Shown: positions 1 to 64,000 of the stretch, piece by piece
How the letters are laid out: the number at the start of each line of letters is the position of its first letter
Position numbering within the stretch: position 1 is the first letter of the stretch
Assembly: GCF_048403405.1 (NCBI RefSeq)
Contig: NZ_CP183129.1
Source: Escherichia coli
GTDB lineage: Bacteria; Pseudomonadota; Gammaproteobacteria; Enterobacterales; Enterobacteriaceae
Strand: one strand, 5' to 3'
Length of the DNA stretch: 64,000 bases
The notes under the pieces: model-generated
Seen by the model: the letters and a program-made list of their open reading frames with translations, nothing else
Databases searched by the model: none
What the model was told of the DNA's origin: nothing
Made by a program: the position numbers and the translations under genes

Positions 1-108
1 CAGCAGCAAGGCGTGGCGGTGAAAACGTCTGCCGAAGCTTTGCAACAAGCCATTGATGATAATTTCTGGCACGCCGAATACCGCGACTACCGCCGTACCT
101 CCATCTAA
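1..108 (+). CDS. maeA: NAD-dependent malic enzyme, 3' end only (window starts inside the gene)
   Basis: Frame 1 translates to ...[11 protein letters not shown] then TAA at 106..108; recognised as MaeA C-terminus; position upstream of adhP fits K-12 synteny. Confidence 0.75.
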
Positions 109-241
109 GCCTGCGCCCGGTGGTGAAAGCTGCCGGGCAATTTTCCTCTCCCTTTTTCAGATCTCATCCATACTGGGTAGTGGCGAATAAATCTCATTTG
201 CCTCACCTGCTATGCAGAACATCATCCGAAAAGGAGGAACT

Positions 242-1252
242 ATGAAGGCTGCAGTTGTTACGAAGGATCATCATGTTGACGTTACGGATAAAACACTGCG
301 CTCACTGAAACATGGCGAAGCCCTGCTGAAAATGGAGTGTTGTGGTGTATGTCACACCGATCTTCATGTTAAGAATGGCGATTTTGGTGACAAAACCGGC
401 GTAATTCTGGGCCATGAAGGCATCGGTGTGGTGGCAGAAGTTGGCCCAGGTGTCACCTCATTAAAACCAGGCGATCGTGCCAGCGTGGCGTGGTTTTACG
501 AAGGATGCGGTCATTGCGAATACTGTAATAGTGGTAACGAAACCCTCTGCCGTTCTGTTAAAAACGCCGGATACAGCGTTGATGGCGGGATGGCTGAAGA
601 GTGCATCGTGGTCGCCGATTACGCGGTAAAAGTGCCCGATGGCCTGGACTCGGCGGCGGCCAGCAGCATTACCTGTGCGGGCGTCACCACCTACAAAGCG
701 GTGAAGCTGTCAAAAATTCGTCCCGGTCAGTGGATTGCTATCTACGGTCTTGGCGGTCTGGGTAACCTCGCCCTGCAATACGCGAAGAATGTCTTTAACG
801 CGAAAGTGATCGCCATTGATGTCAATGATGAGCAGTTAAAACTGGCAACCGAAATGGGCGCTGATTTAGCGATTAACTCACGCACCGAAGACGCCGCCAA
901 AATTGTGCAGGAAAAAACCGGTGGCGCTCACGCTGCGGTGGTGACAGCGGTAGCTAAAGCTGCGTTTAACTCGGCAGTTGATGCTGTCCGTGCAGGCGGG
1001 CGTGTTGTGGCAGTCGGTCTGCCGCCGGAGTCTATGAGCCTGGATATCCCACGGTTGGTGCTGGATGGTATTGAAGTGGTCGGTTCGCTGGTCGGCACGC
1101 GCCAGGATCTAACCGAAGCCTTCCAGTTTGCGGCCGAAGGCAAAGTGGTGCCGAAAGTCGCCCTGCGTCCGTTAGCGGACATCAACACCATCTTTACTGA
1201 GATGGAAGAAGGCAAAATCCGTGGCCGTATGGTGATTGATTTCCGCCGCTAA
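242..1252 (+). CDS. adhP: Zn-dependent alcohol dehydrogenase (propanol-preferring)
   Basis: ORF 212..1252; start set at MKAAVV (index 10) preceded by AGGAGG; 336 aa; GHEGIGVV and CGHCEYC zinc-ADH motifs. Confidence 0.95.
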
Positions 1253-1261
1253 GAGGCCTTT

Positions 1262-1289
1262 GCTGCGACTGCCATGTTCGGGTCGCAGC
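1262..1289 (+). terminator. Weak stem-loop downstream of adhP, no U-tract
   Basis: gctgcgac / gtcgcagc 8-bp inverted repeat with 12-nt loop, 10 nt after adhP stop. Confidence 0.3.
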
Positions 1290-1397
1290 ATCGCACACTC
1301 TCCAACATGAAATGGCTAAATGGATTATTGTTGCGTAGGAAGGAACAATAATGATAGTGTTCCTGGTGAAGGAACGCTACTGAGAGTAAAGACACTA

Positions 1398-1682
1398 ATG
1401 AAAATGGCCAATCATCCCCGCCCGGGGGACATTATTCAGGAATCACTGGACGAACTTAATGTCAGCCTGCGCGAGTTTGCCAGAGCAATGGAAATTGCGC
1501 CCTCAACGGCAAGCCGATTGCTGACCGGAAAAGCAGCTTTGACACCAGAAATGGCGATTAAACTTTCCGTGGTGATCGGCAGTTCGCCGCAAATGTGGCT
1601 GAATCTGCAAAACGCCTGGAGTCTGGCAGAGGCAGAAAAAACGGTGGATGTGTCGCGATTACGCCGTCTGGTTACGCAATAA
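1398..1682 (+). CDS. yddM: XRE/HigA-like HTH transcriptional regulator (antitoxin-like, no partner toxin gene seen)
   Basis: 94 aa from [11 protein letters not shown] within ORF 1320..1682; HTH region [23 protein letters not shown]; stop TAA 1680..1682 coincides with the first bases of the IS200 end. Confidence 0.8.
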
Positions 1683-2394
1683 ATAAATATCCTCCGGCAT
1701 AGCCGGAGGTTTTTCAAATGCGCCTGTAAGGCTCTGTTACCAGCCGCGCCCTAACAGGCGCATACGATCTGACATTTGCATTCAACTTCGTTACTTACGG
1801 CCCGTAAACGGGCTGCCCGGATAGGGAATCGATAACTGCTCCCCCATTTTATCCTCTTCAAGCTGGTGCTTTATGTAGTCCTGTATCTTCGCCGTGTTCT
1901 TACCCACCGTATCGACATAGTACCCTCGGCACCAGAACTCCCTGTTTCTGTATTTGAATTTCAAATCCCCAAACTGCTCGTAAAGCATCAGACTGCTTTT
2001 CCCTTTCAGATATCCCATAAAGCCGGATACGCTCATTTTGGGTGGGATTTCCACAAGCATATGGATATGATCTGCGCAGCACTCTGCTTCCAGAATCCGT
2101 ACGCTTTTCCACTCACACAGCTTTCTCAAAATACTGCCTATCGCCCTACGCTTCTCTCCGTAAAACGCCAGTCTTCGGTATTTCGGCGCAAAAACTATGT
2201 GATATTTACAGTTCCAGCGGGTGTGCGCTAAGCTCTTTTCGTCCCCCATTGGGACCCCCTTTTGATTTCTTGTTTGACACTTGCAGTTGCCAGACCGCAA
2301 GGTGTTTTAACAAATCAAAAGGGGTTTTAATAACTGGCTCAAAGCTGAAAGCTTTCCGGAACCCCCAGCCTAGCTGGGGGTTTTCTGTGCACAA
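1680..2394 (-). mobile_element. IS200-like insertion sequence (IS200/IS605 family, tnpA only), copy A; ends +/-3 bp
   Basis: About 715 bp nearly identical to the reverse complement of 40814..41528; contains a single Y1 transposase gene; conserved terminal hairpin cctccggcatagccggagg. Confidence 0.85.
1791..2249 (-). CDS. tnpA: IS200/IS605 family Y1 (HUH) transposase TnpA
   Basis: 152 aa from MGDEKSLAHTRWNCKYHIVFAPKYRR; HUH motif HIHMLV; within ORF 1791..2300. Confidence 0.9.
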   Translation of the reverse strand: MGDEKSLAHTRWNCKYHIVFAPKYRRLAFYGEKRRAIGSILRKLCEWKSVRILEAECCADHIHMLVEIPPKMSVSGFMGYLKGKSSLMLYEQFGDLKFKYRNREFWCRGYYVDTVGKNTAKIQDYIKHQLEEDKMGEQLSIPYPGSPFTGRK

Positions 2395-2420
2395 AAAAAT
2401 GGCGCTTCTTAAAGCGCCAT
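2393..2420 (-). terminator. Rho-independent terminator of fdnGHI
   Basis: Hairpin atggcgc/gcgccat followed on the minus strand by a run of 7 U (A-run 2393..2399 on plus), 25 nt downstream of fdnI stop; the IS200 end abuts this U-tract. Confidence 0.7.
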
Positions 2421-2444
2421 TTTCAGCTTAAAGTTCAAAAGAGA

Positions 2445-3098
2445 TTATATCCCTTCTTCACTCTCTTTTTTCGCTTCTGCCTTCTCGATTTCACGATACC
2501 AGCGCGGATGGTGTTTCTTCGCCCAGCGACGGCTCACCTTCCCTTCGATCATCCCTTTAATCGATCCTTTCACCCAGAATGCCATATACATATGGATCAG
2601 GATGGCGTGGATCAGGATGATACCCGCAGCCGCGTGAATCAGCAGGCTGTAGCGAACAACCTGCATCGGGAAGTACTGCGCAAAGTACGGACGCCAGATA
2701 ATCACCCCGGTCACCAGCAGCACGAAAATCATGCTCATGATCGACCAGAACATCATCTTTTGCCCGGCGTTGTACTTACCGACATCCGCCACTTTGTGCT
2801 CATTGCCTTTTAATACTTCGACAATGTTCAACAGCCACGGAATATCTTTCTTATCCGGGATGTTGTGATGCACAAAACGCACAAACATAAACATCAGCGC
2901 GACGAAAATCGCAATGCCGAAGAACGGGTGCAAAATGCGTCCCATCTGCGGCGTACCGAAGGTTTGCGTCAGCCATTGCAGCGTCGGGAAGAAGAATGAA
3001 ATCCCGGACAGCGCCACCAGGAAGAAGCAAATCACCACGGTCCAGTGACAGGCGCGATCAATAAATTTGGTGCGCACAATCATTTTCGACTTACTCAT
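2445..3098 (-). CDS. fdnI: Formate dehydrogenase-N gamma subunit (cytochrome b556)
   Basis: 217 aa from [12 protein letters not shown] within ORF 2445..3140; multi-TM b-type cytochrome; 8-nt overlap with fdnH. Confidence 0.93.
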
Positions 3099-3975
3099 GA
3101 TGATCCTCCTCGTCATCGTCCACTTCCTTATTCGGGCCAATACCGATGTAGTGGAAAATCAACCCGGCAAAAGTGGCAATAAAGCCAGCCGCTGCCAGCG
3201 GTTTCAACGCGCCTTTCCACAGGCTTACCGAGGTGTCGATCTTCGGATCTTTCGGCAGACCGTGATACAGCTCCGGCTGATCGGCGTGATGCAGCACGTA
3301 CATAACGTGCGTACCACCGACCCCTTCCGGGTTGTAGACGCCAGCATGTTCGTAACCACGCGCTTTCAGTTTCGCCACGCGCTGTTCCGCCAGCTCCAGC
3401 ATCTCCTTCTTGGTGCCGAAGTGGATAGCCCCGGTCGGACAGGTTTTCACACAAGCCGGTTCCTGGCCGACGCTGACGCGATCGACGCAGAGCGTGCATT
3501 TATATACCCGGTTATCCTCTTTGTTGAGGCGCGGAATATTAAACGGACACCCGGCAATGCAGTAACCACAGCCGATGCAGTTTTCCGACTGGAAATCGAC
3601 AATCCCGTTAGCGTACTGAATGATTGCACCAGCAGACGGGCACGCCTTCAGGCAGCCCGGATCTTCACAGTGCATACAGCCGTCTTTACGGATCAGCCAC
3701 TCCAGCTTGCCGTTCTGTTCGGTTTCGCTAAAGCGCATCACCGTCCAGGACTTGGCGCTCAGATCGGCGGGGTTATCGTAAACCCCGACGCAGTGCCCCA
3801 CTTCATCACGGATGTCGTTCCACTCCGAACACGCCACCTGACAGGCTTTACAACCGATACAGGTGGAAACGTCGATAAGTTTCGCGACTTCTGCTTTGTA
3901 ATCACGCACCTGAGAAGGCGGCGTGATGGAGTTAGTTGCGGACCTTTTGATAATGTCCTGCGTTTCCATAGCCAT
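3091..3975 (-). CDS. fdnH: Formate dehydrogenase-N beta subunit (4x[4Fe-4S] ferredoxin-type)
   Basis: 294 aa; repeated CxxCxxCxxxCP clusters ([58 protein letters not shown]); C-terminal TM anchor. Confidence 0.95.
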
Positions 3976-3987
3976 CTGTTCGCCCCC

Positions 3988-6900
3988 TTACGCCTTCTCA
4001 ATGTTGACTAAGAACGCTTTATATTCCGGCGTTTGCGAGTTTGCATCACCGACATTCGGCGTCAGAGTGTTAGCGATATAACCTTTACGCGCGACACCCT
4101 CAAAGCCCCAGTGGATTGGAATACCCACCGTTTCAACCTGCTGACCGTTTACATTCAGCGGCTTCAGACGGCGCGTTACCACAGCCACCGCGCGGATAAA
4201 GCCACGCTTGCTGGATACGGTGACACGGTCGCCATTGGCGATGCCTTTCGCCGCCGCCAGCGTTTCGCTGATTTCCACAAACTGTTCCGGCTGAGCAATG
4301 GCGTTGAGCAATGCATGCTTAGTCCAGGTGTGGAAGTGCTCGGTCAGACGATAGGTCGTACCCACATACGGGAACTGCTCTTTTTTACCCATCCGCAGCG
4401 CGTCTTGTTCATACAGACGAACGACCGGGTTAGACACCACGTTCGGATGCAGCGGGTTAGTGCCCAGCGGCGTTTCAATTGGCTCGTAGTGTTCCGGGAA
4501 CGGACCTTCCGCCATTTTGTTGATGGCAAACAGGCGTCCCATCCCTTCCGGCTGCATGATAAACGGTCCGGTTAGTGTACCTGGCGCGGCATTGCCGAAG
4601 TCCGGAATATCGTTACCCGTCCACTTGCTGCCGTTCCACTGGATCAGCATCCGTTTCGGATCCCACGGTTTACCGTTGATATCCGCCGAAGCACGGTTGT
4701 AGAGTACGCGACGGTTGAGCGGCCACGCCCAGGCCCATCCCAGCGTATTCCCCAGACCGGACGGGTCGGAGTTATCGCGGTTAGCCATCTGGTTGCCCTG
4801 CTCTGTCCAGCTACCGGTGTAGATCCAGCAAGAAGATGCGGTTGTACCGTCATCACGCAGATGCGCAAAGCTACTCAGCAACTGACCTTTCTTCGCAATC
4901 AGCACGCCATTGGCATCATAGAGATCTTCCAGCGCGTAGCCGTTGTTCTCTTTAGCTACTTCGTCAGATTGCGGTTCGTGCGGCTGCTTGTAGTTCCAGC
5001 TCATCTTCATCAGCGGTTCTACGCCTTTACCACCTTCGGCCTGGTACAGCTCGCGCAGATGATGGTAGATACCCGCCAGAATTTCGCCGTCGTTACGCGC
5101 TTCGCCCGGCGCGTCCTGACCTTTCCAGTGCCACTGCAACCAGCGACCGGAGTTAGCAATAGAACCATCTTCCTCAGCAAAGCAGGTCGAAGGCAGACGG
5201 AATACTTCAGTCTGAATAGACGCAGGATCGACATCGTTCGACTCGCCGTGGTTCTGCCAGAAGGTAGAAGTTTCAGTCACCAGCGGATCGATAACCACCA
5301 TATACTTCAGCTTGCTCAGGCAGCTTACCACTTTGTTTTTGTCCGGGAAGGACGCAACCGGGTTAAAGCCCTGGCAGAAATAACCGGTGACTTTGCCTTC
5401 ATCCATCATGTTGAAATACTTGATGACGTCGTAGGTCTGGTCCCACTTGGGCAGCCAGTCGTAGCCCCAGTTGTTCTCTTTCTGCGCAGCATCGCCGTAG
5501 AAAGATTTCATCAGGCTAACGAAGAACTTCGGATAGTTGCTCCAGTAGTTCACCTGATCAGCCAGCGTCGCTTTCGGCGTGTTCGCTTCCAGATACGACT
5601 GCAAATCAACCTGTTTTTCTGACGGCAGCGTCAGATAACCCGGCAGGCTGGTAGAGAGCAGGCCTAAGTCGGTCAGCCCCTGAATGTTGGAGTGACCACG
5701 CAATGCGTTCACGCCGCCACCGGCCATACCCATGTTACCGAGCAGTAACTGGATCATCGCCATAGTACGGATGTTCTGCGCACCCACGGTGTGCTGCGTC
5801 CAGCCCAGCGCGTAAAGGAAGGTGGTTGTGCGATCCGGTGCGCTGGTGGAGGCCAGCACTTCACACACTTTCAGGAAGTCGGCTTTTGGCGTACCACAGA
5901 TGTTTTCTACTACGTCCGGCGTGTAGCGGGAAACGTGCTCTTTCAGCAAGTTCCACACACAGCGCGGATGAGTCAGTGTTTCATCGCGTTTCGCATAGCC
6001 GTTTTCATCGAACTGATAGTTCCAGGACGATTTATCGTATTGACGTTTTTCAGCGTCGTAGCCGCTGAACAGACCGTCTTCGAAAGCAAAATCATCACGC
6101 ACCAGCAGACTGGCGTTGGTGTAATGCTTAACGTATTCGGCGTTGATTTTGTTGTTTTCGATCAGGTAGCGCAAAACGCCAGACAGGAACGTAATGTCCG
6201 TACCGGAACGAATAGGTGCGTAAATATCCGCTACAGAAGCGGTACGCGTAAAACGGGGATCGACAACGATCAAGGTTGCATCGTTGTTGTTTTTCGCTTC
6301 CATCGCCCAGCGGAAACCGACGGGATGCGCTTCAGCAGCGTTACCGCCCATCACCATTACGACGTTAGCGTTTTTGATATCCACCCAGTGGTTGGTCATC
6401 GCACCGCGACCAAATGTTGGAGCAAGACTTGCTACCGTTGGTCCGTGTCAGACGCGCGCCTGGTTGTCTACCGCCAGCATCCCGAGGGAGCGGGCAAATT
6501 TCTGGGTCAGCATCCCGGTTTCGTTGCTGGCACCGGAGGCACACAGCATACCGGTAGAAAGCCAACGGTTTACCGTTACGCCCTGCTCGTTCTTTTCAAT
6601 AAAGTTAGCGTCACGGTCAGCTTTCATCAGCTTCGCAATACGGGAGAATGCTTCATCCCAGCTAATGCGCTGCCATTTGTCAGAACCTGGCGCACGATAT
6701 TCCGGGTAGCGCAGACGGTTTTCGCTGTTGACGTAATCCAGCAAACCGGCCCCTTTCGGGCACAGCGCACCACGGCTTACCGGATGATCCGGGTCACCTT
6801 CAATGTGATAAATCGCTTCTCTGGCGTTTTTCGCGCCATCACCCAGGCTATACATCAATAGCCCGCAACCTACGGAACAGTATGTGCAGGTGTTACGGAT

Positions 6901-7035
6901 CTCTTTAGCGCGTAATAATTTGTAGTTTCGCGCCTGAGCCAGTGCTTGCTTTGGGGCAAAGCCCAATGCCGCTACTGTTGTTCCAGCCATACCGCCCGCG
7001 CAGATTTTAAAAAATTGTCTGCGACTGACGTCCAT
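3988..7035 (-). CDS. fdnG: Formate dehydrogenase-N alpha subunit, selenocysteine-containing molybdoenzyme; in-frame UGA at 6448..6450 decoded as Sec
   Basis: ORFs 6448..7035 (195 aa, Tat signal RRQFFK) and 3988..6399 are in the same frame separated only by one TGA; local sequence ...NQARV-U-HGPTVA matches the Sec active-site context; total 1015 aa. Confidence 0.93.
6400..6447 (-). other. SECIS-like stem-loop region immediately 3' of the fdnG UGA
   Basis: mRNA sense CACGGACCAACGGUAGCAAGUCUUGCUCCAAC... can fold (GCAAGUCUUGC) directly after the UGA, as expected for bacterial SelB-dependent recoding. Confidence 0.6.
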
Positions 7036-7099
7036 TGCTTTCCTCTTTTTTCAGGGGTATTACTGCGCGAGGAAACTAACAGTAAAATTCTGAATCTTT

Positions 7100-7113
7100 T
7101 TGCGCGAAATCAA
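7100..7113 (-). promoter_or_regulatory. Candidate FNR half-site pair in the fdnG promoter
   Basis: Minus-strand reading TTGAT-TTCG-CGCAA versus consensus TTGAT-N4-ATCAA; about 70 bp upstream of fdnG ATG; fdn is known to be FNR-activated. Confidence 0.4.
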
Positions 7114-7160
7114 AAAGAACACGTGTTTGCCACAAAATAATCCGCCTGCGCAAATTGACC

Positions 7161-7176
7161 TACCTCAATAGCGGTA
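7161..7176 (-). promoter_or_regulatory. Candidate NarL 7-2-7 heptamer pair
   Basis: TACCTCA-AT-AGCGGTA, two inverted near-consensus TACYYMT heptamers with 2-bp spacing, about 60 bp upstream of the FNR-like site; overlaps an alternative FNR-like TTGAC-N4-CTCAA at 7155..7168. Confidence 0.4.
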
Positions 7177-7266
7177 GAAAAACGCACCACTGCCTGACAG
7201 GCCAGTTAAAAAAATGCTATAAAATTCAGCTTAATTTTTAACGGCAAGAGAGACAAAACAGCGAGC

Positions 7267-8148
7267 ATGACACGACAAAAAGCAACGCTCATAGGGCTAA
7301 TAGCGATCGTCCTGTGGAGCACGATGGTAGGATTGATTCGCGGTGTCAGTGAGGGGCTCGGCCCGGTCGGCGGTGCAGCTGCTATCTATTCATTAAGCGG
7401 GCTGCTGTTAATCTTCACGGTTGGATTTCCGCGTATTCGGCAGATCCCGAAAGGCTATTTACTCGCCGGGTGTCTGTTATTCGTCAGCTATGAAATCTGT
7501 CTGGCGCTTTCCTTAGGATATGCGGCGACCCGTCATCAGGCGATTGAAGTGGGTATGGTGAACTATCTGTGGCCCAGCCTGACAATTCTCTTTGCCATTC
7601 TGTTTAATGGTCAGAAAACCAACTGGCTGATTGTACCAGGATTATTATTAGCCCTGGTTGGCGTCTGCTGGGTGTTAGGTGGTGACAATGGATTACATTA
7701 TGATGAAATCATCAATAATATCACCACCAGCCCATTGAGTTATTTCCTGGCGTTTATTGGTGCGTTTATCTGGGCAGCCTACTGCACAGTAACGAATAAA
7801 TACGCACGCGGATTTAACGGAATTACCGTTTTTGTCCTGCTAACGGGAGCAAGTCTGTGGGTTTACTATTTTCTCACGCCACAACCAGAAATGGTATTTA
7901 GCACGCCAGTCATGATTAAACTCATCTCTGCGGCATTTACCTTAGGATTTGCTTATGCTGCATGGAACGTCGGTATATTACATGGCAACGTCACCATTAT
8001 GGCGGTAGGTTCGTATTTTACGCCCGTCCTTTCCTCAGCGCTTGCAGCCGTGCTGCTCAGCGCCCCGCTGTCGTTCTCGTTCTGGCAAGGCGCGCTAATG
8101 GTCTGCGGCGGTTCCCTGCTCTGCTGGCTGGCGACACGTCGTGGCTAA
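7267..8148 (+). CDS. yddG: Aromatic amino acid exporter (DMT/EamA family)
   Basis: 293 aa, about 10 TM segments, recognised as YddG; divergent from fdnG. Confidence 0.93.
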   Translation: MTRQKATLIGLIAIVLWSTMVGLIRGVSEGLGPVGGAAAIYSLSGLLLIFTVGFPRIRQIPKGYLLAGCLLFVSYEICLALSLGYAATRHQAIEVGMVNYLWPSLTILFAILFNGQKTNWLIVPGLLLALVGVCWVLGGDNGLHYDEIINNITTSPLSYFLAFIGAFIWAAYCTVTNKYARGFNGITVFVLLTGASLWVYYFLTPQPEMVFSTPVMIKLISAAFTLGFAYAAWNVGILHGNVTIMAVGSYFTPVLSSALAAVLLSAPLSFSFWQGALMVCGGSLLCWLATRRG

Positions 8149-8406
8149 AATAATTGTCGGGTCTACGGCCCGGCAGTTAATCAGATAAATTCCGACAATA
8201 TAAAAAAATAAATTTCAAATACCAGTAGTTCACCTTATATTTCATTTCGACTTCGATCACATATCGATAAATAATATTATTTCATCTATTTTTCTCATTG
8301 TTTTTAATCACCATTCTATTTTAAAAACAGTATGTCATTTATAAATGACGCCGTTTAAAATTCGTTTAGAAAATACGTTTAACGATAATTAAAAGGATTC
8401 TGTTAA

Positions 8407-9507
8407 ATGAAATTAAAAATAGTTGCGGTGGTTGTAACTGGTTTGTTAGCTGCGAACGTAGCACACGCTGCCGAAGTCTATAACAAGGATGGTAATAAAC
8501 TCGACCTTTATGGCAAGGTTACCGCTCTACGTTATTTTACTGATGATAAGCGTGACGATGGTGATAAAACTTATGCCCGTCTCGGCTTTAAAGGAGAAAC
8601 GCAAATCAATGATCAAATGATTGGTTTTGGTCACTGGGAATATGATTTTAAAGGCTATAACGATGAAGCCAACGGCTCGCGCGGTAACAAGACCCGTCTG
8701 GCCTATGCAGGTTTAAAAATTAGTGAATTTGGCTCTCTGGACTATGGTCGTAACTACGGTGTCGGCTATGACATTGGTTCATGGACCGATATGTTGCCAG
8801 AATTTGGTGGCGATACCTGGAGTCAGAAAGATGTCTTCATGACATACCGTACTACCGGTGTGGCAACCTATCGCAACTACGATTTCTTCGGCTTAATTGA
8901 AGGTCTGAACTTTGCCGCGCAATATCAAGGCAAAAATGAACGCACTGACAATGGCCATCTTTATGGTGCTGACTACACGCGTGCCAATGGTGACGGTTTC
9001 GGTATCTCCTCAACTTATGTTTATGATGGCTTTGGTATCGGTGCGGTGTATACCAAATCCGATCGGACAAATGCGCAGGAAAGAGCCGCTGCTAATCCTC
9101 TCAATGCCTCCGGTAAGAATGCAGAACTGTGGGCTACAGGTATAAAATATGATGCCAACAACATCTACTTTGCAGCTAATTACGCTGAAACATTAAACAT
9201 GACCACCTATGGCGATGGTTATATCTCTAACAAAGCACAAAGTTTTGAAGTAGTGGCACAATATCAATTCGACTTCGGCTTGCGCCCATCACTCGCTTAC
9301 CTGAAATCGAAAGGCAGAGATCTGGGCCGCTACGGCGACCAGGACATGATTGAGTATATCGACGTTGGTGCGACGTATTTCTTCAACAAAAATATGTCGA
9401 CCTATGTTGATTATAAAATCAACCTGATTGATGAAAGCGACTTTACCCGTGCCGTAGATATTCGCACCGATAACATCGTCGCAACGGGCATTACCTATCA
9501 GTTCTAA
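8407..9507 (+). CDS. ompD: General porin of the OmpC/OmpF/PhoE family, OmpD/NmpC-like; intact counterpart of the K-12 yddL pseudogene position
   Basis: Signal peptide [21 protein letters not shown] then [16 protein letters not shown]; C-terminal ...GITYQF; 366 aa; sits next to yddG as ompD does in Salmonella (symbol by synteny and family, from memory). Confidence 0.8.
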
Positions 9508-9520
9508 CATCCTCTCCTGA

Positions 9521-9547
9521 CCAGCCCTTCTCTGGGCTGGTTTTTGA
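9521..9547 (+). terminator. Rho-independent terminator after the porin gene
   Basis: ccagccc-ttctct-gggctgg followed by TTTTT, 14 nt after stop. Confidence 0.8.
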
Positions 9548-9676
9548 TTTAAGTGCTGCTGTATGACTCCTTAAGTAAAAATGAGCAATTTTTGATATTT
9601 CTGGTCACTCACCTCAATTAATATTCTTCCATACCCTCCGGGGACATCTTACTATAATATTTATTGATGTGTGATT

Positions 9677-10936
9677 ATGACCAATATTAATACAGCTTGT
9701 GTAAAAAATAATGCCAGTTATCAATTAAATAACGCATTACCTAACAAAGAAACCATCTCCAGCAATTTTTGTGAACGACTGGCAAAATGGGGTAATAAGT
9801 CGCTTAATAATGGTGAAGAAAGAGCAATTGCCGTAGAGCGAATTAAAGAAGCTTACAATTCGAACATGGCATCTCTTGATTTGTCATATCTTGATTTGAG
9901 TGAGTTACCGACTATCCCCTCGACAGTTAACACGTTAAATCTGGAAAACAATTGTCTCACTTGTCTTGACTTTACTGACAATGCCAGCCTCGTCAATATC
10001 AACCTCAGCTTTAATAAAATTAAAACGATAACCTTTCCAAATGAATCAAAACTGGAAAATATTTATATTGATCACAACAATCTGGAAAGTTTGGATTTAA
10101 AAAATCAGCATTCATTGGTTAACCTGGAAGCGCAAAATAACAATCTGACAAAAATTAACATTTCTGATAGTTATAAACTGAAATTTCTTAATCTTGATTA
10201 TAACAAGCTAGCATCGCTGGATCTCTCCCGGCAAGAATCTCTGATTGAGTTAAGTGCCCATCACAATATGATCACTGACCTTATATTACACAATCATCCC
10301 AGGATGAAAAAAATCACTTTAAACGACAACCATATTGCACATTTAAACGCGAAAACCACTACAAAGCTGGAATATTTAAACTTAAGCAATAACAATTTAT
10401 TGCCAACAGATGACATTGATCAATTAATATCATCAAAACATCTTTGGCATGTATTAGTTAACGGCATCAACAATGATCCACTTGCCCAAATGCAGTACTG
10501 GACTGCAGTAAGAAATATAATTGATGACACTAATGAAGTGACCATTGAATTATCTTATAACCTGGCAATCACAAATATCGATACCAGCGATGAACATCTT
10601 GTAGAAGTAAGCGAGAATTCCGAAGGAAATCATATAAAAGACAATGACTCAATGTCTATTCGTTATAGATCAAAATATTATTCCAGAGAGTACGATTTAA
10701 TAGAAGAAGAAACAATATTTTCTGACGCAGAACTAAAAGCCATTCTGCCTATGCATCGCATGTACGGGGTTGGTGACTATAAGTCAAATTCCTCTTCTCT
10801 ACCCTCACACTCGGGGCTAAAGGACCCAACGGGCACACCCGTCTGTTATTATATTCATAATGAGGATAAACCTTCCTTAGGTTATGGTTCAACACCCAAT
10901 AATTGGTTAAGCCAATCCTTTTCTACAGAGTTATAA
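9677..10936 (+). CDS. yddK: Leucine-rich repeat protein with an IpaH/SspH/YopM-like LRR N-terminal region; no signal peptide; no NEL ligase domain
   Basis: ORF 9671..10936 (GTG; ATG at 9677 chosen); N-terminal ...ERIKEAYNSNMASLDLSYLDLSELPTIPSTVNTLNLENNCLT followed by about 21-22 aa LxxLxLxxNxL repeats; AT-rich; symbol by position relative to K-12 yddK. Confidence 0.75.
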   Translation: MTNINTACVKNNASYQLNNALPNKETISSNFCERLAKWGNKSLNNGEERAIAVERIKEAYNSNMASLDLSYLDLSELPTIPSTVNTLNLENNCLTCLDFTDNASLVNINLSFNKIKTITFPNESKLENIYIDHNNLESLDLKNQHSLVNLEAQNNNLTKINISDSYKLKFLNLDYNKLASLDLSRQESLIELSAHHNMITDLILHNHPRMKKITLNDNHIAHLNAKTTTKLEYLNLSNNNLLPTDDIDQLISSKHLWHVLVNGINNDPLAQMQYWTAVRNIIDDTNEVTIELSYNLAITNIDTSDEHLVEVSENSEGNHIKDNDSMSIRYRSKYYSREYDLIEEETIFSDAELKAILPMHRMYGVGDYKSNSSSLPSHSGLKDPTGTPVCYYIHNEDKPSLGYGSTPNNWLSQSFSTEL

Positions 10937-10997
10937 AACACATCCTGATTTATCAAGGGTGATAAATCAGAAAAGAAAGTATTACTACGGAGCAGTT

Positions 10998-21769: not shown

Positions 21770-22615
21770 TTATTTTCCCGCCTCCGGGTGCGTATCAAAC
21801 GCCGCCATCACCAACGCTAACTCATCCACAGTAAAGCCATGTTTCACATCATCCACGCCCAGACCAAACTGTTCTTGCATCACAGCATATAACGACGCCA
21901 CATCCGCTAGATTTCGCTGTTCCACCGCGTGCCCATTTTCATAATGGGTAAAATGAAAATTGGTCAGTGTCAGCTTGCCGCCGTCCGGCAAATGGCGGCA
22001 CATCAGCAAATGATGGCGAAAATGCGACTGCGGCCAGTGTGCAGACCAGAAATTGCCCATTACATAATCGCTTTGTTGCTGCTCGCAGAGATCAAAACGG
22101 TACATCGACTGCCAGTGCTGATGATGATTAAACTGCAACACCCAATCATCACCCTCCTGTAACAACCGATACTCTCCGTGTGGCGTGAACTGCACGAGAT
22201 CGGGAACTAACCGAATCGGCGCGGTTAGCGTCTGTCCACCGAAACCGACATCAGCAATCCATTTTTCCCCTTCCAGTTCCACCAACAGCAAACGATGGGT
22301 GCGCGGCGGTAATGCTGGCGGATTTGATAACACTACGCGCCCTAACAAGCTGCGAACGTTAAACCCCAGCTCGCGTAACACCCGCTCAAACACGCCATTC
22401 TGCTCAAAACAGTAACCGCCACGACGGGCTGTCACCAGTTTCTCTTCCAGCGATTGATCATCAAGCTGTATTTCCCTTGGCAGCAAAACGTCGAGGTTTT
22501 CAAATGGAATGGTGCAATTGTGTTTCAGGTGCAATGCACGCAGCGTATCAATATTGGCCGCAGCAGCTCCCAACCAGTTAATACGGGCAAAATAGTGATT
22601 CAGAATGGGCGTCAT
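21770..22615 (-). CDS. nhoA: Arylamine N-acetyltransferase / N-hydroxyarylamine O-acetyltransferase
   Basis: 281 aa; NAT family with catalytic Cys context GGYCFEQNG. Confidence 0.93.
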   Translation of the reverse strand: MTPILNHYFARINWLGAAAANIDTLRALHLKHNCTIPFENLDVLLPREIQLDDQSLEEKLVTARRGGYCFEQNGVFERVLRELGFNVRSLLGRVVLSNPPALPPRTHRLLLVELEGEKWIADVGFGGQTLTAPIRLVPDLVQFTPHGEYRLLQEGDDWVLQFNHHQHWQSMYRFDLCEQQQSDYVMGNFWSAHWPQSHFRHHLLMCRHLPDGGKLTLTNFHFTHYENGHAVEQRNLADVASLYAVMQEQFGLGVDDVKHGFTVDELALVMAAFDTHPEAGK

Positions 22616-22789
22616 CAGGCGTTTCCCTTAGTGGTTTTCTCAACTTATAACCTGGAATAGACGCTGCACCGGCTATTTTGTGCGATCGCGGACATGCATC
22701 ACGTTCGCAAATCGCCAATCCCGTTAATTTCGTTACTTATTGCGTTACGAGCTACGCTTTTAAAACACCCTTCATAGCGAGGCGATACC

Positions 22790-23359
22790 GTGAGCCGATT
22801 CATCCCTGTCGAATTACACCATGCCAGCCGTCTGTTAAATCATGGCCCAACTGTCTTGATCACCAGTTTCGATGAGCAATCCCAGCGGCGTAACATTATG
22901 GCAGCCGCCTGGTCAATGCCGGTGGAGTTTGAACCGCCACGCGTGGCGATTGTGGTAGATAAATCGACATGGACCAGGGAGTTGATTGAACGTAATGGTA
23001 AGTTTGGCATCGTTATCCCGGGTGTTGCAGCAACTAACTGGACGTGGGCGGTGGGAAGTGTGTCGGGGCGTGATGAAGATAAGTTTAATTGCTATGGTAT
23101 TCCGGTTGTGAAAGGTCCGGTGCTTGGTTTGCCGCTGGTCGAGGAAAAATGTCTGGCGTGGATGGAGTGTCGCCTGCTACCTGCAACTTCCGCGCAAGAA
23201 AAATACGATACGCTATTTGGCGAAGTGGTATCTGCAGCGGCAGACGCACGAGTATTTGTCGAAGGCCGCTGGCAGTTTGATGATGACAAACTCAATACGT
23301 TGCATCATTTAGGTGCTGGCACGTTTGTTACCAGCGGCCAGCGTGTTACGGCAGGTTAA
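22790..23359 (+). CDS. yddH: Flavin reductase-like (FMN-binding split-barrel) protein
   Basis: 189 aa, GTG start; recognised as YddH. Confidence 0.85.
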   Translation: MSRFIPVELHHASRLLNHGPTVLITSFDEQSQRRNIMAAAWSMPVEFEPPRVAIVVDKSTWTRELIERNGKFGIVIPGVAATNWTWAVGSVSGRDEDKFNCYGIPVVKGPVLGLPLVEEKCLAWMECRLLPATSAQEKYDTLFGEVVSAAADARVFVEGRWQFDDDKLNTLHHLGAGTFVTSGQRVTAG

Positions 23360-23362
23360 GCA

Positions 23363-23590
23363 TTACATGCTGTAACCGGGTTTCTTTATCAAAGCCTCCA
23401 TTTGGGGCTCGATTTCGGCATCCCAGATAGCTTGCCAAGATTCTGGTTGAATCTGCTGTAGAGAAATGCTTATCGAGCTATCTTTACTGTTCAGATGGCG
23501 AATAATAACGTCGGTAATATCTGCAGCGAGTGCTGCTTTTTGTTGTTCGTCCAGTTCACGCGGAAAACATTTAATGTCTATGTGCGGCAT
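23363..23590 (-). CDS. pptA: Tautomerase (4-oxalocrotonate tautomerase family)
   Basis: 75 aa from [18 protein letters not shown] (N-terminal Pro after Met removal) within ORF 23363..23629. Confidence 0.88.
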
Positions 23591-23895
23591 GATTGTGCTC
23601 CTTTTGAAAGATGTCAGTAAAATTAACACACGTTGTGAATGTCGTGTGTCCGGTAATGCGTTTTTACGGCAATAATGCCTACTTGAAATTGTACATATTT
23701 GTACTACACACTTTTAAATAAAGCGCCAATGAAAACGTTAACTTGCAGAATATATTCTTCGCCAACATGCCATTAAGAAAACATCAAGTTCCCGGCTTGC
23801 CAATTGGTTAACGCCCATTATAGTTATTCTTGCCCTCACTAAAAATTTTCATCCGTAATTACCCCCAATAAAAATCCATTCTGGAGACGCTTAAG

Positions 23896-25872
23896 ATGCA
23901 GCTTAATCATATCGTTAAAAGTCTGCTAATAACGGGATTATTCACCACCAGTTCTTTACCTCTCCTCGCGGCGGAAGCTCCTAAAGACGCCACCGCAGCC
24001 ACGCAACAAGCAAACAATTTACTCTACAACCAGTTGCCGTTTGCCGATAACACTGACTTTACTGATGCCCATAAAGGTTTTATTGCCCCTATCCCTCAAG
24101 ACGTGATTAAGGGCGAACAAGGGAATGTTATCTGGGATCCACAACATTACGCTTTTATCAAAGAAGGCGATAAAGCCCCTGATACGGTGAATCCGAGTTT
24201 ATGGCGTCAGGCGCAACTGATAAATATCAGCGGGTTATTCGAAGTAACTGAAGGTGTCTATCAGATTCGCAATCTCGATCTATCAAATATGACCATCATT
24301 GAAGGCAAAGAGGGTATTACCGTCGTTGATCCCCTTGTTTCAGCAGAAACAGCCAAAGTGGGTATGGATCTCTATTACAAAAATCGCGGCAAAAAACCGG
24401 TAGTGGCGGTTATCTATACACACAGTCATGTCGATCACTACGGTGGTGTTCGTGGCGTAATTGATGAAGCTGACGTTAAATCAGGCAAAGTTAAAATCTA
24501 TGCGCCAGCCGGATTTTTGGAGGAAGCCGTTTCCGAAAACATCATGGCTGGCAATGTTATGAGCCGACGAGCCAGTTATATGTATGGCAACTTATTGAAA
24601 CCTGATGTTAAAGGCCAGGTGGGGGCTGGACTGGGAACGACTACTTCAGCAGGAACAGTCACGTTGATTGCTCCTACTAACTACATCACCAAAACCGGAC
24701 AAAAAGAAACTATTGACGGGTTGACTTATGATTTCCTGATGGCGCCAGGTTCTGAAGCGCCTTCTGAAATGCTGTGGTTTATTGAAGAAAAGAAACTGAT
24801 CGAAACCGCTGAAGATGTCACGCACACCCTTCATAACACCTATTCGCTGCGTGGGGCTAAAATTCGCCAACCGCTGCCGTGGTCAAAATATATTAATGAA
24901 GCTCTCAATTTGTGGGGTGATAAAGCCGAGATTATTCTCGCTCAACATCACTGGCCAACCTGGGGCAACGATAACGTGGTCAAACTGCTTAAAAGCCAGC
25001 GTGATTTGTATCGTTACATCAATGATCAAACTCTGCGCATGGCTAATCAAGGGATGACCCGTGATGAAATTGCCGCAAACTTTAAACTGCCCTCTTCACT
25101 GGCTAACACCTGGGCGAATCGCGGCTATTACGGTTCGGTAAGTCATGACGTGAAAGCAACTTACGTGCTTTATCTCGGCTGGTTTGATGGTAACCCCGCG
25201 ACGCTTGATGAACTGCCGCCAGAAGAAGGCGCAAAAAAATTCGTCGAGTATATGGGCGGTGCTGATGCCATTTTACAGAAAGCCAAACAGGATTATGACC
25301 AGGGTAATTTCCGCTGGGTTGCCCAAGTTGTTAGTAAGGTGGTGTTTGCCGATCCAAACAACCAGGCAGCGAGAGATCTGGAAGCTGATGCGCTTGAGCA
25401 GTTAGGCTATCAGGCTGAATCTGGGCCGTGGCGTAATTTCTATCTCACTGGTGCACAGGAATTGCGTAATGGCGTACAAAAATTACCAACACCAAATACT
25501 GCCAGCCCAGACACCGTGCGTGCGATGACGCCGGAGATGTTCTTTGATTATCTTGCCGTCCATATTAATGGTGAGAAAGCGGCAGATGCCAAAACCGTGT
25601 TGAATTTCGATTTTGGTGAAGATGGCGGCACCTATAAAGTGGAGCTTGAAAATGGTGTTCTCAATCATACCGCTGGTGTAGAGGCTTCGGATGCTGATGC
25701 CACTATCACTCTGTCTCGTGATGTATTGAACAAAATTGTACTGAAAGAAGAGACGCTGAAAGAAGCCACGGCCAAAGGAGATGTCAAAATTACTGGCAAT
25801 GAGGAAAAACTCAACGAGCTGTTAGGTTATATGGATAATTTTGAATTTTGGTTCAATATAGTGACACCATAA
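23896..25872 (+). CDS. Periplasmic alkyl/aryl-sulfatase-like protein (metallo-beta-lactamase fold, SdsA1/YjcS family)
   Basis: 658 aa; signal peptide MQLNHIVKSLLITGLFTTSSLPLLAA; MBL motif YTHSHVDHYGG; C-terminal SCP2-like region; not at this position in K-12 as I recall it. Confidence 0.8.
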   Translation: MQLNHIVKSLLITGLFTTSSLPLLAAEAPKDATAATQQANNLLYNQLPFADNTDFTDAHKGFIAPIPQDVIKGEQGNVIWDPQHYAFIKEGDKAPDTVNPSLWRQAQLINISGLFEVTEGVYQIRNLDLSNMTIIEGKEGITVVDPLVSAETAKVGMDLYYKNRGKKPVVAVIYTHSHVDHYGGVRGVIDEADVKSGKVKIYAPAGFLEEAVSENIMAGNVMSRRASYMYGNLLKPDVKGQVGAGLGTTTSAGTVTLIAPTNYITKTGQKETIDGLTYDFLMAPGSEAPSEMLWFIEEKKLIETAEDVTHTLHNTYSLRGAKIRQPLPWSKYINEALNLWGDKAEIILAQHHWPTWGNDNVVKLLKSQRDLYRYINDQTLRMANQGMTRDEIAANFKLPSSLANTWANRGYYGSVSHDVKATYVLYLGWFDGNPATLDELPPEEGAKKFVEYMGGADAILQKAKQDYDQGNFRWVAQVVSKVVFADPNNQAARDLEADALEQLGYQAESGPWRNFYLTGAQELRNGVQKLPTPNTASPDTVRAMTPEMFFDYLAVHINGEKAADAKTVLNFDFGEDGGTYKVELENGVLNHTAGVEASDADATITLSRDVLNKIVLKEETLKEATAKGDVKITGNEEKLNELLGYMDNFEFWFNIVTP

Positions 25873-25886
25873 ATTTACTGCATACC

Positions 25887-25909
25887 GGGCAGGTATCCTG
25901 CCCTTTTTT
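25887..25909 (+). terminator. Rho-independent terminator after the sulfatase gene
   Basis: gggcagg-tatc-ctgccc followed by TTTTTT, 15 nt after stop. Confidence 0.8.
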
Positions 25910-25918
25910 GGTTAAAAA

Positions 25919-27016
25919 ATGGCTGAACGAAGAAAAACGCATCACTCATGGAAAACCCGCCGCGATATGGTTATTCGCGGCATGACGATTAGTTTGCCAT
26001 GGTTTGCTTTTATCAATGTCAGTTTTGCATTGATAATTTTGCTGCGCCGTGTTCTGTTTAATGACCTTACTCCACCCTGGTTAAATGAAAAAAGCCTTAT
26101 ACATTCTATTGATATATCTGCAACGGGTATTCTGCTGATTTGCAGTGGTTTACTACTCATCCCTCGGCAAAAAACATTACCTATCCAGGTGCTATTAGTT
26201 GCCCTGAGCCTGCTATGGTCATGGTGTAGTTATCACTTTATTGCGTACTGGACGCTGCAGTTTGCTTATCCACTATGTGTATTATTAATGCTTAGTGGCG
26301 TTGTCGCACTTTATTTCCATACCCCATCATTGCTCGCATTTGTCATTCCCTTATGGTTCACCACTCCAATAGCGAGTCTTATGCTTAATCAACAGATCAA
26401 TATTCATTTTGCTGTTGTATGGTGTATTTTTTCACTGGCGCTATATGGTGGGCGACTCATTTTGTTACGTTGGTTTGAAGAAGCATGGGTACAAAACAGT
26501 TATAACAACCAGTTAATTAATCGCCTTGATGCATTAGCACATCGTGATCCTTTAACTGGGATAGCAAACCGACGTGCAATGAACAGTATCTTACACGACG
26601 CGATGGATAACGGCGGGTCATTTGCTCTTATTATGCTGGATGTCGATTTTTTTAAACGTTACAACGACACTTACGGGCATCCTGCTGGGGATCGTTGTCT
26701 AATACAAGTTGCCGACGCTCTACAGCGTTCAACTCGCCAGTCGGAGGATGTTGTTGTCCGTTATGGTGGCGAAGAGTTTGCCATCATACTTTTTAATGCA
26801 ACATTGCCGGAAGCAGAGACGGTAGCAGCCAGAGTGAAGCAAGAACTTAAACTGGCAGCTATCCCACATCAGGCATCTGCTGTTAATGCATTTGTTACGG
26901 TTAGTCAGGGGATTACCTGTTCTGCTCCCGCAAAAACGGCTGAACAAATTATTTCAGATGCCGACGCTGCGTTATACCGGGCGAAAGAAAGTGGGCGAAA
27001 TCGATGGGCTTTATAA
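25919..27016 (+). CDS. Membrane-anchored GGDEF diguanylate cyclase (multi-TM N-terminal sensor-like domain)
   Basis: 365 aa; about 6 predicted TM helices then GGDEF domain with RYGGEEF active-site motif and D-x-LTG; start codon uncertain (ATG at 25919 lies 10 nt after a terminator U-tract with no SD). Confidence 0.8.
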   Translation: MAERRKTHHSWKTRRDMVIRGMTISLPWFAFINVSFALIILLRRVLFNDLTPPWLNEKSLIHSIDISATGILLICSGLLLIPRQKTLPIQVLLVALSLLWSWCSYHFIAYWTLQFAYPLCVLLMLSGVVALYFHTPSLLAFVIPLWFTTPIASLMLNQQINIHFAVVWCIFSLALYGGRLILLRWFEEAWVQNSYNNQLINRLDALAHRDPLTGIANRRAMNSILHDAMDNGGSFALIMLDVDFFKRYNDTYGHPAGDRCLIQVADALQRSTRQSEDVVVRYGGEEFAIILFNATLPEAETVAARVKQELKLAAIPHQASAVNAFVTVSQGITCSAPAKTAEQIISDADAALYRAKESGRNRWAL

Positions 27017-27089
27017 GCATTAGGGGACTGGACAGATTACGTCTCTCCTCGCTTAACAAGGGCTGACGGAGGGTAATAATTGTCTATAG

Positions 27090-27641
27090 CTATCTTCTTA
27101 GCGATGTCTTTCTGGTATCACATTGGATCGGTGCAATTATTTTTCCTTTAATACCCATTATGTTAAGAAATTCAGAAACAGCTGTAATCTCATTGTTTTT
27201 TTCATTCGTCTTGATCTTACAAGGAATCTGACTGTGCATTATTGAGAACACACTAATAACGTGAATCGCTCCCTTGCGACGACTCTTGTCATAAGAGTAC
27301 CGGAGCGTTTTTCCATCAATTGCAATGACGTCTTTATCATCTGAAGAATGGCAGTCAAGCATCCAGTTAATAAAGCACTCATGAAATTTTTCAGGACTGA
27401 TACAGGATACAACTCTGGCAATGGTATCGTGAACAGGAATACCATTATCAAAATCACCATATTGCTTCAAAAAATCGAGATGTGTTTCCCCAAAATCCTC
27501 TATATCTTCCCAGCCTTCTGCACCCGAAATAACGGCACAAATAGTCAACAGTAGAATATCCGATAATTTATGTTCCACTTTCCAGGCTTGTCTGTAATCG
27601 GGGATAATAGAAATATGTCCCATCAATTTTTTAAGTTCCAT
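27090..27641 (-). pseudogene. ISAs1-family (H-repeat, YhhI/YdcC-like) transposase, 3'-truncated fragment
   Basis: N-terminal about 166 aa match the H-rpt protein ([12 protein letters not shown]...[11 protein letters not shown]...IDGKTLR) then the frame diverges and stops; full-length homologs are about 378 aa. Confidence 0.8.
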
Positions 27642-27789
27642 TTTGTTCTCCTTAATTATGTAAGGAGTATTTGATCATGTATACGCAATAAAAAACAGCT
27701 TCAGGTAATGAGGAATATCTCAATTGTTAAACATAAAATGCGAATTGTCTAGTACAAAAAAGCAGCGTTACGTGATCTTTCCGTGGATC

Positions 27790-27912
27790 GTCAAATTGTT
27801 CGAGAGAAAATACCAACATGATGGATTTTACTGTAAAAGTAATGTCGTAGTTTAAAAACTCATCATCCGGTAAAGCCTTGTGGGGCGTGGGCTTTCATAC
27901 TTTTACCCTGAT
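27790..27912 (-). repeat. ISAs1/H-rpt element upstream end (copy 1 of a conserved roughly 120-bp block)
   Basis: tcaaattgttcgagagaaaataccaacatgatgg...cttgtggggcgtgggctttcat...ccctgat is about 85 percent identical to 34529..34650. Confidence 0.65.
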
Positions 27913-28226
27913 GTCTGCTATACGCCGGACACCCTTTACGTAGCATTCGGAATTCACCCGTAAATTTATCACGGCGGTATCACGAAACCTCCGGTTCTGA
28001 TGCCGCTTAGGACTAACGACACGTCAACACAGGTTCGGGTTTATTCATTTCACTGTATCTCATATAATCTGAGCACTCCCCCTGCGCTCGCTACTATGAC
28101 TCTTTACCACAGCAACCGGGGTTGTTTGGGATCGGCTTTCAACAGCAGATCCCGGTGGCTATTGCAAGTAAGTCTACTTTCCACATCAGTGTTACTGACA
28201 CAGAAAATAATGAGTTATGATCCTTG

Positions 28227-28712
28227 TCATATTTTTAATATAGCCCCATGAGCTATAGGATCAAAACCTTCTAACCATGAGGTGTTTTTATCGAATAATG
28301 CACCTGTTATATTTATATCGCCATATCTATCACATAATAAATTAGCGCCACATAAGTCAGCACCAGAAAAATTTGAATCTTTAACGTCTGCATTGCAAAA
28401 GGTTGAATTAGTTAATATAGCACCCTCAAAGTTTGCACCTATTGACCTTGAATTACTAAAGTCACTTCCAGTGAAATCTGAGTTATTAAGAATAGCGTTC
28501 ATCAGAGCCGCATTGCGAAAGACAGCATTTCTAGTTGATGTATGTTGAATCATTACATTTCTTAAATGGGAATTTTCAAATTTCGCCCCATCAAGACAAT
28601 AACCATTGAGGATGGCACGATGTAGATCCATCCCGCTAAAATCATATCCAGCAAGAGTGGTACTATCTATATCAAGAAATTTATTGGTTATTAAAAACGC
28701 GATTCTTATCAT
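28227..28712 (-). CDS. Pentapeptide-repeat protein; putative cognate immunity protein of the adjacent Rhs toxin
   Basis: 161 aa; tandem A(D/N)(L/F)xx pentapeptides ([11 protein letters not shown]..., [33 protein letters not shown]); start ATG overlaps Rhs stop (ATGA) so translationally coupled; AT-rich. Confidence 0.8.
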
Positions 28713-31700
28713 CTATTCCCCCAATCATCTAACTCCGGAAAAATTTGGCTAAACGGATATAGTGGTGCCGATAATGGACGCGTACCTGGCCGCTCAGGAG
28801 GAAGTTTATCACATAACAGACCCGCAACCATCCTGTGATTACCATTAACAATCACATTCCCATCCATATCAACCGGTGGTGCTCCACTACCATCTTCCAG
28901 CATTTGTACGTAGTGAGCTACTACGGGTACTGAGACTTTTTGTTGTACTGTCAACAAGGGACTGTTGGCCACAACCATCCTGATGTTTTCAGGTGTCGTA
29001 GGTAAACATTTAGTCTTCTCTTGACTAAAGGTATCATCCCACAATTTTGTTAAACCCATCACTGCCTGTTGTCTGTATTTATCCATGGGGTCAGCAATCA
29101 ACCAAGATGGACCTGACTGCTCTATGGAATCTTCTCCGGAGAGACCCAACGGATCTATCTTAGTAGTTGGATTCAATGGATACTGATACAGGTTCCATGC
29201 ACCTCTTAGCCCAATGGGATCCTGGGTGATATACCGCCCCTGCAACGGGTCATAGTACCGGTTGCGGTTATAGTACAGCCCCGACTCCTCATCATACTGC
29301 TGCCCCGGCAGACGGTACGGCTGTTGCAGTTGCTGCGCGCTGGTTTCGCCCAGCAGGTTTCCCCACTCGTCATACTCCCCCTGCCACGCCGTTTCCCCTT
29401 CCGGGCTGATGAGCGCCTGCGGCAGCCCCCGGTGGTCGCAGTGGTAAAGATGAAGTGTCCTCTCCGGGATGTATTCCGCCTCCATCTGGTTTTTCATCTG
29501 TTCCGCCGTCAGCCCGCACTGCTGAAGCCATGCCTCACTCTCCGCACTCACCGCACCCGCGCGCAGTTCCCGCTCCAGCCTCCCCAGCATCACCGACAGC
29601 TCCGCCGGTAGCGTCACCCCCGTGTCCTCCTGCAACACCTCCGCCAGACTCCGGTGCCGCGCCTTCGCCTGTTCACCATTCTCTGTTTCGATTCTGATGA
29701 GCGGCGTGAAGCTCCCCGGCTGGTATACCGTCTGGATACGCGTGGTGCCGGTCTGTACCGTCGTCAGCCTGTCACCGTCCCACCCGTACCAGGTCTCCTC
29801 CGGTTTACGCGACAGCGACATCCACCCCGTCAGGTCACGCTCCCGCCGCCACACCCGTTTCCCCGTCCGGCGGCCCAGCGGGTCATAGAGGTAGCGGCTC
29901 TCCACCTGTGGCTCGCCGTGCTGTATCCGCGTGTAGAACACCAGGCGGTGCTGGCTGTCGTAATGGTAGTGGTGCGTCCGCTCGTCGTGCATCCGTATCA
30001 CCCCTTCCGGGATACGGTCCGTCTTCTCCGCCAGCCTGCCGTATTCATCGTAGCGGTAGACATAGTGCGCATCTTCCGTGATGCGGTTATCCGGCCACGC
30101 CGTGAAGGTGCTGTCCGGGTGCAGTTCCGGGTCCGGCAGCCGGTTTCCTGCCGGGTCCGTCGCATACGGGATATCGATATCCAGGTTCGCCGCCGTGGTG
30201 TGAACGCCCGTCAGTCTTCCCGTGTCGCTGTAACGGTACTTCCGGCTCTCCTGCGGGCCGCTGATGCGCACCAGTTGCCCGTTATCGTTCCACGTATACT
30301 CACGGTCAAGCTGCGGAAGGTTCAGGTGCCTGCTCCGGAGCTGCCCTGTGAGGGTGTACGCCGTGGCCTGTTCGTACCCCGCTGTACTGCCCGCCCCGCC
30401 GAAGCTGCGGGCCGTCTCACGGTGCAGCCGGTCCCGCGTGTACTCGACCAGCGGCGTTCCGCCCAGCTTCATCCCCGCAAGATAACCGCTGCCATACGTC
30501 AGCCACTCCACCGGCGGCAGACCGTCCGGCTCCTGACGGGTCGCCAGCCCCTGTTCGCTGTAGACGTGCCTCGTCTCATGCTCCCACAGCATCTCCCCCG
30601 TCTCCTGGTTCTCCACCGTCTGCCGTTCGCCCGTCAGGCGGCCTTTATCGTCATAGCCGTAGTGGACCGCCACACGGTGGCCTTCGCTCAGGTGGCTGAT
30701 TTCTGTCAGCCAGCCGTGGTCGTCATACTGCCACTGCTCCGCCGGGTCGCCGTTCACCGTCCGGTGCGTGATGCGCCCGGCGTCATCGTAGTACCACTGC
30801 GTGACCTGCCCCTCATCCTCGCTGCGGATGAGCTGCCCTGTGGCGCTGTACCGGTAACGCTGTGTCCTGCCGTCAAAGCCGCGCTGCTCCGTCAGCCTGT
30901 CCACCGGGTCATACCGGAACGTGGACTGGCTGCCGTTCTCGTTGGTCAGCACGGTGATGCGCCCGGCGGCGTCATACTCCATGCTGCGCGTCAGTCCGCC
31001 CTGCGTGGTGCTGACGGCCTTTCCCCACGCATCATACTGTGTCTCACTCCGGCTGCCGTTCGGGGCAATGATAGCGGTGAGGTCGCCTGCGGCGCTGTAC
31101 TCATAACGGGTTTCACGTCCCTGCGCATCCTTCTGACTGACCAGTTGACCACGCGGGTTATAACTGCTGTAAGTGCTGATGCCTTCCTCCCGGTGAACCG
31201 CCGTCCTCTGACCGTACCGGTCGTATTCATACCGCGTCGTGTACCCTGAACAGTCCGTAAATGCCTGAAGCTGACCGTACCGGTTTCGCGTTATTCTCCG
31301 CCTCACCCCGGTTCCGTCTTCCACCGCACAGGGCAGGCCACTGCGGGAAGAATCATAAAACCAGCGCGTAATGTTACCGTTGCGCGAGACCTCTTCCGCC
31401 AGCCTGCCCTGACGGTCATATTTCCGGCTGCGGCGCAGCCCGTCCGGGTACGTCACTGACGTCAGTTGCAACTGGTTGTTGTAACCATACCGTACCGTCC
31501 TGCCGTCCGGCAGTATCACTGAAGTCAGCTTTCCCGACGCCATATGCAGCCGGTACTCCGTCCGCCGTCCCGCCGCATCCGTCTGCGCCTTCAGCCTCCC
31601 CGCCTCATCATACTCGCTGCGGGTGATGCTCCCGTCCCCATACTCCTTCTTCACCACCCGCTTCAGGCCGCCCTCGCCCTCCGTGTACAGCACCTCCCGC

Positions 31701-32920
31701 CGGTTCAGGCTGTCCGTGATGGTCACGCGGTCCTGCCCGTACTCAAAGCGGTAGTCCAGCCCCTCCGGGTTGACCTGCTCCGTCACCCGACCGGTATCAT
31801 CATACCGGTAGCGGCTCTCCGGCCTCCCCGCATAATGGTGCGCCACCATCCGCCCGGCGTGCTCCGCATCATAAGTAAACCCGCGCACCTGCGTCCCGCT
31901 GCGGTCATACACCGCCCGCAGTTCTCCGCTGGCCGTGTACGTGTAGCGCGCCAGCGGCGCAGTCGGCAGTTCATCCGGGTATGCCGGGTCGTGTGTCAGC
32001 CATACCGCCTCCAGCCGGATACCGTTATCGGCACCGTACTCTGTACCGGTGGGCAGCGTGTCGGGGAAAAACTGAGAAGAGGAAACAGAACGGGGACTGG
32101 CCGGAGAAGATAAAGAAGACTCGCGCTGTTTACGGAAGGCTTTCGCCCGCTGCGCCTGTGTGGTCAGCGCCAGATGAAAACGGCGGCCCGCGCCGTCCGT
32201 CACCCCCGTCACCGCGCCCGCCGCTTCCCCCTCTGCCGCCCGGTGGAAGGCCAGCGTCCGCCCGAAGCCGTCCACCACGCCCGTCAGCACCCGGTATGCG
32301 GGCGGCTCCGGCGGCAGCACCTCGTCCGCCTCCGGCACCCGCTCCGGCCAGCCGAGTATCCACCACGGCCCCTGAAGGCTGTTTGTCGCCAGGTACACAT
32401 GCGGGCTTAAGCGGAGACTCTCCGGCAGCACCTGCCAGAGCGCGCTTAGCGGCTGCGAACTGTGCTGCTCCGCCACCCCGCCCCTTGCCAGCCAGAACGA
32501 CTCGCTGCGGCTGTAGCTTATCTCGCCGGGAAACAGCGGCTCAAAGTGAATGCTCCTGCCGCCACTGTCGTTGAGTATCAGTTCCCGCTCATGAACCTGT
32601 AAGCGGATATCGAAGGGCGCTTTCCAGCCGGGACCAAACACCCCCACCGGCGCGGGTGTCCTGGTCCGGTAGCTGCTGTAGGCGCGGGAAAGAATAAACG
32701 GCAACGGGCCGGGCAGCGCAAGATCCGTCTCGCCCGGCAGCACCTTCGCACCCAGTAGCGGGTTCACCGGGTTACCCTTCTGCTCCTCCACCGGGCTGTT
32801 GGGACACACCGAGCAGGCCACTCCCGTCGGCGCACCTATCAGCACCCCCGCTGAACCCTGCACAATATCCAGTCCCTTGCGGGTCATATCGCCCTGTCGC
32901 GCCGCCGGTTTTCCGCTCAT
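28709..32920 (-). CDS. Rhs-family polymorphic toxin (PAAR-containing N-terminus, YD-repeat shell, DPLGL-delimited variable C-terminal toxin tip)
   Basis: 1403 aa; N-terminal [13 protein letters not shown]...[12 protein letters not shown]; many YD repeats ([18 protein letters not shown]...); conserved PxxxxDPLGL just before the last 143 aa; GC-rich core, AT-rich tip. Confidence 0.93.
28712..29140 (-). other. Rhs C-terminal variable toxin domain (last 143 aa), family not recognised
   Basis: Sequence after DPLGL: [10 protein letters not shown]...VVAHYVQM...[17 protein letters not shown]...ELDDWGNR; base composition drops relative to the Rhs core. Confidence 0.6.
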
Positions 32921-32939
32921 GGTTTATTCCTTAAATTAT

Positions 32940-33131
32940 TTATGGTTTTATTCTGAGTGCAATCCATACTGATTCATAACCAGTGAATAAGATTTCCCCG
33001 AATAATCTATATAAATTAGCGAAGTCCTCTTCACTAATTAACCGTAAAATCCCGTACCAATGAAATATAAAAATAACCACCCACACAAATTTATTGCAAA
33101 TATTATTTATTATTGTATATACATCATTCAC
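32940..33131 (-). CDS. Hypothetical small hydrophobic protein immediately upstream of Rhs (may be spurious)
   Basis: 63-aa ORF with GTG start in an AT-rich region; ends 17 nt before the Rhs start; no recognisable domain. Confidence 0.2.
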   Translation of the reverse strand: MNDVYTIINNICNKFVWVVIFIFHWYGILRLISEEDFANLYRLFGEILFTGYESVWIALRIKP

Positions 33132-33341
33132 TGAACGTTCTCAAACTGCATACCTTAGAACCATCAATTAAAGCCACAACAAAAAAAATCGATTACTTTA
33201 TGTCGCATGACAAATATGAATTACATATTAATCAACCTTAAAAACAATCATCTCTTATAATTAACAGCATACCATGAGAAACACAAAATCAATTTACCAT
33301 GCATACCAGGAGCATAATTAACCTCTCACCGCAGGGCGAAA

Positions 33342-34478
33342 TCATGAAGGCCCGCAGCCAGCAAGGATTAGAGAAAGGTATTCATTCTTACGTCCTGCCC
33401 GCTTTTGCTTGCGTTTAATACCCGCTTTAAAGCTATTCTCTGCGGTCAGTAAATTCATCGCGATATGTCGACAAACTGCCAGATTTTCTCCCGCTTCTCC
33501 ACGAACAATCTGGCATTCATCTTCCCGCATCCCCATATCAAGTCGCCAGTGCAGTTGATTTTCTACCGACCAGTGTGCTCGTGTTGCTTCCAGGAGTTCT
33601 TTCGCCGTAAGCGTCACCGAACTTATGTAGTAGCGAAGAATACACTTCTCTGATTTCACCGCTGTTTCTCCTTCCTGTCTGCTCGCCAGCACTATTCCTA
33701 TCGTGCTCAGCTCTGACCATTCATAAGCTAAATCACCCAGAGCGGTTAAATCATGGCTCACAATGCAGCATCGTGTATCTTCCCGTCCATGCCCTTTTTC
33801 CTGCGTGCTGTAACTGTCATACCTCTCACCCAGCCACATTGTCGGCGAGTACCCGTTATCAAACGCCTCCGCTAATTTTCCCTGATTTCCTTTCAGCGCC
33901 AGCAGGTAACCGGCTTTCTTTTTCAGAATTTCACGGGCGATTATATGCTGGCAACCCATTGCATCCAGCGTGACCAGACACCCTTTTAATTCCAGCAACT
34001 GGAGCCGTTCCGGGATCGCCGTTATCTCATTCGATTTTGCCCCTGTTTTCACCTGCCCCAAAACCAGACGATTTTCTGCGCTAAAAGCACTGACCCTATG
34101 GATCACGGCATTACGTTTCGATTTATCGTAAGTACCCCGTAATGACTTACCATCAATCGCCACAACAGAGCCTTCAGACAACGTGTGACAGTCCTTCATC
34201 TACTGGATAAAAAGGGGCTGTAATTGTTTTGCTGAAATCATTCCCATCACTCGGGCAATCGTGTGATGGGAGGGGGTGCCATTTTCAAAATCACCATACA
34301 GGCGTAACCATTCCAGATGCTCCTCACCAAAATCAGCAATTTCTTCCCATCCTTCAGCGCCACCGATAATGGCGGTGATCGTCAGAAAAAGGATATCCGC
34401 CAGGCTGTAACTGGTTTTCCAGGACTGGCGATAATCGTGAATAATTGAAATTTGATCCAAAAGGCTTAGTCCGTTCAT
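33342..34478 (-). pseudogene. ISAs1-family (H-repeat) transposase gene inactivated by a single in-frame amber codon
   Basis: ORFs 34200..34478 (92 aa) and 33342..34199 (285 aa) are in the same frame separated only by TAG at 34200..34202; together 378 codons, the length of an intact H-rpt protein; the stop sits where homologs have Trp (…FINW-MRDCH…). Confidence 0.85.
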
Positions 34479-34528
34479 GGTGTGCTATCCATCAAAAAGA
34501 AAGGATAAGATCACACTGAAATAAGATG

Positions 34529-34650
34529 GTCAAATTGATCGAAAAAAAGATCAACATGATGGGTTTTACGATAAAAGTAATGTCGCGATTTAAAAATTCA
34601 TCATTCACCAAAGTCTTGTGGGGCGCGGGCTTTCATGCTTTTTCCCTGAT
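34529..34650 (-). repeat. ISAs1/H-rpt element upstream end (copy 2)
   Basis: Paired with 27790..27912 (see above). Confidence 0.65.
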
Positions 34651-34888
34651 ACGCTACCGCTCTGCCCTGATAACATGATCTGCACGGCGCTATCATATCG
34701 ACATATTTCTCTACATGCGAAAGGATGTTTTATTTTCGGATTATATTAAATTGATATTTCATATAAAAAACGAGATTACATAAATCATATAAATAATTGT
34801 ACCAACTTTAATTACCATTCATAGCAAACAAATGGATGTCCAGTTAACTACGCCAGTGATTTATTAACATTAATCTCCGGCATTATTG

Positions 34889-35495
34889 TTAAATAATGGC
34901 ATTCCTTTTTAGTATTTCTTGTAACGTTGGTATCGGACATACAGCATCAGCAATCGCACTGATATTCGCGGCATTATCTTGAAACCATTCATGCCCCGGT
35001 CCCCATATGCGCATAACGCAGAGATAAGGGTAGCTGATCGCCAAACGCATAAGGTTCAGCAGTGAGCTACGAATTCAACCAGATATAAAACGATTTTCGA
35101 TATTCAATAACATTCTTCTTTAACTGTTCGGGTGCGTCAGGAGCCCAACGCTCAGGGTAATCGGCGAAAGTGAATGTTGGATAGACATTAGCAACCAGCC
35201 AGACCAATAGCCGTTGAAACTGCTGACGTTCGGCGCGCCCAACCGGTGGCGCAAGGTCCGGGCGACGATCGAGAACCATCAATGCAATCGCCGCTGTCTC
35301 CGTCATAATCTCGTCATTTTCCAGCGCCAGTGTCGGAATCTGACACAACGGGTTCAGGGTTTTCAATAACTCGCGTGAGGTTCCCTCGTGGTCAAAACCA
35401 CTGACATCAACGAACTGATAAGGAATATCAGCCAGTGTTAGCATCAGCTCACTGATTGTAGAGCCCCATCCGGGTACGCCATACACCTTAATCAT
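34889..35495 (-). pseudogene. yncG: Glutathione S-transferase homolog, disrupted (in-frame TAG plus a frameshifting deletion)
   Basis: N-terminal 142 aa intact (MIKVYGVPGWGSTISEL...YIWLNS) then TAG at 35067..35069; the GST C-terminal region (...WGPGHEWFQDNAANISAIADAVC...) continues in another frame; total 607 nt, not a multiple of 3. Confidence 0.75.
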
Positions 35496-35761
35496 ATGCC
35501 CCTCACAATCTTTTAAAGATTAAGTGTAGGACAGTACACAGGTTAACCAGCAAAAGGATTTGTCATTTTTTCGTCAGTTGTATTATTCCCCTTCAGGATT
35601 GTAAGGGGATGTTTTGCATCGTTTATCGATAACGGGTAGGATGCTGCGCCGATAGTTTTATACCCATAAAGAATAATGGTGATAACTATCATCGCCAGGA
35701 TGAATAAACATTGTTCATGGCAACTTATATGACTTTTTCATTAAAGCAATCAGGGAGAGCA

Positions 35762-37261
35762 ATGAGTAAACACGACACCGACACTTCAGATCAACACGCC
35801 GCGAAACGCCGCTGGCTTAATGCCCACGAAGAGGGGTATCACAAAGCGATGGGCAATCGCCAGGTACAGATGATCGCCATTGGCGGCGCGATTGGTACGG
35901 GTTTGTTTTTAGGCGCGGGAGCCCGACTGCAAATGGCGGGGCCAGCACTGGCACTGGTCTATTTGATCTGCGGCCTGTTTTCATTTTTTATTCTGCGTGC
36001 ATTGGGTGAGCTGGTGTTACACCGCCCTTCCAGTGGCAGTTTTGTCTCTTATGCCCGTGAGTTTTTAGGAGAGAAAGCCGCTTACGTTGCAGGCTGGATG
36101 TACTTCATCAACTGGGCGATGACGGGGATTGTCGATATTACCGCCGTCGCTCTGTATATGCATTACTGGGGTGCGTTTGGCGGCGTGCCGCAGTGGGTCT
36201 TTGCGCTCGCTGCGCTGACCATCGTTGGCACCATGAATATGATCGGTGTGAAATGGTTTGCCGAGATGGAGTTCTGGTTTGCGCTTATTAAAGTGCTCGC
36301 CATTGTTACCTTTTTGGTCGTGGGTACAGTGTTCCTCGGTAGTGGTCAGCCGCTGGATGGCAACACCACTGGTTTTCATTTAATTACCGATAACGGCGGC
36401 TTCTTCCCCCACGGTTTGCTGCCTGCGCTGGTGTTGATTCAGGGCGTAGTGTTTGCTTTTGCCTCCATTGAAATGGTGGGTACAGCTGCCGGAGAATGTA
36501 AAGATCCGCAGACCATGGTGCCTAAAGCCATTAACAGTGTGATTTGGCGTATTGGCCTGTTTTACGTCGGCTCCGTGGTGTTGCTGGTTATGTTATTGCC
36601 GTGGAGCGCATATCAGGCGGGGCAAAGTCCGTTCGTGACGTTTTTCTCTAAACTGGGTGTGCCATATATCGGCAGCATTATGAACATTGTGGTGCTGACC
36701 GCTGCCCTCTCCAGCCTGAACTCAGGTCTGTACTGCACCGGACGTATTCTGCGCTCAATGGCGATGGGCGGTTCCGCACCGAGTTTTATGGCGAAAATGA
36801 GTCGTCAGCATGTGCCGTATGCCGGGATTCTGGCGACACTGGTTGTGTATGTCGTCGGCGTATTCCTCAACTATCTGGTGCCGTCGCGCGTATTTGAGAT
36901 TGTGTTGAACTTCGCGTCGCTGGGAATCATCGCCTCATGGGCGTTTATCATCGTGTGCCAGATGCGCCTGCGTAAAGCGATTAAAGAAGGCAAAGCCGCG
37001 GATGTCAGTTTTAAACTGCCTGGCGCGCCCTTCACTTCCTGGCTGACATTACTGTTTTTGCTGAGCGTCCTGGTGCTGATGGCGTTCGATTACCCGAACG
37101 GGACTTATACCATCGCGGCGCTGCCGATTATCGGTATTCTGCTGGTTATAGGCTGGTTTGGTGTGCGCAAACGCGTTGCTGAAATTCACAGCACTGCGCC
37201 AGTCGTCGAGGAAGATGAAGAACAACAGGAAATTGTGTTTAAGCCTGAAACGGCGAGTTAA
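35762..37261 (+). CDS. ansP: L-asparagine permease (APC family)
   Basis: 499 aa from MSKHDTDTSDQHAAKRRW within ORF 35711..37261; amino acid permease signature. Confidence 0.93.
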   Translation: MSKHDTDTSDQHAAKRRWLNAHEEGYHKAMGNRQVQMIAIGGAIGTGLFLGAGARLQMAGPALALVYLICGLFSFFILRALGELVLHRPSSGSFVSYAREFLGEKAAYVAGWMYFINWAMTGIVDITAVALYMHYWGAFGGVPQWVFALAALTIVGTMNMIGVKWFAEMEFWFALIKVLAIVTFLVVGTVFLGSGQPLDGNTTGFHLITDNGGFFPHGLLPALVLIQGVVFAFASIEMVGTAAGECKDPQTMVPKAINSVIWRIGLFYVGSVVLLVMLLPWSAYQAGQSPFVTFFSKLGVPYIGSIMNIVVLTAALSSLNSGLYCTGRILRSMAMGGSAPSFMAKMSRQHVPYAGILATLVVYVVGVFLNYLVPSRVFEIVLNFASLGIIASWAFIIVCQMRLRKAIKEGKAADVSFKLPGAPFTSWLTLLFLLSVLVLMAFDYPNGTYTIAALPIIGILLVIGWFGVRKRVAEIHSTAPVVEEDEEQQEIVFKPETAS

Positions 37262-37271
37262 TTGCAAAATT

Positions 37272-37290
37272 GCCCGGCTACGTGCCGGGC
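37272..37290. terminator. Stem-loop between convergent ansP and yncE, probably a terminator for yncE
   Basis: gcccggc-tacgt-gccgggc; on the minus strand followed by AATTTT; weak U-tract on plus. Confidence 0.5.
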
Positions 37291-37373
37291 AAATTCAAAT
37301 TACTGACGAAGGTGCCGGATACGGCGTGATAAAAGTCAGGCAAGTCTCACCGTTTTCACCCTCGCCATATCTA

Positions 37374-38435
37374 TTACAGCGCAATACGAATCACATCATC
37401 CGGCTGGGTTGCTTCCTGCTGTTTAGTGGATTTTTGTTTCACACTGACATACAGCGTTTTACCATCGGCAGACAGCGCCAGGCTGTTCGGATGAGTCGGC
37501 GTATCGAACGTTTTCACCACTTTATAGCTTTTCGCGTCAATCACACTGACTTTACCTGCCTGACGATGCGTTACGTAGGCTTCATTACGCGCCGGGTTAA
37601 ACAGCACAGCCAGTGATTCCGGTGCCGCAACCTTCGCCAGAATATTGCCATTACGGGTATCGACCACTAACACTTCTGCGGCTTTAGAATCGGTGATAAA
37701 TGCACGCTGCCTGGCGGTATCAAGGCTAATGTTGATAAAGAAGTGCTCTTTGCCGTCATCCAGCAGCTTTTTACGGCTGAGGATTTTATTGTCGGCGGTG
37801 TCGATGGTAATCAATTCGCCGTCAGCGTTAGTGGTGTAAAGACGTTTGCCTTTGCTATCCAGCGCCAGACCGGTACTCATTTTACCGGTGTTCTGGATGG
37901 CGGTTTTCAGTTTGATATTCTCGCCATCAACGACCCAAATCACGCTCTCTTTACCAATACCACTGATGTAAACGGTGTTCGTGGCATCATCAGCTACCAG
38001 CTCACGCGGTTGCAGCGGGCGCACCTCTTCCGTGCGCTTACGATCATCCAGCACCAGACGGCCTTTCACTTCGCCCGTTTTGGCATCTATCGCCGTGACC
38101 GCGCTGTTTACAGTGTTACCAAACCACAACGTCTGAGTCGTGTTATTGATGGTGGCACCAAACGGCTTGAGATCGTTATGGATCGCCTGCGTCACTTCCA
38201 GAGTAACCGGATCAAGACGATAAACCACGCCGCCTTTATCCAGTTTGCGGCTTTGCGAAGTGGCGAGCCACAGCGCGTTCTCCTGCTGGCTATAAGCCAT
38301 TTCGTAGGCACCTTTACCTACCGCTTTACGCAGCATTTCTTCTGCAGCCTGCGTACTGAATGATGAAGCAACAAGCAATGAACCTAACAGTAATGAACCA
38401 CGCAGGCGCGATGAAAACAGATGACGTAAATGCAT
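37374..38435 (-). CDS. yncE: Periplasmic beta-propeller (PQQ-like repeat) protein
   Basis: 353 aa with signal peptide; recognised as YncE. Confidence 0.92.
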   Translation of the reverse strand: MHLRHLFSSRLRGSLLLGSLLVASSFSTQAAEEMLRKAVGKGAYEMAYSQQENALWLATSQSRKLDKGGVVYRLDPVTLEVTQAIHNDLKPFGATINNTTQTLWFGNTVNSAVTAIDAKTGEVKGRLVLDDRKRTEEVRPLQPRELVADDATNTVYISGIGKESVIWVVDGENIKLKTAIQNTGKMSTGLALDSKGKRLYTTNADGELITIDTADNKILSRKKLLDDGKEHFFINISLDTARQRAFITDSKAAEVLVVDTRNGNILAKVAAPESLAVLFNPARNEAYVTHRQAGKVSVIDAKSYKVVKTFDTPTHPNSLALSADGKTLYVSVKQKSTKQQEATQPDDVIRIAL

Positions 38436-38518
38436 GACGACTCCCTTTGATGAACCGATATTTTTGCTGCTTCACAATGCTTCGCTAAGCGTAATCATCG
38501 TTACGCTCTTGTTATAAA

Positions 38519-38537
38519 TGGGAATGGTAATCATTAT
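38519..38537. promoter_or_regulatory. Candidate Fur box in the divergent yncE/yncD promoter region
   Basis: gggaatggtaatcattatt matches about 15 of 19 positions of GATAATGATAATCATTATC; yncD is a TonB-dependent receptor and yncE is iron-regulated in K-12 (from memory). Confidence 0.4.
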
Positions 38538-38676
38538 TTTCTCAAATGTGGAGCATTTCTTGCCGTTACGACTACAATTTTCTCAATTACTTAACGTATC
38601 GTGCCGTTTCGTTTTCCATATATTTACAATTTTATTACCATGGCGGCGTTTTCCCATTCTTAACTTGGCTTTTTTC

Positions 38677-40779
38677 ATGAAGATTTTTTCCGTCCGACAG
38701 ACCGTTTTGCCCGCACTGCTTGTCCTTTCCCCCGTTGTTTTTGCCGCTGATGAACAGACCATGATTGTCAGTGCCGCACCGCAGGTGGTTTCAGAACTGG
38801 ATACCCCAGCAGCCGTGAGCGTGGTGGATGGCGAGGAGATGCGCCTGGCAACACCGCGCATTAACTTGTCCGAATCACTGACCAGCGTGCCTGGTTTGCA
38901 GGTACAAAACCGGCAGAACTATGCGCAAGATTTACAGCTGTCGATTCGCGGATTTGGCTCCCGCTCCACTTACGGAATTCGCGGTATTCGCCTGTATGTG
39001 GACGGTATTCCCGCCACCATGCCCGACGGACAAGGGCAAACATCCAACATCGATTTAAGCAGTGTACAAAATGTGGAAGTGCTGCGCGGCCCCTTCTCTG
39101 CTCTGTATGGCAACGCGTCTGGCGGTGTAATGAATGTCATCACCCAGACCGGACAACAGCCACCAACCATTGAAGCCAGTAGTTACTACGGCAGTTTTGG
39201 CAGCTGGCGCTATGGGCTGAAAGCAACAGGCGCAATGGGCGACGGCACTCAGCCTGGCGATGTCGATTACACCGTCTCAACCACGCGCTTTACGACCCAC
39301 GGCTATCGTGATCATAGTGGCGCACAGAAAAATTTAGCCAATGCCAAACTGGGCGTACGCATTGATGACGCCAGCAAATTAAGCCTGATTTTCAATAGTG
39401 TGGATATCAAAGCAGATGACCCAGGTGGGCTAACCGAAGCAGAATGGAAGGCGAATCCGCAACAAGCGCCACGCGCTGAACAGTACGACACGCGAAAAAC
39501 CATCAAGCAAACTCAGGCTGGGTTGCGCTATGAACGTAGCCTGAGCGCACAAGATGATATGAGTGTGATGATGTATGCCGGGGAGCGAGAAACGACCCAG
39601 TACCAGTCAATCCCGATGGCACCACAACTTAACCCGTCGCATGCGGGCGGCGTGATTACTCTGCAACGCCATTATCAGGGGATAGACAGCCGCTGGACAC
39701 ACCGTGGCGAGCTGGGCGTTCCGCTCACGTTCACTACCGGCCTGAACTACGAAAACATGAGTGAAAATCGCAAAGGCTACAATAACTTCCGCCTGAATAG
39801 CGGCGTGCCGGAATACGGGCAAAAAGGTGAGTTGCGCCGTGACGAACGCAATCTGATGTGGAACGTCGATCCCTATTTGCAGACACAGTGGCAGCTGAGC
39901 GAAAAACTGTCGCTGGATGCTGGCGTGCGCTACAGCTCCGTATGGTTTGATTCCAACGACCATTACGTTACTTCGGGTAACGGCGATGACAGCGGTGATG
40001 CCAGTTATCACAAATGGCTACCTGCCGGTTCGTTAAAATATGCAATGACCGATGCCTGGAATATCTATCTGGCAGCCGGGCGAGGTTTTGAAACGCCGAC
40101 GATTAATGAGCTGTCTTATCGTGCTGACGGTCAAAGCGGTATGAACTTTGGTTTAAAACCATCCACCAACGATACAATTGAGATCGGCAGTAAAACGCGT
40201 ATTGGTGATGGGCTGCTTAGTCTCGCATTGTTCCAGACCGACACCGATGATGAAATTGTAGTCGATAGCAGTAGCGGTGGGCGTACGACTTACAAAAATG
40301 CCGGAAAGACCCGTCGTCAAGGCGCTGAGCTGGCATGGGATCAACGTTTCGCGGGAGATTTTCGTGTAAAAGCGTCCTGGACCTGGCTCGATGCGACCTA
40401 TCGCAGCAATGTTTGCAATGAACAGGATTGTAACGGTAATCGGATGCCAGGGATCGCCCGTAATATGGGCTTTGCGTCGATAGGTTATGTACCGGAGGAT
40501 GGCTGGTATGCAGGTACGGAAGCGCGTTATATGGGCGATATTATGGCAGATGATGAAAATACGGCCAAAGCGCCGTCTTATACTCTCGTCGGCTTATTCA
40601 CCGGGTATAAATACAATTACCACAATTTAACTGTGGATTTATTTGGTCGTGTCGATAATTTATTCGATAAAGAATACGTTGGTTCTGTCATTGTCAATGA
40701 GTCAAACGGGCGATATTACGAACCTGCGCCCGGGCGAAATTATGGTGTCGGCATGAATATTGCATGGCGATTTGAGTAA
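38677..40779 (+). CDS. yncD: TonB-dependent outer-membrane receptor
   Basis: 700 aa from MKIFSVRQTVLPALLVLSPVVFA within ORF 38518..40779; TonB box region, C-terminal ...NIAWRFE. Confidence 0.93.
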   Translation: MKIFSVRQTVLPALLVLSPVVFAADEQTMIVSAAPQVVSELDTPAAVSVVDGEEMRLATPRINLSESLTSVPGLQVQNRQNYAQDLQLSIRGFGSRSTYGIRGIRLYVDGIPATMPDGQGQTSNIDLSSVQNVEVLRGPFSALYGNASGGVMNVITQTGQQPPTIEASSYYGSFGSWRYGLKATGAMGDGTQPGDVDYTVSTTRFTTHGYRDHSGAQKNLANAKLGVRIDDASKLSLIFNSVDIKADDPGGLTEAEWKANPQQAPRAEQYDTRKTIKQTQAGLRYERSLSAQDDMSVMMYAGERETTQYQSIPMAPQLNPSHAGGVITLQRHYQGIDSRWTHRGELGVPLTFTTGLNYENMSENRKGYNNFRLNSGVPEYGQKGELRRDERNLMWNVDPYLQTQWQLSEKLSLDAGVRYSSVWFDSNDHYVTSGNGDDSGDASYHKWLPAGSLKYAMTDAWNIYLAAGRGFETPTINELSYRADGQSGMNFGLKPSTNDTIEIGSKTRIGDGLLSLALFQTDTDDEIVVDSSSGGRTTYKNAGKTRRQGAELAWDQRFAGDFRVKASWTWLDATYRSNVCNEQDCNGNRMPGIARNMGFASIGYVPEDGWYAGTEARYMGDIMADDENTAKAPSYTLVGLFTGYKYNYHNLTVDLFGRVDNLFDKEYVGSVIVNESNGRYYEPAPGRNYGVGMNIAWRFE

Positions 40780-40789
40780 TTACCTTGAT

Positions 40790-40811
40790 GCCCGGTATTT
40801 GCCGGGCATTT
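40790..40811 (+). terminator. Stem-loop terminator after yncD, immediately abutted by IS200
   Basis: gcccgg-tattt-gccgggc then ATTTAA, 11 nt after the yncD stop. Confidence 0.5.
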
Positions 40812-40813
40812 AA

Positions 40814-41528
40814 TTGTGCACAGAAAACCCCCAGCTAGGCTGGGGGTTCCGGAAAGCTTTCAGCTTTAAGCCAGTTATTAAAACCCCTTTTGATTTGTTA
40901 AAACACCTTGCGGTCTGGCAACTGCAAGTGTCAAACAAGAAATCAAAAGGGGGTCCCAATGGGGAACGAAAAGAGCTTAGCGCACACCCGATGGAACTGT
41001 AAATATCACATAGTTTTTGCGCCAAAATACCGAAGACAGGTGTTCTACAGAGAGAAGCGTAGAGCAATAGGCAGTATTTTGAGAAAGCTGTGTGAGTGGA
41101 AAAGTGTACGGATTCTGGAAGCTGAATGCTGTGCAGATCATATCCATATGCTTGTGGAGATCCCGCCCAAAATGAGCGTATCCGGCTTTATGGGATATCT
41201 GAAAGGGAAAAGCAGTCTGATGCTTTACGAGCAGTTTGGTGATTTGAAATTCAAATACAGGAACAGGGAGTTCTGGTGCAGAGGGTACTACGTCGATACG
41301 GTGGGTAAGAACACGGCGAAGATACAGGATTACATAAAGCACCAGCTTGAAGAGGATAAAATGGGAGAGCAGTTATCGATTCCCTATCCGGGCAGCCCGT
41401 TTACGGGCCGTAAGTAACGAAGTTGGATGCAAATGTCAGATCGTGTGCGCCTGTTAGGGCGCGGCTGGTAAGAGAGCCTTATAGGCGCATTTGAAAAACC
41501 TCCGGCTATGCCGGAGGATATTTATTTA
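40814..41528 (+). mobile_element. IS200-like insertion sequence, copy B (inverted relative to copy A)
   Basis: Near-identical to the reverse complement of 1680..2394 with a few substitutions; boundaries +/-3 bp. Confidence 0.85.
40959..41417 (+). CDS. tnpA: IS200/IS605 family Y1 transposase TnpA
   Basis: 152 aa from MGNEKSLAHTRWNCKYHIVFAPKYRR; differs from copy A at a few residues (e.g. D3N, LAFYG to QVFYR). Confidence 0.9.
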   Translation: MGNEKSLAHTRWNCKYHIVFAPKYRRQVFYREKRRAIGSILRKLCEWKSVRILEAECCADHIHMLVEIPPKMSVSGFMGYLKGKSSLMLYEQFGDLKFKYRNREFWCRGYYVDTVGKNTAKIQDYIKHQLEEDKMGEQLSIPYPGSPFTGRK

Positions 41529-42191
41529 ACGATTGTATTGCTGGTATAAAATAGCAATATTTTGTTGCATAATTTCAGCAAGACAATGTCTGCATCCCTC
41601 TTTGTCTTTTGCTTTTAACGCGGCGAGTAATAGACGATAGTTTTCTATACGTTCCCGTAATTCCGCTGGATTAATCGCTTCATAAAGATAATGTAAACCA
41701 GGTCCCATCCTGACCCACAGTTGCTCAATCATCTCACACAGGATGGGCATATTTGAACGATGATAAATTGCTAAGCGAAATAGCCTGTTCGCATTAATGA
41801 TTTGTTCCATGTCGCCCTTTTCTTGCGCCTGCTGTAATTTCTCGAGCAATTCCTCGAGTTCCGCCAGGTCTTGCGAGGTGAGGTTTTCAACAGCCAGAGT
41901 AACTGCCATTAATTCCAGCTCGTAGCGGATCCGATTGATTTCGTCTAATTGACGTTTCCCCACTTCCGGAACTGTAAATGCTTGCGCTGGTGCGACAGAA
42001 AGCGCATTCACCGAAACCAGACGTAATAATGCTTCACGCACAGGTGTAATACTCATACCTAATTGCTCCGCCAGATTTTTAGTAATCAGGCGTGCGCCAG
42101 GTTTTAGTGCGCCAATACTAAGCTGATGTTTCAGGTCATTCTCAACCTGCAGAGTCAAACTGACATGTTTCATTTTTTCCGTTCCAGGCAT
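41526..42191 (-). CDS. mcbR: GntR/FadR-family transcriptional regulator (colanic acid/biofilm regulator)
   Basis: 221 aa from MPGTEKMKHVSLTLQ within ORF 41526..42248; N-terminal wHTH; stop codon overlaps the IS200 copy B end. Confidence 0.88.
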   Translation of the reverse strand: MPGTEKMKHVSLTLQVENDLKHQLSIGALKPGARLITKNLAEQLGMSITPVREALLRLVSVNALSVAPAQAFTVPEVGKRQLDEINRIRYELELMAVTLAVENLTSQDLAELEELLEKLQQAQEKGDMEQIINANRLFRLAIYHRSNMPILCEMIEQLWVRMGPGLHYLYEAINPAELRERIENYRLLLAALKAKDKEGCRHCLAEIMQQNIAILYQQYNR

Positions 42192-42388
42192 TTTAATTCC
42201 TTCGCGTGTTTTCTGTCCAACCCTGCCTGCATGGCAGAAGGAGTTCACCTGGGGTATTAAAGTGAATAATCATAAACCACTCACCTTTATTGTTATTAGC
42301 AGCAGAACAATGACGTAGTTAGTTAATTAAAGCTGAAAATAAGCTTTTTGCCTGGATTTTTATGGCGGCTTACGCCGCCGTCGTATCT

Positions 42389-43426
42389 TTAATCATCACC
42401 CGCCACGCGGATCACCACTTTGCCGAAGTTTTTACCCTTCAGCAGGCCGATAAATGTCTGTGGCGCATTCTCTAAACCGTCAGTAATTTCTTCGCGGTAG
42501 TGGATTTTATCCTCTTTCACCCATTGCCCCATCTCCTTCTGAAACTCATGGATGCGGTGACCATAATCCTGAGCGATAATAAATCCTTGCAAGCGAATAC
42601 GTTTTTTCAGCACCGTAGCCATCAGCAGAGGTAAACGATCCGGGCCGGGTGGTAGCTCTGTAGCGTTATAGCTGCTCACTAAGCCGCAGACGGGAATGCG
42701 CGCAGATGTATTAAGTAACGGTAGCACCGCATCAAATACTTTACCGCCCACGTTTTCATAATAGATATCAACGCCTTTTGGGCACGCTTTCGCCAGTTGT
42801 TCGGCAAAATCATCCGCGTGATGGTCAAGACAAACATCGAAGCCCTGCACCTCAGTAGCATGGCGGCATTTTTCCGCGCCACCGGCCACCCCAACCACTC
42901 TACAACCTTTAAGTTTGCCGATTTGACCCACCGTCGCCCCTACTGGTCCTGTCGCCGCAGCTACCACCAGCGTTTCGCCCTCTTTAGGCTGGCCGATATC
43001 CAGTAGGCCCATATAAGCAGTAAAGCCTGGCATCCCCAGCACACCCAGCGACCACGATGGATTTTGCGGATGATCGCCAAGTTTCACCAAATCATCACCA
43101 CTGGATATGTCATAGTCCTGCCATCCACTGTAGCCCAGCACCCAGTCGCCAGGCTGATAATCAGGATGATTCGACTCCACGACACGGCTCACCGTGCCGC
43201 CGACCATCACGCCGCCAATATCAACAGGCGGTGAATAAGATGGCTCATCGCTCATACGTCCACGCATATACGGGTCCAGGGACAAATAAACTGTGCGCAG
43301 TAACACCTGTCCTTCACCCGGTGTGGCGACATCATCTTCTTCAAGACGGAAATTCTCCGGAACCGGTGCGCCATGCGGACGCGAGGCCAGAACCCAACGG
43401 CGGTTACGCTGCTTTTGTTGCCCCAT
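42389..43426 (-). CDS. curA: NADPH-dependent curcumin/dihydrocurcumin reductase (MDR superfamily)
   Basis: 345 aa from MGQQKQRNRRWVLASRPHG within ORF 42389..43519. Confidence 0.9.
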   Translation of the reverse strand: MGQQKQRNRRWVLASRPHGAPVPENFRLEEDDVATPGEGQVLLRTVYLSLDPYMRGRMSDEPSYSPPVDIGGVMVGGTVSRVVESNHPDYQPGDWVLGYSGWQDYDISSGDDLVKLGDHPQNPSWSLGVLGMPGFTAYMGLLDIGQPKEGETLVVAAATGPVGATVGQIGKLKGCRVVGVAGGAEKCRHATEVQGFDVCLDHHADDFAEQLAKACPKGVDIYYENVGGKVFDAVLPLLNTSARIPVCGLVSSYNATELPPGPDRLPLLMATVLKKRIRLQGFIIAQDYGHRIHEFQKEMGQWVKEDKIHYREEITDGLENAPQTFIGLLKGKNFGKVVIRVAGDD

Positions 43427-43606
43427 AATGCTCTCCTGTGCTTTTGGCATGAATCCATCAATAGTAGCAGGCTCACGGGATTGGTTTTGTTTGCAGCCGT
43501 CACATCCCCTCTGCAACACGCAATAATTTCATCGAGGAATCCGTTGCTTCGGGCTGTTTTCGATAGTATTGATAACATCATCATCATTATTTTATCGAGG
43601 CCAGAC

Positions 43607-44125
43607 ATGTCCATCCGTTTTGCCCGCAAAGCCGACTGTGCTGCCATTGCGGAAATTTATAACCACGCCGTGTTGTATACGGCGGCTATCTGGAATGACC
43701 AAACGGTGGATGCAGATAACCGCATTGCCTGGTTCGAAGCGCGGACTTTAGCAGGTTATCCGGTGCTGGTGAGTGAAGAAGATGGCGTCGTTACAGGATA
43801 TGCCTCGTTTGGCGACTGGCGTAGTTTCGATGGTTTTCGCCATACCGTGGAACATTCGGTTTATGTCCATCCCGATCATCAGGGCAAAGGTCTTGGGCGT
43901 AAATTGTTAAGCCGATTGATTGATGAAGCGCGGGATTGCGGGAAGCATGTCATGGTCGCCGGGATCGAATCGCAAAATCAGGCGTCTTTGCATCTGCACC
44001 AGTCGTTGGGATTTGTCGTCACCGCACAAATGCCGCAGGTAGGCACTAAATTTGGGCGCTGGCTGGATCTGACATTTATGCAGTTGCAACTCGACGAGCG
44101 CACTGAACCGGACGCGATTGGATGA
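43607..44125 (+). CDS. mnaT: GNAT N-acetyltransferase (L-amino acid N-acyltransferase)
   Basis: 172 aa from MSIRFARKADCAAIAEIYNH within ORF 43373..44125. Confidence 0.88.
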   Translation: MSIRFARKADCAAIAEIYNHAVLYTAAIWNDQTVDADNRIAWFEARTLAGYPVLVSEEDGVVTGYASFGDWRSFDGFRHTVEHSVYVHPDHQGKGLGRKLLSRLIDEARDCGKHVMVAGIESQNQASLHLHQSLGFVVTAQMPQVGTKFGRWLDLTFMQLQLDERTEPDAIG

Positions 44126-44571
44126 ATCAGTCGCTTACCCTTGCTTTTTTGATTGCCGCCGGAATTGGTCTGGTAGTCCAGAACACGCTGATGGTGCGCA
44201 TCACCCAGACCTCCTCTACCATTCTCATCGCCATGTTGCTGAACTCTTTGGTAGGAATTGTGCTGTTCGTTTCTATTTTATGGTTTAAACAAGGCATGGC
44301 GGGGTTTGGCGAACTGGTGTCCAGCGTGCGCTGGTGGACACTTATACCTGGCTTGCTGGGATCGTTTTTTGTCTTCGCCAGTATCAGCGGATATCAGAAT
44401 GTGGGAGCGGCGACAACTATTGCGGCACTGGTCGCCAGCCAGCTGATTGGCGGTCTGGTGCTGGATATCTTCCGCAGCCATGGCGTACCACTACGGGCGT
44501 TGATCGGCCCAATTTGTGGCGCAATTTTACTTGTGGTTGGTGCCTGGCTGGTGGCCAGGCGCACATTTTAA
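44122..44571 (+). CDS. ydcZ: Inner-membrane protein, DMT-like
   Basis: 149 aa, 4-5 TM; 4-nt overlap with mnaT. Confidence 0.85.
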   Translation: MNQSLTLAFLIAAGIGLVVQNTLMVRITQTSSTILIAMLLNSLVGIVLFVSILWFKQGMAGFGELVSSVRWWTLIPGLLGSFFVFASISGYQNVGAATTIAALVASQLIGGLVLDIFRSHGVPLRALIGPICGAILLVVGAWLVARRTF

Positions 44572-44805
44572 TCAGAGGATGGTGCCACCTTTGGTTAACT
44601 GTTCGTGGCGCGCTTCCATATCTTCTTTATGCTTGCGACCGTGATGGGCGATCGCTGTGCGCAGACGCTGCTGCTGGGTGTAGCGATCTTCCCGACTTAA
44701 CTCCGCGTCATCGCTCAGGGCGATTAATAATTCGTTCATATGGGCAATGACGCTCTCTTCAATCGCGGCATCCACGCGCGCGATGACTTCATCCAGATGC
44801 GACAT
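44572..44805 (-). CDS. ydcY: Small uncharacterised protein
   Basis: 77 aa; position and length match K-12 ydcY. Confidence 0.8.
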   Translation of the reverse strand: MSHLDEVIARVDAAIEESVIAHMNELLIALSDDAELSREDRYTQQQRLRTAIAHHGRKHKEDMEARHEQLTKGGTIL

Positions 44806-44890
44806 ACTTTCTCCTTAGCCACTTGTGAAATTTATCGATTCATCCAAATGATATAAGTCTGCGTGGTGCCGTCAAGCCAGTGAGTAAGAT

Positions 44891-45064
44891 TTAAAACAGT
44901 GAAAACAACAGCGCCACCGGGAAACTCATCGGCCATGTTGCCCCCACCAGAAAGGCGCTTAAGAAACGGATGCGTTTCTTATCGTGAGAAAGAAACCAGG
45001 TGATAAGAAATGCGATTGCTGCCATAACCGCATAAAAAACAAGCATGTGTTGATAGAGAGACAT
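44891..45064 (-). CDS. ortT: Small membrane toxin OrtT (orphan toxin related to GhoT)
   Basis: 57 aa from MSLYQHMLVFYAVMAAIAFLITWF within ORF 44891..45139. Confidence 0.8.
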   Translation of the reverse strand: MSLYQHMLVFYAVMAAIAFLITWFLSHDKKRIRFLSAFLVGATWPMSFPVALLFSLF

Positions 45065-45258
45065 GTACGGGCGTCCAGCCAGATGAATAAAACGCGCGCA
45101 AATATGCGTCATTTTTTGACGTGCATCAAGTTTTATCACCAGTTTGAGAAAAAATCATCAAACAGCAACTTGCCCTTATCCATCTTCAGAATGAGTATTA
45201 TTGCGGATTTTCTTAACCCGTACTATACACATAGGGGCAATGATAAAAGGTGGCAAAA

Positions 45259-45354
45259 ATGAATGTTTCCAGTAGAACTGTAGTACTGATAAATGTCTTT
45301 GCTGCTGTTGGTTTGTTTACTCTTATCTCTATGAGATTTGGCTGGTTTATTTGA
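45259..45354 (+). CDS. yncL: Small stress-induced membrane protein (31 aa)
   Basis: ATG with AAAGGTGG SD; MNVSSRTVVLINVFAAVGLFTLISMRFGWFI; below the 60-aa ORF-track cutoff. Confidence 0.75.
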   Translation: MNVSSRTVVLINVFAAVGLFTLISMRFGWFI

Positions 45355-45377
45355 TGTAGTGATTTTGCACGCAGCAC

Positions 45378-45410
45378 GTACTGTCAGAGAAATCAGTGCT
45401 CTGACAGTAC
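45378..45410. repeat. Perfect 12-bp inverted repeat (stem-loop) between yncL and patD, no U-tract
   Basis: gtactgtcagag-aaatcagtg-ctctgacagtac. Confidence 0.6.
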
Positions 45411-45450
45411 GCAAGATCTTCTCATACTCTTACGATCTGCAATATTATCC

Positions 45451-46875
45451 TTAATGTTTAACCATGACGTGGCGGACGACGGTGTAATCCTCCAGCCCAT
45501 AAAGTGACATATCCTTGCCGTAACCAGAAAGTTTCTGCCCACCGTGCGGCATTTCACTTACCAGCATGAAATGGGTATTGACCCAGGTACAACCATATTG
45601 CAGCCGCGCGCTGACGCGATGCGCCCTGCCCACATCTTTCGTCCATACCGAGGATGCAAGTCCGTACTGGCTGTCATTCGCCCAGTTCACCACCTGTTCT
45701 TCGTTGTCGAAGAGCGTAACACTCACTACCGGACCAAATACCTCTTTTTGCACGATGGCATCGTCCTGTAATGCGCCAGCCAGCAACGTCGGTGCATAGT
45801 AATAGCCATTACCCTTGCGCTTTTCACCACCGGTGATCACTTTGATGTGCCCTGTCGCTTTCGCCTCTTCTACCGCCTTGCTGACGCGTTCGAGATGCGC
45901 CAGCGAGCTTAAAGGTCCAAGCTCCGTAGACTCGTCATCCGGTGCACCCGATTTTAACGTTGCCACTGCAGCACCGAGTTTTTCCACCAGCGTATCGTAA
46001 ATACCTTTTTGCGCGTAGATCCGACAAGCCGCAGTACAATCCTGTCCGGCATTGTAATAGCCAAAAGTACGTACACCTTCGACCACCGCTTCAATATCCG
46101 CATCATCAAAAACTATCACTGGCGCTTTGCCTCCAAGTTCCATATGAGTACGCTTTATGGACGGCGCGGTATGGCTGATGATGTGCTCGCCAGTGGCGAT
46201 AGAGCCCGTCAGCGACACCATCCGTACTTTGGGATGTCCGGTCAGCGGATCTCCCACCGTTTTGCCTCTGCCAAACAGTACGTTAATCACGCCTGCCGGG
46301 AAGATATCTTTCGCCAGCTCTGCCAACTTCAACGCGGTCAGCGGGGTAATTTCTGATGGTTTAAGCACTACACAGTTCCCTGCCGCCAGCGCCGGAGCCA
46401 GTTTCCACGCGGCCATCATCAGCGGATAATTCCACGGTGCGATCGAAGCCACGACCCCCAACGGATCGCGACGGATCATCGAAGTATGACCTTCAAGATA
46501 TTCACCTGCCGCCAGACCATTCAGACAGCGCGCCGCACCAGCGAAAAAGCGAAAAACATCGACAATCGCCGGGATTTCATCATTGAACGCACTATGCAGC
46601 GGTTTGCCACAATTACGGGACTCCAGTTCGGCAAAAACCTGACCATTTTCTTCGATAACATCAGCCAGTTTCAGCAGACATTCCGCACGCACTTTCGGCG
46701 TGGTTTGCCCCCATTCGGCAAATGCTGCATCTGCCGCGCGCACAGCAGCATCGACCTGCTCTGCGGATGCCTCGGCAATCTCCAGTAAAACGTCCCCCGT
46801 TGCCGGATTATAGACAGGCTGTTTTTCCCCTTCGCCGCTAACCAGTTCTCCGTTAATCAGTAACTTATGTTGCAT
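45451..46875 (-). CDS. patD: Gamma-aminobutyraldehyde dehydrogenase (aldehyde dehydrogenase family)
   Basis: 474 aa; ALDH catalytic motifs (ELGGKAP, ...CTAACR...). Confidence 0.93.
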
Positions 46876-46896
46876 AGCATATTCCTGTATCAGTGG

Positions 46897-47691
46897 TTAT
46901 TGACCATTGTCGCCTTCGCGGGTTAGCCACCAGGCCCCCAGGATCGGCAAGGTTGTTACCAACATAACCAGCAGTGCCACCACGTTGGTTACCGGTACAT
47001 CACGCGGTCGCCCAAGCTGATTGAGCAACCACAACGGTAACGTTCGTTCATGACCTGCCGTAAAGGTCGTCACGATGATTTCATCGAACGACAAGGCAAA
47101 CGCCAGCATTCCTCCTGCCAGTAACGCCGAACTGAGATTCGGCAACACTACGTAGCGGAAGGTTTGCCAGCCATTGGCCCCAAGATCCATTGACGCCTCA
47201 ACCAGACTCCACGAGGTGCGGCGAAAACGGGCGATGACATTGTTAAACACCACAACTACACAAAAAGTCGCATGACCGACCACGATGGTGAAAAATCCCG
47301 GCTCCAGATTGATGGTTTTAAAGGCGGTTAACAACGCCAGACCAGTGACAATGCCCGGCAGCGCAATGGGCAGCAGCAGTAACAGCGAAATGGCGTTTTT
47401 GCCGAAAAAGTCTCGTCGCCACAGCGCGGCAGCGGCCAGCGTCCCTAACACCAGCGCCATTAATGTCGCCAGCGCCGCCACTTTAAGTGACAGTGTCACG
47501 GCATCAAGAATATCACTACGCTGTGCTGCCACGCTAAACCAGCGCAGCGTCAGGCCCTGCGGTGGAAAACTAAACGCCGCATCTTCAGTGTTAAACGCAT
47601 AGGCGGCGATAATCAGGATGGGAAAATGTAGGAAAACCACGCCGCCCCAGGCCGCCAGTTTGAGGAAAAACGGTGCGCGTTCAGAGTGCAT
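46897..47691 (-). CDS. ydcV: ABC transporter permease
   Basis: 264 aa, 6 TM permease. Confidence 0.9.
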
Positions 47692-48622
47692 CGAACGCTC
47701 CCAGACGTTTCACGAACGCCAGGTACAGTGCGATGAGAACAATCGGCACCAGGGTGAATGCCGCCGCCATCGGCATATTGCCAATCGCTCCCTGCTGGGA
47801 ATAAACCATATTGCCGATAAAATATCCTGGAGGGCCAACCAGCTGCGGAACAATAAAATCGCCCAGTGTGAGTGAAAAGGTAAAGATAGAGCCAGCGGCA
47901 ATACCAGGGATTGCCAGCGGCAGCACCACATAGCGAAAGGTTTGCCGTGGACGCGCGCCAAGATCAGCCGACGCCTGCAACAATGACGGCGGCAAACGCT
48001 CAAGCGCCGCCTGCACGGGCAGGATCATGAACGGCAGCCAGATATAGAGAAACACCAGAAAGCGCCCCAGCCCGGAAGTTGACAGCGTATTGCCGCCCAC
48101 CGCAGGTAATGTAAGGAACGCAGTCAGCAGTGGTTCCAGCCCAAGATGTTGTAAAAACCACTGAGCCACGCCATCTTTTGCCAGCAATAACGTCCAGGCA
48201 TAGGCTTTAACAATGTAGCTCGCCCACATCGGCAACATTACCGCAATATAAAAAAACGCTTTCATTTTCCCGCTGGTATAGCGCGCCATATACCACGCCA
48301 TTGGAAAAGCCAGAATGGCGCTGGCGATAGTGACTGCCACAGCCATAGTCAGCGTGCGGAGAATGATGTCGTAATTCGCCGGATTAAACAGCGCACGGAT
48401 ATTCGCCAGCGTCAGTTCCGGCGTTACCGACATGGTGAAATCGTCAAAGGTATAAAATCCCTGCCATAACAGTGTCAGCAGCGAGCCGAAATAGACAATG
48501 CCAAACCACATTAGCGGGCCAAGCAGCAGTAAAAACAGCCCCAGCCCCGGATTACGCCAGAAGAAACCGGACACCTTACCCAGACCTGGACGTGAAGGTG
48601 ATTGCAATACATTCATCGCCAT
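47681..48622 (-). CDS. ydcU: ABC transporter permease
   Basis: 313 aa; 11-nt overlap with ydcV. Confidence 0.9.
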
Positions 48623-49636
48623 TCACCTCTCCTCAACCAGCGGCACCATCACATCACGCGACCAGGAAACCATCACCTGTTGTCCGGGCGTGAGCGTGGC
48701 AGGCAGTTCTTCGCCTGTCATATTGGCCTGACTCACAAGCAGTTTTTCACCGCCGTTCAATTTCAGTTCAAAACGTGTTGCCGCGCCCTGATATTGCACC
48801 GCCTGGATCGTGCCATTGGTCTGCAGTTCACCAGGGGTGTTGAGGCGGATATGTTCCGGTCGCAGGGCGAAGCTTCCCGTCATGCCACAAAGTTTCTCTG
48901 CCATCAGTCCATCAAAAACGTTGGATGTCCCGACGAATCCGGCAACAAACGGCGTGCGCGGGCGCATATAGAGATCGCGCGGGGAATCGACCTGCTCAAT
49001 GCGTCCATTATTGAAAACCGCCACACGATCGGACATCGATAACGCTTCGCCCTGATCGTGGGTAACGAAGATAAAAGTGATACCGAGAGACTGTTGCAGT
49101 TTTTTCAGTTCCAGCTGCATCTGCTCACGCAATTTGAGATCCAGTGCGCCGAGCGGTTCATCCAACAGCAATACGCGCGGTTCATTCACCAATGCTCTGG
49201 CGATAGCAACCCGCTGGCGCTGACCACCAGAAAGTTGTGACGGTTTACGTTGATGTACAAACCCCAACGCCACTTTCTCCAGCGCCTCTTGCGCCATTGC
49301 GTGCCGCTGCTTTTTATTCACGCCTTTGACCATCAGCCCATAGGCGACATTGTCAAGAATCGACATATGCGGAAATAGCGCGTAGTCCTGAAAGACAGTA
49401 TTCACGTCCCGCTCCCACGGTGGCAGATTGCTGGCGGGTTTACCAAAGATAGAGATAGCCCCGCCGGAAAGCTGTTCGAAGCCAGCAATCAGGCGCAGGC
49501 AGGTGGTTTTGCCGGAGCCGGACGGCCCCAGCATAGAGAAGAACTCACCATCTTTTATCGCAATACTGACGCCATCTACTGCGCGCACGTCACCGTACAA
49601 CCGCGAGACGTTGTCAAACTCCACTGCGTACGTCAT
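48623..49636 (-). CDS. ydcT: ABC transporter ATP-binding protein
   Basis: 337 aa; Walker A GPSGSGKTT, signature LSGGQRQRVAIARAL. Confidence 0.93.
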   Translation of the reverse strand: MTYAVEFDNVSRLYGDVRAVDGVSIAIKDGEFFSMLGPSGSGKTTCLRLIAGFEQLSGGAISIFGKPASNLPPWERDVNTVFQDYALFPHMSILDNVAYGLMVKGVNKKQRHAMAQEALEKVALGFVHQRKPSQLSGGQRQRVAIARALVNEPRVLLLDEPLGALDLKLREQMQLELKKLQQSLGITFIFVTHDQGEALSMSDRVAVFNNGRIEQVDSPRDLYMRPRTPFVAGFVGTSNVFDGLMAEKLCGMTGSFALRPEHIRLNTPGELQTNGTIQAVQYQGAATRFELKLNGGEKLLVSQANMTGEELPATLTPGQQVMVSWSRDVMVPLVEER

Positions 49637-49653
49637 AAAGCACCCCAGCGAAG

Positions 49654-50799
49654 TTAGCGACCGCCCATAATGGCAATGTAATCCTGCGTCCAGCGACTGT
49701 AGGGAACAAACTTGCCCCCTTCTGCTATAGGCGTTTTCCAGAAGGCGATTTTGTCGAAATAGTTAAAACCGTTGGTTTCACAACCTTTTTCGCCTAATAA
49801 CGGACTGGCTTTACACCCTTCCGGCACTACCGGTAACGAGCCAAACCAGGCCGCCACATCGCCCTGCACTTTTGGCGTTAATGACCAGTTCATCCATTTG
49901 TAGGCGCAAACCGGATGTTTCGCTTCGCTATGCAGCATGGTGGTATCAGCCCAACCGGTAACACCCTCCTTCGGGAAAACGGTAGCAACAGGCTGGCCTT
50001 CGGCTTTCAGGGCGTTGGCCTGATAGGGCCAGGCACTGGAAGCAACCACACCCTCGTTTTTGAAATCGCTCATTTGCACGGTAGTGTCATGCCAGTAGCG
50101 ATGGATCAAACTGTGTTGAGCGCGCAGCACTTTCAGCACCGCCTGGTACTGTTCTTCGGTTAGTTGATACGGATCGCTGATGCCCAACTGCGGCTGAGTG
50201 GCTTTAACGAACAACGCAGCGTCCGCAATGTAGATAGGGCCATCATAAGCCTGAACGCGGCCTTTATTGCTCTTGCCGTCCGGCAGATTTTGCTCAACAA
50301 AAACCACTTGCCAGCTATCCGGCGGCGTCGGGAAGGTTTTAGTGTTGTACATCAGCAGGTTCGGCCCCCATTGGTAAGGTGTGCCGTAAACTTTGCCGCC
50401 AACATTAAACCAGTCGCCTTTAACCACGCGCGGATCGAGCGTTTTCCAGTTGGGAATCAAGGCGGTATTAATCGGCTGCACGCGTTTGCCCATAATCAAA
50501 CGCAGCGAGGCATCGCCGGATGCCGTAACCAGATCGTAACCCCCTTTGGTCATCAGACTGACCATTTCATCGGAAGTCGCGGCGGTTTTCACATTCACCG
50601 CGCAGCCTGTCTCTTTTTCAAATTGCGTTACCCAGTCGTATTGTTTATCAGTTTGTCCGCGTTCGATGTATCCCGGCCAGGCGATAATATCCAGTCGCCC
50701 TTCCGGTTTATCTAAATTGGTAGGTGGTTCGGCGGCGTGAGCGGTCATTATTGTCATGGTGAGCGCACACAGGCTGCTGCGGGCAAATGTCTTGCTCAT
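49654..50799 (-). CDS. ydcS: Periplasmic substrate-binding protein (polyamine-type)
   Basis: 381 aa with signal peptide. Confidence 0.92.
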   Translation of the reverse strand: MSKTFARSSLCALTMTIMTAHAAEPPTNLDKPEGRLDIIAWPGYIERGQTDKQYDWVTQFEKETGCAVNVKTAATSDEMVSLMTKGGYDLVTASGDASLRLIMGKRVQPINTALIPNWKTLDPRVVKGDWFNVGGKVYGTPYQWGPNLLMYNTKTFPTPPDSWQVVFVEQNLPDGKSNKGRVQAYDGPIYIADAALFVKATQPQLGISDPYQLTEEQYQAVLKVLRAQHSLIHRYWHDTTVQMSDFKNEGVVASSAWPYQANALKAEGQPVATVFPKEGVTGWADTTMLHSEAKHPVCAYKWMNWSLTPKVQGDVAAWFGSLPVVPEGCKASPLLGEKGCETNGFNYFDKIAFWKTPIAEGGKFVPYSRWTQDYIAIMGGR

Positions 50800-51043
50800 A
50801 AGGTCTTACTCCTGTCGTAATTAATTGTTCAGCCGCCGTGCCGTAAAAATATCTCCTTGTTTAACCATAGACGGCGGCTAGCAGGCACACCTTCGCCCCT
50901 GAGAAAATTTAATCAGGTTGTGAGCTACCGCGCATTATGCCGTCTGTAAGGTTATCTTCTGGAGTATAGACAAGGAGTTAGGAAATATGACTGCTATTCG
51001 AAATTCATATTACCCAACCTGAGAGGAATTTAATTAAACGCTA

Positions 51044-52450
51044 TTACAGCCGTTCTTGAATAAGTTTGCCTAATTGTTTAACCGCCTGTTCTTCACGTTC
51101 TCCCCACTGCCACGCGGTATTAAAACGGAAAAAACGTGACCAGTTTTCACCGGTAGAAAACATTTTACCCGGCGCAATACTGATATGATGCGCCAGTGCC
51201 GCCAGGCTTAATTCGCCCGCATCTAACGGTTCGGGAAGCTCCAGCCAGAGAAAATAACCGCTGTCATTATGATGAATTTTCACTTCCGCAGGCAGATAAC
51301 GCAGCAGTGCTTGCCAGGCACGTTGTTTACGTTCCGCAAGCTGGCGACGCAGGCGACGAAGATGGGCGTCGTATCGGCGCGTGGAAAGGTAATCCACCAG
51401 AGCAAGCTGCATCGGTGAGCTGGTGGAAAGCGTACTCATCAACTGCAAGCGTTGAATTTTACGTGCATGTTTTCCGGCGGCGACCCAACCAATACGAAAA
51501 CCAGGCACCAGACATTTCGAAAACGAAGAGCAATGCAAAACACCATCGTGGTGATCCCACGCTTTCGCAGGCAGCGGTTTTTCCCGTCCAAAATAAAGTT
51601 CGCTGTAAACGTCATCTTCAATCAGCGTTACGTTGTACTGATTGAGCAACGCTACCAGCCGCGCTTTTTTCTGCGGCGTTAAGGTAAATCCGAGTGGATT
51701 CTGGCTATTAGTCATCAGCCAGCACGCTTTCACCGGATACTCCTGCAACGCCAGTTCCAGCGCCTTGAGATCAATCCCTTCTTTAACGTCCGTCGCCACC
51801 GATAACGCCTTCAGCCGTAACCGCTCCAGCGCCTGCAACGCGCCGTAGAAACAAGGATTCTCTACTATCACCCAATCGCCCGGTTCAGTGACCGCTTGTA
51901 AACTGAGGTTTAATGCCTCTAACGCCCCGGCGGTAATGACAATTTCATCAGGAGAAATAGTGATGCCCTGTAAGGCATAACGACGAGCAATAGCCTGACG
52001 CAGTTCTGCGTTTCCTGGCGGTAAGTTTTCAATCACGCTCATCGCCGTGGCGGTTTTGCTTACCTGCGCCAGCGAGCGGTTTAGTTGTTGGAGGGGGAAA
52101 AGTCGCGGGTCGGGAAAGGCCGAGGCAAACGGAACTACCGACGGATCGCGACTGGCCTGCAACATATCAAAAATATAGGTGTTGATATCGACTGCTTCAT
52201 CTCGAGTGACAGGAATGACTGGCGCTTTCGGCATTTTTATTGCCTGTGGCGCAACGTAATAACCCGACTGCGGTCGAGCGATAATATGTCCCTGACTTTC
52301 GAGCAACTGATAGGCATGGCTGACAGTCATAAAGCTCATGCCAGAAAGCGCCACCTGGTCACGCAACGAAGGCAAACGATCGCCAGGTTGCCAGATACCC
52401 GACGCAATCTGCTCGCGTAATTGTTCTGCAAGCTGCTGGTATTTTTTCAT
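51044..52450 (-). CDS. ydcR: MocR/GntR-family regulator fused to an aminotransferase-like PLP domain
   Basis: 468 aa; N-terminal wHTH then fold-type I aminotransferase-like domain. Confidence 0.9.
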   Translation of the reverse strand: MKKYQQLAEQLREQIASGIWQPGDRLPSLRDQVALSGMSFMTVSHAYQLLESQGHIIARPQSGYYVAPQAIKMPKAPVIPVTRDEAVDINTYIFDMLQASRDPSVVPFASAFPDPRLFPLQQLNRSLAQVSKTATAMSVIENLPPGNAELRQAIARRYALQGITISPDEIVITAGALEALNLSLQAVTEPGDWVIVENPCFYGALQALERLRLKALSVATDVKEGIDLKALELALQEYPVKACWLMTNSQNPLGFTLTPQKKARLVALLNQYNVTLIEDDVYSELYFGREKPLPAKAWDHHDGVLHCSSFSKCLVPGFRIGWVAAGKHARKIQRLQLMSTLSTSSPMQLALVDYLSTRRYDAHLRRLRRQLAERKQRAWQALLRYLPAEVKIHHNDSGYFLWLELPEPLDAGELSLAALAHHISIAPGKMFSTGENWSRFFRFNTAWQWGEREEQAVKQLGKLIQERL

Positions 52451-52528
52451 TATCGAATCGTAATTATGTGCAGATGATTCGGCAGTCTATATCAGTTGTT
52501 AAAAATGACAACTTTTCGTTAACTGTAA

Positions 52529-52945
<417 letters not shown>

Positions 52946-52990
52946 AATTTCGACTGTCTCTCGCATGTCATTAACCTTTTTAATTGGCGA

Positions 52991-53167
52991 TTAACTCAAA
53001 CCGAGTTGCTTCAGGATTGCTTTACGCAATGGTTCTTTTATCTCATCACTGGGGTGACGCGGCATGACACTGCGTCGCCCTTGAAACCTGAGTTTCAAAT
53101 GGTTGCTGCCATTCGCCACATCGACGCCCTGAGATTCGAGCCAACGTCTGAACTCGCTTTGTTTCAC
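52991..53167 (-). CDS. hicA: HicA mRNA interferase toxin
   Basis: 58 aa, GTG start with GGAGG SD; translated by hand: (M)KQSEFRRWLESQGVDVANGSNHLKLRFQGRRSVMPRHPSDEIKEPLRKAILKQLGLS; below ORF-track cutoff. Confidence 0.8.
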   Translation of the reverse strand: MKQSEFRRWLESQGVDVANGSNHLKLRFQGRRSVMPRHPSDEIKEPLRKAILKQLGLS

Positions 53168-53388
53168 ATCACCTCCCTGCCGCTGAGTATATCAACAAAG
53201 TAAACATTAGTGTTTACCTCCGTGTGTAATTTGCTCGAAAATAGCACTAAATCGCCGCAACGGCAGAATGCAATGCAAAATCAGGAAGGAAGATTCCAGA
53301 ATTTCTTTGCGCTAATTTGCAAAACTGAATAATAACCTCAAGAAACGATCGGCATCATAGCGGCAAAAGGTCAGAAAAAGGTGGTGGG

Positions 53389-53619
53389 ATGTTTTCGAAG
53401 GTGTTATCGGTTGTCTTATTAACGTGTGCGCTGTTCTCAGGACAACTCATGGCAGGGCACAAAGGACATGAATTTGTGTGGGTAAAGAATGTGGATCATC
53501 AGCTGCGTCATGAAGCGGACAGCGATGAATTGCGTGCTGTGGCGGAAGAGTCGGCGGAAGGTTTGCGCGAGCATTTTTACTGGCAAAAATCGCGCAAACC
53601 AGAAGCGGGACAGCGTTGA
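53389..53619 (+). CDS. yncJ: Small secreted protein (DUF2554-like)
   Basis: 76 aa with signal peptide. Confidence 0.85.
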   Translation: MFSKVLSVVLLTCALFSGQLMAGHKGHEFVWVKNVDHQLRHEADSDELRAVAEESAEGLREHFYWQKSRKPEAGQR

Positions 53620-53628
53620 GTCATTTGT

Positions 53629-53661
53629 TGCCGGATGCGGCATGACGCCTTACCCGGCAGG
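53629..53661. repeat. REP element after yncJ
   Basis: gccggatgcggcatgacgccttacccggcaggc matches the REP consensus. Confidence 0.7.
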
Positions 53662-53710
53662 CAATATCATGCAGATTTGATGAGTTGTGAGTAACCAGAA
53701 AACTGGCGTT

Positions 53711-55672
53711 TTACCCTTTTCGCTTCGGTAAAGTTTTCAGCAGCTCATCCGGACTTACGGATGCCACTACGCTTCCCGGTAACGGCATTTTCAGTATGTG
53801 ATTTTTGATTTTGCCAATGACGTGCATCTCGCATGGGCGGCAATCAAACTTTAGCGTTAACACTTCATCACCGTTAACCAGTTGCATTGGCGTCGCCTTC
53901 CAGCTTTTGATATTGCCTTTCGCCTGTTTCGGGCACAGATTGAAGGCAAAGCGCAGACAATGCTTAGTGATCATCACCGGGACTTCGCCCTTCTCTTCAT
54001 GTGCCTCATACGCCGCGTCAATCAGCTGCACACCATAGCGATGATAAAATTCACGCGCTTTCTGGTTGTATACGTTCGCGAGGAAACTCAGATGCGTTTG
54101 CGGATAAACCGGCGCAGGATCAGCAACCGGTTTACGGCTGCCCCGCTGGTAACAGGCTAGACGTGCAGCATCCAGCATGTCGGCGGCTTCACGGCGGAAC
54201 TGGTTTAACAGACTGTTTGGTACAAACAGCGCCCCGGGCAAATTAATTTGCACATCGCGGGCGTAATAGATGGTTTGCCCCAGTTTTGCCAGACCATCCT
54301 TCAGATTGTTCATTGCTTTTTCGGCGTTATTGGCTTCGTCGAATTGCCCGTCCAGGGTATGCGTGACGCTGACACCCTCTTCACTGGTGAGGGTCAGAAT
54401 CAGTTGTTCCTGCCAGCCGCCCAGTTCAATGTCTACCGCCACCCGACGTTCGCTGGATGTTTTTGTCAGTGCCTGCTGCCAGTTATGATCAAGATTACGG
54501 TTTAGTGGGTGATGCGGGCGAATTTTGTGCAAATCTGCTGGCATTTCATTTGGCCAGACGCGGTACTGATTTTCTCCGGTTTTCTCTACCGTATTGGCAC
54601 GAAAACCGACTACTTCACGTTTAATCATCACGTTCAGGCCATCGCCATTTGCCAGTGGCTCGGTGACGGCAACATCAAGATGATCTTTCGCCACTTTCAA
54701 TACTTCACCCACCGGCAGGCCGATAAATTTCGGCGAATCGAACGCGCCAATATCGCCTTTACGGGCATTCACAAAATAATCTGTGCTACCACGGTGGAAA
54801 GTCTTTTCCGTCGATGGAACAAAGAAATGTTCAGTACGACCTGATGAAGCACGCGCCAGATCGCCACGTTCTTCAATAATGGCATCCAGCATTTGGCGAT
54901 AATGCGCGGTGATATTCTTCACGTAGCTCATATCTTTGTAACGCCCTTCAATCTTGAAGGAGCGCACGCCAGCATCAATCAGCGCGCCAAGGTTGGCAGT
55001 CTGATCGTTATCTTTCATCGACAGCAGATGTTTTTCATAAGAAACCACCCGCCCCTGATCGTCTTTCAATGTGTATGGCAAACGGCATGCCTGCGAGCAA
55101 TCGCCACGGTTGGCGCTACGCCCTGTTTGCGCATGAGAAATGTAGCACTGACCAGAATAGGCCACGCACAATGCACCATGAATAAAGAATTCAATGGTCG
55201 CGTCCGTGGCCTGGTGAATCGCGCGGATCTGCTCAAGATTCAGCTCTCGCGCTAGCACTATCTGCGTGAAACCAACATCAGAGAGGAACTTCGCTTTTTC
55301 TACTGTGCGAATATCGCACTGCGTACTGGCGTGAAGTTCAATCGGCGGAATATCAAGTTCCAGAATCCCCATATCCTGAACAATCAGCGCATCGACGCCA
55401 GTCTGGTAGAGGTCGGTAATCAGCCGTTGCGCAGGTTCCAGCTCATCATCATGCAAAATGGTGTTAAGCGTGACGAAAATTTTTGCACCATAACGATGGG
55501 CAAATGGCACCAGTTCGGCAATATCTTTCAGGCTATTACTGGCATTATGACGGGCACCAAAACCAGGGCCGCCGATATAAACAGCATCGGCACCGTGCAA
55601 AATAGCTTCGCGGGCAATGGCGGCATCGCGTGCCGGGCTTAACAGTTCAAGTCGATGAGAAGATACGGTCAC
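53711..55672 (-). CDS. ydcP: Peptidase U32-family protein (RlhA-type)
   Basis: ORF 53711..55714; start set at the GTG giving 653 aa (length recalled for K-12 YdcP); start uncertain. Confidence 0.85.
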   Translation of the reverse strand: MTVSSHRLELLSPARDAAIAREAILHGADAVYIGGPGFGARHNASNSLKDIAELVPFAHRYGAKIFVTLNTILHDDELEPAQRLITDLYQTGVDALIVQDMGILELDIPPIELHASTQCDIRTVEKAKFLSDVGFTQIVLARELNLEQIRAIHQATDATIEFFIHGALCVAYSGQCYISHAQTGRSANRGDCSQACRLPYTLKDDQGRVVSYEKHLLSMKDNDQTANLGALIDAGVRSFKIEGRYKDMSYVKNITAHYRQMLDAIIEERGDLARASSGRTEHFFVPSTEKTFHRGSTDYFVNARKGDIGAFDSPKFIGLPVGEVLKVAKDHLDVAVTEPLANGDGLNVMIKREVVGFRANTVEKTGENQYRVWPNEMPADLHKIRPHHPLNRNLDHNWQQALTKTSSERRVAVDIELGGWQEQLILTLTSEEGVSVTHTLDGQFDEANNAEKAMNNLKDGLAKLGQTIYYARDVQINLPGALFVPNSLLNQFRREAADMLDAARLACYQRGSRKPVADPAPVYPQTHLSFLANVYNQKAREFYHRYGVQLIDAAYEAHEEKGEVPVMITKHCLRFAFNLCPKQAKGNIKSWKATPMQLVNGDEVLTLKFDCRPCEMHVIGKIKNHILKMPLPGSVVASVSPDELLKTLPKRKG

Positions 55673-55744
55673 ATTCTTATCCAGTAGCTGAAAAATGGCG
55701 GCTATTTTAGCCACAAGCGCGACGTTGCGAAATAGTTTTCCCGC

Positions 55745-56281
55745 TTAACTGCGTGGGTAATGGATGAGGGAATGAAAATGTACGATTTGCTCCCCACCAT
55801 TACGATAGATATGCGTAACGTCTGCAGCAAATCGAGCGCCTTCTCCACAATTAAGGCTCTGCCATTCACCATCAACGCACAGATCAAGTTGCCCATCAAT
55901 GACGACAACATGTTCGATTACTCCCTTCTCATGGGGCGTCGATTCACTTATTGCACCAGGTGCCATCTGAATCGAGAAGTGTTCAAAGCAGAGTTGTGGA
56001 TCATAAGGAAACAGTGAAGTGATCACCATCGCCTGCTGTTGTGGATCATAAACTGAAGGCGTAGCGGACTGTGGCGGAGAAATAAATGTCGAAAATGGCA
56101 CGTTCAACCCGGTGGCAATTTTCCATAATGTCGCGACCGTCGGGCTGGATTCATTACGCTCAATCTGCCCTAACATCGCTTTAGAAACGCCCGTCGCTTC
56201 TGCCAGTCGCGAAAGACTCCAGCCGCGCTGCTGACGTAGTTGTTTAAGTGTGGTGGATAAAAAGCGAGTGAGATTTTCCAT
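55745..56281 (-). CDS. sutR: HTH (XRE) plus cupin transcriptional regulator
   Basis: 178 aa; N-terminal HTH, C-terminal cupin. Confidence 0.88.
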   Translation of the reverse strand: MENLTRFLSTTLKQLRQQRGWSLSRLAEATGVSKAMLGQIERNESSPTVATLWKIATGLNVPFSTFISPPQSATPSVYDPQQQAMVITSLFPYDPQLCFEHFSIQMAPGAISESTPHEKGVIEHVVVIDGQLDLCVDGEWQSLNCGEGARFAADVTHIYRNGGEQIVHFHSLIHYPRS

Positions 56282-56372
56282 GTGACTCCTCCGGCAAAGC
56301 GGAAGTTTATCACTTGTGCGTTATAACGGACAAATGCTACGGTGCCTGTATGCTATAACGCACGAGGTGACT

Positions 56373-57545
56373 ATGCGTCTGTTTTCTATTCCTCCACCCA
56401 CGCTACTGGCGGGGTTTCTGGCGGTATTAATTGGCTACGCCAGTTCAGCGGCAATAATCTGGCAAGCAGCGATTGTCGCCGGAGCCACCACTGCACAAAT
56501 CTCTGGCTGGATGACGGCGCTGGGGCTGGCAATGGGCGTCAGTACGCTGGCTCTGACATTATGGTATCGCGTACCTGTTCTCACCGCATGGTCAACGCCT
56601 GGCGCGGCTTTGTTGGTCACCGGATTACAGGGACTAACACTTAACGAAGCCATCGGCGTTTTTATTGTCACCAACGCGTTAATAGTCCTCTGCGGCATAA
56701 CGGGACTCTTTGCTCGTCTGATGCGCATTATTCCGCACTCGCTTGCGGCGGCAATGCTTGCCGGGATTTTATTACGCTTTGGTTTACAGGCGTTTGCCAG
56801 TCTGGATGATCAATTTACGTTGTGTGGCAGTATGTTGCTGGTATGGCTGGCAACCAGGGCCGTTGCGCCGCGCTATGCGGTAATTGCCGCGATGATTATT
56901 GGGATCGTCATCGTTATCGCGCAAGGTGACGTTGTCACAAATGATGTTGTCTTTAAACCCGTTCTCCCCACTTATATTACCCCTGATTTTTCGTTTGCTC
57001 ACAGTCTGAGCGTTGCACTCCCCCTTTTTCTGGTGACGATGGCATCGCAAAACGCACCGGGTATCGCAGCAATGAAAGCTGCCGGGTATTCGGCTCCTGT
57101 TTCGCCGTTGATTGTGTTTACTGGATTGCTGGCGCTTGTTTTTTCCCCTTTCGGCGTTTATTCCGTCGGTATTGCGGCAATCACCGCAGCTATTTGTCAA
57201 AGCCCGGAAGCGCATCCAGATAAAGATCAACGTTGGCTGGCAGCTGCCGTTGCCGGCATTTTTTATTTGCTCGCAGGTCTTTTTGGTAGTGCTATTACCG
57301 GGATGATGGCTGCCCTGCCCGTAAGTTGGATCCAGATGCTGGCAGGTCTGGCGCTGTTAAGTACCATTGGCGGCAGTTTGTATCAGGCGCTGCATAATGA
57401 GCGTGAGCGAGACGCGGCGGTGGTGGCATTTCTGGTAACGGCAAGTGGATTGACGCTGGTCGGGATTGGTTCTGCGTTCTGGGGATTAATTGCCGGAGGC
57501 GTTTGTTACGTGGTGTTGAATTTAATCGCTCACAGAAACCGATAA
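56373..57545 (+). CDS. ydcO: BenE-family transporter (benzoate membrane transport protein-like)
   Basis: 390 aa from MRLFSIPPPTLLAGFLAV within ORF 56316..57545. Confidence 0.88.
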   Translation: MRLFSIPPPTLLAGFLAVLIGYASSAAIIWQAAIVAGATTAQISGWMTALGLAMGVSTLALTLWYRVPVLTAWSTPGAALLVTGLQGLTLNEAIGVFIVTNALIVLCGITGLFARLMRIIPHSLAAAMLAGILLRFGLQAFASLDDQFTLCGSMLLVWLATRAVAPRYAVIAAMIIGIVIVIAQGDVVTNDVVFKPVLPTYITPDFSFAHSLSVALPLFLVTMASQNAPGIAAMKAAGYSAPVSPLIVFTGLLALVFSPFGVYSVGIAAITAAICQSPEAHPDKDQRWLAAAVAGIFYLLAGLFGSAITGMMAALPVSWIQMLAGLALLSTIGGSLYQALHNERERDAAVVAFLVTASGLTLVGIGSAFWGLIAGGVCYVVLNLIAHRNR

Positions 57546-57579
57546 TAAAAAGCGCCATCTTACGATGGCGCGGCTGGAA

Positions 57580-58248
57580 TTACTTTTTGTTAACGTCAAA
57601 CATAGTGGCATCGGTCGCCATGTCATCAATAACTTGTTTAATATTTTCGAAAGCCATTGGCGTACTTTCGTTATTCAGGTCTTTACCTTCGCCCTGACGA
57701 ACGACTTTGATAACCGGTTTATTAGTCGCTGCATCAATCAGCTCACCTTCAAAATAGAGGCGAGTATCCATGGTACGGTGGCCTGTAGCCATTTGCGTCC
57801 CCGCAACCACTAATGCAACAGGAACCACTTCATAGAATTGCAGCCCTTCTTTGCTGGTATCTACACCGGTAATGGCCCCACGGAAAATCAGACTACGCGG
57901 CCCAGCGGTGGTAACCAGTGGTTTACGCTGCGCTATCGCTTCTTTCATTTCGGTGTTGGTATAGTTCAAAATTTTATCCAGAACTTTCTGCCCTACCTGG
58001 GTAGAAGGTTTTGGCACCGGATAATAAGTGATTGGGTTCCAGACGATGCTGTCATATTTGCTTTGATCAAAACTCGGGTCTACCCAACGTAAAACAGGTT
58101 TACCTGTTGCTGAGGTTGTTTCTTTTAAATCAGAGTAATTGTTTAAAAAACCAGAATATTTATCTGGCTGGGTGATTTTAGAGGCACAACCAGACAGAGC
58201 CAACAAGCCGCATAAAGCTGCAACTTTCGCAAATGATGTAGTACGCAT
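57580..58248 (-). CDS. ydcL: Lipoprotein
   Basis: 222 aa; lipobox LALSGC. Confidence 0.88.
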   Translation of the reverse strand: MRTTSFAKVAALCGLLALSGCASKITQPDKYSGFLNNYSDLKETTSATGKPVLRWVDPSFDQSKYDSIVWNPITYYPVPKPSTQVGQKVLDKILNYTNTEMKEAIAQRKPLVTTAGPRSLIFRGAITGVDTSKEGLQFYEVVPVALVVAGTQMATGHRTMDTRLYFEGELIDAATNKPVIKVVRQGEGKDLNNESTPMAFENIKQVIDDMATDATMFDVNKK

Positions 58249-58550
58249 GAATAGTTTCCTGAGATGATTATATTACTTTCTAAGTTATAGCAAAAAGCGC
58301 CGCTTCGTGTTGTGGCAAAAAAAGTGTTGGTGAAAATAAATTTTTTAGCCCCTTTTCAGACGACATAGTCAATGCCGAAAAAGGGGCTAAGTCAATCATC
58401 AGTAGTTAAATTTCAGTAAGTTAAGCGGCTAAAAAACTTCGACTACTGTGATTGATTTCACATCCCTTCGATAAAAAATATGCTTACCGAAAAGAAGAAC
58501 AGTAAACCATCTCAGCGTGGGGAATTTTCACGCGCTTTGTTCTTACCGGA

Positions 58551-59144
58551 TCATTTTTTACGTGCCAGCATCGTGGCGAAACGCAGTTTAATACGATTAC
58601 CGTTGGCGTCGGTGCGGTGCAGCTCGCCGACGTCTTCATTGTATTTCACCCTCTCCCAGCCTTCGTAATATCGACGTAATTCTCCCTCTTTGAAGGCAAA
58701 CGGGAAGCCGACGGTACATGGATAATCAGCGGTATCCATCGCCGCCACAATCAGGTTGTAACCGCCAGGTTTAGTGCAACGTTGCATATTGGCAATCAGC
58801 CCTGGGATGGTTTTAGCCTCAAGGAACATCAGCACCACAGTCGAAAGAATAAAATCGTATTGCCCATCAAACGTGAGGTTATTCAGATCAACGACCCGGG
58901 TGTGTAAATTATCCAGATTTTCAATGGATTTAATGCGCTCGACGTTGGCGATACTCATGGCATTTTTATCCCATGCGTCAACTTCATAACCATTGGCTGC
59001 CAGGTAAAGACTGTTACGACCATTGCCACAGCCCAGATCCAGCGTTTTACCGGGTTTAACCACTTTCACCGCTTCCAGTACTTCAGAGTGTGTGCGGGTT
59101 AATTCATACTTATCAGTAAAATAGTTTTCGTCACGAATGATCAT
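58551..59144 (-). CDS. tehB: Tellurite methyltransferase (SAM-dependent)
   Basis: 197 aa; SAM motif [15 protein letters not shown]. Confidence 0.93.
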
Positions 59145-60133
59145 TCTTTGTCCTCTGCTTTCATTAAAACGGCGCGCTCGGTTCTGATTAACAATTTTCC
59201 TTGCATCAGAAGCGCAAAAGTACGGATGAGCAGTATTGCAATAATAAAATTGGTAAAGATAAACAGCGGCACCGCCAGCGTATGGAAAAATCCATTATCG
59301 CTGCCACTCCCCAGATGCAAACCGGTGGTTGCCAGTGCAGATACGCCGAACGAGAAACTCCAGAATGAAGCATTAAATGGCTGGGAGAGATACCATGGCA
59401 TCAGACGTAGCATAAACAGCAGTTGCAGCAGCCCATAACCGAAAAGCATTTTCGCCAGCGTGTCACCCTCGCCGCCGTTGACGCTCAGCCAGGCACTACA
59501 GGCCACGAGCGCAGGAGCGAGCTGAATGCCGAGTGATGTCCGCAGCGCCGTGGGTAATTCTCCCGAACTGCGCAGACGCTGCAAGATCACCGGTTCCAGG
59601 CTTAACCATGAGAAAACGCCTGCGCCTAAAAACACCAGACCGGCGTCGGTGTAGCCCAATGCACCACAGGCCATTGCGCTGATAAAGTTGTTGGCAACTG
59701 TCGGCAGATACAGTCCAGGCGTGGTAGCTTCTTCAGGGTGAGATCCGCGCCATAATCCCGCAGTTTGCCATGCGGCATAAGCCAGTTGCACCACGACACC
59801 AAAACTGAACAGGCACACCGCCAGTGGGCGAAACCACGGAACAAAACCAATCGCCACCAGCATCGTCGTTGCCGGAAACAAACTCACAAAACTGCTCAGC
59901 ACTGGATGGCGCACTTCCGCCAGCACGCTATGCGGAAAGCGTATGAGTCGGGTAATAAATGCGCCAGTCAATAATCCCCAGATGATCATCGCCAGAATCA
60001 CCAGCCCATCCCCTAACCAGTGGCTGACCTGCCAAACCTGGCTGGCATAGCGCCAGGCAAATCCCATCCCTATCGTCCCCAACACAATACCAAAATAGCC
60101 TGCCGGCAAATTGAGCACTTTATCGCTCTGCAT
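59141..60133 (-). CDS. tehA: Tellurite resistance membrane protein (TDT family)
   Basis: 330 aa from [19 protein letters not shown] within ORF 59141..60241; 4-nt overlap with tehB. Confidence 0.9.
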
Positions 60134-60256
60134 CTTCTTACTCATTTTGTTTAATTTATAAAGTATATTTGAAATGCATTTTATGGAATTTTCTCGAGCA
60201 TAGCCAGAGCCGCAGAATTTGCTACGGTTATAGTAAGTCACCTGTGGGAAAACGCT

Positions 60257-61237
60257 ATGCGCAAATATCGTCTAAGTGAAGAACAGCGAGCCTTTAGTTA
60301 TCAGGAAGATGGCACTAAAAAAAATGTGTTATTACGGCAGATTATCGCCATTAGCGATTTTAACGATGTGATAGCAGGAACCGCTGGCGGCTGGATCGAT
60401 CGCGAAACGGTGTTAGCACAGGAAGGAAATTGCTGGATTTACGACCAGAATGCTATTGCGTTCGGCGGAACGGTGATTTCCGGTAATACGCGTATCACCG
60501 GCACCAGCGTGCTGTGGGGAGAGGTTTACGCAACGGATAACGTCTGGATCGATAATAGTGAAATCAGCCAGGGTGCATATATAAGTGACAGTGTCACCAT
60601 TCATGACTCATTAGTTTACGGGCAATGTAGAATATTTGGTCACGCCTTAATTGATCAACATTCTATGATCGTCGCCGCACAAGGCTTAACGCCCGACCAT
60701 CAACTCCTGCTACAAATTTATGATCGCGCAAGGGTTAGCGCCTCGCGTATTGTTCACCAGGCACAAATTTATGGCGATGCCGTCGTCCGGTATGCTTTTA
60801 TTGAACATCGCGCCGAAGTTTTTGATTTTGCCAGCGTTGAAGGTAATGAAGAGAACAACGTCTGGCTATGCGATTGCGCTAAAGTCTACGGTCACGCGCA
60901 GGTGAAAGCTGGCATAGAAGAAGATGCCATTCCGACGATTCATTACAGTTCGCAGGTGGCGGAATATGCCATTGTGGAAGGTAATTGTGTGTTAAAACAT
61001 CATGTCTTGATTGGCGGAAATGCCGTGGTACGTGGCGGACCGATTCTGCTCGACGAGCACGTTGTAATACAAGGTGAGAGCCGTATTACAGGTGCGGTGA
61101 TAATTGAAAAACATGTGGAGTTAACCGACCACGCCGTCGTTGAAGCCTTTGATGGCGACACGGTTCATGTCCGTGGTCCAAAAGTCATTAACGGCGAGGA
61201 GCGCATTACGCGAACGCCGCTGGCAGGGTTATTGTGA
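60257..61237 (+). CDS. ydcK: Uncharacterised protein with left-handed beta-helix-like repeats
   Basis: 326 aa; position and length match K-12 ydcK. Confidence 0.85.
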
Positions 61238-61768
61238 ATCGATAATACGCGCGTATAAGTTCACATCATCATAGGCATCATTCAGGAACTCAGCCTGTTT
61301 CAGACAACCTTCAAGGATAAAACCATTGCGCAAAGCGACCTGGTTGCTTTGCGGATTGTCCACCCGACATTTGATCACGAAGCGTCTAAGTTCACCAGAC
61401 TGAGCGTAATGATGAATCAATGCCTGCAGCGCCTGAGAAATGATCCCCTGCCCCTGATGAGATTCGTCCAGCCAGTAGCCGATTTCAGCGGTTTTATTCA
61501 GTGGTTCAATACGATTAAACGAGATAACGCCGATAAGTTCATCTTCTTTGAAAATCATGAACATTTTGGCATATCCGCGTTGATGCAACATTACATTGCC
61601 CTGCACCGTTTTTCGCGTGTCCTCTTCACTTTGAACAAACTGCGGCCAGTTTAGCGACTGCTGTAACCAGGTTCTATTTTTACAGATTAACTGATAAAGA
61701 GGTGTGACATGACTTTCTGCAACAGCATGTAATTCAAGTGATTCACTTACTTTTATCGTTTCGGTCAT
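61229..61768 (-). CDS. rimL: Ribosomal protein L7/L12-serine N-acetyltransferase (GNAT)
   Basis: 179 aa from [16 protein letters not shown] with GGAG SD. Confidence 0.9.
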
Positions 61769-61830
61769 CTTATCTCCAGTCAATCCATGCAGTTGTTAAA
61801 AAAGCCGCCTGGCTGGCGGCTTAGGAAAGT

Positions 61831-62055
61831 TTACACCTCTTTGACGCTCTCCTGCTGCAGGATTTTGAGCATCTCATCTTTTAACTGTAGCTTTTGTTTT
61901 TTCATGCGGACCACTTCCGCATTGTACCCTCGACCGTCGGAACCTTCCTTTCTGGCAATTTCATGATCAAGTTTATTGTGTTTATCGAACAAGGACATAA
62001 AGCGAGGATTTTCGTTTTTCAGACGGGATATTAAATCTCGGTATTCTGGAAACAT
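61831..62055 (-). CDS. ydcH: DUF465-family small protein
   Basis: 74 aa from MFPEYRDLISRLKNENPRF. Confidence 0.85.
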   Translation of the reverse strand: MFPEYRDLISRLKNENPRFMSLFDKHNKLDHEIARKEGSDGRGYNAEVVRMKKQKLQLKDEMLKILQQESVKEV

Positions 62056-62194
62056 ACGCACTCCCTGTTAGTGGCTGACAAGGTGTATCTGAAATACACA
62101 CTATCAGATTACTCATTTAACTTAGGGAAAAATGCGAGCGGGATCGTGTTTAACCAGACGGCACCTCCCGAAGAAGGTGCCGAAGAAAAAACGA

Positions 62195-64000: not shown

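What the first reader, a model, noticed from the sequence alone, without database searches (positions are those of the whole stretch)
1680..41528. Two inverted IS200-like copies bracket 38 kb and each abuts a gene stop codon next to a terminator
Copy A (1680..2394, minus) and copy B (40814..41528, plus) are near-identical and inverted, so homologous recombination between them would invert fdn through yncD. One end of each copy begins exactly at the TAA stop of a gene reading into it (yddM at 1680..1682, mcbR at 41526..41528). The other end sits directly against an intrinsic terminator (fdnI at 2393..2420, yncD at 40790..40811). IS200/IS605 elements insert next to short specific sequences and hairpins on single-stranded DNA, and the shared flanks ...cattt(t/a)(t/a)|ttgtgcacag and taaataaatat suggest the target motif. 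The copies differ at a few positions, so they are not a very recent duplication.
Basis: partly seen in the sequence, partly recalled or inferred. Interest (0 to 1): 0.5.

Follow-up and report, generated by a model that had tools for sequence, protein, structure and literature searches.

The report
Two IS200 copies parked behind terminators
These are two ordinary, already catalogued IS200 insertion sequences in an E. coli chromosome, each inserted exactly at the end of a gene's transcription terminator, which is where close relatives of IS200 sit in every case I checked; there is no sign that they have flipped the 38 kb between them.

Summary
Two intact IS200 elements lie in inverted orientation: A at 1682-2392 on the minus strand, B at 40816-41526 on the plus strand. 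Each is 711 nt; they differ at 26 of 715 aligned positions. Each encodes a 152-aa Y1 transposase and matches Rfam STnc490/art200.

Empty sites in other E. coli show that both stop codons are native. The insertion point falls inside or next to the TAA, and the T-rich right end (RE) rebuilds it. The host terminators also pre-exist.

The real flank signal is on the left-end (LE) side only: a GC-rich hairpin plus a T-run ending in TT. All 56 independent close relatives show it (E. coli, Yersinia IS1541, Vibrio and others). Across 110 flanks, folding energy averaged -17.8 against about -6 kcal/mol in controls. RE flanks are at background.

A and B are two sequence variants, not a recent duplication. 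Neither inversion junction occurs in 5,426 complete E. coli genomes, although one strain carries a mosaic copy, so the variants do exchange sequence.

The element is known and the arrangement is ordinary. The nucleotide-precise, strand-specific terminator homing is the only mildly interesting part.

The parts
1682..2392 (-). IS200 copy A, the divergent variant. Its LE is at 2392 and its RE at 1682. If the extra T at 1681 is counted as element, the net insertion is 712 nt.
   Evidence: Occupied site compared with the empty site in strain M160133. Ends defined from 56 related copies and from tandem dimers.
1791..2249 (-). tnpA of copy A: 152 aa, Y1 HUH transposase, with H61-x-H63 and Y125.
   Evidence: NF033573, 144.4 bits, cutoff 55. 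Translation.
2360..2382 (-). LE subterminal hairpin of copy A (AACCCCCAGC-TAG-GCTGGGGGTT). This is IS200's own bidirectional terminator.
   Evidence: DNA fold -11.8 kcal/mol. IS200 nt 12-34 are described as a terminator in PMC4513863.
1691..1709 (-). RE subterminal hairpin of copy A (CCTCCGGC-TAT-GCCGGAGG), followed by ATATTTATT. On the plus strand it reads as hairpin plus TTTTT, 9 nt after the yddM stop.
   Evidence: Found as terminator-like on both strands. Fold.
2259..2382 (-). Match to Rfam RF01405 STnc490 (the art200 / tnpA 5'UTR region) in copy A.
   Evidence: 146.4 bits, gathering score 56.
2393..2423 (-). Host fdnI intrinsic terminator (hairpin GGCGC..GCGCC plus T7), directly 5' of the LE of copy A. 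It pre-exists in empty sites.
   Evidence: DNA fold -13.9 kcal/mol, z -5.7. Empty sites L001-L003.
1680..1682 (+). yddM TAA stop. It is native; the insertion point lies within it or at its edge, so one or two of its A's now come from the RE.
   Evidence: The empty site reads CGCAA-TAA-AAAAA-TGG. The occupied site reads CGCAA-TAA-ATAAATATCC.
40816..41526 (+). IS200 copy B (IS200C type), 711 nt. This is an exact insertion with no duplication or deletion relative to the empty allele GGGCATTTAATT|TAACG.
   Evidence: strain 7/2 empty allele. RefSeq annotates it as IS200C.
40959..41417 (+). tnpA of copy B, 152 aa. It differs from copy A at 21 nt but only 4 aa.
   Evidence: NF033573, 147.7 bits. Comparison.
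40826..40848 (+). LE subterminal hairpin of copy B.
   Evidence: DNA fold -11.7 kcal/mol.
41499..41517 (+). RE subterminal hairpin of copy B. On the minus strand it reads as hairpin plus TTTTT just downstream of the mcbR stop.
   Evidence: fold.
40826..40949 (+). Match to Rfam RF01405 STnc490 in copy B.
   Evidence: 146.1 bits.
40788..40815 (+). Host yncD/pqqU intrinsic terminator (ATGCCCGG-TATTTG-CCGGGCAT plus TTAATT), directly 5' of the LE of copy B.
   Evidence: DNA fold -10.7 kcal/mol, z -5.1. Present in empty sites L005, L006 and L131.
41526..41528 (-). mcbR TAA stop. It is native. The insertion fell between its 2nd and 3rd base, and T41526 (the last base of the RE) now supplies the third base.
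   Evidence: Empty allele ...AATT|TAACG, with the mcbR CDS ending at that TTA. Occupied site.

Best explanation
The window comes from an E. coli lineage that carries two separate, intact IS200 insertion sequences. IS200 is the minimal tnpA-only member of the IS200/IS605 family.

Where each copy sits. Each was inserted on one strand immediately after the T-tract of a pre-existing intrinsic terminator. Copy A follows the fdnI terminator and copy B follows the yncD/pqqU terminator. In both cases the LE abuts the terminator and the element's top strand is the sense strand of the terminated gene.

Why the stop codons are involved. Both terminators sit between tightly packed convergent genes. The last T's of the tract are the complement of the TAA stop of the opposing gene (yddM, mcbR), so the insertion point lands in or beside that stop codon. 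The RE ends in ...TATT, as the target does, so the right junction rebuilds the stop.

Why the insertion costs the host little (inferred). The RE hairpin followed by TTTTT on the bottom strand gives yddM and mcbR a substitute terminator. The LE hairpin is IS200's own bidirectional terminator. Insertion should therefore be close to neutral.

Mechanism.
- Established for IS608 and ISDra2, inferred here: the Y1 HUH transposase cuts out the top strand as a single-stranded circle and pastes it 3' of a short target. The target is read by base pairing with the 4 nt just 5' of the LE hairpin.
- Read from the sequence here: that guide is AAAA in both LE and RE. This fits a T-rich cleavage site (xxTT at the target, TATT at the RE).
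- Shown statistically: a GC-rich hairpin lies 5-10 nt upstream of the cut. This makes the target a structural look-alike of the element's own RE.
- Not shown: how that hairpin is recognised.

The pair. The two copies are different sequence variants (3.6% apart). They face LE-inward, so they cannot form a composite transposon. Homologous exchange between variants has happened in nature (the mosaic copy in strain C1). An inversion of the 38 kb has not been fixed in any sequenced genome.
For: Identity:
- NF033573 at 144-148 bits, cutoff 55.
- Rfam STnc490 at 146 bits.
- LE and RE hairpins fold as expected.
- RefSeq labels the element IS200C.
- IS200 is described as 707-710 bp with a terminator at nt 12-34 in PMC4513863 and PMC12594629.

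Insertion mapping:
- Empty sites for A and for B.
- A third E. coli site, adeD-[IS]-uhpT, has the same architecture.
- Site A is occupied in 303 of 5,426 genomes and site B in 139.

Terminator homing:
- All 56 independent LE flanks from close relatives show a hairpin plus T-run.
- Across 110 flanks, mean folding energy is -17.8 kcal/mol against -5.5 to -6.9 in controls. 84% are at or below -14, against 3-5% of controls; Mann-Whitney p is about 1e-55. Positions -1 and -2 are T in 97 and 100 of 110.
- LE flanks fold strongly in 24 of 25 full-length copies; RE flanks in 0 of 25.
- Yersinia pestis tandem dimers join RE ...TATT directly to LE GTGCCCAG, so an RE can itself serve as a target.
- The RE scores as terminator-like on both strands.

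Variants and exchange:
- 26 differences in 715 positions, 4 of them amino-acid changes; strain C1 carries a mosaic copy; the strain 405 copy at site A is 100% B-type.

No inversion:
- 0 of 5,426 genomes for each recombinant junction.
- TUM14771 and GN02461 carry both copies in the parental order.
Against: - Sites A and adeD-uhpT show a net gain of 712 nt, one T more than the exact 711 nt at site B. I did not resolve this. It could be a shift in the RE cutting register or slippage in a T-run.
- No transposition assay was run. The guide-target pairing is carried over from IS608, and all elements sampled share the same AAAA guide, so covariation could not be tested.
- Selection against disruptive insertions must also contribute to what survives in genomes.
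- Copy B's top strand is probably on the leading-strand template. This is inferred from the K-12 map and does not fit the family's usual preference for the lagging-strand template, although the locus lies inside the terminus fork trap.
It returned no E. coli or Salmonella loci, and the sample is weighted towards Yersinia pestis and Vibrio ruber.
Confidence: 0.8

Rival explanations
1. IS200 inserts more or less at random into T-rich DNA. Only insertions just behind terminators survive, because they disrupt nothing. On this view the pattern reflects selection, not targeting.
For: IS200-family elements are over-represented between convergent genes (PMC9208149). A recent preprint reads the terminator-like sequences upstream of IS200/IS605 elements as an expression-limiting niche (10.1101/2025.07.22.666184). 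Insertions here should be near-neutral because termination is kept on both sides.
Against: - Selection for harmless positions would not fix the cut 5-10 nt after the stem.
- It would not require TT at -1 and -2 in 97-100 of 110 flanks.
- It would not force one orientation: 24 of 25 LE flanks have a hairpin against 0 of 25 RE flanks.
- Control sites ending in TT or TTTT have a hairpin only 3-5% of the time.
- Tandem insertion exactly at another copy's RE also points to recognition.
Confidence: 0.15
2. The pair is an active inversion switch or a composite transposon. Recombination between the inverted copies regularly flips fdn through yncD, or the 38 kb moves as a unit.
For: There are 715 bp of 96.4% identical inverted repeat. 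Exchange between the two variants has occurred in nature, as the strain C1 mosaic shows. Both recombinant junctions would still be convergent gene pairs with terminators, so the flipped form should be viable (inference).
Against: - Neither recombinant junction is found in 5,426 complete genomes. These include the 139 that carry the site-B copy.
- The longest stretch of perfect identity is about 96 bp, which is a poor substrate for homologous recombination.
- Both LEs face inward, so no LE-to-RE pair on one strand brackets the segment. A Y1 transposase therefore cannot mobilise it (read).
- No invertase was sought or noticed next to the copies.
Confidence: 0.04
3. The upstream hairpin plus T-run is part of the mobile element and is carried along with it, rather than being a host terminator.
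For: It is always present directly next to the LE. The preprint does not clearly separate internal from external terminator-like sequences.
Against: The hairpin sequence is different at every locus. The fdnI, yncD and uhpT hairpins are present unchanged in genomes that lack the IS.
Confidence: 0.01

Closest known systems
IS200 (Salmonella/E. coli; the ISfinder IS200C type)
   Same: - Length of 707-711 bp with a single 152-aa Y1 transposase gene.
- LE hairpin and terminator, and a structured 5'UTR matching art200/STnc490.
- No inverted terminal repeats and no target duplication.
- Copy B's gene is annotated as an IS200C-family transposase in RefSeq.
   Different: Copy A is a variant 3.6% diverged from copy B. 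RefSeq names it only at family level. Nothing differs structurally.
IS1541 of Yersinia pestis / Y. pseudotuberculosis
   Same: About 87.5% nucleotide identity with the window copies, and the same LE and RE hairpins. Every one of about 25 copies examined has the same hairpin plus T-run 5' flank. PMC3082878 notes a copy between pheL and pheA, which is where an attenuator terminator sits.
   Different: Much higher copy number, and it forms tandem dimers. LE positions 6-7 read CC rather than AC.
IS608 / ISDra2 (the mechanistic models for IS200/IS605)
   Same: - Y1 HUH transposase.
- Subterminal hairpins.
- Strand-specific single-strand 'peel and paste' transposition.
- Insertion 3' of a short sequence that resembles the RE cleavage site and is read by a 4-nt guide 5' of the hairpin (PMC5027513, PMC5934647).
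   Different: Those elements need only a tetra- or pentanucleotide (TTAC, TTGAT), and they carry tnpB. IS200 has no tnpB. Its sites additionally always have a GC-rich hairpin 5-10 nt upstream of the cut. The guide-target pairing has not been tested for IS200.
Group IIC (class C) bacterial introns
   Same: As I recall from the literature, these home to the position just after intrinsic terminator stem-loops, in one orientation. I did not re-read this here.
   Different: They are RNA-based retroelements with a completely different enzyme and mechanism. The resemblance is in target choice only.

Membership tests
IS200/IS605 family, IS200 group | Encodes a Y1 HUH transposase of about 150 aa with an HUH motif and one catalytic tyrosine | tested here: met
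   NF033573 transpos_IS200 at 144.4 and 147.7 bits, cutoff 55. H61-I-H63 and Y125 read from the translation.
IS200/IS605 family, IS200 group | No terminal inverted repeats; different subterminal hairpins at LE and RE | tested here: met
   The LE starts GTGCACAG with a hairpin at nt 11-33. The RE hairpin is followed by ATATTTATT. DNA folds are -11.7 and -13 kcal/mol. The ends are not inverted copies of each other.
IS200/IS605 family, IS200 group | Insertion without target-site duplication | tested here: met
   Site B is an exact 711-nt insertion relative to the empty allele of strain 7/2. Sites A and adeD-uhpT show one unexplained extra T but no duplication.
IS200/IS605 family, IS200 group | LE always lies 3' of a short conserved target sequence that resembles the RE cleavage site | tested here: met
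   TT at positions -2 and -1 in 100 and 97 of 110 flanks. The RE ends ...TATT. Tandem junctions read TATT|GTGCCCAG.
IS200/IS605 family, IS200 group | Strand-specific transposition through a single-stranded circular intermediate | not testable with these tools
   This needs in vitro or in vivo assays. The strict LE/RE flank asymmetry is consistent with it.
IS200 proper | About 707-711 bp, tnpA only, LE terminator hairpin, 5'UTR stem-loop and antisense art200 (STnc490) | tested here: met
   711 nt. One intact ORF. Rfam RF01405 at 146 bits, full length 1-124. Features as described in PMC4513863.
Composite transposon formed by two IS copies | An LE and an RE on the same strand bracketing the cargo, so that the transposase can excise the whole unit | tested here: not met
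   Both LEs (2392 and 40816) face the 38-kb segment, on opposite strands.
IS-mediated inversion polymorphism | Both orientations of the bracketed segment found among related genomes | tested here: not met
   Chimeric junction queries yddM-IS-yncD and fdnI-IS-mcbR found 0 of 5,426 genomes with 80% or more coverage. Subpopulations within a culture are not testable here.

The most novel reading that the evidence does not exclude
IS200-clade elements may be obligate, strand-specific homing elements for intrinsic terminators. On this reading the transposase, or the single-stranded state of DNA at terminators, selects a GC-rich hairpin followed 5-10 nt later by ...TT. That is a structural mimic of the element's own right end. 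It would let the element insert at the transcript-release point, rebuild the junction sequence, and supply replacement terminators in both directions. This would explain how a nearly immobile IS persists harmlessly. It would also make IS200 a DNA-transposon counterpart of group IIC introns. The pattern is solid in my data. What is uncertain is whether the hairpin is recognised mechanistically, and whether the field has already stated this. A preprint reports the aggregate signal. I could not read the 1998 IS1541 insertion-site paper or the family review.
Probability: 0.3. Interest if true: 0.55.

Novelty: already known. Interest (0 to 1): 0.22.

Why it matters
For this window it matters little. 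The finding reduces to two catalogued IS200 copies in a common E. coli lineage, with no gene disrupted and no inversion seen.

The practical value is for annotation:
- The exact ends are now defined.
- The yddM and mcbR stop codons are native.
- The RE and LE hairpins probably keep termination working for all four neighbouring genes.

The broader point is that IS200-type elements can be expected at the last T of terminators, in one orientation. That helps in predicting and recognising their insertion sites. It also gives a testable idea for how a tnpA-only element chooses safe sites.

Tried and rejected
- **Unreadable papers.** I tried to read the primary papers on IS200/IS1541 insertion sites and the family review (PMC106867, PMC146608, PMC7190074, PMID 26350330, PMID 9422611). 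None is held. Prior description of terminator targeting therefore rests on a preprint and on my memory.
- **Limited collection scan.** I used the Yersinia, Vibrio and other copies it did return, and took E. coli sites from the E. coli genome collection.
- **Terminator scanner missed the host terminators.** The simple scanner did not call the fdnI or yncD terminators and found only the IS's own RE. I used folding with shuffled controls instead.
- **First end model was incomplete.** I first placed the ends from the two window sites alone, which left a 1-nt mismatch at site B (the C of the common empty allele). This was resolved by finding the A allele in strain 7/2.
- **712-nt model rejected as the general form.** A 712-nt element (RE ...TATTT) fits sites A and adeD-uhpT. 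It does not fit site B, the ATCC 25922 copy (RE followed by C) or 9 of 25 related copies (mostly Yersinia IS1541).
- **Recent-duplication reading rejected.**
- **Not attempted.** Replication-strand bias in Yersinia (no origin map available), and a direct count of how many genomes carry both copies.
Full report

Yes. The repeat finder reports a single inverted pair in the window, 1680-2401 against 40807-41528, 722 nt and 96% complementary. The gap-free alignment has 26 mismatches in 715 positions.

Each copy holds one intact 152-aa ORF, at 1791-2249 on the minus strand and 40959-41417 on the plus strand. Both match NCBIfam NF033573 (IS200/IS605 transposase) at 144-148 bits against a cutoff of 55. 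The motifs H61-x-H63 and Y125 are readable in the translation.

Rfam finds STnc490 (the art200 / tnpA 5'UTR region) at full length in both copies, at 146 bits. The window is E. coli. Its order is adhP, yddM, [IS A], fdnI ... yncD (pqqU), [IS B], mcbR. RefSeq annotates copy B's gene as an IS200C-family transposase.

**2. Exact ends and empty sites**

*How the ends were defined.* I compared the window copies with about 30 full-length relatives. These were Yersinia pestis IS1541 at 87.5% identity, plus copies from Edwardsiella, Tatumella and Vibrio. Conservation starts at GTGC(A/C)CAG and stops at ...GGAGGATATTTATT. A nearly invariant TT precedes the LE. Three Yersinia tandem dimers join ...TATT directly to GTGCCCAG. 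The element is therefore GTGCACAG...ATATTTATT, 711 nt, and the TT belongs to the target. In the window this gives A = 1682-2392 and B = 40816-41526.

*Site B.* Most E. coli read GGGCATTTACTTTAACG at the empty site. An allele GGGCATTTAATTTAACG also exists, for example in strain 7/2. Against that allele the window is an exact 711-nt insertion between AATT and TAACG, with no duplication or deletion.

*Site A.* The empty site is CGCAA-TAAAAAAA-TGGCGC and the net gain in the window is 712 nt. A third E. coli site, adeD-[IS]-uhpT in strain HSP60 compared with K-12, also shows 712 nt after a T7 run. The ATCC 25922 copy has its RE followed by C, so ...TATT is the basic end. The extra T at the two T7 sites is unexplained. 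It could be a shift in the RE cutting register or homopolymer slippage.

**3. The stop codons**

Both are native.
- **mcbR.** Its TAA is present in all empty sites. The insertion fell between its second and third bases, and the last T of the RE (T41526) now supplies the third base.
- **yddM.** Its TAA is the start of the TAAAAAAA run in the empty site. After insertion, one or two of its A's come from the RE.
- **adeD.** In the third site, the RE lies 1 nt beyond the adeD TAA.

The reason is geometric. These are tightly packed convergent gene pairs that share a bidirectional terminator. The end of the T-tract on one strand is therefore the complement of the other gene's TAA. The RE ends in TT just as the target does, so the right junction is rebuilt.

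**4. The terminators and the real target signal**

*In the window.* The 5' flanks of both LEs fold into strong hairpins followed by T-rich tails. The fdnI flank folds at -13.9 kcal/mol (z -5.7) and the yncD flank at -10.7 kcal/mol (z -5.1). Both hairpins pre-exist in genomes without the IS.

*In relatives.*

| Measure | LE 5' flanks | Comparison |
|---|---|---|
| Hairpin plus T-run present, 56 independent close relatives | 56 of 56 | - |
| Mean folding energy of the 40 nt upstream, 110 non-redundant flanks | -17.8 kcal/mol | -5.5 to -6.9 in 1,000-1,500 control sites from the same loci, including sites ending in TT or TTTT |
| Share at or below -14 kcal/mol | 84% | 3-5% of controls; Mann-Whitney p about 1e-55 |
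| T at positions -2 and -1 | 100 and 97 of 110 | - |
| Median distance from the last G-C pair to the cut | 7 nt | 9 nt in the element's own RE |
| Strong fold, 25 full-length copies | 24 of 25 | 0 of 25 RE 3' flanks |

The hairpin sequence differs at every locus, so it is host DNA and not part of the element. The RE itself is called terminator-like on both strands, and an RE serves as a target in the tandem dimers.

My reading is that the target is a look-alike of the RE: a hairpin, then a T-rich tail ending in TT.

The 4 nt just 5' of both the LE and RE hairpins are AAAA. This fits the IS608 rule that this guide pairs with the cleavage site. That step is carried over from IS608 and was not tested here. 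How the hairpin is sensed is unknown. Three possibilities are direct binding, the T-run being held single-stranded, and exposure in a paused transcription bubble.

[quoted passage not shown] A survey finds IS200 over-represented between convergent genes. IS1541 is noted between pheL and pheA in Yersinia. I could not read the 1998 IS1541 paper or the family review.

**5. Likely consequences for the neighbouring genes (inferred)**

fdnI and yncD keep their own terminators. The LE hairpin is IS200's known bidirectional terminator. On the bottom strand, the RE reads as a hairpin plus TTTTT starting 9 nt after the yddM and mcbR stops. All four genes should therefore still terminate, and the insertions should be close to neutral.

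**6. Relationship between the two copies**

They differ at 26 of 715 positions. Of these, 21 fall in the ORF and only 4 change an amino acid. Both genes therefore look to be under constraint, and the copies are distinct variants.

| Copy | Location | Sequence type |
|---|---|---|
| Window copy A | site A | A-type |
| Window copy B | site B | B-type (IS200C) |
| Strain 405 | site A | 100% B-type |
| Strain C1 | site B | mosaic: A-type at diagnostic positions 55-517, B-type at 553-669 |

The variants have therefore exchanged sequence by gene conversion or double exchange. The same terminators may also have been hit more than once. I cannot separate these two possibilities. Site A is occupied in 303 of 5,426 complete genomes and site B in 139. 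The same 139 genomes share the inner Rhs region.

**7. Inversion and mobility of the 38 kb**

I built both junctions that an inversion would create, yddM-IS-yncD and fdnI-IS-mcbR. Neither is present at 80% or more coverage in any of the 5,426 genomes. Two genomes checked directly, TUM14771 and GN02461, carry both copies in the parental order.

The longest run of perfect identity between the copies is about 96 bp, which makes homologous recombination inefficient. Both LEs face inward on opposite strands. No LE-to-RE pair brackets the segment, so it cannot move as a composite element. Inversion within a culture at low frequency cannot be excluded with these tools.

**8. Verdict**

The element and the arrangement are known and ordinary. 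The one feature worth a specialist's attention is how exact and one-sided the terminator homing is across the IS200 clade. That is a property of the family and not of this window.

Noticed in passing
window 28051-28159 (-): Rfam match to group-II-D1D4-2 (48 bits, gathering score 36). It lies just downstream of the Rhs core ORFs (28227-32920, minus strand), in a region RefSeq annotates with an RHS core protein and two ISAs1 transposases. It may be a group II intron fragment.
   Followed up: partly
window 27807-27912 and 34545-34650: A 106-nt direct repeat, 84% identical, 6.7 kb apart, bracketing the Rhs element. It probably comes from the two ISAs1 (H-repeat) copies annotated there.
   Followed up: no
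window 6395-6453 (-): SECIS_3 element at 84 bits. I take this to be the selenocysteine insertion signal of fdnG; the position was not checked against the ORF list.
   Followed up: no
L002 (K-12) 690-1060 and L003 690-880: The same fdnI-yddM spot is polymorphic in E. coli for a different reason. Genomes without the IS carry zero, one or two tandem 178-bp units. Each unit contains REP-like palindromes and ends in a fresh copy of the terminator hairpin. The matched spans are 789, 966 and 1145 bp.
   Followed up: partly
L102, L103, L105 (Yersinia pestis NCTC5923): Head-to-tail IS1541 dimers in which the RE ...GGATATTTATT is joined directly to the LE GTGCCCAG. One copy has inserted exactly at the RE of another, so the RE behaves as a target.
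   Followed up: yes
L127 (E. coli strain C1, site B): The IS200 copy is a mosaic. It is A-type at diagnostic positions 55-517 and B-type at 553-669, with unchanged site-B junctions. This shows gene conversion or double exchange between IS200 variants.
   Followed up: yes
L129 (strain HSP60) against L130 (K-12 adeD-uhpT; the sRNA UhpU is annotated there): This is a third E. coli IS200 site with the same architecture. The LE follows the uhpT terminator T7 run and the RE lies 1 nt after the adeD TAA. In K-12 the insertion point lies at the annotated 3' end of the UhpU sRNA.
   Followed up: partly
window 40826-40949 (+) and 2259-2382 (-): The Rfam STnc490 matches lie on the same strand as tnpA. 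The literature describes art200/STnc490 as antisense to the tnpA 5'UTR. The Rfam model may be built in the sense (5'UTR) orientation.
   Followed up: no
window 1680-2399; L129 400-1126: Net insertion is 712 nt at the two T7-run sites and 711 nt at site B. There is one extra T that no simple model explains.
   Followed up: partly

Follow-up and report, generated by a model that had tools for sequence, protein, structure and literature searches.

Does the gene for the catalytic subunit of formate dehydrogenase-N in this 64,000-nt stretch of Escherichia coli DNA (hereafter, the window) break off at an in-frame TGA, or is that codon read as selenocysteine (Sec)? Formate dehydrogenase-N is a nitrate-inducible, periplasm-facing enzyme with FdnG as its catalytic subunit, and fdnG is, with fdoG and fdhF, one of three classic selenoprotein genes of E. 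coli; it was established as such in 1991 and has since been confirmed by crystal structure and mass spectrometry. As a preliminary description of the locus had reported, the mechanical list of open reading frames (ORFs) presents fdnG as two pieces on the minus strand, one of 195 aa (6448..7035) and one of 803 aa (3988..6399). The larger ORF begins at an internal methionine (Met213), therefore 16 codons (HGPTVASLAPTFGRGA) separate the two pieces, and together with the TGA they account for the length of the full product (195 + 1 + 16 + 803 = 1015).

To analyze the reading frame, the whole stretch 7035..3988 (minus strand) was translated as one unit. It comprises 1016 codons with stops at codons 196 and 1016 only, and the TGA at 6448..6450 (codon 196) is thus the sole internal stop, as had been described. 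Further disruptions, which the preliminary description had named as evidence against an intact gene, were looked for across the entire frame, and none was found besides the TGA. The remaining two minus-strand frames contain 51 and 61 stops over the same stretch, and an open frame as long as that of fdnG lies far beyond chance. RefSeq annotates the whole stretch as one 3048-nt fdnG CDS (WP_077626096.1) without a pseudogene flag. Judged from the sequence, the locus almost certainly represents an intact fdnG (3988..7035, minus strand; 1015 codons and a stop) in which UGA codon 196 would be recoded to Sec. This reading, already put forward in the preliminary description, draws its support from the single TGA, orthology to FdnG, a match to a curated SECIS model, covariation of that element between species, and the presence of the sel genes in the lineage.

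The identity of the product was established by comparisons with structural and profile databases. A PDB sequence search aligned residues 1–1015 with residues 1–1015 of E. coli FdnG (1KQF_A; 2392 bits), and the TGA codon fell on position 196 of that chain (Sec196, shown as ‘X’ in the alignment), so that the proposed alignment with FdnG bore out the expected position of the recoded codon. Similarly, residues 2–1014 matched profile positions 1–1009 of 1009 in the NCBIfam equivalog for the formate dehydrogenase-N alpha subunit (TIGR01553; 1622.7 bits, cutoff 814.2). The context of the codon, ARV-U-HGPTVA, is the Sec196 context shared by FdnG and FdoG and agrees with the conserved Sec context claimed at the outset. 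Two further subunit genes lie directly downstream on the minus strand, with matches above cutoff that give the operon order fdnG-fdnH-fdnI: fdnH, encoding the Fe-S beta subunit (3091..3975; TIGR01582, 482 bits, cutoff 334.7; RefSeq), and fdnI, encoding the cytochrome b gamma subunit and last in the operon (2445..3098; NF007558, 486.9 bits, cutoff 339; RefSeq).

The counterpart in E. coli K-12 (b1474; FdnG Sec196, PDB 1KQF/1KQG) is the same gene, with 1015 aa, Sec at codon 196, the context ARV-U-HGPTVASLAPTFGR, and the same fdnGHI order. The [4Fe-4S] cysteine ligands and the twin-arginine motif are likewise present in both. The window’s FdnG differs from the 1KQF chain by at least five substitutions (D127 for E, F342 for L, A666 for S, L821 for P, and A933 for N), none of which is close to Sec196. 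Unlike in K-12, a copy of IS200 is inserted just downstream of fdnI in the strain of the window. The N-terminal twin-arginine (Tat) signal region was placed at 6937..7035 (minus strand; extent approximate) from the motif S-R-R-Q-F-F-K read in the translation at residues 4–10, and FdnG has been described as carrying a Tat signal peptide (PMC3636253). All four residues reported as [4Fe-4S] cluster ligands of FdnG (Cys50, 53, 57, and 92; PMC3636253) are present in the translation.

Because fdnG lies on the minus strand, the mRNA runs from 6450 down to 6395, which corrects the orientation used in the preliminary description. We found a bacterial SECIS in this stretch, inside the coding sequence: the Rfam model SECIS_3 (RF01989) matches 6395..6453 (minus strand) over all of its positions (1–59 of 59), scoring 84.3 bits (gathering score, 63), with an E-value of 1.4e-18 for the whole window. 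The 59-nt match begins 3 nt before the UGA and thus contains it. The stem-loop proper (6405..6447, minus strand), consisting of a lower helix, an internal loop, and an upper hairpin, starts with the base that directly follows the UGA (6450..6448). The suggestion that the TGA is followed by a stretch capable of forming a stem-loop therefore held, with a match to a curated model above its gathering score. The fdhF-type model SECIS_2 (RF01988) scored 28.8 bits, below its gathering score of 70, and the element was accordingly filed under SECIS_3.

The upper hairpin (GGUAGCAAGUCUUGCUCC; 6419..6436, minus strand) spans nt 15–32 counted from the U of the UGA, begins 11 nt after this codon, and is the predicted minimal element for SelB binding. 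It pairs G15 and G16 with C32 and C31, has a bulged U17 (6434), and presents G23 (6428) and U24 (6427) in the loop; U17, G23, and U24 are SelB determinants of the fdhF-type SECIS (PMC8659212). The spacing from the UGA, the bulged U, and the two loop bases are those of the fdhF paradigm. All properties of the bSECIS consensus model (PMC13188914) were found as well: a 3-nt GUC loop with G in first place, an upper stem of 7 bp (5 + 2) interrupted by a single bulged U, a distance of 19 nt between UGA and loop, a minimum free energy (MFE) of −12.7 kcal/mol for the 43-nt element (limit −7.5), and a position within the coding sequence right after an in-frame UGA.

Folding energies were compared with those of 200 shuffled sequences. 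The 43-nt stem-loop (6447..6405) has a z-score of −2.1 (8 of 200 shuffles folded equally well), and the 18-nt upper hairpin has a z-score of about −2.1; among the intervals folded, only these two reach that value. For the interval 6400..6450 the stability is not significant (−14.6 kcal/mol, z = −0.76, 41 of 200 shuffles as good), nor is the folding energy of the 59-nt interval (z = −0.77). The folding energy of 6400..6447, the check proposed in the preliminary description, is not decisive alone. Since folding energy alone is not significant, the case for a SECIS rests on the covariance-model score and on covariation across species.

Covariation was analyzed in a cross-species sample drawn from the first 120 of at least 120 matches to the Sec-context pattern in the genome collection, an arbitrary selection and neither random nor a complete count. 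One Streptomyces match, in which the FdnG context breaks off, was removed as a chance hit. The search pattern fixed many of the alignment columns 1–23, so that the invariance of U20 (equivalent to U17) is imposed by the pattern. Across 61 distinct orthologous sequences among the matches listed, pairing in the upper helix reaches 99.5%. In the same 61 sequences, pair 21–33 occurs as GC (48), AU (9), or GU (4) and pair 24–30 as AU (41), CG (17), or GC (3); both are at codon wobble positions, and both show compensatory changes. Two-sided changes at these pairs amounted to 29 cells versus 7.3 ± 2.8 after shuffling, with none of 500 shuffles reaching the observed value. When the 3′ partners were slid by 1–3 columns, pairing dropped from 92% to 26–49% (61 sequences among the matches listed). 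The upper helix has accordingly kept its pairing through compensatory changes at two pairs, as expected of a bacterial SECIS, whereas the lower helix is just 83–86% paired and ambiguous in register. In E. coli, the lower helix fits the Rfam consensus register imperfectly (A8/C48 and A12/G44 are unpaired), and the MFE structure folds it in a register shifted from this consensus. The 61 distinct sequences among the matches listed pair at 86.3% in the Rfam register and 83.4% in the MFE register; neither is clearly better, and we therefore do not commit to one lower-stem register.

The paralogue fdoG (formate dehydrogenase-O alpha subunit) also has Sec at codon 196; it belongs to another locus (fdoGHI-fdhE) under other regulation. 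The two genes share 74.4% DNA identity and 76.9% protein identity, and their longest identical run (71 nt, window 6453..6383; the next longest is 35 nt) covers both the UGA and the SECIS. Codons 196–215 are identical in 20 of 20 cases, compared to 59% identical-codon use gene-wide. As the 71-nt identical run starts 3 nt ahead of the UGA, fdnG and fdoG have the same SECIS. The identical run also reaches 12–22 nt beyond the 3′ edge of the SECIS. Because of this overshoot and the shifted register of the enterobacterial lower stem, an RNA-level constraint beyond the hairpin is possible. We consider it unlikely, though conceivable, that selection or gene conversion between fdnG and fdoG acts beyond the predicted SelB-binding hairpin, for example, on a lower-stem or downstream conformation that might tune ribosome pausing and recoding efficiency.

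The SECIS of fdhF (Sec140), which is of the SECIS_2 (RF01988) type, has been dissected experimentally. The comparison with it that the preliminary description had suggested showed the same UGA spacing in K-12 fdhF, with a hairpin 11 nt after the UGA in both genes, and the same positions of U17, G23, and U24. Both hairpins share the G-G/C-C base, the bulged U17, and G23-U24 in the loop (PMC8659212). The upper stems differ in sequence (AGCAA/UUGCU with a 3-nt GUC loop in fdnG; UGCA/UGCA with a GGUC loop in fdhF), and the lower stems are unlike.

The sel genes lie outside the window, and their presence was checked in the closest complete genome, MS 69-1 (NZ_CP146675.1), and across the species. 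This genome is 100.0% identical to two compared stretches of the window (3.3 kb and 24 kb), but the first SNP occurs at window position 18626 and is followed by at least one later indel, therefore the check concerns a very close relative and not the source genome. Absence of selABCD had been named as a finding that would speak against recoding. All four genes are intact in MS 69-1, without pseudogene flags (selA and selB at 144978–148210; tRNA-Sec [selC] at 69503–69597; selD at 2301501–2302544), and across the species the sel genes occur in 5424–5425 of the 5426 complete genomes. On both counts, the window almost certainly belongs to a Sec-decoding organism.

Published experiments concern this same codon. 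Mass spectrometry identified the selenopeptide VU196HGPTVASLAPTFGR of FdnG/FdoG, to which the Sec196 context in the window is equal, and never found Cys at position 196, and in a selC mutant, protein synthesis from the fdnG and fdoG mRNAs is reported to stop at codon 196 (PMC3636253). The original demonstration was made by Berg et al. (1991, J Biol Chem 266:22380), as cited in PMC13188914.

Could the TGA instead be a genuine nonsense mutation, leaving a pseudogene with a 195-aa fragment and an untranslated remainder? In favor of this, mechanical ORF calling does split fdnG at this codon. The same TGA, however, occurs in the fdoG and fdhF contexts of K-12 and in all 97 loci with the V-x-HGPTVA (FdnG-type) context among the matches listed. 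In addition, the 820 codons past the TGA stay open, compared to 51–61 stops in the other frames, the SECIS comes right after it, RefSeq places no pseudogene flag on fdnG, and the Sec196 peptide has been seen by mass spectrometry (PMC3636253). A nonsense mutation is thus highly improbable and can be regarded as effectively refuted.

Two other explanations are more improbable still, and about equally so. Some formate dehydrogenases carry Cys at the Sec position, and a sequencing or assembly error could have turned a Cys codon (TGC or TGT) into TGA; such codons do occur in 11 of 120 pattern matches among the matches listed. All 11 are confined, however, to the HGPSVA (FdhF/YdeP-like) context, with none in the FdnG-type HGPTVA context, among the matches listed. 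An error is also contradicted by the 3.3-kb region: at least 10 complete genomes, each sequenced independently, carry it with 100.0% identity, and nearly all of the 5425 genomes with a match reach ~95% or more. Nor would anything favor the conservation of a SECIS beside a Cys codon. The other explanation is readthrough of the UGA without Sec, by a near-cognate Trp or Cys tRNA or another SECIS-independent route, yielding a sulphur- or Trp-containing enzyme. Low-level misreading of UGA is known in E. coli and counts in its favor, but we found no support in the analysis for a role as the main route. Conservation of the SECIS, together with intact sel genes in MS 69-1, points to a dedicated pathway, and both the consistent lack of Cys at position 196 and termination at this codon in the selC mutant (PMC3636253) argue against such readthrough. 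Nothing among the results contradicts recoding of the UGA to Sec.

Under Sec recoding, the mRNA directly downstream of the UGA would fold into the SECIS hairpin, with U17 and G23-U24 in its apical part. From established knowledge, SelB, a specialized elongation factor, is expected to bind this apical hairpin together with GTP and Sec-tRNA(Sec), and once the UGA enters the ribosomal A site, the tethered SelB would compete with release factor 2 and deliver Sec-tRNA(Sec). After Sec insertion, translation would go on for another 819 codons, and Sec196, by the same established knowledge, would serve as a ligand of molybdenum in the bis-MGD cofactor.

That the UGA of fdnG is a Sec signal is textbook biology that was already known and is confirmed here, and the Sec codon at this locus opens no new question. 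Its value lies in annotation: six-frame or naive gene callers will break fdnG into two fragments or list it as a pseudogene, an error that is avoided when the UGA and the SECIS are recognized together.

The fdnG gene, on the minus strand of the window (7035..3988), comprises 1016 codons, and apart from the terminal stop its translation is interrupted once, at codon 196. Direct reading of the sequence places codon 196, a TGA, at 6450..6448 (-); downward from 6460, GCG CGC GUC precedes the UGA, which is followed by 16 codons (HGPTVASLAPTFGRGA; CAC first, GCG last) and an AUG. These 16 codons form the gap between two pieces in the mechanical ORF list, one of 195 aa (6448..7035, -) and one of 803 aa (3988..6399, -), the latter starting at Met213, the first Met past the TGA (195 + 1 + 16 + 803 = 1015). 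The preliminary description had reported this two-piece split and a single TGA at 6448..6450, both of which were borne out, and the additional frame disruptions that it named as counter-evidence are absent from the translation of 7035..3988. The remaining two minus-strand frames contain 51 and 61 stops across the fdnG span, and the 820-codon open frame past the TGA is not a product of chance.

RefSeq annotates exactly window 3988..7035 as a single 3048-nt CDS, fdnG (WP_077626096.1), without a pseudogene flag. At least 10 complete E. coli genomes contain the 3.3-kb region at 100.0% identity, with annotation as fdnG and then fdnH; of the 5426 complete genomes for the species, 5425 have the region. 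With the internal stop entered as X, residues 1–1015 of FdnG aligned to residues 1–1015 of 1KQF_A (2392 bits), the K-12 chain described in PDB as ‘formate dehydrogenase, nitrate-inducible, major subunit’, and the TGA fell on position 196 (shown as ‘X’ in the alignment), so that the proposed comparison with E. coli FdnG returned a full-length match. In the 1KQF structure (Jormakka et al. 2002), Sec196 reportedly coordinates the molybdenum of the bis-MGD cofactor. Five or more substitutions (among them D127/E, F342/L, A666/S, L821/P, and A933/N) distinguish the window's FdnG from the K-12 protein of 1KQF, none of them near Sec196 or the Fe-S cysteines. Against TIGR01553, the NCBIfam equivalog for ‘formate dehydrogenase-N subunit alpha’, the protein scored 1622.7 bits (cutoff 814.2), and the two genes after fdnG exceeded the cutoffs of TIGR01582 (beta subunit) and NF007558 (FDH-N gamma subunit). 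The translation also contains a twin-arginine motif (SRRQFFK) and Cys50, 53, 57, and 92, which are [4Fe-4S] ligands (PMC3636253).

Using Rfam at gathering thresholds across the whole window, we identified a full-model match to RF01989 (SECIS_3) at 6453..6395 (-) (84.3 bits, gathering score 63, E = 1.4e-18), in agreement with the stem-loop-capable stretch predicted after the TGA; the fdhF-type model, SECIS_2, reached only 28.8 bits against a gathering score of 70. When the U of UGA is numbered 1, 11 nt separate the UGA from the upper hairpin, in which G15 and G16 pair with C32 and C31, U17 is bulged, A18–A22 pair with U26–U30, and G23, U24, and C25 form the apical loop. In the suggested comparison with K-12 fdhF, U17, G23, and U24 occupy the same absolute positions in both elements; a review names these hairpin features, for the E. 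coli SECIS, as what SelB binding depends on (PMC8659212). The bSECIS model specifies a loop of 3–9 nt that opens with G, 4–16 bp in the upper stem, a UGA-to-loop distance of 16–37 nt, and an MFE of at most -7.5 kcal/mol (PMC13188914); the fdnG element falls within all of these bounds (loop GUC, 7 bp, 19 nt, -12.7 kcal/mol).

By itself, the stability of the hairpin is unremarkable. Folding z-scores were -0.77 for 6453..6395 (-, 59 nt), -2.11 for the stem-loop at 6447..6405 (-, 43 nt), and -2.06 for the upper hairpin at 6436..6419 (-, 18 nt). For the interval named in the preliminary description (6450..6400, -, 51 nt), the z-score was -0.76, so that the folding check it proposed would not have decided the question alone.

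Conservation was assessed in one genome per species using the coding context R-V-(TGA/TGC/TGT)-H-G-P-(T/S)-V-A. This gave at least 120 matches, of which the first 120 are considered here as a non-random sample. Among these listed matches, the FdnG/FdoG-type context HGPTVA carried TGA in 97 of 97 cases, as claimed for a conserved Sec context, and Cys codons (TGC or TGT) were confined to HGPSVA (11 matches, alongside 12 with TGA). After removal of a chance match from Streptomyces, the FdnG-type set comprised 61 distinct 60-nt sequences from the matches listed, in which the upper helix was 99.5% paired. Both sides vary in column pairs 21–33 (GC 48, AU 9, GU 4) and 24–30 (AU 41, CG 17, GC 3). The former joins the wobble positions of Val GUA/GUG and Ala GCU/GCC, and the latter those of Ala GCA/GCC/GCG and Leu CUU/CUG/CUC; therefore, protein conservation does not account for the covariation. 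Both sides were changed in 29 cells, compared to 7.3 ± 2.8 after shuffling (0 of 500 shuffles reached 29), and sliding the 3' partners by 1–3 columns reduced pairing from 92% to 26–49%. Many positions among columns 1–23 were set by the search pattern, which makes U20 (= U17) invariant by design; G26 and U27 (= G23 and U24) were free to vary and are invariant. The picture is less clear for the lower helix, where pairing across the same set was 86.3% in the register of Rfam and 83.4% in that of the E. coli MFE structure; in the Rfam register, A8/C48 and A12/G44 of the E. coli sequence are unpaired. The lower stem of enterobacterial fdnG/fdoG elements (6405..6447, -) folds one position off the SECIS_3 register, with a bulge, and the majority of Pseudomonas and Burkholderia-type sequences fit that register.

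K-12 fdoG, the formate dehydrogenase-O paralogue, shares 74.4% DNA and 76.9% protein identity with fdnG. Their longest identical run is 71 nt (6453..6383, from 3 nt before the UGA), compared to 35 nt for the next longest, and codons 196–215 are identical at 20 of 20 positions (identical-codon use gene-wide, 59%). The run covers the UGA and SECIS and reaches 12–22 nt past the latter. It could be the expected mark of purifying selection at the RNA level, a constraint lying over the coding sequence, or of gene conversion.

None of selA, selB, selC, and selD lies within the window, and their annotation was read in a very close relative, MS 69-1 (NZ_CP146675.1). Over a 3.3-kb and a 24-kb stretch, MS 69-1 is 100.0% identical to the window; the two differ by a SNP at window 18626 and, elsewhere, by one indel or more. 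It encodes selA (144978-146369), selB (146366-148210), tRNA-Sec (69503-69597), and selD (2301501-2302544), all without a pseudogene flag, and K-12 selAB, selC, and selD were each matched (≥80% coverage) in 5424–5425 of 5426 complete E. coli genomes. The Sec machinery is present in the lineage of the window, and the absence of selABCD, which would have counted against recoding, was not observed in this relative.

Several other features were found in the window. An IS200 copy (1683..2445; tnpA 1791..2249 (-), Rfam STnc490 match 2259..2382 (-)) lies directly downstream of fdnI, between fdnI and yddM, and could affect the 3' end of the fdnGHI operon; this insertion is common to the closest strains at 100% identity. 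A second copy occupies ~40826..41418 (STnc490 match 40826..40949 (+), tnpA ~40960..41418 (+)). Both matches to STnc490, the IS200 antisense/5' RNA also called art200, scored 146 bits, and the element occurs at up to 35 places per genome (20 in MS 69-1). The yddG-narU interval (8407..12251) contains genes presumably absent at this position in K-12: a 366-aa porin annotated ‘OmpC’ (8407..9507), presumably an ompC/ompN-like paralogue rather than ompC proper, a truncated hypothetical pseudogene (10268..10555), and a leucine-rich-repeat protein (10998..12251). The interval 28227..~34480 encodes an RHS element core protein (28709..~32990, -) and, downstream of it, a small pentapeptide-repeat protein (28227..28712), which may be an immunity gene; on either side of the pair lie degraded ISAs1 (H-repeat) transposase pseudogenes, two in all, which adjoin a yncG pseudogene (frameshift and internal stop). 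In the unannotated ~590-bp gap between one ISAs1 pseudogene (27091..27641) and the pentapeptide-repeat gene, a group-II-D1D4-2 match (28051..28159, -; 48 bits, gathering score 36) resembles a fragment of a group II intron within an Rhs/IS setting; Rfam detected no other intron domains in 26800..29000, and there is no space for a reverse-transcriptase ORF.

According to PMC13188914, the apical hairpin of the SECIS is bound by SelB-GTP-Sec-tRNA(Sec), which delivers its tRNA once the UGA arrives in the A site, with unwinding of the lower helix; the fdnG element would work in this way. RF2 competes with recoding, which for the fdhF element is ~30–40% efficient in vivo (PMC4513850). The evidence gathered contradicts each of three rival explanations of the UGA, namely a true nonsense mutation, a Cys codon misread in sequencing, and readthrough independent of Sec, and even combined they are very improbable. 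Mass spectrometry identified Sec196 of FdnG/FdoG in the peptide VU196HGPTVASLAPTFGR, which the window fdnG encodes exactly, and never Cys at 196; without tRNA(Sec), FdnG/FdoG translation ends at this codon (PMC3636253).

We found a single in-frame UGA, an FdnG/FdoG-type SECIS directly 3' of it with a conserved and covarying hairpin, and an intact downstream frame. The view of fdnG as intact and recoded holds, given the single TGA, the SECIS_3 and 1KQF_A matches, and the sel genes. What the window shows here is the canonical E. coli fdnG arrangement of Sec196 codon and SECIS, which is already known, the original demonstration being Berg et al. 1991 (J Biol Chem 266:22380), as cited in PMC13188914. 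The value of recognizing the fdnG UGA lies in annotation only.

Follow-up and report, generated by a model that had tools for sequence, protein, structure and literature searches.

The fdnGHI operon of Escherichia coli K-12 is classed as activated by FNR with nitrate and by NarL, and an FNR ChIP peak is located in the yddG/fdnG intergenic region of this strain (Myers et al., PMC3688515). For the E. coli fdnG promoter, an FNR site at -42.5 and NarL heptamers at -77, -100, -109, and -124 have been described (PMC3349551), and fdnG is one of four genes with a reported 7-2-7' arrangement of heptamers (PMC2718512). FNR and NarL also co-activate the narG promoter, with heptamers situated upstream of a promoter-proximal FNR site as in fdnG, however, narG lacks a 7-2-7 and instead has heptamer regions around -89 and -195 together with an IHF site, whereas fdnG carries a 7-2-7 (PMC4549865). 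Table S6 of Myers et al. shows no enrichment of IHF, Fis, or H-NS for the FNR site of yddG/fdnG (PMC3688515). The same 7-2-7 element is bound by a NarL dimer at napF, yeaR, and ogt (PMC4549865; PMC7419079). In these promoters it is centered at approximately -44.5 (napF), at -42.5 (yeaR), and at -44.5 and -77.5 (ogt), close to the core promoter, and NarL can therefore contact polymerase directly, whereas in fdnG it is centered at -104.5, behind the FNR dimer. The segment 7100-7176 of the window analyzed here, by which we mean the whole stretch of 64,000 nucleotides, is very probably the core of the control region that has been described for fdnGHI in E. coli K-12, with activation by FNR and NarL in the steps set out below.

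The window is E. coli DNA, and the locus is the same as that of the K-12 fdnGHI control region, with yddG as the divergent neighbor in both. The original prediction placed the segment between divergent fdnG and yddG genes, and this assignment is right according to both the open reading frame list and RefSeq annotation:

3988-7035, minus strand: fdnG coding sequence (formate dehydrogenase-N alpha subunit), with its ATG at 7035, in agreement with the RefSeq annotation of strain MS 69-1 and of K-12.
7267-8148, plus strand: yddG coding sequence (aromatic amino acid exporter), divergent from fdnG.

The fdnG gene appears as two open reading frames, 6448-7035 and 3988-6399, which share one frame and are split by the selenocysteine TGA at 6448-6450. 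The intergenic stretch between fdnG and yddG (7036-7266, 231 bp) has 100% identity to many E. coli genomes and at least 95% identity in 5413 of 5426 complete genomes. Compared with K-12 MG1655, 228 of the 231 intergenic bases are identical, and the three substitutions (at 7148, 7123, and 7122) fall between the listed sites with none inside the FNR site or the 7-2-7. The strain closest to the window is MS 69-1, to which the 24.7-kb stretch to the right of the intergenic region is identical. Beyond yddG the window also differs from K-12 in gene content. Between yddG and narU, at 8407-12251, lie an intact gene for a porin of 366 aa (ompC in RefSeq), a gene fragment, and a gene encoding a leucine-rich-repeat protein, whereas the K-12 region used for comparison has a yddL fragment alone, a remnant, in this place. 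Two IS200/IS605-family tnpA copies are present in the window (1791-2249 and 40960-41418), one of them located immediately after the fdnGHI operon, between fdnI and yddM. Further along, at 27091-34478, degraded ISAs1 transposase genes lie on both sides of a gene for an RHS element core protein (28709-32920) and a pentapeptide-repeat gene.

The original prediction reported an FNR-like TTGAT-N4-CGCAA and a NarL 7-2-7-like TACCTCA-AT-AGCGGTA at 7100-7176. Both are present as claimed, and the coordinates are exact, their limits coinciding with the outer ends of the two motifs:

7100-7113, reading TTGAT-TTCG-CGCAA on the fdnG (minus) strand: FNR site, centered at 7106.5 (-42.5), promoter-proximal and of class II type; supported by identity to K-12 and by its listing under b1474.
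7161-7176, reading TACCGCT-AT-TGAGGTA on the fdnG (minus) strand: NarL/NarP 7-2-7 made up of the -109 and -100 heptamers, centered at 7168.5 (-104.5); supported by identity to K-12, by its listing as a pair in PMC2718512, and by weight matrix.

On the plus strand 7100-7113 is TTGCGCGAAATCAA and 7161-7176 is TACCTCAATAGCGGTA; the fdnG-strand readings run 7113..7100 and 7176..7161, respectively. The two motifs had been quoted from different strands, one from each, which is immaterial because both are inverted repeats. NarP can also bind the 7-2-7, but activates poorly.

As consensus matches the two motifs are not exceptional. The FNR motif agrees with 8 of the 10 consensus bases of TTGAT-N4-ATCAA, which is a weak match, while TACCGCT fits the TACYYMT heptamer at 6 of 7 positions, as does TGAGGTA (reverse complement TACCTCA), the two heptamers being inverted and 2 bp apart. 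It could therefore be argued that both are chance resemblances to a short degenerate consensus and have no regulatory role. The consensus counts are at or near what this reading would predict, with TTGATN4ATCAA at up to two mismatches giving 63 matches in the 64-kb window vs. 37.6 expected, and TACYYMTNNAKRRGTA at up to two mismatches giving 4 vs. 3.3 expected. Consensus matching alone is thus no better than chance in 64 kb and is uninformative for either motif, and for this reason weight matrices were used, for which the PMC2718512 supplements provided 47 FNR sites and 68 NarL heptamers, fdnG entries excluded. A weight-matrix scan had been proposed alongside the original prediction, and it places the 7-2-7 second and the FNR site fifteenth in 64 kb. 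In detail, the 7-2-7 scores 12.25 bits (rank 2 of ~64,000 positions; null 0.69 per 64 kb) and the FNR motif 10.7 of a possible 18.6 bits (rank 15 of ~64,000 positions; null 6.3 per 64 kb), the latter rank being a further point for the chance reading. From these null rates, simple arithmetic gives ~6e-5 as the number of times that both motifs would be expected by chance within one 231-bp intergenic region. The top-scoring 7-2-7 of the window, at 12940-12955, falls within the narU gene, and we discounted it as probably due to chance.

A further argument against chance is that the FNR 14-mer and the NarL 16-mer are both base-for-base identical, by alignment, to K-12 MG1655 sites listed as FNR and NarL targets. 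These lists are the MotifAdjuster supplements, which were compiled from CoryneRegNet/RegulonDB and in which the NarL set is strand-annotated by experts (PMC2718512). Under b1474 (fdnG) they give two FNR sites, TTGCGCGAAATCAA and TTGAGGTAGGTCAA, and four NarL heptamers, AGTGGTG, TACCGCT, TGAGGTA, and CGGATTA, with TACCGCT and TGAGGTA flagged as the 7-2-7' pair 3a/3b (PMC2718512). A full-text search found neither the literal 14-mer nor the literal 16-mer in the main texts of papers; they occur in supplementary tables only. Since the listed K-12 sites coincide with both motifs, they do not align elsewhere in the intergenic region, and the predicted order and spacing of FNR and NarL elements upstream of fdnG also fit the listed sites and the published positions. 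One start point, window position 7064, satisfies all five of these positions, as follows (each relative to that putative start):

7106.5: center of the FNR site, -42.5.
7141: center of the NarL heptamer at -77, which occupies 7138-7144 (plus strand TAATCCG, fdnG sense CGGATTA); listed under b1474 and reported in PMC3349551; 4.2 bits.
7164: center of the NarL heptamer at -100.
7173: center of the NarL heptamer at -109.
7188: center of the NarL heptamer at -124, which occupies 7185-7191 (plus strand CACCACT, fdnG sense AGTGGTG); listed under b1474; 1.7 bits, a weak match.
7036-7064, minus strand: putative fdnG leader, as given by the consistency of the five published positions with the listed site sequences.

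The fdnG transcription start would accordingly be placed at 7064, which is an A and corresponds to position 1547372 of K-12 NC_000913.3. As an inventory of operators the original prediction held for its two motifs, but it omitted the second listed FNR site (7155-7168) and the heptamers at -77 (7138-7144) and -124 (7185-7191), the last of which lies outside the range 7100-7176. The FNR and NarL interpretation is therefore supported, and is incomplete rather than wrong. The feature itself is already known, being the K-12 fdnG control region, which the window carries unchanged; this is a textbook region for combined oxygen and nitrate control, and the result has little significance beyond a confirmed annotation. 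What novelty remains consists of comparative details only.

The omitted FNR-like site raises the question of which FNR site matters in vivo:

7155-7168, TTGAGGTAGGTCAA in fdnG sense: FNR-like site centered at -97.5; listed under b1474; 11.6 bits.

This site outscores the one at -42.5 (11.6 vs. 10.7 bits), ranks seventh in the window, and overlaps the -100 NarL heptamer end of the 7-2-7 by 8 bp. It may be that the -97.5 site acts instead of, or besides, the -42.5 site, in which case FNR and NarL would compete, because the site overlaps the -100 heptamer. In addition to its higher score and its listing as an FNR site of b1474, the -97.5 site (coordinate 1545292) is the sole site of the yddG/fdnG region to pass the threshold of Table S6 of Myers et al., from which the -42.5 site is absent, and it is covered by a ChIP peak centered at 1545300/1545309 in cells grown without nitrate (PMC3688515). 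On the coordinate scale of that study the -42.5 site is centered at 1545353.5, given a 1976-bp offset between K-12 genome versions that we verified from the coordinate of the -97.5 site and the MG1655 alignment. The peak center is thus ~45-55 bp from the -42.5 site and at most ~10 bp from the -97.5 site, however, peak centers that differ by tens of bases can barely be resolved. In the comparison of 55 species described below, the -42.5 site occurs in every one and that at -97.5 only in the Escherichia lineage, and a protein at -97.5 would be unable to substitute for a -35 element. Li and Stewart are also said to have found in 1992 that the -42.5 site is essential for anaerobic induction of fdnG. 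We regard this alternative, whether instead of or besides the -42.5 site, as very unlikely. The ChIP data are compatible with FNR occupancy of this site in the absence of nitrate, and the overlap suggests that binding of FNR there and of NarL at -100 may be mutually exclusive in Escherichia. The conservation of the -42.5 site can be considered together with that of the 7-2-7.

Loci for this comparison came from one scan of species-representative genomes with a degenerate pattern for the FdnG N-terminus, which gave 55 fdnG loci from at least 14 genera of Enterobacteriaceae and a stack of 53 distinct upstream sequences. The pattern TTGATTT-NN-YKCAA is found upstream of fdnG in all 55 species, with the TTGATTT and CAA parts invariant and the unusual right half CGCAA kept in all species but one. 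A 7-2-7 of at least 8 bits is located exactly 62 bp upstream of the FNR center (center to center) in 47 of the 55 species and at 61 bp in three more, while 0.14% of positions at other offsets reach 8 bits. The sites themselves are diverse, with 37 distinct 16-mers in which the TA dinucleotides at the two ends vary least. The 7-2-7 is in this way conserved as a NarL-type site, beyond inherited sequence, its position being fixed as the 16-mer varies. Between the FNR site and the fdnG ATG there are 67 to 216 bp, depending on which of the 55 species is considered, because insertions fall in the leader. This is the pattern that would be expected of selection on the binding site and its phasing, and not of simple shared descent. 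Neither flanking heptamer shares this breadth; that at -77 is NarL-like in the Escherichia lineage only, and that at -124 is without conservation outside Escherichia.

For E. coli itself, 5406 of 5415 records agree in all 30 bp around the FNR site and 5348 of 5415 in the 30 bp around the 7-2-7, whereas the whole intergenic region reaches 99% identity in only 4123, and the variation lies mostly outside the FNR site and the 7-2-7. The idea that the motifs are chance resemblances is effectively refuted by these conservation data, since position and spacing are kept across at least 14 genera while the flanks are free to vary and both motifs are nearly invariant within the species; its probability is, in our view, close to nil. 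Support for the motifs comes from identity to K-12, the leave-one-out matrices, and conservation. The comparison is of modest specialist use, in that it documents an exact 62-bp FNR-NarL spacing in most Enterobacteriaceae despite a varying NarL sequence, the restriction of the -97.5 FNR site and of the -77 and -124 heptamers to the Escherichia lineage, and a conserved block between the two activators.

Three loci in the comparison deserve separate mention. In a Shimwellia locus (L009) and in that of an Enterobacteriaceae MAG (L047) the best 7-2-7 lies 39-40 bp, and not 62 bp, from the FNR center; it is ~two helical turns closer, and the co-activation geometry therefore differs. A contig labeled as a Citrobacter sp. 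MAG (DXKH01000009.1) has an fdnG-yddG intergenic region identical to that of the window and a YddG that is 100% identical, and is probably mis-binned E. coli.

The promoter to which these sites belong is weak by consensus:

7073-7081, minus strand: extended -10-like element TG-T-TAGTTT, with strong conservation among the 53 distinct upstream sequences.

A consensus scan of 6950-7350 found no complete sigma-70 promoter, and the fdnG promoter has no -35 match, both of which are as expected for an activator-dependent promoter. From the FNR center at 7106.5 down to the first base of the conserved extended -10 hexamer is 28.5 bp, a spacing of the class II kind. With the motifs, the K-12 identity, the geometry, and the conservation computed here, and with FNR and NarL binding and activation taken from the literature and established knowledge, activation would proceed as follows. 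Under anaerobiosis an FNR dimer would bind TTGAT-TTCG-CGCAA at -42.5, replacing the missing -35 element and recruiting RNA polymerase to the weak extended -10 promoter (class II activation). In the presence of nitrate, a dimer of phosphorylated NarL would occupy the 7-2-7 at -104.5, 62 bp or ~six helical turns upstream of FNR. The flanking heptamers at -77 and -124 would assist, and together these factors would raise transcription. The way in which NarL at -104.5 would reach the polymerase is inferred, as is the start point at 7064. The suggestion that the two elements fit the known anaerobic nitrate induction of fdnG is supported through the K-12-identical sites, with binding and activation themselves coming from the literature.

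How NarL might act over this distance is a point on which the comparison offers a candidate, within the gap between the two activators:

7130-7141, minus strand: conserved block ATTATTTTGTGG, spanning -77 to -66, with the cross-genus consensus ACTATTWAGNRG.

The block overlaps the -77 heptamer in part, and 10 of its 12 columns (0.9-1.9 bits) exceed the interior columns of the 7-2-7 in information content. In genera other than Escherichia its weight-matrix score is not that of a NarL heptamer. A comparison by eye with the consensus sequences of IHF, Fis, ModE, ArcA, and CRP gave no convincing match. We put forward, tentatively and as a rather unlikely prospect, that the 62-bp NarL-FNR gap is not a passive spacer and that the block may serve as a docking site not described before, to which the alpha C-terminal domain of RNA polymerase, for instance, or another protein would attach. 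If true, such a site would relay the NarL signal from -104.5 to the FNR-polymerase complex. It is also a possibility that the same rigid module sets NarL at ~-61.5 of a conserved putative yddG promoter.

This last point bears on the possibility that the 7-2-7 belongs to the divergent yddG promoter, either exclusively or shared with fdnG:

7194-7223, plus strand: putative yddG promoter with a -35-like CTGACA at 7194-7199, an 18-bp spacer, and an extended -10 TG-C-TATAAA at 7215-7223, as read from the sequence.

The sigma-70 scan missed this element because its hexamer ends in A. Across genera, the extended -10 TGCTATAAA (yddG strand, 7215-7223) is kept 41 nt (+/- 1-2) away from the 7-2-7, a spacing that would center NarL near -61.5 of the predicted yddG start, which is a class I activator position, and yddG is the divergent neighbor at 52 of the 55 species loci. 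However, the 7-2-7 keeps an exact distance from the FNR site but one that varies by 1-2 bp from the yddG element, the start of yddG is a prediction only, and a search of the full-text literature found no report of NarL or nitrate control of yddG. A role for the 7-2-7 at yddG seems unlikely, and joint use by both genes would not contradict the role at fdnG.

Co-activation of fdnG by FNR and NarL remains the preferred reading of the segment. The window contains other FNR-like matches. The second-best FNR score belongs to TTGACGTGCATCAA at 45116-45129, between ortT (ydcX) and yncL, and its K-12 counterpart (TTGATGCACGTCAA, 1515348) is at an FNR ChIP-seq peak according to Myers et al. (PMC3688515). 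At 13517-13536, inside narU and upstream of narZ, there are two overlapping FNR-like matches; the first of them corresponds in K-12 to a predicted site (1541120) that is not at a ChIP peak and overlaps H-NS/Fis enrichment (Myers et al., Table S6, PMC3688515). Finally, the fourth-best match of the window, TTGTTTTTAATCAC at 8298-8311 (12.05 bits), is ~100 bp upstream of the porin gene at 8407-9507.

Follow-up and report, generated by a model that had tools for sequence, protein, structure and literature searches.

The porin locus between yddG and narU

The window, the whole stretch of Escherichia coli DNA that was analysed computationally (64,000 nucleotides), carries a porin gene directly after yddG. 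The product of yddG is an aromatic amino acid/methyl viologen exporter of the DMT family. The gene fdnG precedes yddG on the opposite strand, and narU lies beyond two LRR genes that follow the porin. The features of the locus, in window coordinates, are as follows.

7267–8148, plus strand: yddG, the upstream neighbour (NCBIfam YddG equivalog, 471 bits against a cutoff of 194)
8149–8406, plus strand: yddG–porin intergenic region, 258 nt, 28% GC, presumed promoter and 5' UTR
8407–9507, plus strand: ompD-type porin gene, 366 aa (ORF, Porin_1 match, phylogeny, identical annotated protein)
8407–8469, plus strand: predicted porin signal peptide, residues 1–21 (read from the sequence; solved mature porins align from residue 22)
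8755–8850, plus strand: loop L3, pore constriction, residues 117–148 (PEFGG motif, acidic D122 and E132)
9519–9552, plus strand: intrinsic-terminator-like hairpin, GACCAGCCC-TTCTCT-GGGCTGGTT and a T-run (terminator scan)
9671–10936 and 10959–12251, plus strand: two low-GC LRR genes of the EspR2/EspR1 family (ORFs, LRR Pfam matches)
8685–10231, no strand: segment of 1,547 bp missing in K-12-type genomes (BLAST and junction sequences; CGG microhomology, 3 bp, at both ends)
10549–11200, no strand: second K-12 deletion, 652 bp, between two ATTGA pentamers, fusing the LRR genes in frame

The porin reading frame runs uninterrupted from ATG to TAA and encodes 366 amino acids. The corresponding RefSeq protein is WP_000768393.1, which PGAP names 'porin OmpC'. 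The N-terminal segment is typical of Sec signals and carries an AHA cleavage motif; the mature protein begins with AE. The chain ends in ...GITYQF, with Y364, Q365 and F366 invariant in an alignment of 28 porins. The Pfam family Porin_1 (PF00267) covers the protein at profile positions 1–337 of 337 (E 2e-134), and about 50 solved porin chains (OmpC, OmpK36, OmpF and PhoE) align from residue 22 to the last residue (E 1e-127 to 1e-100), the strongest matches being OmpK36 and OmpC (E 1e-127). The full Porin_1 match and the end-to-end matches to solved porins argue that this is not a chance ORF. An earlier note on the window had described a complete 366-aa classical porin with a signal peptide and a C-terminal Phe; the ORF, the Porin_1 profile and the YQF end all agree with that description.

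The residues that would line the pore are kept. D122, P131, E132 and G134 are invariant among the 28 porins, which include OmpF and OmpC, and F133 and G135 are nearly so. K37, R58, R97 and R148 fall in invariant columns of the same alignment, common to OmpF, OmpC and PhoE; the reference was the constriction of OmpF, formed by K16, R42, R82, R132, D113 and E117. An AlphaFold model of the porin, built with 28 homologues, has 16 barrel strands (mean pLDDT 75, pTM 0.75), and Foldseek comparison with OmpC (2J1N), OmpK36 (1OSM) and OmpF (1OPF) gives target-normalised TM-scores of 0.89–0.94. Sequence and model alike confirm the protein as a classical enterobacterial general porin by family, fold, pore residues and signals. 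The 90%-identity protein cluster that contains this porin also includes the 603-aa LepA/EF4 of Roseburia, one as the representative, evidently a clustering artefact.

A consensus scan of the intergenic region predicts an AAGGATT Shine–Dalgarno block, a GATCACA block and a −35/−10-like pair at 8332–8361. The last ~190 nt before the porin start align with the DNA upstream of ompD in Salmonella and C. koseri, with GATCACA and AAGGATT invariant, although the region as a whole measures 258 nt in E. coli and 524 nt in front of Salmonella ompD. Downstream, the terminator hairpin has a 9-pair stem with six GC pairs and is located 12 nt past the porin stop codon. The porin gene appears to form a separate transcription unit, running from the AT-rich upstream region to its own terminator. 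The 28% GC of the upstream region is compatible with H-NS silencing, which is speculation on our part.

No phage genes were found near the porin in the window. The two LRR genes encode proteins of 421 and 430 aa, have a GC content of 34–35% and are called 'espR1' by PGAP in O157; the EspR2/EspR1 family to which they belong is one of T3SS effectors. They do not occur at this locus in E. albertii, Salmonella or C. koseri. By gene content they were inserted later, between ompD and narU; they lie outside the porin unit and define the variable locus. Both LRR ORFs are open in the window; one or both are frameshifted or partial in the annotation of O157:H7 and TUM14771. ECs2073–2075 are listed as EspR genes in a published table.

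The palindrome GTTACATTTAGTAAC, probably a conserved site of narU regulation, is located upstream of narU at window ~12380–12400, where E. coli with the island, E. coli with the empty site (MS 200-1) and E. albertii regain colinearity. Position 12380, at which the empty site of B2 and the boundary in E. albertii both resume, was considered as a specific recombination site and rejected; the conserved narU promoter region begins there. At the other end of the locus, fdnG reads as two ORFs (3988–6399 and 6448–7035, minus strand) owing to an in-frame TGA, which encodes selenocysteine, hence no pseudogene; RefSeq annotations give one fdnG of 1,015 aa. Further out, the genome of TUM14771 (99.98% identical) has an IS200/IS605-family tnpA annotated just past fdnI (window up to ~2249), K-12 homology with the window begins only at 2436, and a HigB/HigA pair occupies that area in E. 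albertii.

Descent of the porin and its remnant in K-12

The window porin is closest to the C. koseri porin (77.6% identity) and to Salmonella OmpD (73.7%), followed by NmpC/Lc (68.5%) and then the K-12 porins OmpN (62.0%), OmpC (61.7%), OmpF (60.3%) and PhoE (59.2%). A neighbour-joining tree (300 bootstraps) gave 99.7% support to the split between OmpC/OmpN/OmpF/PhoE and the OmpD/NmpC-type porins, which include the window porin, and 0% to a grouping of the window porin with OmpC/OmpN. Its description as OmpD/NmpC-like is borne out by this clade and by 73.7% identity to OmpD as against 59–62% to the four K-12 porins, which share its fold and family and form a separate clade. NmpC of the DLP12 prophage and Lc of phage PA-2 belong to the same OmpD/NmpC clade (~68% identity); unlike the window porin, they are prophage-borne and sit at other loci. 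Within the clade, the E. coli porin forms a long branch at the base rather than beside Salmonella OmpD, with 47% support. Because this placement has only 47% support, orthology rests mainly on position and on calibration with the flanking genes.

Gene order supplies the position. In Salmonella and C. koseri the locus reads fdnI-fdnH-fdnG (minus), yddG (plus), porin (plus), a GFA-family gene, an MFS transporter (minus), a TetR regulator, narU and narZ; the MFS transporter and the TetR regulator of the Salmonella locus we take to be smvA and smvR. The E. albertii genome CP034213 has the same porin after yddG, split by IS1 after codon ~84, and there the distance from the porin stop to the conserved region upstream of narU is within ~115 bp, without LRR genes. 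When E. coli is compared with Salmonella, the porin shows a proportion of synonymous differences of 0.718, and yddG and narU each show 0.708. As this divergence equals that of yddG and narU, the porin is as old at the site as its neighbours. The high dS to Salmonella (~2.4) was considered as a sign of xenology and rejected, since yddG and narU are equally saturated.

On position and flanking-gene divergence, the window gene is the positional orthologue of Salmonella ompD, inherited vertically at yddG–narU. Its reading as ancestral holds, given the same site in E. albertii, the flanking-equal synonymous divergence and the homologous upstream DNA. Its count as a 'fourth' general porin does not: K-12 already has OmpF, OmpC, PhoE and OmpN intact, which makes this one the fifth.

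OmpD is the most abundant porin of Salmonella. Salmonella OmpD (STM1572) shares with the window porin its position, clade, length class, upstream DNA, L3 and pore residues, in addition to the 73.7% identity. The two proteins are 80% identical in the strands and 60% identical outside them, with indels in two loops; in L3, 26 of the 32 residues are identical. Such concentration of divergence in the loops is the usual porin pattern. Downstream the loci differ, as Salmonella ompD is followed by GFA-smvA-smvR and the E. coli locus lacks these genes. The proposed mirroring of the Salmonella yddG–ompD arrangement stands for the gene order and for the published methyl viologen link, which the passage of PMC4215857 citing Santiviago 2002 assigns to yddG, ompD and smvA; it fails for smvA and smvR, which are absent from the E. 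coli locus. By gene content, the three-gene methyl viologen arrangement of Salmonella is only partly mirrored in E. coli.

In K-12 MG1655 the order is yddG, yddL (96 aa), yddK, yddJ, narU. Residues 1–93 of YddL are identical to the window porin and are followed by KNL and a stop, and the region upstream of yddL (b1472) together with codons 1–93 is essentially identical to the window gene. Unlike the window porin, yddL is a 96-aa deletion remnant that lacks 273 codons and would be unable to form a barrel. The proposal that the porin fills the place held by yddL in K-12 is confirmed by the shared location and by this alignment. BLAST comparison shows the K-12 region to be colinear with the window apart from the two deletions in K-12. 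The 1,547-bp deletion takes porin codons 94–366, the spacer and, from the first LRR gene, the initial ~187 codons; the 652-bp deletion left yddK of K-12 as a chimera, in frame, of the first and second LRR genes, and yddJ is the tail of the second.

The locus has been described before. Okeke et al. 2011 (PMC3079680) identified it as EHEC O-island 62 (Z2239–Z2242), 1,548 bp between yddG and narU, and noted the likeness of yddL to the 5' end of Z2239 and of yddJ to the 3' end of Z2242. They listed O157, O55:H7, the group D strains 042, UMN026 and IAI39, as well as SMS-3-5 and Shigella as carriers, placed EAEC 042 orfs 1601–1599 in the island and read yddK as an insertion. Judged by the junctions, 'O-island 62' is a microhomology deletion in K-12, not an insertion in EHEC, which accounts for the published 1,548 bp, and yddK is a chimera made by deletion, not an inserted gene. 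Chaudhuri et al. (2010, PMC2808357) described the EAEC 042 copy as "an apparently functional ompD" and equated 'nmpC/ompD'. From the colinearity of the locus, the K-12 remnant of ompD is yddL and not the DLP12 nmpC pseudogene. The EAEC 042 gene (Ec042-1601, 'ompD') and Z2239 of EHEC EDL933 are the same gene at the same locus as the window porin, with only allelic differences.

Distribution, selection and predicted expression

Alleles were counted by megablast, using queries specific to each junction, across 5,426 complete E. coli genomes, with the following result.

Porin 3' three-quarters present (at least 80% coverage): 1,101 genomes (20.3%), including O157:H7, O55:H7 and O145:H28
K-12 deletion junction: 3,132 genomes (57.7%)
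yddG followed directly by narU, with neither porin nor LRR genes: 1,116 genomes (20.6%), including Nissle and MS 200-1

The porin has been lost through at least two independent deletions in ~78% of genomes. By published lineage assignments, carriers, O157:H7 among them, fall mainly in phylogroups D, E and F. When the 1,101 genomes were sampled at even spacing, all 59 full-coverage porin copies had an intact CDS in the PGAP annotation. The median number of places of the porin per genome is one, and the gene is chromosomal at one fixed site. At least 1,000 contigs have a record of WP_000768393.1; TUM14771, SX48 and ECSC054 share this identical protein despite differing DNA. Other truncations occur in a few genomes, among them THO-008, where window 9339–10455 is deleted and the 3' end of the porin is fused to the first LRR gene. 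The earlier note was correct that the porin of this strain is intact; the strain is not special in this respect, as 1,101 of the 5,426 genomes have the gene and its presence is already published. The gene, the locus and the presumed function are already known, and the presence of the gene is a common polymorphism.

Six extracted porin alleles all measure 1,101 nt, and no internal stop or frameshift was found in them. The window and O157 alleles differ at 19 synonymous and three nonsynonymous sites (dS 0.084, dN/dS 0.042), which puts the O157 protein three amino acids off that of the window; the LRR neighbours are frameshifted in O157, whereas those of the window are open. The comparison with the O145 allele gives 17 synonymous differences and one nonsynonymous difference (dN/dS 0.016). 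With dN/dS of about 0.02–0.045 for the window against the O157 and O145 alleles, the substitution pattern argues for strong purifying selection on the porin and for use of the gene where it is retained.

The codon adaptation index (CAI) of the window porin is ~0.38, which resembles that of phoE (0.36) and ompN (0.47), unlike that of ompC (0.82) and ompF (0.66); Salmonella ompD has 0.68 and the C. koseri gene 0.72. The weights followed the Sharp and Li table, and control genes gave sensible values.

Three chromosomal sRNAs, MicC (at codons 23–26 of the CDS), RybB and SdsR, have target sites in Salmonella ompD. Pairing was evaluated with RNAduplex, using Salmonella ompD and K-12 ompC and ompF as controls and shuffled sequences as the null. 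At codons 23–26 the MicC duplex falls from −15.8 kcal/mol with Salmonella GAGGUAUAUAAC to −6.8 with E. coli GAAGUCUAUAAC, and the best MicC duplex anywhere from −80 to +150 of the E. coli porin gene was no better than in shuffled sequence. RybB (−13.7, compared with −18.3 in Salmonella) and SdsR (−24.2, compared with −33.5) were likewise indistinguishable from shuffles on the E. coli porin. The positive controls gave −26.5 (ompC/MicC), −17.4 (ompC/RybB) and −18.4 (ompF/RybB). Retention of Salmonella-type regulation by MicC, RybB and SdsR in E. coli was therefore rejected, the sites being degraded. Such sRNA control characterises how the Salmonella gene is regulated and does not define orthology.

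Because of its low CAI and the lost MicC, RybB and SdsR sites, the E. coli porin is probably expressed at a low level or conditionally, much as PhoE and OmpN are, unlike the major porin of Salmonella. Expression, proteomic or functional data on the E. coli gene were not found in the searchable literature, where two genome-level papers describe it. A genomic SELEX study (PMC3946193) was considered as evidence on the porin promoter and set aside, since what it describes is limited to an 'internal promoter' within yddLKJ and leaves the porin promoter unmentioned.

Alternative readings, proposed function and significance

The gene is in all likelihood the E. coli positional orthologue of ompD, a classical 16-stranded trimeric general-diffusion porin, inherited vertically and still functional in ~20% of genomes. 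That it is instead a prophage-type NmpC/Lc, or an additional OmpC in keeping with the PGAP label, is scarcely credible. PGAP does write 'ompC' in all sampled genomes, the score with the NCBIfam OmpC subfamily model (495 bits) exceeds the cutoff of 484, and JGI calls some relatives 'outer membrane porin protein LC'; yet identity is 61.7% to OmpC and 68.5% to NmpC/Lc as against 74–78% to the yddG-linked OmpD porins, and the absence of bootstrap support for a grouping with OmpC/OmpN is matched by a phage-free neighbourhood and a single fixed chromosomal site. Phylogeny and gene context refute both identities. The PGAP label is, on these comparisons, a systematic misnaming of an ompD orthologue, and arises because the OmpC subfamily model barely passes its cutoff. 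A recent horizontal gain of the porin within 'O-island 62', together with the low-GC LRR genes, is very improbable for different reasons. Okeke et al. (2011), citing 33–36% GC, suggested that the entire island had been acquired recently, and the porin, on its long basal branch, does have lower values (44.3% GC, GC3 43.9) than Salmonella ompD (50.4% and 57.3). The truly low GC (34–35%) belongs to the LRR genes and not to the porin, whose GC3 is similar to that of phoE and ompN; in E. albertii the porin occurs with no LRR genes beside it, in Salmonella and C. koseri a porin occupies the same site with homologous upstream DNA, its synonymous divergence equals that of yddG and narU, and the 'island' amounts to the 1,547 bp that K-12 has lost. 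Comparative data of this kind largely refute the acquisition of the porin with the island.

Decay is the remaining alternative, in which the porin is effectively silent, intact by chance and without a contribution to fitness. Its loss in ~78% of genomes by independent deletions, the occurrence of other truncations and IS insertions, the low CAI and the lack of published expression data that we could find would all fit such a gene. A dN/dS of 0.02–0.045 at dS 0.05–0.09 would not, nor would six alleles free of frameshifts and stops, 59 of 59 sampled full-length copies annotated as intact, and the retention of all pore and BAM-signal residues. We consider decay improbable.

For the functional ompD orthologue that we favour, the sequence suggests the following path. 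The precursor would be exported by Sec and cleaved after Ala21, and the C-terminal YQF would direct folding by BAM. Loop L3 (PEFGG, D122 and E132) would fold into the barrel and face the basic cluster of K37, R58, R97 and R148. The resulting channel would be predicted to be size-limited and mildly cation-selective and to pass small hydrophilic solutes. Formation of a trimer and conductance would be expected from the family, and cooperation with YddG may occur.

It is possible, although we regard it as doubtful, that the OmpD orthologue has been re-purposed in E. coli from a constitutive major porin to a quiescent, conditional one, with low codon adaptation, an AT-rich upstream region that H-NS may silence, and its sRNA sites lost, yet under strong purifying selection in the ~20% of genomes that carry it. 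The low CAI and the degraded sRNA sites did not appear in the papers that we consulted on the E. coli gene; together with purifying selection they are mildly new and suggest regulatory divergence.

The porin repertoire sets the entry of small molecules and antibiotics, the receptors for phages and colicins, and the surface antigens of the cell. For resistance and phage–host data it matters that one-fifth of E. coli genomes, including O157:H7, O55:H7, O145:H28 and EAEC 042, carry a functional-looking OmpD and that K-12 does not. Under PGAP naming, genomes with this porin would seem to carry two 'ompC' genes. If the re-purposing is real, the porin could be a back-up entry route that alters antibiotic, phage or colicin susceptibility once OmpC or OmpF are lost, and E. 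coli OmpD could be a lineage-specific surface antigen.

Follow-up and report, generated by a model that had tools for sequence, protein, structure and literature searches.

An alkyl sulfatase-cyclase gene pair of the Escherichia coli pptA-yncG interval, probably a long-resident locus lost from most strains beside ISAs1 and Rhs elements

Introduction

Two neighbouring chromosomal genes of Escherichia coli, one for a predicted secreted alkyl sulfatase and the other for a predicted membrane-bound diguanylate cyclase, are best explained as long-resident, independently transcribed genes of the yddH/pptA-yncG interval, shared with other Escherichia and with Citrobacter relatives, that have been lost from most E. 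coli. We put the probability of this reading at about 0.8. The pair was analysed in a window of 64,000 nucleotides (RefSeq assembly GCF_048403405.1, contig NZ_CP183129.1), which is the whole stretch of DNA that was considered and to which all positions refer. The preliminary description of the window took the pair for a small island acquired or rearranged through ISAs1 activity. Rearrangement of the locus by ISAs1 is borne out, but acquisition of the pair is not, given the synteny seen in other Escherichia species and the deletion scars described below. ISAs1 is associated with the loss of the pair rather than its gain, and the foreign part of the locus is the Rhs/ISAs1 block that lies between the cyclase gene and yncG, not the gene pair. 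The direction of the event is thus corrected to gene loss beside ISAs1/Rhs elements. Both gene families are already known, and the finding is an ordinary one that leaves current understanding unchanged.

The locus in K-12 and the ISAs1 relic

In K-12 MG1655 an intact ISAs1 element, ydcC, lies directly next to pptA and neither the sulfatase nor the cyclase gene is present, in agreement with the preliminary description. Comparison by blastn shows that the segment absent from K-12 is 23680-27090, with the 3′ 595 bp of ydcC in its place, and the K-12 breakpoint (23679/23680) falls 89 bp upstream of the start of pptA, the tautomerase gene that is the left neighbour of the sulfatase gene in the window (23363-23590, minus strand; RefSeq; NCBIfam PRK01271, E 4e-46). 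The RhsE region of K-12 (yncG-yncH-rhsE'-ydcD-yncI'-ydcC-pptA) occupies the same interval as the corresponding part of the window, shares its boundary at the yncG stop and likewise has an ISAs1 facing pptA. However, in K-12 it is an intact ydcC that abuts the DNA upstream of pptA, with 23680-27090 missing, whereas the ISAs1 of the window is degraded, and the two regions also differ in the tip of the Rhs core gene and in the immunity-like gene.

The Rhs/ISAs1 block of the window, delimited by blastn against strain N32 and K-12 together with the annotation, covers 7,880 bp (27009-34888). It comprises two ISAs1 copies, one of them a relic and the other interrupted by an internal stop, together with a spacer, a pentapeptide-repeat gene, an Rhs core gene and approximately 400 bp of AT-rich DNA. 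The entire stretch is missing in E. coli strains where the cyclase gene abuts yncG, and its right boundary is at the yncG stop, which is also the case in K-12. A Pfam search with the C-terminal tip of the Rhs protein returned no match.

The relic itself, recognised by homology to K-12 ydcC, lies on the minus strand at approximately 27028-27760, ends about 11 bp beyond the cyclase stop codon and contains an open reading frame for the N-terminal part of the transposase (27090-27641, minus strand; annotation and profile match). By blastn against K-12, 27091-27760 corresponds to nucleotides 1-671 of the ydcC element with 91% identity, while local alignment identifies 27028-27090 as a diverged ISAs1 right terminus, its identity to the right end of ydcC being no higher than about 65-70%. 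This right end was placed by local alignment together with the E. whittamii sequence, as a MAFFT global alignment against ydcC misplaced the short piece. Since the two pieces differ so much in their identity to ydcC, the relic and the K-12 ydcC are not simply one copy. The joint of its internal deletion (27090/27091) is common to E. whittamii and Escherichia sp. E1V33. It had been suggested that the right junction of the module, at about 27141, was the point of truncation of the ISAs1 element. What is found there is a frameshift of one nucleotide (near 27137-27141, at about codon 167-169 of the relic transposase gene), with homology to ydcC continuing to 27091 and the right terminus following, so that the relic keeps both termini and its damage consists of the frameshift and the internal deletion.

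Distribution of the pair and deletion scars

Among 5,426 complete E. coli genomes the pair is found in 438 (8%), always on the chromosome and at one place per genome, so the accessory status given to it earlier holds and the case named as refuting it, presence in most E. coli including K-12, does not apply. No copy was found on a true plasmid in these 5,426 genomes, the sole plasmid-labelled match being a 4.9-Mb record that is a mislabelled chromosome. The junction seen in the window occurs in 343 E. coli genomes; in 87 others, SMS-3-5 among them, the cyclase gene directly abuts yncG with no IS or Rhs sequence between. Two haplotypes of the pair are present in E. coli, which are 98% identical to each other and have different right junctions.

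Three deletion classes are seen among genomes without the pair, all with the same ISAs1 end (transposase 3′ end) towards pptA. The K-12-type junction is found in 2,375 genomes, and this class retains no direct remnant of the pair because its breakpoint lies in the spacer upstream of pptA. A further 84 genomes carry a scar in which 23645-23965, a stretch that takes in the initial 70 nt of the sulfatase gene, is fused to the right end of an intact ISAs1. In strain 2014EL-1345-2, 23303-23823 is followed by 67 bp from the 3′ end of the sulfatase gene and then by ISAs1. With at least three independent deletion end-points, this one locus provides an example of H-repeat/ISAs1 elements eroding their neighbouring genes.

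The locus in other species

The order narZ..yddE-nhoA-yddH-pptA-sulfatase-cyclase-(yncG)-ansP is present in E. whittamii and in three further divergent Escherichia lineages, namely the GTDB species representatives SCPM-O-B-8794 and E69 and Escherichia sp. E1V33, and metagenome contigs encoding cyclases 93% and 77% identical have the same flanks as the Escherichia locus. In Citrobacter spp. the order is yddH-cyclase-pptA-yncG, with a cyclase of 64% identity; C. sedlakii and C. amalonaticus have only the sulfatase gene in the yddH/pptA-yncG interval. E. albertii has kept the sulfatase gene and the terminator that follows it and has lost the cyclase gene, with Rhs fragments alongside.

When the window is compared with E. 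whittamii, dS is 0.16-0.18 for the pair and 0.5-0.6 for the flanking yddE, nhoA and yddH; within E. coli it is 0.14-0.36 for the flanks and 0.01 for the cyclase gene. This discordance indicates that the region has been shuffled by homologous recombination, and its history is therefore not purely vertical.

Origin of the pair

That ISAs1 transposition brought a small island to this site, or assembled it there, the IS being truncated at the border of the island, might be suspected from the ISAs1 remnant so close to the cyclase stop codon, from a GC content of the pair (0.40-0.48) below that of the nar genes (0.52-0.57) and from the carriage of the pair by so few genomes. We nevertheless consider it very improbable. 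Other Escherichia species have the pair at the orthologous site and Citrobacter has part of it, no IS lies near the pair in 87 E. coli genomes, and lineages without the pair bear deletion scars. Moreover, there is IS sequence on one side only, which has both of its own termini and so was not cut by the module, and the pair has no second copy anywhere and is not on real plasmids. The synteny and the scars largely refute such an origin. An IS-delivered island was accordingly rejected as a class for the pair, which is not a cargo bounded by IS elements, does not stand opposite an empty orthologous site and is found neither elsewhere in the genome nor on mobile replicons.

A different history, in which E. 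coli lost the pair and the present 8% or so regained it from another Escherichia lineage by homologous recombination through the conserved flanks, has more in its favour, although we still think it unlikely as a general account. It is consistent with the dS of the pair against E. whittamii, about three-fold below that of the flanking genes, with the mosaic nature of the locus within E. coli, and with the AL* C-terminus of the cyclase and the joint of the IS relic that the window has in common with E. whittamii and E1V33. However, E. coli has the pair in two distinct haplotypes and the independent E. coli scar classes contain remnants at 95% identity, which together indicate that several E. coli lineages inherited it, and the high dS of the flanks may come from flank alleles that are unusually divergent, without the pair being young. 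In some lineages, homologous recombination may have restored the pair.

On the reading that we prefer, long residence followed by loss, an Rhs/ISAs1 (H-repeat) block would have entered the DNA that separates the cyclase stop codon from yncG, and later deletions, starting at the right end of an ISAs1 copy, would have removed the cyclase and sulfatase genes to a varying extent in most E. coli, a mechanism that we infer from the junctions. The K-12 configuration would then be the commonest outcome of deletion, and the pair would have survived in the lineage of the window beside an ISAs1 that is dead through its frameshift and internal deletion.

The sulfatase

The gene at 23896-25872 (plus strand) encodes a protein of 658 amino acids with the domains of a type III alkyl sulfatase of the MBL-fold SdsA1/PSdsA family; specifically, Pfam identifies Lactamase_B (E 1.1e-16), Alkyl_sulf_dimr (E 1.3e-62), Alkyl_sulf_C (E 3.1e-44) and SCP2 (E 6e-06). 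The HxHxDH zinc motif is present as HSHVDH at residue 176, and the N-terminus carries a Sec-type signal, MQLNHIVKSLLITGLFTTSSLPLLA, immediately before AEAP. The solved structures 7TL5, 4NUR, 4PDX, 2YHE and 2CFU all align across approximately residues 26-658, the highest bit score being that of 7TL5 (1192), which is named only 'Lactamase_B domain-containing protein', ahead of PSdsA (1036), E. coli YjcS (702) and SdsA1 (636). The protein thus shares with SdsA1 (2CFU), PSdsA (4NUR) and YjcS (4PDX) the MBL and dimerisation domains, the SCP2-like C-terminus, the HxHxDH motif and an alignment from end to end, and by domains, motif and structure matches its sequence is that of a type III MBL-fold alkyl sulfatase. 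YjcS of K-12 is a paralogue encoded at a different locus and is not the same gene.

These features agree with the preliminary description of a secreted MBL-fold alkyl sulfatase with an SCP2-like tail. From family membership, the enzyme is predicted to be exported to the periplasm, where a binuclear zinc site would serve to cleave primary alkyl sulfate esters into alcohol and sulfate. A dN/dS of 0.03-0.08 indicates purifying selection. In E. coli strain 4621, which is 100% identical to the window, RefSeq names the two products 'alkyl/aryl-sulfatase' and 'GGDEF domain-containing protein'.

The cyclase

The second gene (plus strand) extends from an ATG at 25919 to 27016 (365 aa), or from the RefSeq start at 25967 (349 aa), and its product, WP_000236740.1, belongs to the MASE5-GGDEF diguanylate cyclases (Pfam; NCBIfam TIGR00254). 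MASE5 (PF17178, E 7.5e-44) is matched over model positions 2-192 of 192 and GGDEF (PF00990, E 1.9e-48) over positions 1-161 of 161, so that the domain is complete; there are six hydrophobic stretches, and the A-site RYGGEEF is intact at residues 281-287 and invariant in 9 orthologs. The multi-TM cyclase with an intact active site that had been noted before is thereby confirmed, and purifying selection is again indicated (dN/dS 0.14-0.21). In domain order, GGEEF site and membrane anchor it resembles other MASE5-GGDEF cyclases of the Enterobacteriaceae, being about 50% identical to proteins of Enterobacter, Lelliottia, Leclercia, Salmonella and Hafnia.

An RxxD site, which would be expected five residues upstream of GGDEF, is found in product-inhibited members of the GGDEF family, and activity does not need it. 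In the window cyclase this position reads RQSED rather than RxxD (RQSEDVVVRYGGEEF), the I-site arginine of WspR aligns with its Q, and all aligned orthologs have R-[QS]-[SP]-E-D. As there is no canonical site, the cyclase probably lacks classical product inhibition. Judged from its sequence, it is probably active and a source of c-di-GMP, and is predicted to act as a six-helix inner-membrane sensor that would make c-di-GMP on some membrane or periplasmic cue. About 8% of E. coli would therefore have one extra, probably active, MASE5-type cyclase without the canonical I-site.

A possible match is DgcY, a non-K-12 cyclase known from the pangenome of E. coli (Povolotsky & Hengge 2016). The name was not found among the source names for the window cyclase in the protein collection, and a search of the literature on DgcY and MASE5, which did not take in that article, gave nothing on this gene. 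Among K-12 proteins, DgcF (YneF) was rejected as a paralogue because its identity is only 28% and limited to the GGDEF domain. DgcX of O104:H4 and EAEC is, like the window cyclase, a membrane-bound GGDEF cyclase absent from K-12 and carried by a minority of E. coli. Its N-terminal part of some 270 residues is predicted to form eight TM helices of the YcdT/YeaI type, its RxxD is intact, and it adjoins lambdoid prophages at attB (PMC4287979), whereas the window cyclase has a MASE5 sensor, no RxxD and the pptA-yncG locus; the two are not the same protein. Described MASE5-GGDEF cyclases include EL-703 of E. ludwigii, for which no MG1655 counterpart is listed (PMC7232144, Table 3), and DGC3134 of Pantoea (PMC8294551, Table 1).

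Relation between the two genes

Directly after the sulfatase stop lies a hairpin resembling an intrinsic terminator (25887-25911, plus strand; GGGCAGG-TAT-CCTGCCC followed by a T-run). Every ortholog examined has a GC-rich hairpin with a T-run at this point, and in Lelliottia and Pseudenterobacter its sequence is different. Because this conserved terminator stands between them, the sulfatase and cyclase genes do not appear to form one operon, although read-through may occur, and the earlier view of the module as a single transcription unit is not upheld. To call the pair a unit of sulfur scavenging and signalling is speculation.

The periplasmic sulfatase might still be supposed to cooperate with the MASE5 cyclase; for instance, a long-chain alcohol derived from alkyl sulfate, or the detergent as such, could be sensed by MASE5 in the membrane and raise c-di-GMP and aggregation. 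The sulfatase gene is immediately upstream of the cyclase gene at the Escherichia pptA/yncG locus, and Leclercia, Lelliottia and Pseudenterobacter show the identical order, there between tynA and feaB, despite a cyclase identity of only about 51%. There is also a precedent in P. aeruginosa, where SDS is reported to trigger aggregation via c-di-GMP and SiaD (PMC4768041). Against this, the terminator between the genes is conserved, each gene is also found alone at these loci (in Citrobacter spp., C. sedlakii, C. amalonaticus, E. albertii or E. cloacae), and adjacency could be mere inheritance. We therefore regard cooperation of the two products as doubtful, and it is more doubtful still that they form a conserved sensing couple for which alkyl sulfates or released periplasmic fatty alcohols are the MASE5 signal. 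If true, such a couple would link exposure to detergent or sulfated lipids with c-di-GMP and biofilm in a minority of E. coli lineages, and the conserved sulfatase neighbour offers a testable guess at the MASE5 ligand.

Across Escherichia, Leclercia, Lelliottia and Pseudenterobacter, the adjacency of the pair has been retained through a change of locus and about 50% divergence of the cyclase.

An ancestral locus

The alkyl sulfatase gene (23896-25872) and the MASE5-GGDEF cyclase gene (25919-27016) form a gene pair of a known kind, whose locus is ancestral and has been eroded in most E. coli by deletions associated with ISAs1 and Rhs elements. The pair segment (3.45 kb, scored as present at coverage >=80%) was found in 438 of 5,426 complete E. 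coli genomes, at a single place per genome, and the sole PLSDB 'plasmid' match is a 4.9-Mb record, i.e., a chromosome. The pair is thus accessory, as the preliminary description had held, rather than present in most E. coli, and the gene order of K-12 MG1655 (yncG-yncH-rhsE'-ydcD-yncI'-ydcC-pptA), in which both genes are missing, agrees with its statement that neither lies here in K-12. That description also proposed that the pair was an island acquired or rearranged through ISAs1 activity; its observation was essentially right, but the evolutionary direction is reversed and one junction was misplaced.

The evidence against acquisition comes from other strains and species. E. coli N32 has pptA-sulfatase-cyclase-yncG-ansP-yncE, free of IS and Rhs sequence, and the stop codons of its cyclase gene and yncG lie side by side; this cyclase-yncG junction occurs in 87 E. 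coli genomes, SMS-3-5 among them, and the window-type right junction of the cyclase in 343. In a scan using one genome per species, Escherichia whittamii has narV-yddE-nhoA-yddH-pptA-sulfatase-cyclase (cyclase 93% and sulfatase 98% identical to the window), and two GTDB species representatives that carry the label E. coli share this order: SCPM-O-B-8794, in which the cyclase gene lies directly against yncG, and E69 (cyclase 80% identical). Escherichia sp. E1V33 has the same locus with the sulfatase partly deleted, and metagenome contigs with 93% and 77% identical cyclases have the same flanks. One gene of the pair also occupies this interval in Citrobacter and in E. albertii: the cyclase stands alone in three Citrobacter species (yddH-cyclase-pptA-yncG-ansP, cyclase 64% identical), the sulfatase alone in C. 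sedlakii and C. amalonaticus, and E. albertii has lost the cyclase but still has pptA and the sulfatase with its terminator, with Rhs fragments adjoining. Together with purifying selection on both genes between species (sulfatase dN/dS 0.03-0.08, cyclase 0.14-0.21), these arrangements contradict acquisition through ISAs1.

Deletion scars and the ISAs1 relic

Genomes without the pair carry scars at the locus. K-12 has the 3' 595 bp of ydcC, its ISAs1 copy, where the window has 23680-27090, and this junction, with the ISAs1 right end 89 bp upstream of pptA, is shared by 2,375 genomes. A further 84 E. coli genomes keep 23645-23965, with 70 nt from the start of the sulfatase gene, fused to the right end of an intact ISAs1, and strain 2014EL-1345-2 keeps 23303-23823 and a 67-bp sulfatase 3' fragment (25751-25817), followed by an intact ISAs1; in other genomes pptA is lost as well. 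All scar classes have the transposase gene with its 3' end towards pptA, as does the relic in the window, and this is the pattern expected from IS-end deletions or IS-IS recombination. We therefore suggest that the losses may have arisen by deletions starting at one IS end (adjacent deletion) or by recombination between IS copies.

The ISAs1 remnant beside the cyclase gene (about 27028-27760, minus strand) was previously taken to be truncated at about 27141, marking the edge of the module. That position is instead a 1-nt frameshift, at roughly codon 167-169 of the transposase, and homology to the K-12 ydcC element continues from the left end at 27760 to 27091 (element nt 1-671, 91% identity). 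Beyond it, 63-74 bp (27028-27090) match the final part of that element in a local alignment (matched positions AGC.AT.GACA...CGTCAG.CCTT...CGTAATCT.G.CC.G), and end about 11 bp past the cyclase stop. Since there is homology to both ends of the ydcC element, the relic retains both termini around an internal deletion of about 530 bp. Its right-end piece occurs at a single place per E. coli genome, with no second copy. The internal joint is common to the window, E. whittamii and E1V33, as is a cyclase C-terminus of AL* (EK* in N32), so the relic is old; that of E. whittamii has a further internal deletion, with an intact ISAs1 end just beyond.

Synonymous divergence in the region is uneven. Against E. 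whittamii, the window's sulfatase gene has a dS of 0.18 and its cyclase gene one of 0.16, as compared with 0.5-0.6 for yddE, nhoA and yddH; against N32 the values are 0.14-0.36 (flanks), 0.08 (sulfatase) and 0.01 (cyclase). This disagreement between flanks and pair indicates a recombination mosaic, and the lower dS of the pair against E. whittamii would fit some carriers having gained it by homologous exchange with other Escherichia, which we consider unlikely. The mosaic does not rescue IS-mediated acquisition. The flanking yddE, nhoA and yddH (20781-23359) are unusually divergent between E. coli strains, and the cyclase is nearly identical.

The two genes and their products

E. coli strain 4621 matches the window at 100% identity, and RefSeq annotates in it an 'alkyl/aryl-sulfatase', a 'GGDEF domain-containing protein' and an ISAs1 transposase that is frameshifted and incomplete; next come a pentapeptide-repeat gene and an Rhs core gene. 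Likewise, the ORF map of the window has two plus-strand ORFs between pptA (23363-23590, minus strand), the left neighbour, and the transposase fragment. The sulfatase (658 aa) begins with a Sec-type signal peptide, carries the MBL zinc motif at residue 176 (HSHVDH), and gives Pfam matches to Lactamase_B, Alkyl_sulf_dimr (E 1.3e-62) and Alkyl_sulf_C/SCP2 (E 3.1e-44), so that its original description as a secreted MBL-fold alkyl sulfatase-like enzyme is correct. It can be aligned over its whole length with alkyl sulfatases of solved structure (7TL5, 1192 bits; PSdsA 4NUR, 1036 bits; E. coli YjcS 4PDX, 702 bits; also Pisa1 2YHE and SdsA1 2CFU) and, judged by sequence, is an ordinary member of the SdsA1/PSdsA/YjcS family, paralogous to K-12 YjcS.

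The cyclase has six hydrophobic stretches, a complete MASE5 domain (E 7.5e-44), then a complete GGDEF domain (E 1.9e-48) with RYGGEEF, so that its reading as a multi-TM cyclase with an intact active-site motif stands. The residues ahead of the A-site are RQSEDVVVRY; in alignment to WspR, Q replaces the I-site arginine, and R-[QS]-[SP]-E-D is common to 9/9 aligned orthologs, so that the canonical RxxD product-inhibition site is absent. An in-frame ATG upstream of the RefSeq start (25967) adds 16 residues (MAERRKTHHSWKTRRD; 25919-25966), and because the Escherichia and Citrobacter orthologs have a comparable open, basic extension in which a W is conserved, the RefSeq start may be too short. The type is common in Enterobacteriaceae (about 50% identity to Enterobacter, Lelliottia, Leclercia, Salmonella and Hafnia proteins), whereas identity to K-12 DgcF is only 28% and limited to the GGDEF domain. 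As a lead only, we presume the protein to be the 'DgcY' membrane cyclase reported for the E. coli pangenome (Povolotsky & Hengge 2016). A MASE5-GGDEF protein of E. ludwigii has no counterpart in MG1655 (PMC7232144, Table 3). DgcX was rejected as an identification, as it has an eight-TM domain of the YcdT type, possesses an RxxD site and lies next to lambdoid prophages at attB (PMC4287979).

The one mildly intriguing feature is that the adjacency of the two genes is conserved. The same order recurs at another locus (tynA-sulfatase-cyclase-feaB-feaR) in Leclercia, Lelliottia and Pseudenterobacter, the sulfatase being 85-88% identical to the window and the cyclase only about 51%, and there is a precedent for a detergent-to-c-di-GMP link in P. 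aeruginosa, where SDS triggers SiaD-dependent aggregation (PMC4768041). That the two form a functional couple is nevertheless quite improbable, because each occurs alone in some relatives (the Citrobacter species, E. albertii, and E. cloacae with tynA'-cyclase-feaB) and a terminator-like hairpin follows the sulfatase gene in every ortholog examined. In the window this is a strong hairpin, GGGCAGG-TAT-CCTGCCC with a T-run, after the sulfatase stop; a GC-rich hairpin and T-run keep this position even in Lelliottia and Pseudenterobacter, where the sequence is quite different, and the genes are probably transcribed separately. In E. cloacae DSM 26481, the shortened tynA match and missing sulfatase at the tynA-feaB site are a parallel case of partial loss.

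The Rhs/ISAs1 block and other features

Compared with N32, the window has 7,880 bp of foreign sequence (27009-34888), in which the ISAs1 relic and a spacer are followed by the pentapeptide-repeat and Rhs core genes, then by a second ISAs1 that has an internal stop and by some 400 bp more; the K-12 Rhs block begins at the same yncG boundary. The pentapeptide-repeat gene (28227-28712, minus strand; 161 aa, Qnr/MfpA-like matches) lies downstream of the Rhs core gene (28709-32920, minus strand), with a 4-bp overlap, and its product is a candidate immunity protein, of unusual type, for an Rhs toxin. The last ~180 aa of the Rhs core protein, its C-terminal tip, have no Pfam match. As the second ISAs1 (33342-34478, minus strand) is split by its internal stop into ORFs 33342-34199 and 34200-34478, two defective copies in the same orientation bracket the Rhs gene. 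yncG (34890-35496, minus strand) is a frameshifted pseudogene in the window strain.

The 466-bp spacer (27761-28226), unannotated, is present in 143 of the 5,426 genomes and contains a match to Rfam RF01999 (group II intron D1-D4-2; 28051-28159, minus strand; 48 bits, gathering score 36). The match is an orphan group II intron fragment, from the intron's 5' part, and lies between the relic and the pentapeptide-repeat gene. Elsewhere in the window, the Hfq-binding sRNA STnc490 is present twice at full length, the copies being about 38 kb apart and oppositely oriented (2259-2382, minus strand; 40826-40949, plus strand), and there is a SECIS_3 element (6395-6453, minus strand), presumably within a formate dehydrogenase gene.

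Follow-up and report, generated by a model that had tools for sequence, protein, structure and literature searches.

In the rpsU-dnaG-rpoD operon of E. coli, unequal expression of the genes is set by an intra-operon terminator located between rpsU and dnaG. With regard to translation, a published rule holds that start codons lacking a Shine-Dalgarno (SD) sequence are found where the RNA is locally unfolded, whereas internal AUGs lie in structured RNA (Scharff et al. 2011, PMC3121790). Among diguanylate cyclases, DgcX is an accessory, highly expressed E. coli enzyme with a MASE4 domain, whose gene is found beside lambdoid prophages at attB or other sites (PMC4287979, PMC10459773). [quoted passage not shown]

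Here, we analyzed the junction between an alkyl/aryl sulfatase gene and the diguanylate cyclase gene that follows it in E. coli chromosomal DNA. The whole stretch that was analyzed, 64 kb in length, is referred to below as the window. The reading that we favor, and consider reasonably probable, is that the two genes form an operon in which an internal terminator acts as an attenuator, with an SD-independent cyclase start at position 25919 and low cyclase expression. The features of the locus are listed in Table 1.

Table 1. Features of the sulfatase-cyclase locus, numbered from the first nucleotide of the window.
Feature	Position	Strand	Basis
Gene order: narW-narI-yddE-nhoA-yddH-pptA, then sulfatase (+), cyclase (+), truncated ISAs1 transposase, Rhs element			
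Candidate σ70 promoter TTGCCA-16 nt-TATAGT, predicted transcription start ~23831	23797..23824	+	PWM scan
Alkyl/aryl sulfatase gene, 658 aa	23896..25872	+	Pfam; RefSeq WP_001176573.1
Terminator hairpin GGGCAGG-TAT-CCTGCCC, 7 bp, 6 G-C, 3-nt loop	25887..25903	+	Sequence, terminator scan
T6 tract, directly abutting the stem	25904..25909	+	Sequence
Spacer GGTTAAAAA, A-rich, without Shine-Dalgarno, holding in-frame TAA 25913-15	25910..25918	+	Sequence
Proposed N-terminal extension MAERRKTHHSWKTRRD, 16 codons, absent from RefSeq annotation	25919..25966	+	Shuffle test, conservation, pN/pS, AF2
Internal ATG (Met17), RefSeq/PGAP start of the 349-aa form WP_000236740.1	25967..25969	+	RefSeq annotation
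MASE5-GGDEF diguanylate cyclase, long form of 365 aa, proposed CDS	25919..27016	+	Pfam and comparative evidence

The sulfatase-cyclase gene pair

The product of the upstream gene begins with a signal-peptide-like sequence and contains the Lactamase_B, Alkyl_sulf_dimr, and Alkyl_sulf_C domains of the type III alkyl sulfatase architecture, all three above their Pfam cut-offs; its gene ends with a TAA codon at 25870-72. The downstream product matched MASE5 at 150.8 bits (cut-off of 25.2) and GGDEF at 165.1 bits (cut-off of 23.8), and its active-site motif, RYGGEEF, is intact and invariant in the alignment. By its domains and this motif, the downstream gene is that of a diguanylate cyclase, with c-di-GMP synthesis as the predicted activity. 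The identities first assigned from the letters alone, a sulfatase upstream and a cyclase downstream, agree with the Pfam results. The pN/pS value of the cyclase gene body was ~0.24-0.26 by the Nei-Gojobori method; at ~0.24, the gene is not decaying and is under purifying selection. No equivalog model for this cyclase was present in NCBIfam, and literature searches, including those on E. coli “DgcY” and on MASE5, returned neither a published study of it nor an experimentally mapped transcription or translation start. Further accessory E. coli cyclases were reportedly named by Povolotsky and Hengge in 2016.

The locus is accessory: of 5426 complete E. coli genomes, 443 have it, nearly always with at least 99% identity. 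Its carriers include E. coli MS 69-1 and isolates of ST405, ST38, and ST69. Hundreds of MASE5-GGDEF homologs are found in Enterobacter, Salmonella, Hafnia, Leclercia, and Pantoea. For their recovery, exact-protein look-ups were far more productive than a profile search of contigs with full-length alignment, which yielded ~6 useful loci amid generic GGDEF matches. The sulfatase and cyclase genes have the same orientation in Leclercia, Lelliottia, and the Escherichia group, whereas the Salmonella pair is divergent; in other relatives, yddH is followed by the cyclase gene in the same neighborhood. Sequence identity is much higher for the sulfatase than for the cyclase (98% versus 81% in the ortholog L083, and 87% versus 51% in Leclercia and Lelliottia), and in L083 most of the drop falls within the membrane region, MASE5. 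A ~100-nt relic of the sulfatase 3' end is retained beside pptA in about 160 E. coli genomes without the pair, which indicates that most lineages lost the pair by deletion rather than that a few gained it recently.

Terminator and promoter-like sites at the junction

The sequence-only reading had pointed to a GC-rich hairpin with a U6 run at the end of the sulfatase gene. This feature can be read directly in the sequence, and the hairpin was the top site of the region in the terminator scan. The hairpin starts 14 nt downstream of the sulfatase stop codon and, judging by known ribosome footprints, would be clear of a terminating ribosome. In isolation, its calculated free energy was −12.1 kcal/mol, and in a 340-nt context its pairing probability was 0.99. 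Hairpins of equal quality (a perfect 7-bp stem with at least five G-C pairs, followed by at least five T in six positions) occur at ~9 distinct sites in the window versus 0.07 expected in composition-matched shuffles; thus, the hairpin is a real feature and not a product of chance. A search of Rfam with positions 23300-27800 returned no known RNA family, riboswitch, or leader at E ≤ 1.

The hairpin was compared with its counterparts in five orthologous loci (L003, L083, L084, L085, and L094), whose cyclases are 77-92% identical to the one studied here. The stem is invariant in five of the six sequences, with TAT, TTT, CTT, or TTC in the loop, and the L084 copy carries one G-to-A mismatch. The T-rich tract on the 3' side of the stem reads TTTTTT, TTTTCT, or TTTTTG in the orthologs, and an ATG codon is located 9-14 nt past it. 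In Lelliottia, Leclercia, and the L092 locus, the same junction contains hairpins unrelated to the E. coli one, and the Leclercia hairpin is not followed by a T-tract. By its stem, U-run, position, and conserved structure, the E. coli element is an intrinsic (Rho-independent) terminator, with termination itself predicted.

The highest-scoring promoter-like site on the + strand of the entire window (12.9 bits) is located upstream of the sulfatase gene. No σ70-like site was detected between the terminator and either 25919 or 25967 in consensus and PWM scans; a weak promoter, or one that is not σ70-dependent, would escape scans of this kind. The best local sites score ~8 bits, and their predicted transcription start points, at 25869-25882, fall just upstream of the hairpin. 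As many as 96 + strand sites of the window score at least as high. Leaderless mRNA starting at A25919 was also considered and rejected: both scans were empty there, and no −10 element is suitably placed, positions −12 to −7 reading TTTGGT.

Start codon and expression of the cyclase gene

Because of the in-frame TAA in the spacer, the first in-frame ATG of the cyclase ORF (25919-21), located 9 nt past the T6 tract, is the sole possible start upstream of two internal ATGs, 25967 (MVIRG) and 25982 (MTISL). The sequence-only reading had also noticed that only GGTTAAAAA separates T6 from this ATG and that a ribosome-binding site is missing, and both the sequence and the calculated anti-SD duplex energies bear this out. 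The best duplexes had energies of −2.2 kcal/mol at 25919, −3.3 kcal/mol at 25967 (with a spacing of 13 nt), and −2.2 kcal/mol at 25982. Spacers of the orthologs (GGTAAAAAA, GGTTATAAGAA, and GGTTATAAACAAAA) are likewise A-rich and lack an SD, and no conserved SD was found at the equivalents of 25919 or 25967 in 14 lineages. A conserved TGG (Trp codon) was considered as part of an SD for Met17 and discarded, as its distance from the ATG is 13-15 nt and the codon behaves as if constrained at the level of the protein. SD-independent initiation appears to be the norm in this family.

The candidate starts differ in their calculated accessibility. In the read-through transcript, the cost of opening the −15 to +15 segment was 5.8 kcal/mol at 25919, 16.6 kcal/mol at 25967, and 15.6 kcal/mol at 25982, and the same order was repeated in four orthologs. 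Position 25919 is surrounded by unstructured, A/U-rich RNA, and the ATG at 25967 occupies the 9-nt loop of a 7-bp GC-rich stem (25959-65/25975-81). The latter stem is not kept in the orthologs L083-L085 and is a local property and not a conserved element. With no SD pairing and a local minimum of structure, 25919 fits structure-determined SD-independent initiation, initiation itself being a prediction. An SD-independent start at unstructured A/U-rich RNA was not among the alternatives listed in the sequence-only reading.

Several comparative results bear on translation of the 16 codons that precede Met17. In 13 of 14 lineages, an in-frame ATG is located 14-25 codons before the invariant Met-Val pair, with no stop codon in between; the open extensions span 16-23 codons. 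When the upstream 75 nt of each lineage were shuffled, such an open ATG arose with a probability of ~0.04-0.07 per lineage, and no lineage (0/14) had one in either of the two other frames, which served as controls; as the lineages are phylogenetically related, their probabilities cannot simply be multiplied. In Leclercia, the one exception, an in-frame TTG is present at −18, overlapping the end of the sulfatase gene, and its clade-mates begin with ATG at this place (MLRRK...), so that Leclercia L090 is no proof of a Met17 start. Homologs that are 48-64% identical to the E. coli protein have extensions of 16-24 residues, in which a Trp at −6 from Met17 and a basic R/K-R-K cluster are conserved (examples of extension ends, with a slash before Met17, are SWKTRRD/MV, TWPTRHA/MV, and VWQDHKD/MV). 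Among close orthologs, the extensions show a 6-nt indel that preserves the frame, as well as synonymous changes (CGA/AGA, CGC/CGT, TCA/TCG, and GAT/GAC). The pooled pN/pS value was 0.47 in the extension versus 0.26 in the gene body (Nei-Gojobori), and the differences by codon position numbered 87/58/111. Such a substitution pattern is characteristic of a tail that is translated but under loose constraint.

Position 17 is Met in 107 of 113 homologs. The remaining six have Phe (P0032, P0034, and P0036), Leu (P0015), or Ile (P0043 and P0067), and therefore cannot start at this position. Since every replacement is hydrophobic, a structural role of Met17 fits the data. In the AlphaFold2 model (mean pLDDT of 83), helix 1 begins at residue 14, upstream of Met17, and residues 1-9 are disordered. 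We consider it quite likely that translation starts primarily at 25919 and that 16 residues are missing from the RefSeq model.

One alternative is the annotated start. Were RefSeq right, the protein would start at Met17 and contain 349 aa, and positions 25910-25966 would be an untranslated leader conserved for a function at the RNA level. PGAP places the start at 25967, and in public collections the 349-aa form is found on at least 1000 contigs, while the 365-aa form, produced by other pipelines, is found on 151. Met17-Val18 is invariant in a 27-sequence alignment, and MV is present in 105 of 113 homologs; near-invariance of this pair would also be expected of a start codon, and counts against the long form, as do the weaker constraint on the extension than on the rest of the protein and the predicted disorder of its first 9 residues. 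In addition, AGGA or GAGGA directly precedes the equivalent of the 25967 ATG in some orthologs, and the MASE5 domain matched by Pfam does not begin until residue 25. However, a distance of 0-1 nt from the ATG is too short for these SD-like motifs to work, and they are not conserved, and six homologs have a non-Met residue at position 17. The upstream ORF and its ATG are kept far beyond chance, and in that frame only, and the extension accumulates substitutions with a codon-position pattern and a pN/pS below 1. The 25967 ATG, enclosed in its stem-loop, is ~11 kcal/mol costlier to open than 25919, and no promoter-like site is placed so as to make such a leader. On balance, we regard a start at Met17 as unlikely. 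Of the two internal starts put forward in the sequence-only reading, MVIRG coincides with the RefSeq call, and MTISL was ruled out, as the corresponding position is Leu in most homologs; among the alternatives of that reading, an internal start has the least comparative support. Use of both the upstream ATG and Met17, which would yield 365-aa and 349-aa isoforms from one mRNA, differing by a basic cytoplasmic tail, would agree with strong conservation of both codons and with the lack of an SD at either, which leaves no strong preference by that criterion. Yet some homologs have residues that cannot initiate in place of Met17, and the Met17 codon is structurally sequestered in the E. coli sequence; we judge this arrangement improbable.

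A further possibility concerns transcription. The cyclase gene could have its own promoter at or just upstream of the hairpin, or be leaderless from A25919, and so be expressed independently of the sulfatase gene, in which case the hairpin would mainly stabilize mRNA, at the 3' end of the sulfatase message or the 5' end of the cyclase message. Two weak sites just upstream of the hairpin, TTGGTT-16-TAAATT (predicted start ~25882) and TGGATA-19-TATAGT (~25869), could serve this purpose, TATAAA directly precedes the hairpin in some orthologs, and the lack of a T-tract in Leclercia also counts in favor of this view. But scores of ~8 bits are matched or exceeded at the 96 sites mentioned above, and both weak sites overlap coding sequence and the stop codon, which accounts for their conservation. 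The E. coli window has CATACC in place of the TATAAA of the orthologs, transcripts from such sites must still cross the hairpin and T6, and a start at 25919 lacks a −10 element. We therefore hold an independent cyclase promoter to be very unlikely. Read-through of the terminator, which the sequence-only reading had offered as one explanation, is the best-supported reading, given the conserved hairpin and T-tract, the strong promoter-like site upstream, and the lack of one downstream, with read-through itself predicted. Its other suggestion, poor expression of the cyclase gene, is plausible and compatible with read-through.

According to the operon model, the sulfatase and cyclase genes would constitute one transcription unit, with its promoter ahead of the sulfatase gene. 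Most transcripts would end past the sulfatase gene, at the conserved terminator (25887-25909). Read-through transcripts would carry the cyclase message, so that the level of the cyclase would be low relative to that of the sulfatase. Translation would begin at the first ATG, 25919, and yield a 365-aa protein; initiation would proceed without an SD, by virtue of the unstructured A/U-rich start just downstream of a stable hairpin. Met17 would be a conserved hydrophobic residue inside the first helix and not the primary start. In this model, we infer the efficiencies of termination and read-through, the true transcription start, and the true initiation codon. A 7-bp stem followed by T6 may terminate efficiently and leave very little read-through; terminator efficiency is not reliably predictable from sequence. 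A low supply of cyclase mRNA would agree with general knowledge on the abundance of diguanylate cyclases.

Comparison with known systems

The evidence suggests that 16 N-terminal residues are missing from WP_000236740.1 and, with it, from several hundred E. coli annotations. Public annotation pipelines are split between 349 and 365 aa, and we advise that the ATG at 25919 be used when the cyclase is cloned or tagged. The junction illustrates how a signaling enzyme can stay low within an operon.

Speculatively, gene order points to a functional link between the sulfatase and the cyclase. The pair may be a functional module, in which the sulfatase would be periplasmic and the cyclase would sense alkyl-sulfate detergents or their fatty-alcohol products in the membrane and, through c-di-GMP, promote biofilm formation or aggregation, while the terminator and the SD-less start would fix a low cyclase-to-sulfatase ratio. 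We consider this idea a long shot. We know of no ligand of MASE5, and the linkage of the two genes across genera provides a starting hypothesis for MASE5 ligands. If the module were real, it would supply the first candidate signal for MASE5 and an enterobacterial counterpart of the SDS-triggered SiaA/D response.

The resemblance to SiaA/D is conceptual, in that alkyl-sulfate detergent biology is tied to a diguanylate cyclase in both cases; homology, however, is limited to the GGDEF domain, and the NCBIfam SiaD model scores 153.8 bits versus a cut-off of 290 bits. As with DgcX, the enzyme studied here is an accessory membrane-bound GGDEF cyclase present in a minority of E. coli strains. Identity with DgcX was ruled out, as the sensory domain is MASE5 and not MASE4, and the locus lies between pptA and an Rhs element and is not prophage-adjacent. 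The protein belongs with the MASE5-GGDEF cyclases of Enterobacteriaceae (PF17178 and PF00990), with scores for both domains well in excess of their gathering thresholds and an intact GGEEF motif; it stands apart as the product of an accessory E. coli gene without an NCBIfam equivalog.

With respect to translation, the cyclase gene is similar to the SD-independent genes of Scharff et al. 2011 (PMC3121790), in that an SD is absent, the start is the least structured region and A/U-rich, and internal AUGs are structured. In contrast to those genes, a terminator hairpin of great stability flanks the unstructured segment of the cyclase gene on the 5' side, and initiation here is predicted.

All elements of the junction are of known kinds (an intrinsic terminator, intra-operon attenuation, SD-independent initiation, and a MASE5-GGDEF cyclase), and their layout is conserved and ordinary. 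The rpsU-dnaG junction shares with it a hairpin and U-tract between co-oriented genes with no promoter afterwards, and a downstream gene whose translation initiation region is poor and whose product is of low abundance, as predicted for the cyclase. Unlike in rpsU-dnaG, the cyclase start codon is located 9 nt past the U-tract, so that the U-tract is itself part of the translation initiation region. This compactness, with the terminator U-tract and an A-rich spacer making up the entire initiation region of the next gene, is the only slightly unusual feature of the locus.

The cyclase start codon and the gene junction

Public annotations of the identical cyclase gene (25919-27016) conflict, since both a 349-aa and a 365-aa form have been deposited. 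The 349-aa form, which is that of PGAP/RefSeq, is found on at least 1000 contigs, while the 365-aa form comes from other pipelines (e.g., BCM32574.1) and is found on 151. The RefSeq ATG, at 25967, is located in the loop of a GC-rich stem (see table). In comparison locus L003, the stem is retained by a G-U wobble resulting from a synonymous CGC to CGT change; in comparison loci L083-L085, it is not conserved.

A different junction is found in the Leclercia-like clade, where the N-terminal extension of the cyclase overlaps the final sulfatase codons (positions 1447-1503 of L090, from Leclercia adecarboxylata; cyclase homologs P0032-P0056). The cyclase ORF starts there at a TTG or ATG codon located 5' of the sulfatase stop. 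The hairpin at this junction lacks a T-tract and falls within the coding sequence of the extension. The arrangement suggests that translational coupling operates here instead of an intercistronic terminator.

Features of the cyclase locus and its surroundings
Feature	Window position	Strand	Description
Stem around the RefSeq ATG	25959-25981		7 bp, GCCGCGA/TCGCGGC; 9-nt loop
IS200/IS605-family element, inverted copies	1680-2401 and 40807-41528		722 nt, 96% identical
Sulfatase 3'-end segment matched by the relic	25751-25849		relic at L095 3501-3599; 85-91% identical
ISAs1 transposase remnant	27090-27641	-	truncated and frameshifted; directly after the cyclase gene
Pentapeptide-repeat protein gene	28227-28712	-	161 aa; overlaps the end of the Rhs gene
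Rhs core protein gene	28709-32920	-	1403 aa

Distribution and probable loss of the sulfatase-cyclase pair

The alkyl sulfatase and MASE5-GGDEF cyclase genes (window 23896-27016 and compared loci) are kept as a pair in Escherichia, Leclercia, Lelliottia, and Salmonella, being co-oriented in L083, L084, L090, and L093 and divergent in L089. The sulfatase is much more conserved, with amino-acid identity in Leclercia and Lelliottia reaching 87%, versus 51% for the cyclase. The two proteins may be functionally linked, for example, in the sensing of alkyl-sulfate detergents.

About 160 complete E. coli genomes with neither gene retain a ~100-nt remnant of the sulfatase 3' end, located between pptA and a SymE toxin/Rhs region. 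Because of this relic, the pair appears to have been ancestral at the locus and deleted in most lineages. The patchy distribution of the cyclase locus may be explained by its rearrangement-prone context, which includes the ISAs1 remnant and the Rhs gene (27090-32920). The Rhs core and pentapeptide-repeat proteins presumably constitute an Rhs toxin with an immunity protein. The IS200/IS605-family copies, one of which sits between yddM and fdnI, are 38 kb apart, and each is flanked by terminator-like hairpins.

Divergence within the cyclase

Nucleotide identity between L083 and the window is ~95% along the sulfatase gene, falls to 66-79% in the MASE5 transmembrane region (26000-26400), and returns to ~95% at 26400-26600 and 26800-27000. 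This mosaic pattern suggests that the sensor domain has either been replaced by recombination or is evolving fast.

Upstream of the GGEEF motif, residues ~270-287 of the cyclase (window 26700-26760) read RQSEDVVVRYGGEEF. The canonical RxxD inhibitory site, expected five residues before GGEEF, aligns imperfectly, giving either RxxxD or a 6-residue spacing. Since RxxD does not align cleanly, product-feedback inhibition of the cyclase may differ from that of PleD-type cyclases.

Follow-up and report, generated by a model that had tools for sequence, protein, structure and literature searches.

Two similar blocks of DNA stand on either side of an Rhs locus in Escherichia coli (GCF_048403405.1, NZ_CP183129.1). 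They are very probably paralogous left ends of a single type of insertion sequence (IS), lying among nested remnants that represent ordinary mobile-element debris. Upstream of the Rhs gene is a complete but dead ISAs1-family element (33332-34648, here called B-type), with block B in its left end. On the other side, past the immunity gene, there would be a stack made of a group II intron piece, then the block A stub, and then the first 695 bp of ISEc1, with the left terminus of ISEc1 joined directly to the stub. We infer an order of nesting in which an H-repeat (H-rpt) would first have been entered by a group II intron, a B-type element would then have inserted into the intron, and ISEc1 would have inserted into that B-type element, 127 nt from its end; deletions would finally have trimmed both sides. 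The features are collected in Table 1, with positions in the window, which is the whole 64,000-nucleotide stretch of DNA that was analyzed.

Table 1. Features of the Rhs locus and of the mobile-element remnants around it, by position in the window.
Feature	Position	Strand	Basis
ISEc1 (classic H-rpt) 5' fragment, positions 1-695 of about 1291 (copy A)	27091..27785	-	90-95% identity to ISEc1 copies
Block A, probable solo 125-nt left-end stub of a second, diverged B-type element	27786..27910	-	83.5% to block B; ISEc1 similarity ends at 27785
Group II intron internal fragment, ~intron positions 86-341	27915..28158	-	Rfam RF01999; L008 homologue
Pentapeptide-repeat protein, 161 aa, presumed to confer immunity to the Rhs C-terminal toxin	28227..28712	-	PF00805, PF13599
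Full-length Rhs core protein, 1403 aa, rhsE position, variable C-terminal tip	28709..32920	-	NF041261, PF05593, PF20148, PF03527
Complete 1317-bp ISAs1-family element (B-type)	33332..34648	-	TIRs, PF13808 + PF01609, NF033564
B-type transposase frame, 378 codons, pseudogene	33342..34478	-	Two contiguous ORFs in one frame; RefSeq
B-type left end, inner part	34476..34524	-	Alignments with relatives
Block B, outer 124 nt of the B-type left end	34525..34648	-	Repeat/BLAST alignment; similarity to relatives starts at CAGGG

Similarity between the two blocks is far beyond chance. In a MAFFT alignment of both (27786-27912 and 34525-34650), 105 of 127 columns are identical (~83%), and local BLAST gives 83.5% identity over 127 nt (E 4e-34), which corresponds to a divergence of about 16% (16.5%). 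The pair had earlier been placed at 27790..27912 and 34529..34650, where 103 of 123 columns are invariant (~84%), and the repeat finder extends it to the longer coordinates (families D1 and D12). The AT dinucleotides at 27911-27912 and 34649-34650 are flanking DNA and fall outside the blocks. On the minus strand, each block is located upstream of an ISAs1-type reading frame with PF13808 and PF01609 domains; the distance from its inner edge to the ATG of that frame is 47 nt for block B (ATG at 34478) and 145 nt for block A (ATG at 27641). The two frames are co-oriented, with the Rhs core gene (28709-32920) and the pentapeptide-repeat gene (28227-28712) between them. A previous reading made from the window's sequence alone (the sequence-only reading) had described blocks of ~85% identity upstream of H-rpt frames, as well as same-orientation H-repeat frames that bracket Rhs and a putative immunity gene; the alignments agree with the first description and the gene order with the second. 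Outside the blocks, local BLAST detects DNA similarity between the copies in just one place, over 180 nt of coding sequence with 67% identity.

The locus is of the rhsE type and lies between a sulfatase/GGDEF island and yncG-ansP. Its Rhs core protein matched NF041261 (RHS_core) with 2513 bits, and TIGR03696 was also matched. The gene for the 161-aa protein overlaps the Rhs stop codon, and 28227-32920 fits a predicted Rhs toxin-immunity module.

Members of the ISAs1 family are recognized by a length of ~1.2-1.35 kb, terminal inverted repeats (TIRs), and a direct target-site duplication of 8-10 bp. With 1317 bp, the B-type element falls within this length range and is bounded by TIRs (33332-33365 pairs with 34615-34648 over 34 nt, 76% complementary), the left one of which (34615-34648) is included in block B. 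Its transposase scored 386.7 bits against NF033564 (cut-off 70), with E values of 2.8e-28 for PF13808, the N-terminal domain typical of the family, and 1.7e-22 for the DDE domain PF01609. One in-frame TAG (34200-34202, W to stop) interrupts the frame, which RefSeq labels "ISAs1 family transposase, internal stop"; the element has no specific name in the RefSeq annotation. The inner part of the left end (34476..34524), which is absent from copy A, has an invariant dyad (GTGATCTTATCC...GGATAGCACAC) immediately 5' of the ATG. A promoter scan of 34400-34720 detected no minus-strand sigma-70 consensus, and we do not claim a promoter for the transposase. The element is not flanked by a clean target duplication of 8-10 bp (flanks GTAGCGTAT vs CGGTGAGAG). 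Old or recombined copies can be expected to lack one, and its absence argues against recent simple insertion, not against membership of the ISAs1 family. A search for an empty site found none.

Of 5,426 complete E. coli genomes, 145 have the B-type element, each as a single copy and at no locus but this one. The nearest relatives of the transposase are proteins 76-83% identical to it. Seven relatives and a Tolumonas genome share the left end (~170 nt), which starts with CAGGG and is preceded by unrelated DNA. This common start, together with the left inverted repeat inside block B, supports the earlier assignment of the blocks to ISAs1-family end sequences. There was no close relative in the plasmid collection, where the best matches were partial and 65-75% identical. 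Among 100,044 species representative genomes, the exact block pattern had no match and a looser pattern had seven; of these seven, only the Tolumonas genome was inspected, and it was confirmed as a B-type relative.

H-rpts are found beside Rhs C-terminal tips, and their transposition was not observed (PMC3032704). In the literature on H-rpt, ISAs1, dgcX, and group II introns in Rhs, our searches found just one general description, which is in the E. coli W genome paper. A full ISEc1 was defined in locus L005 (1290-1291 bp, bounded by CAGGG and CCCTG). Copy A occupies the positional counterpart of K-12 ydcC, downstream of rhsE, and is 90-95% identical to ydcC, yhhI, ybfD, and other ISEc1 copies across E. 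coli (90-92% to K-12 ydcC and to the ISEc1 copies of loci L005 and L007, with 91% for ydcC and the L005 copy). It has neither a right terminal repeat nor the full ~1291 bp, and similarity stops at 27091, which is element position 695. Its truncated frame (27090-27641) is described in RefSeq as "incomplete, missing C-terminus." Copy A is a fragment of an ISEc1 member and not a complete member. Copy A is a mosaic: identity to the full L005 ISEc1 is 97-98% over the first 300 nt, but over the last 200 nt identity to other ISEc1 copies drops to ~79%.

The sequence-only reading had further proposed that recombination between the copies could delete the toxin locus. The blocks are direct repeats 6.7 kb apart in a locus that is plainly unstable in other ways, and they might serve as a deletion substrate whose products are rare or counter-selected and so missing from finished genomes; we consider this very unlikely. 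A synthetic query of the predicted hybrid A/B junction found it in 0 of 5,426 complete E. coli genomes, a survey that could miss rare or transient deletion products, and in 0 of 6 metagenome junction matches. The minimal efficient homology for RecA-dependent recombination in E. coli is about 20-30 bp of uninterrupted identity. The longest exact run between block A and block B is 14 nt (MAFFT), which with the ~16% divergence would make them a poor substrate for RecA-dependent deletion; measured against these published threshold values, they are apparently too short and too diverged for efficient homologous recombination. A block occurs in 145 of the 5,426 genomes, in two places in each of all but three. 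Strain U1, the sole strain of this locus type without the Rhs gene, has kept both blocks, and a single IS1 replaces 28114-34427. The suggested survey for strains lacking the bracketed segment therefore yielded a loss through IS1 and no block-to-block deletion. In strain NMBU_W05E18, a rearrangement is bounded by IS1 copies, and in strain JNEC-KY178 the locus is connected to another vgrG-rhs locus by an ISEc1 x ISEc1 junction. Loss and rearrangement of the Rhs gene in this lineage run via IS1 and via recombination of near-identical full-length ISEc1 copies with each other.

The ISEc1-block A junction (AATTTGACGATC/CACGGAAAGATCACG) is present in all 144 genomes that have block A at >=99% identity. 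Two strains, GMF065 and KE55, have a full ISEc1 next to block B, and it meets the block at precisely the nucleotide where ISEc1 meets block A. The junction follows ...AATTTGAC[C/G]ATC in both blocks, at position 127/128 of the B-type element, and the site is 5-6 nt from the invariant dyad (GTGATCTTATCC...GGATAAnTCAC), the arms of which resemble the ISEc1 terminus. The block of GMF065 and KE55 is of the resident type (B) right up to the junction, which is a recent event in these strains. Gene conversion from site A was considered for the GMF065 junction and rejected, as the block remains B-type to the last 3 nt and the inserted ISEc1, unlike the truncated copy A, is full-length. We tentatively suggest, as a possibility that may well prove wrong, that ISEc1 prefers an insertion point in the B-type left end, with a candidate site after ...TTGACCATC. 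An ISEc1 at the junction separates the B-type transposase gene from its conserved upstream region. If the preference is real, insertion would be targeted to a terminus-like sequence and one IS would disable a relative. No common target motif was seen at the other ISEc1 left flanks (loci L002, L007, L008, and L018), and the metagenomes contained no further block-ISEc1 junctions, all six of six matches being the E. coli A junction.

The recurrent junction could also be read as the trace of a chimeric mobile unit, a 1417-bp composite of block and ISEc1 with a B-type left repeat and an ISEc1 right repeat, which moved to both sites. Such a unit would account for the identical junction nucleotide at site A and at site B (GMF065, KE55), and the two repeats look closely alike by eye, the right end of ISEc1 being nearer to the B-type ends than its left end is. 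However, the GMF065 block is 99% identical to resident block B up to the junction and has the same yncG flank, so the block was not brought in with ISEc1. Nor were more copies of the composite found in E. coli, the species representatives, or the metagenomes beyond the A junction, and we hold this explanation to be highly improbable.

Paralogous B-type ends also have to be weighed against the explanation offered by the sequence-only reading, in which each block is the native 5' end of the adjoining frame and the two frames are diverged copies of one H-repeat. The blocks are clearly homologous and are placed upstream of co-oriented ISAs1-type frames, but the frame next to block A belongs to an ISEc1 with a left end of its own, and this explanation has an even slimmer chance of being correct. 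The left inverted repeat of copy A at 27765-27785 (CACGGAAAGATCACGTAACGC) is one base off that of ISEc1 (CAGGGAAAGATCAC...), and in megablast searches the ISEc1 similarity in thousands of genomes spans 27202 to ~27785 and ends where block A begins; block A would therefore come from another type of element. The ISEc1 copies of K-12, Nissle, and locus L007 are without the block. The coding parts of the two frames are 55-67% identical and the blocks are 83.5% identical, a disparity that would arise because block A belongs to the B-type and the neighboring frame to ISEc1. Block A is probably the leftover of a second copy of the B-type element and not part of the adjoining H-repeat.

Between the intron fragment and the outer end of block A there are only 2-3 nt. 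The fragment is a domain 1-4 segment that scored 48 bits against RF01999 (gathering score 36). Its homologue in locus L008 is a full-length intron, with ltrA and domains 5/6, inserted inside the left inverted repeat of ISEc1; the fragment matches the 5' part of this intron with 84.8% identity. Domains 5/6 (RF00029), which are present in the L008 homologue, were not found in the window, and there is no reverse transcriptase/maturase ORF between 27913 and 28226, whereas L008 has ltrA.

Least probable of all is that the blocks are not decaying IS ends but stay alike because each has its own role, for example as a small RNA or a regulatory site of the Rhs locus: the left end is well conserved in distant relatives and a consensus RNA fold of seven left ends has two invariant hairpins, but compensatory changes occur in 0 of 21 predicted pairs (and no structure is claimed), no reading frame is common to both blocks, a block is present in just 145 of 5,426 genomes, and conservation spans the whole left end to the ATG, as for IS transposase-binding/expression signals. 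A small RNA in the blocks was dropped as a candidate because Rfam was silent save for a weak, chance-level match to RsmY (15.8 bits).

The importance of these results is mostly for annotation, and the biology is known overall. The "H-repeat" downstream of the Rhs gene would not be a single element but a three-layer nest consisting of an intron fragment, a solo ISAs1 left end, and a truncated ISEc1. Short, diverged IS stubs of this kind should not be taken as deletion substrates. The recurrent ISEc1 junction offers a small clue to how members of the little-studied ISAs1 family choose their targets.

Each layer can be compared with known systems. Copy A has the same left terminus as the ISEc1/H-rpt copies ydcC, yhhI, and ybfD and the same place after rhsE as ydcC; unlike them, it ends after 695 bp, and its outer neighbor is an ISAs1 stub and not unique DNA. 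Group II introns reportedly reside in E. coli insertion sequences. The fragment in the window keeps 244 nt of homologous intron, but unlike the known introns it is without the 5' end, the reverse transcriptase gene, and domain 5/6, and the B-type stub cuts it off. The B-type element shares PF13808 and PF01609, NF033564, a length of ~1.3 kb, and TIRs starting with CAGGG with other ISAs1 members (Aeromonas/Tolumonas/Vibrio-type subgroup), and it differs from them in its single copy, single locus, stop codon, and lack of a clean target duplication. To our knowledge, no target specificity has been described for the ISAs1 family and no insertion experiment has been reported for any member. Insertion beside sequences that resemble inverted repeats occurs with IS30 and IS911. 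ISEc1 is like IS30 and IS911 in that it is found beside a terminus-like dyad, at one and the same nucleotide of two B-type left ends that have diverged from each other; only two such events are known for ISEc1, and in each of them a deletion has removed the right-hand junction.

H-repeats beside Rhs genes are known from older work, and here two similar blocks, A and B, bracket an Rhs core gene and its pentapeptide-repeat (presumed immunity) gene. The similarity of the blocks is real, and they are insertion-sequence end sequence. Bounded as in the sequence-only reading, which had claimed this likeness, they are identical in 103 of 123 columns. By local BLAST they are 83.5% identical over 127 nt (E 4e-34), and MAFFT gives 105 identical columns of 127. 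The adjacent reading frames are far less alike, with sliding-window identity mostly 43-70% in the coding part and a single 180-nt coding stretch at 67%. This discrepancy gave the earliest hint that the simple reading left something out.

Block B does adjoin its own frame, as had been proposed. It is the left end of a complete 1317-bp element (B-type, CAGGG...CCCTG) bounded on both sides by a 34-nt inverted repeat. The frame has 378 codons with one in-frame TAG, carries PF13808 and PF01609, and with the stop repaired scores 387 bits on the NCBIfam ISAs1 model. The nearest proteins in a large collection are 76-83% identical, and the left end (about 170 nt) is shared in full by the contigs of those relatives and by a Tolumonas genome found by DNA pattern. 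In every one of them CAGGG is preceded by unrelated DNA, so the element terminus is at 34648 in block B and 27910 in block A, and the AT just outside both blocks is flanking DNA. The element occurs in 145 of 5426 complete E. coli genomes, one copy each, at this locus only. No close relative was found among plasmids, and the exact block pattern had no match in 100,044 species representatives. It can be regarded as no more than an undescribed, inactive ISAs1-family member.

Block A was described as the 5' end of the H-repeat frame next to it; this does not hold. From 27202 to about 27785 the window matches annotated ISEc1 genes (ydcC, yhhI, ybfD) of thousands of genomes at 90-95% identity, and this similarity stops within a few bases of 27785. 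A full copy of 1290-1291 bp in strain GMF065 defines the ISEc1 left end as CAGGGAAAGATCACGTAACGC and the right end, in reverse complement, as CAGGGCAAGATTACGAAAGCCCGC. The frame beside block A has an ISEc1 left end of its own, with one base changed, and is cut at element position 695. Block A itself is a left end standing alone, from a second B-type copy that has diverged by about 16%. The two frames belong to different ISAs1 lineages and block A is a B-type stub, which explains why the blocks resemble each other more closely than the frames do. Among ISEc1 left ends aligned over their first 25 nt, CAGGGAAAGATCA is followed by either CGTAACGCTGC or TCAGAAGTTCAC.

Coordinates of features in and around the two blocks
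Feature	Window position	Strand	Remark
Sulfatase and MASE5-GGDEF genes	23896-27016		L001:2997-6117 in a comparison locus
ISEc1 fragment (copy A)	27091-27785	minus	left end at 27765-27785
Block A	27786-27912	minus	extent of repeat pair
Group II intron piece	27915-28158	minus	
Rfam RF01999 (intron domains 1-4)	28051-28159	minus	48 bits, gathering score 36
Pentapeptide-repeat gene	28227-28712	minus	161 aa
Rhs core gene	28709-32920	minus	
B-type element	33332-34648	minus	inverted repeats 33332-33365 and 34615-34648
B-type frame	33342-34478	minus	
Block B	34525-34650	minus	extent of repeat pair
yncG	34889-35495	minus	

Other functions were sought in the blocks. No Rfam family matched them, no reading frame is common to both, no consensus promoter was found on the relevant strand, and none of 21 predicted pairs of the left end showed compensatory change. 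The entire left end is conserved among relatives, which is consistent with signals for binding and expression of the element itself. Two hairpins do not vary among the B-type relatives (34476-34648, minus strand). One, AAAGCC-loop-GGCTTT, whose loop is variable, lies in the left terminal repeat; the other, GTGATCTTATCC...GGATAAnTCAC, stops directly ahead of the ATG. The alignment of these relatives showed no covariation in either hairpin.

Recombination between the blocks had been proposed as a route to loss of the Rhs/immunity pair. A synthetic junction (window 27200-27849 joined to 34588-35250) was searched against complete E. coli genomes, and in none of them does a single hybrid block link the ISEc1 fragment to the yncG flank. 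Eight genomes cover at least 80% of the junction. Strain U1 keeps both blocks, and a single 768-bp IS1 replaces 28114-34427. In GMF065 and KE55 the Rhs gene is still present, and a full ISEc1 lies within the B-type element. Five others match about 90% of the junction in two pieces; in the one inspected (L007, another lineage), ISEc1 adjoins yncG with different cargo and no block.

Three genomes have one block only, and two of these retain block A without block B. In NMBU_W05E18 the rearrangement is bounded by IS1 copies. JNEC-KY178 (L016:9344-17542) has a GMF065-type right junction. The left portion of its ISEc1, like the flank further out, derives from another vgrG-rhs locus (immunity gene, rhs, vgrG), which points to a chromosomal rearrangement through recombination between ISEc1 copies. 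Strain 2020CK-00188 lacks this Rhs locus; its one copy of the block (85.8% identity) lies in an unrelated flagellar island. In E. coli, RecA-dependent recombination is efficient only from about 20-30 bp of uninterrupted identity upwards, and it drops steeply with divergence. The longest perfect run between the blocks is 14 nt, so they are a poor substrate. The proposed deletion route is unsupported; instability of the locus stems from IS1 and full-length ISEc1 copies.

In GMF065 and KE55, ISEc1 stands in place of window 33676-34524 (L005:11294-12711 in GMF065; L006 in KE55). Its left terminus meets block B at the same nucleotide at which copy A meets block A (window 27765-27800), with the blocks 16% different. 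Site A reads AATTTGACGATC followed directly by CACGG, GMF065 reads AATTTGACCATC followed by CAGGG, and the intact B-type element reads AATTTGACCATC followed by TTATTTCAGTGTGATCTTATCC. Conversion from site A is ruled out as the source of the GMF065 junction: the block there remains resident-type as far as the junction, and the ISEc1 in it is full-length. An invariant dyad resembling the ISEc1 terminus lies a few bases away from the site. Two events at one bond, a small number, suggest that this may be a preferred ISEc1 target. A metagenome scan for further block-ISEc1 junctions returned the site A junction again and no other. In Nissle 1917 (L018:6001-6160) and in L007 (8556-8616), the ISEc1 left end meets the yncG flank 5 nt from the B-type point (window 34640-34668; GCGTATTTAAT against GCGTAT, each followed by CAGGG), so two different ISAs1 elements end at nearly one chromosomal spot.

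The intron piece lies between the immunity gene and block A and stops 2-3 nt short of the block A terminus. At 84.8% identity it matches the 5' part of a complete intron of strain MFDS1019527 (L008:3916-7145), which starts with GTGTGCCGTAGGCAC, has ltrA and domains 5/6, and is interrupted by IS2. That intron sits within an ISEc1 left repeat, between CAGGGAAAGATCATC and TTAACGCTGC; the 5' part on one side is of the TCAGAAGTTCAC variant and the 3' part on the other of the CGTAACGCTGC variant. The B-type element probably inserted into an intron already resident in an H-repeat. A piece of the same intron, 57-91 nt long, is found once in about 2,600 E. coli genomes. The 2020CK-00188 island (L002:6160-9130) holds a third B-type left end, about 170 nt long and rearranged at its outer terminus, then the first 18 nt of the group II intron. 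These are followed by genes for a peptidoglycan-binding protein and an LprI-type lysozyme inhibitor and, after them, by an ISEc1-like element. Along this island, small cargo genes are interleaved with several ISAs1 transposase genes.

The locus occupies the position of rhsE of K-12, and the 8.8-kb stretch around the blocks is 100% identical in the chromosomes of 139 complete E. coli genomes. RefSeq gives the order pptA, alkyl/aryl-sulfatase, GGDEF protein, partial ISAs1 transposase, pentapeptide-repeat protein, RHS core protein, ISAs1 transposase with internal stop, yncG pseudogene and ansP. Along the minus strand, the immunity gene is followed by 67 nt, the intron fragment, the B-type stub (125 nt), ISEc1 positions 1-695 and the GGDEF gene on the opposite strand. 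The alkyl/aryl-sulfatase and diguanylate cyclase genes lie between pptA and the truncated ISEc1. The edge of this island falls at the ISEc1 truncation point (about 27090), because in K-12 a full-length ydcC adjoins pptA directly. In this lineage the glutathione S-transferase-like yncG is a pseudogene, with a frameshift and an internal stop in its annotation; K-12 and L007 have an intact copy. The pentapeptide-repeat gene overlaps the Rhs stop codon, and its product has weak Qnr/MfpA-type similarity. Among Rhs immunity proteins such a fold is uncommon, a hint that the Rhs C-terminal tip (about residues 1261-1403) would act on DNA or on a topoisomerase. The presence of H-repeats next to Rhs genes has itself long been known (PMC3032704).
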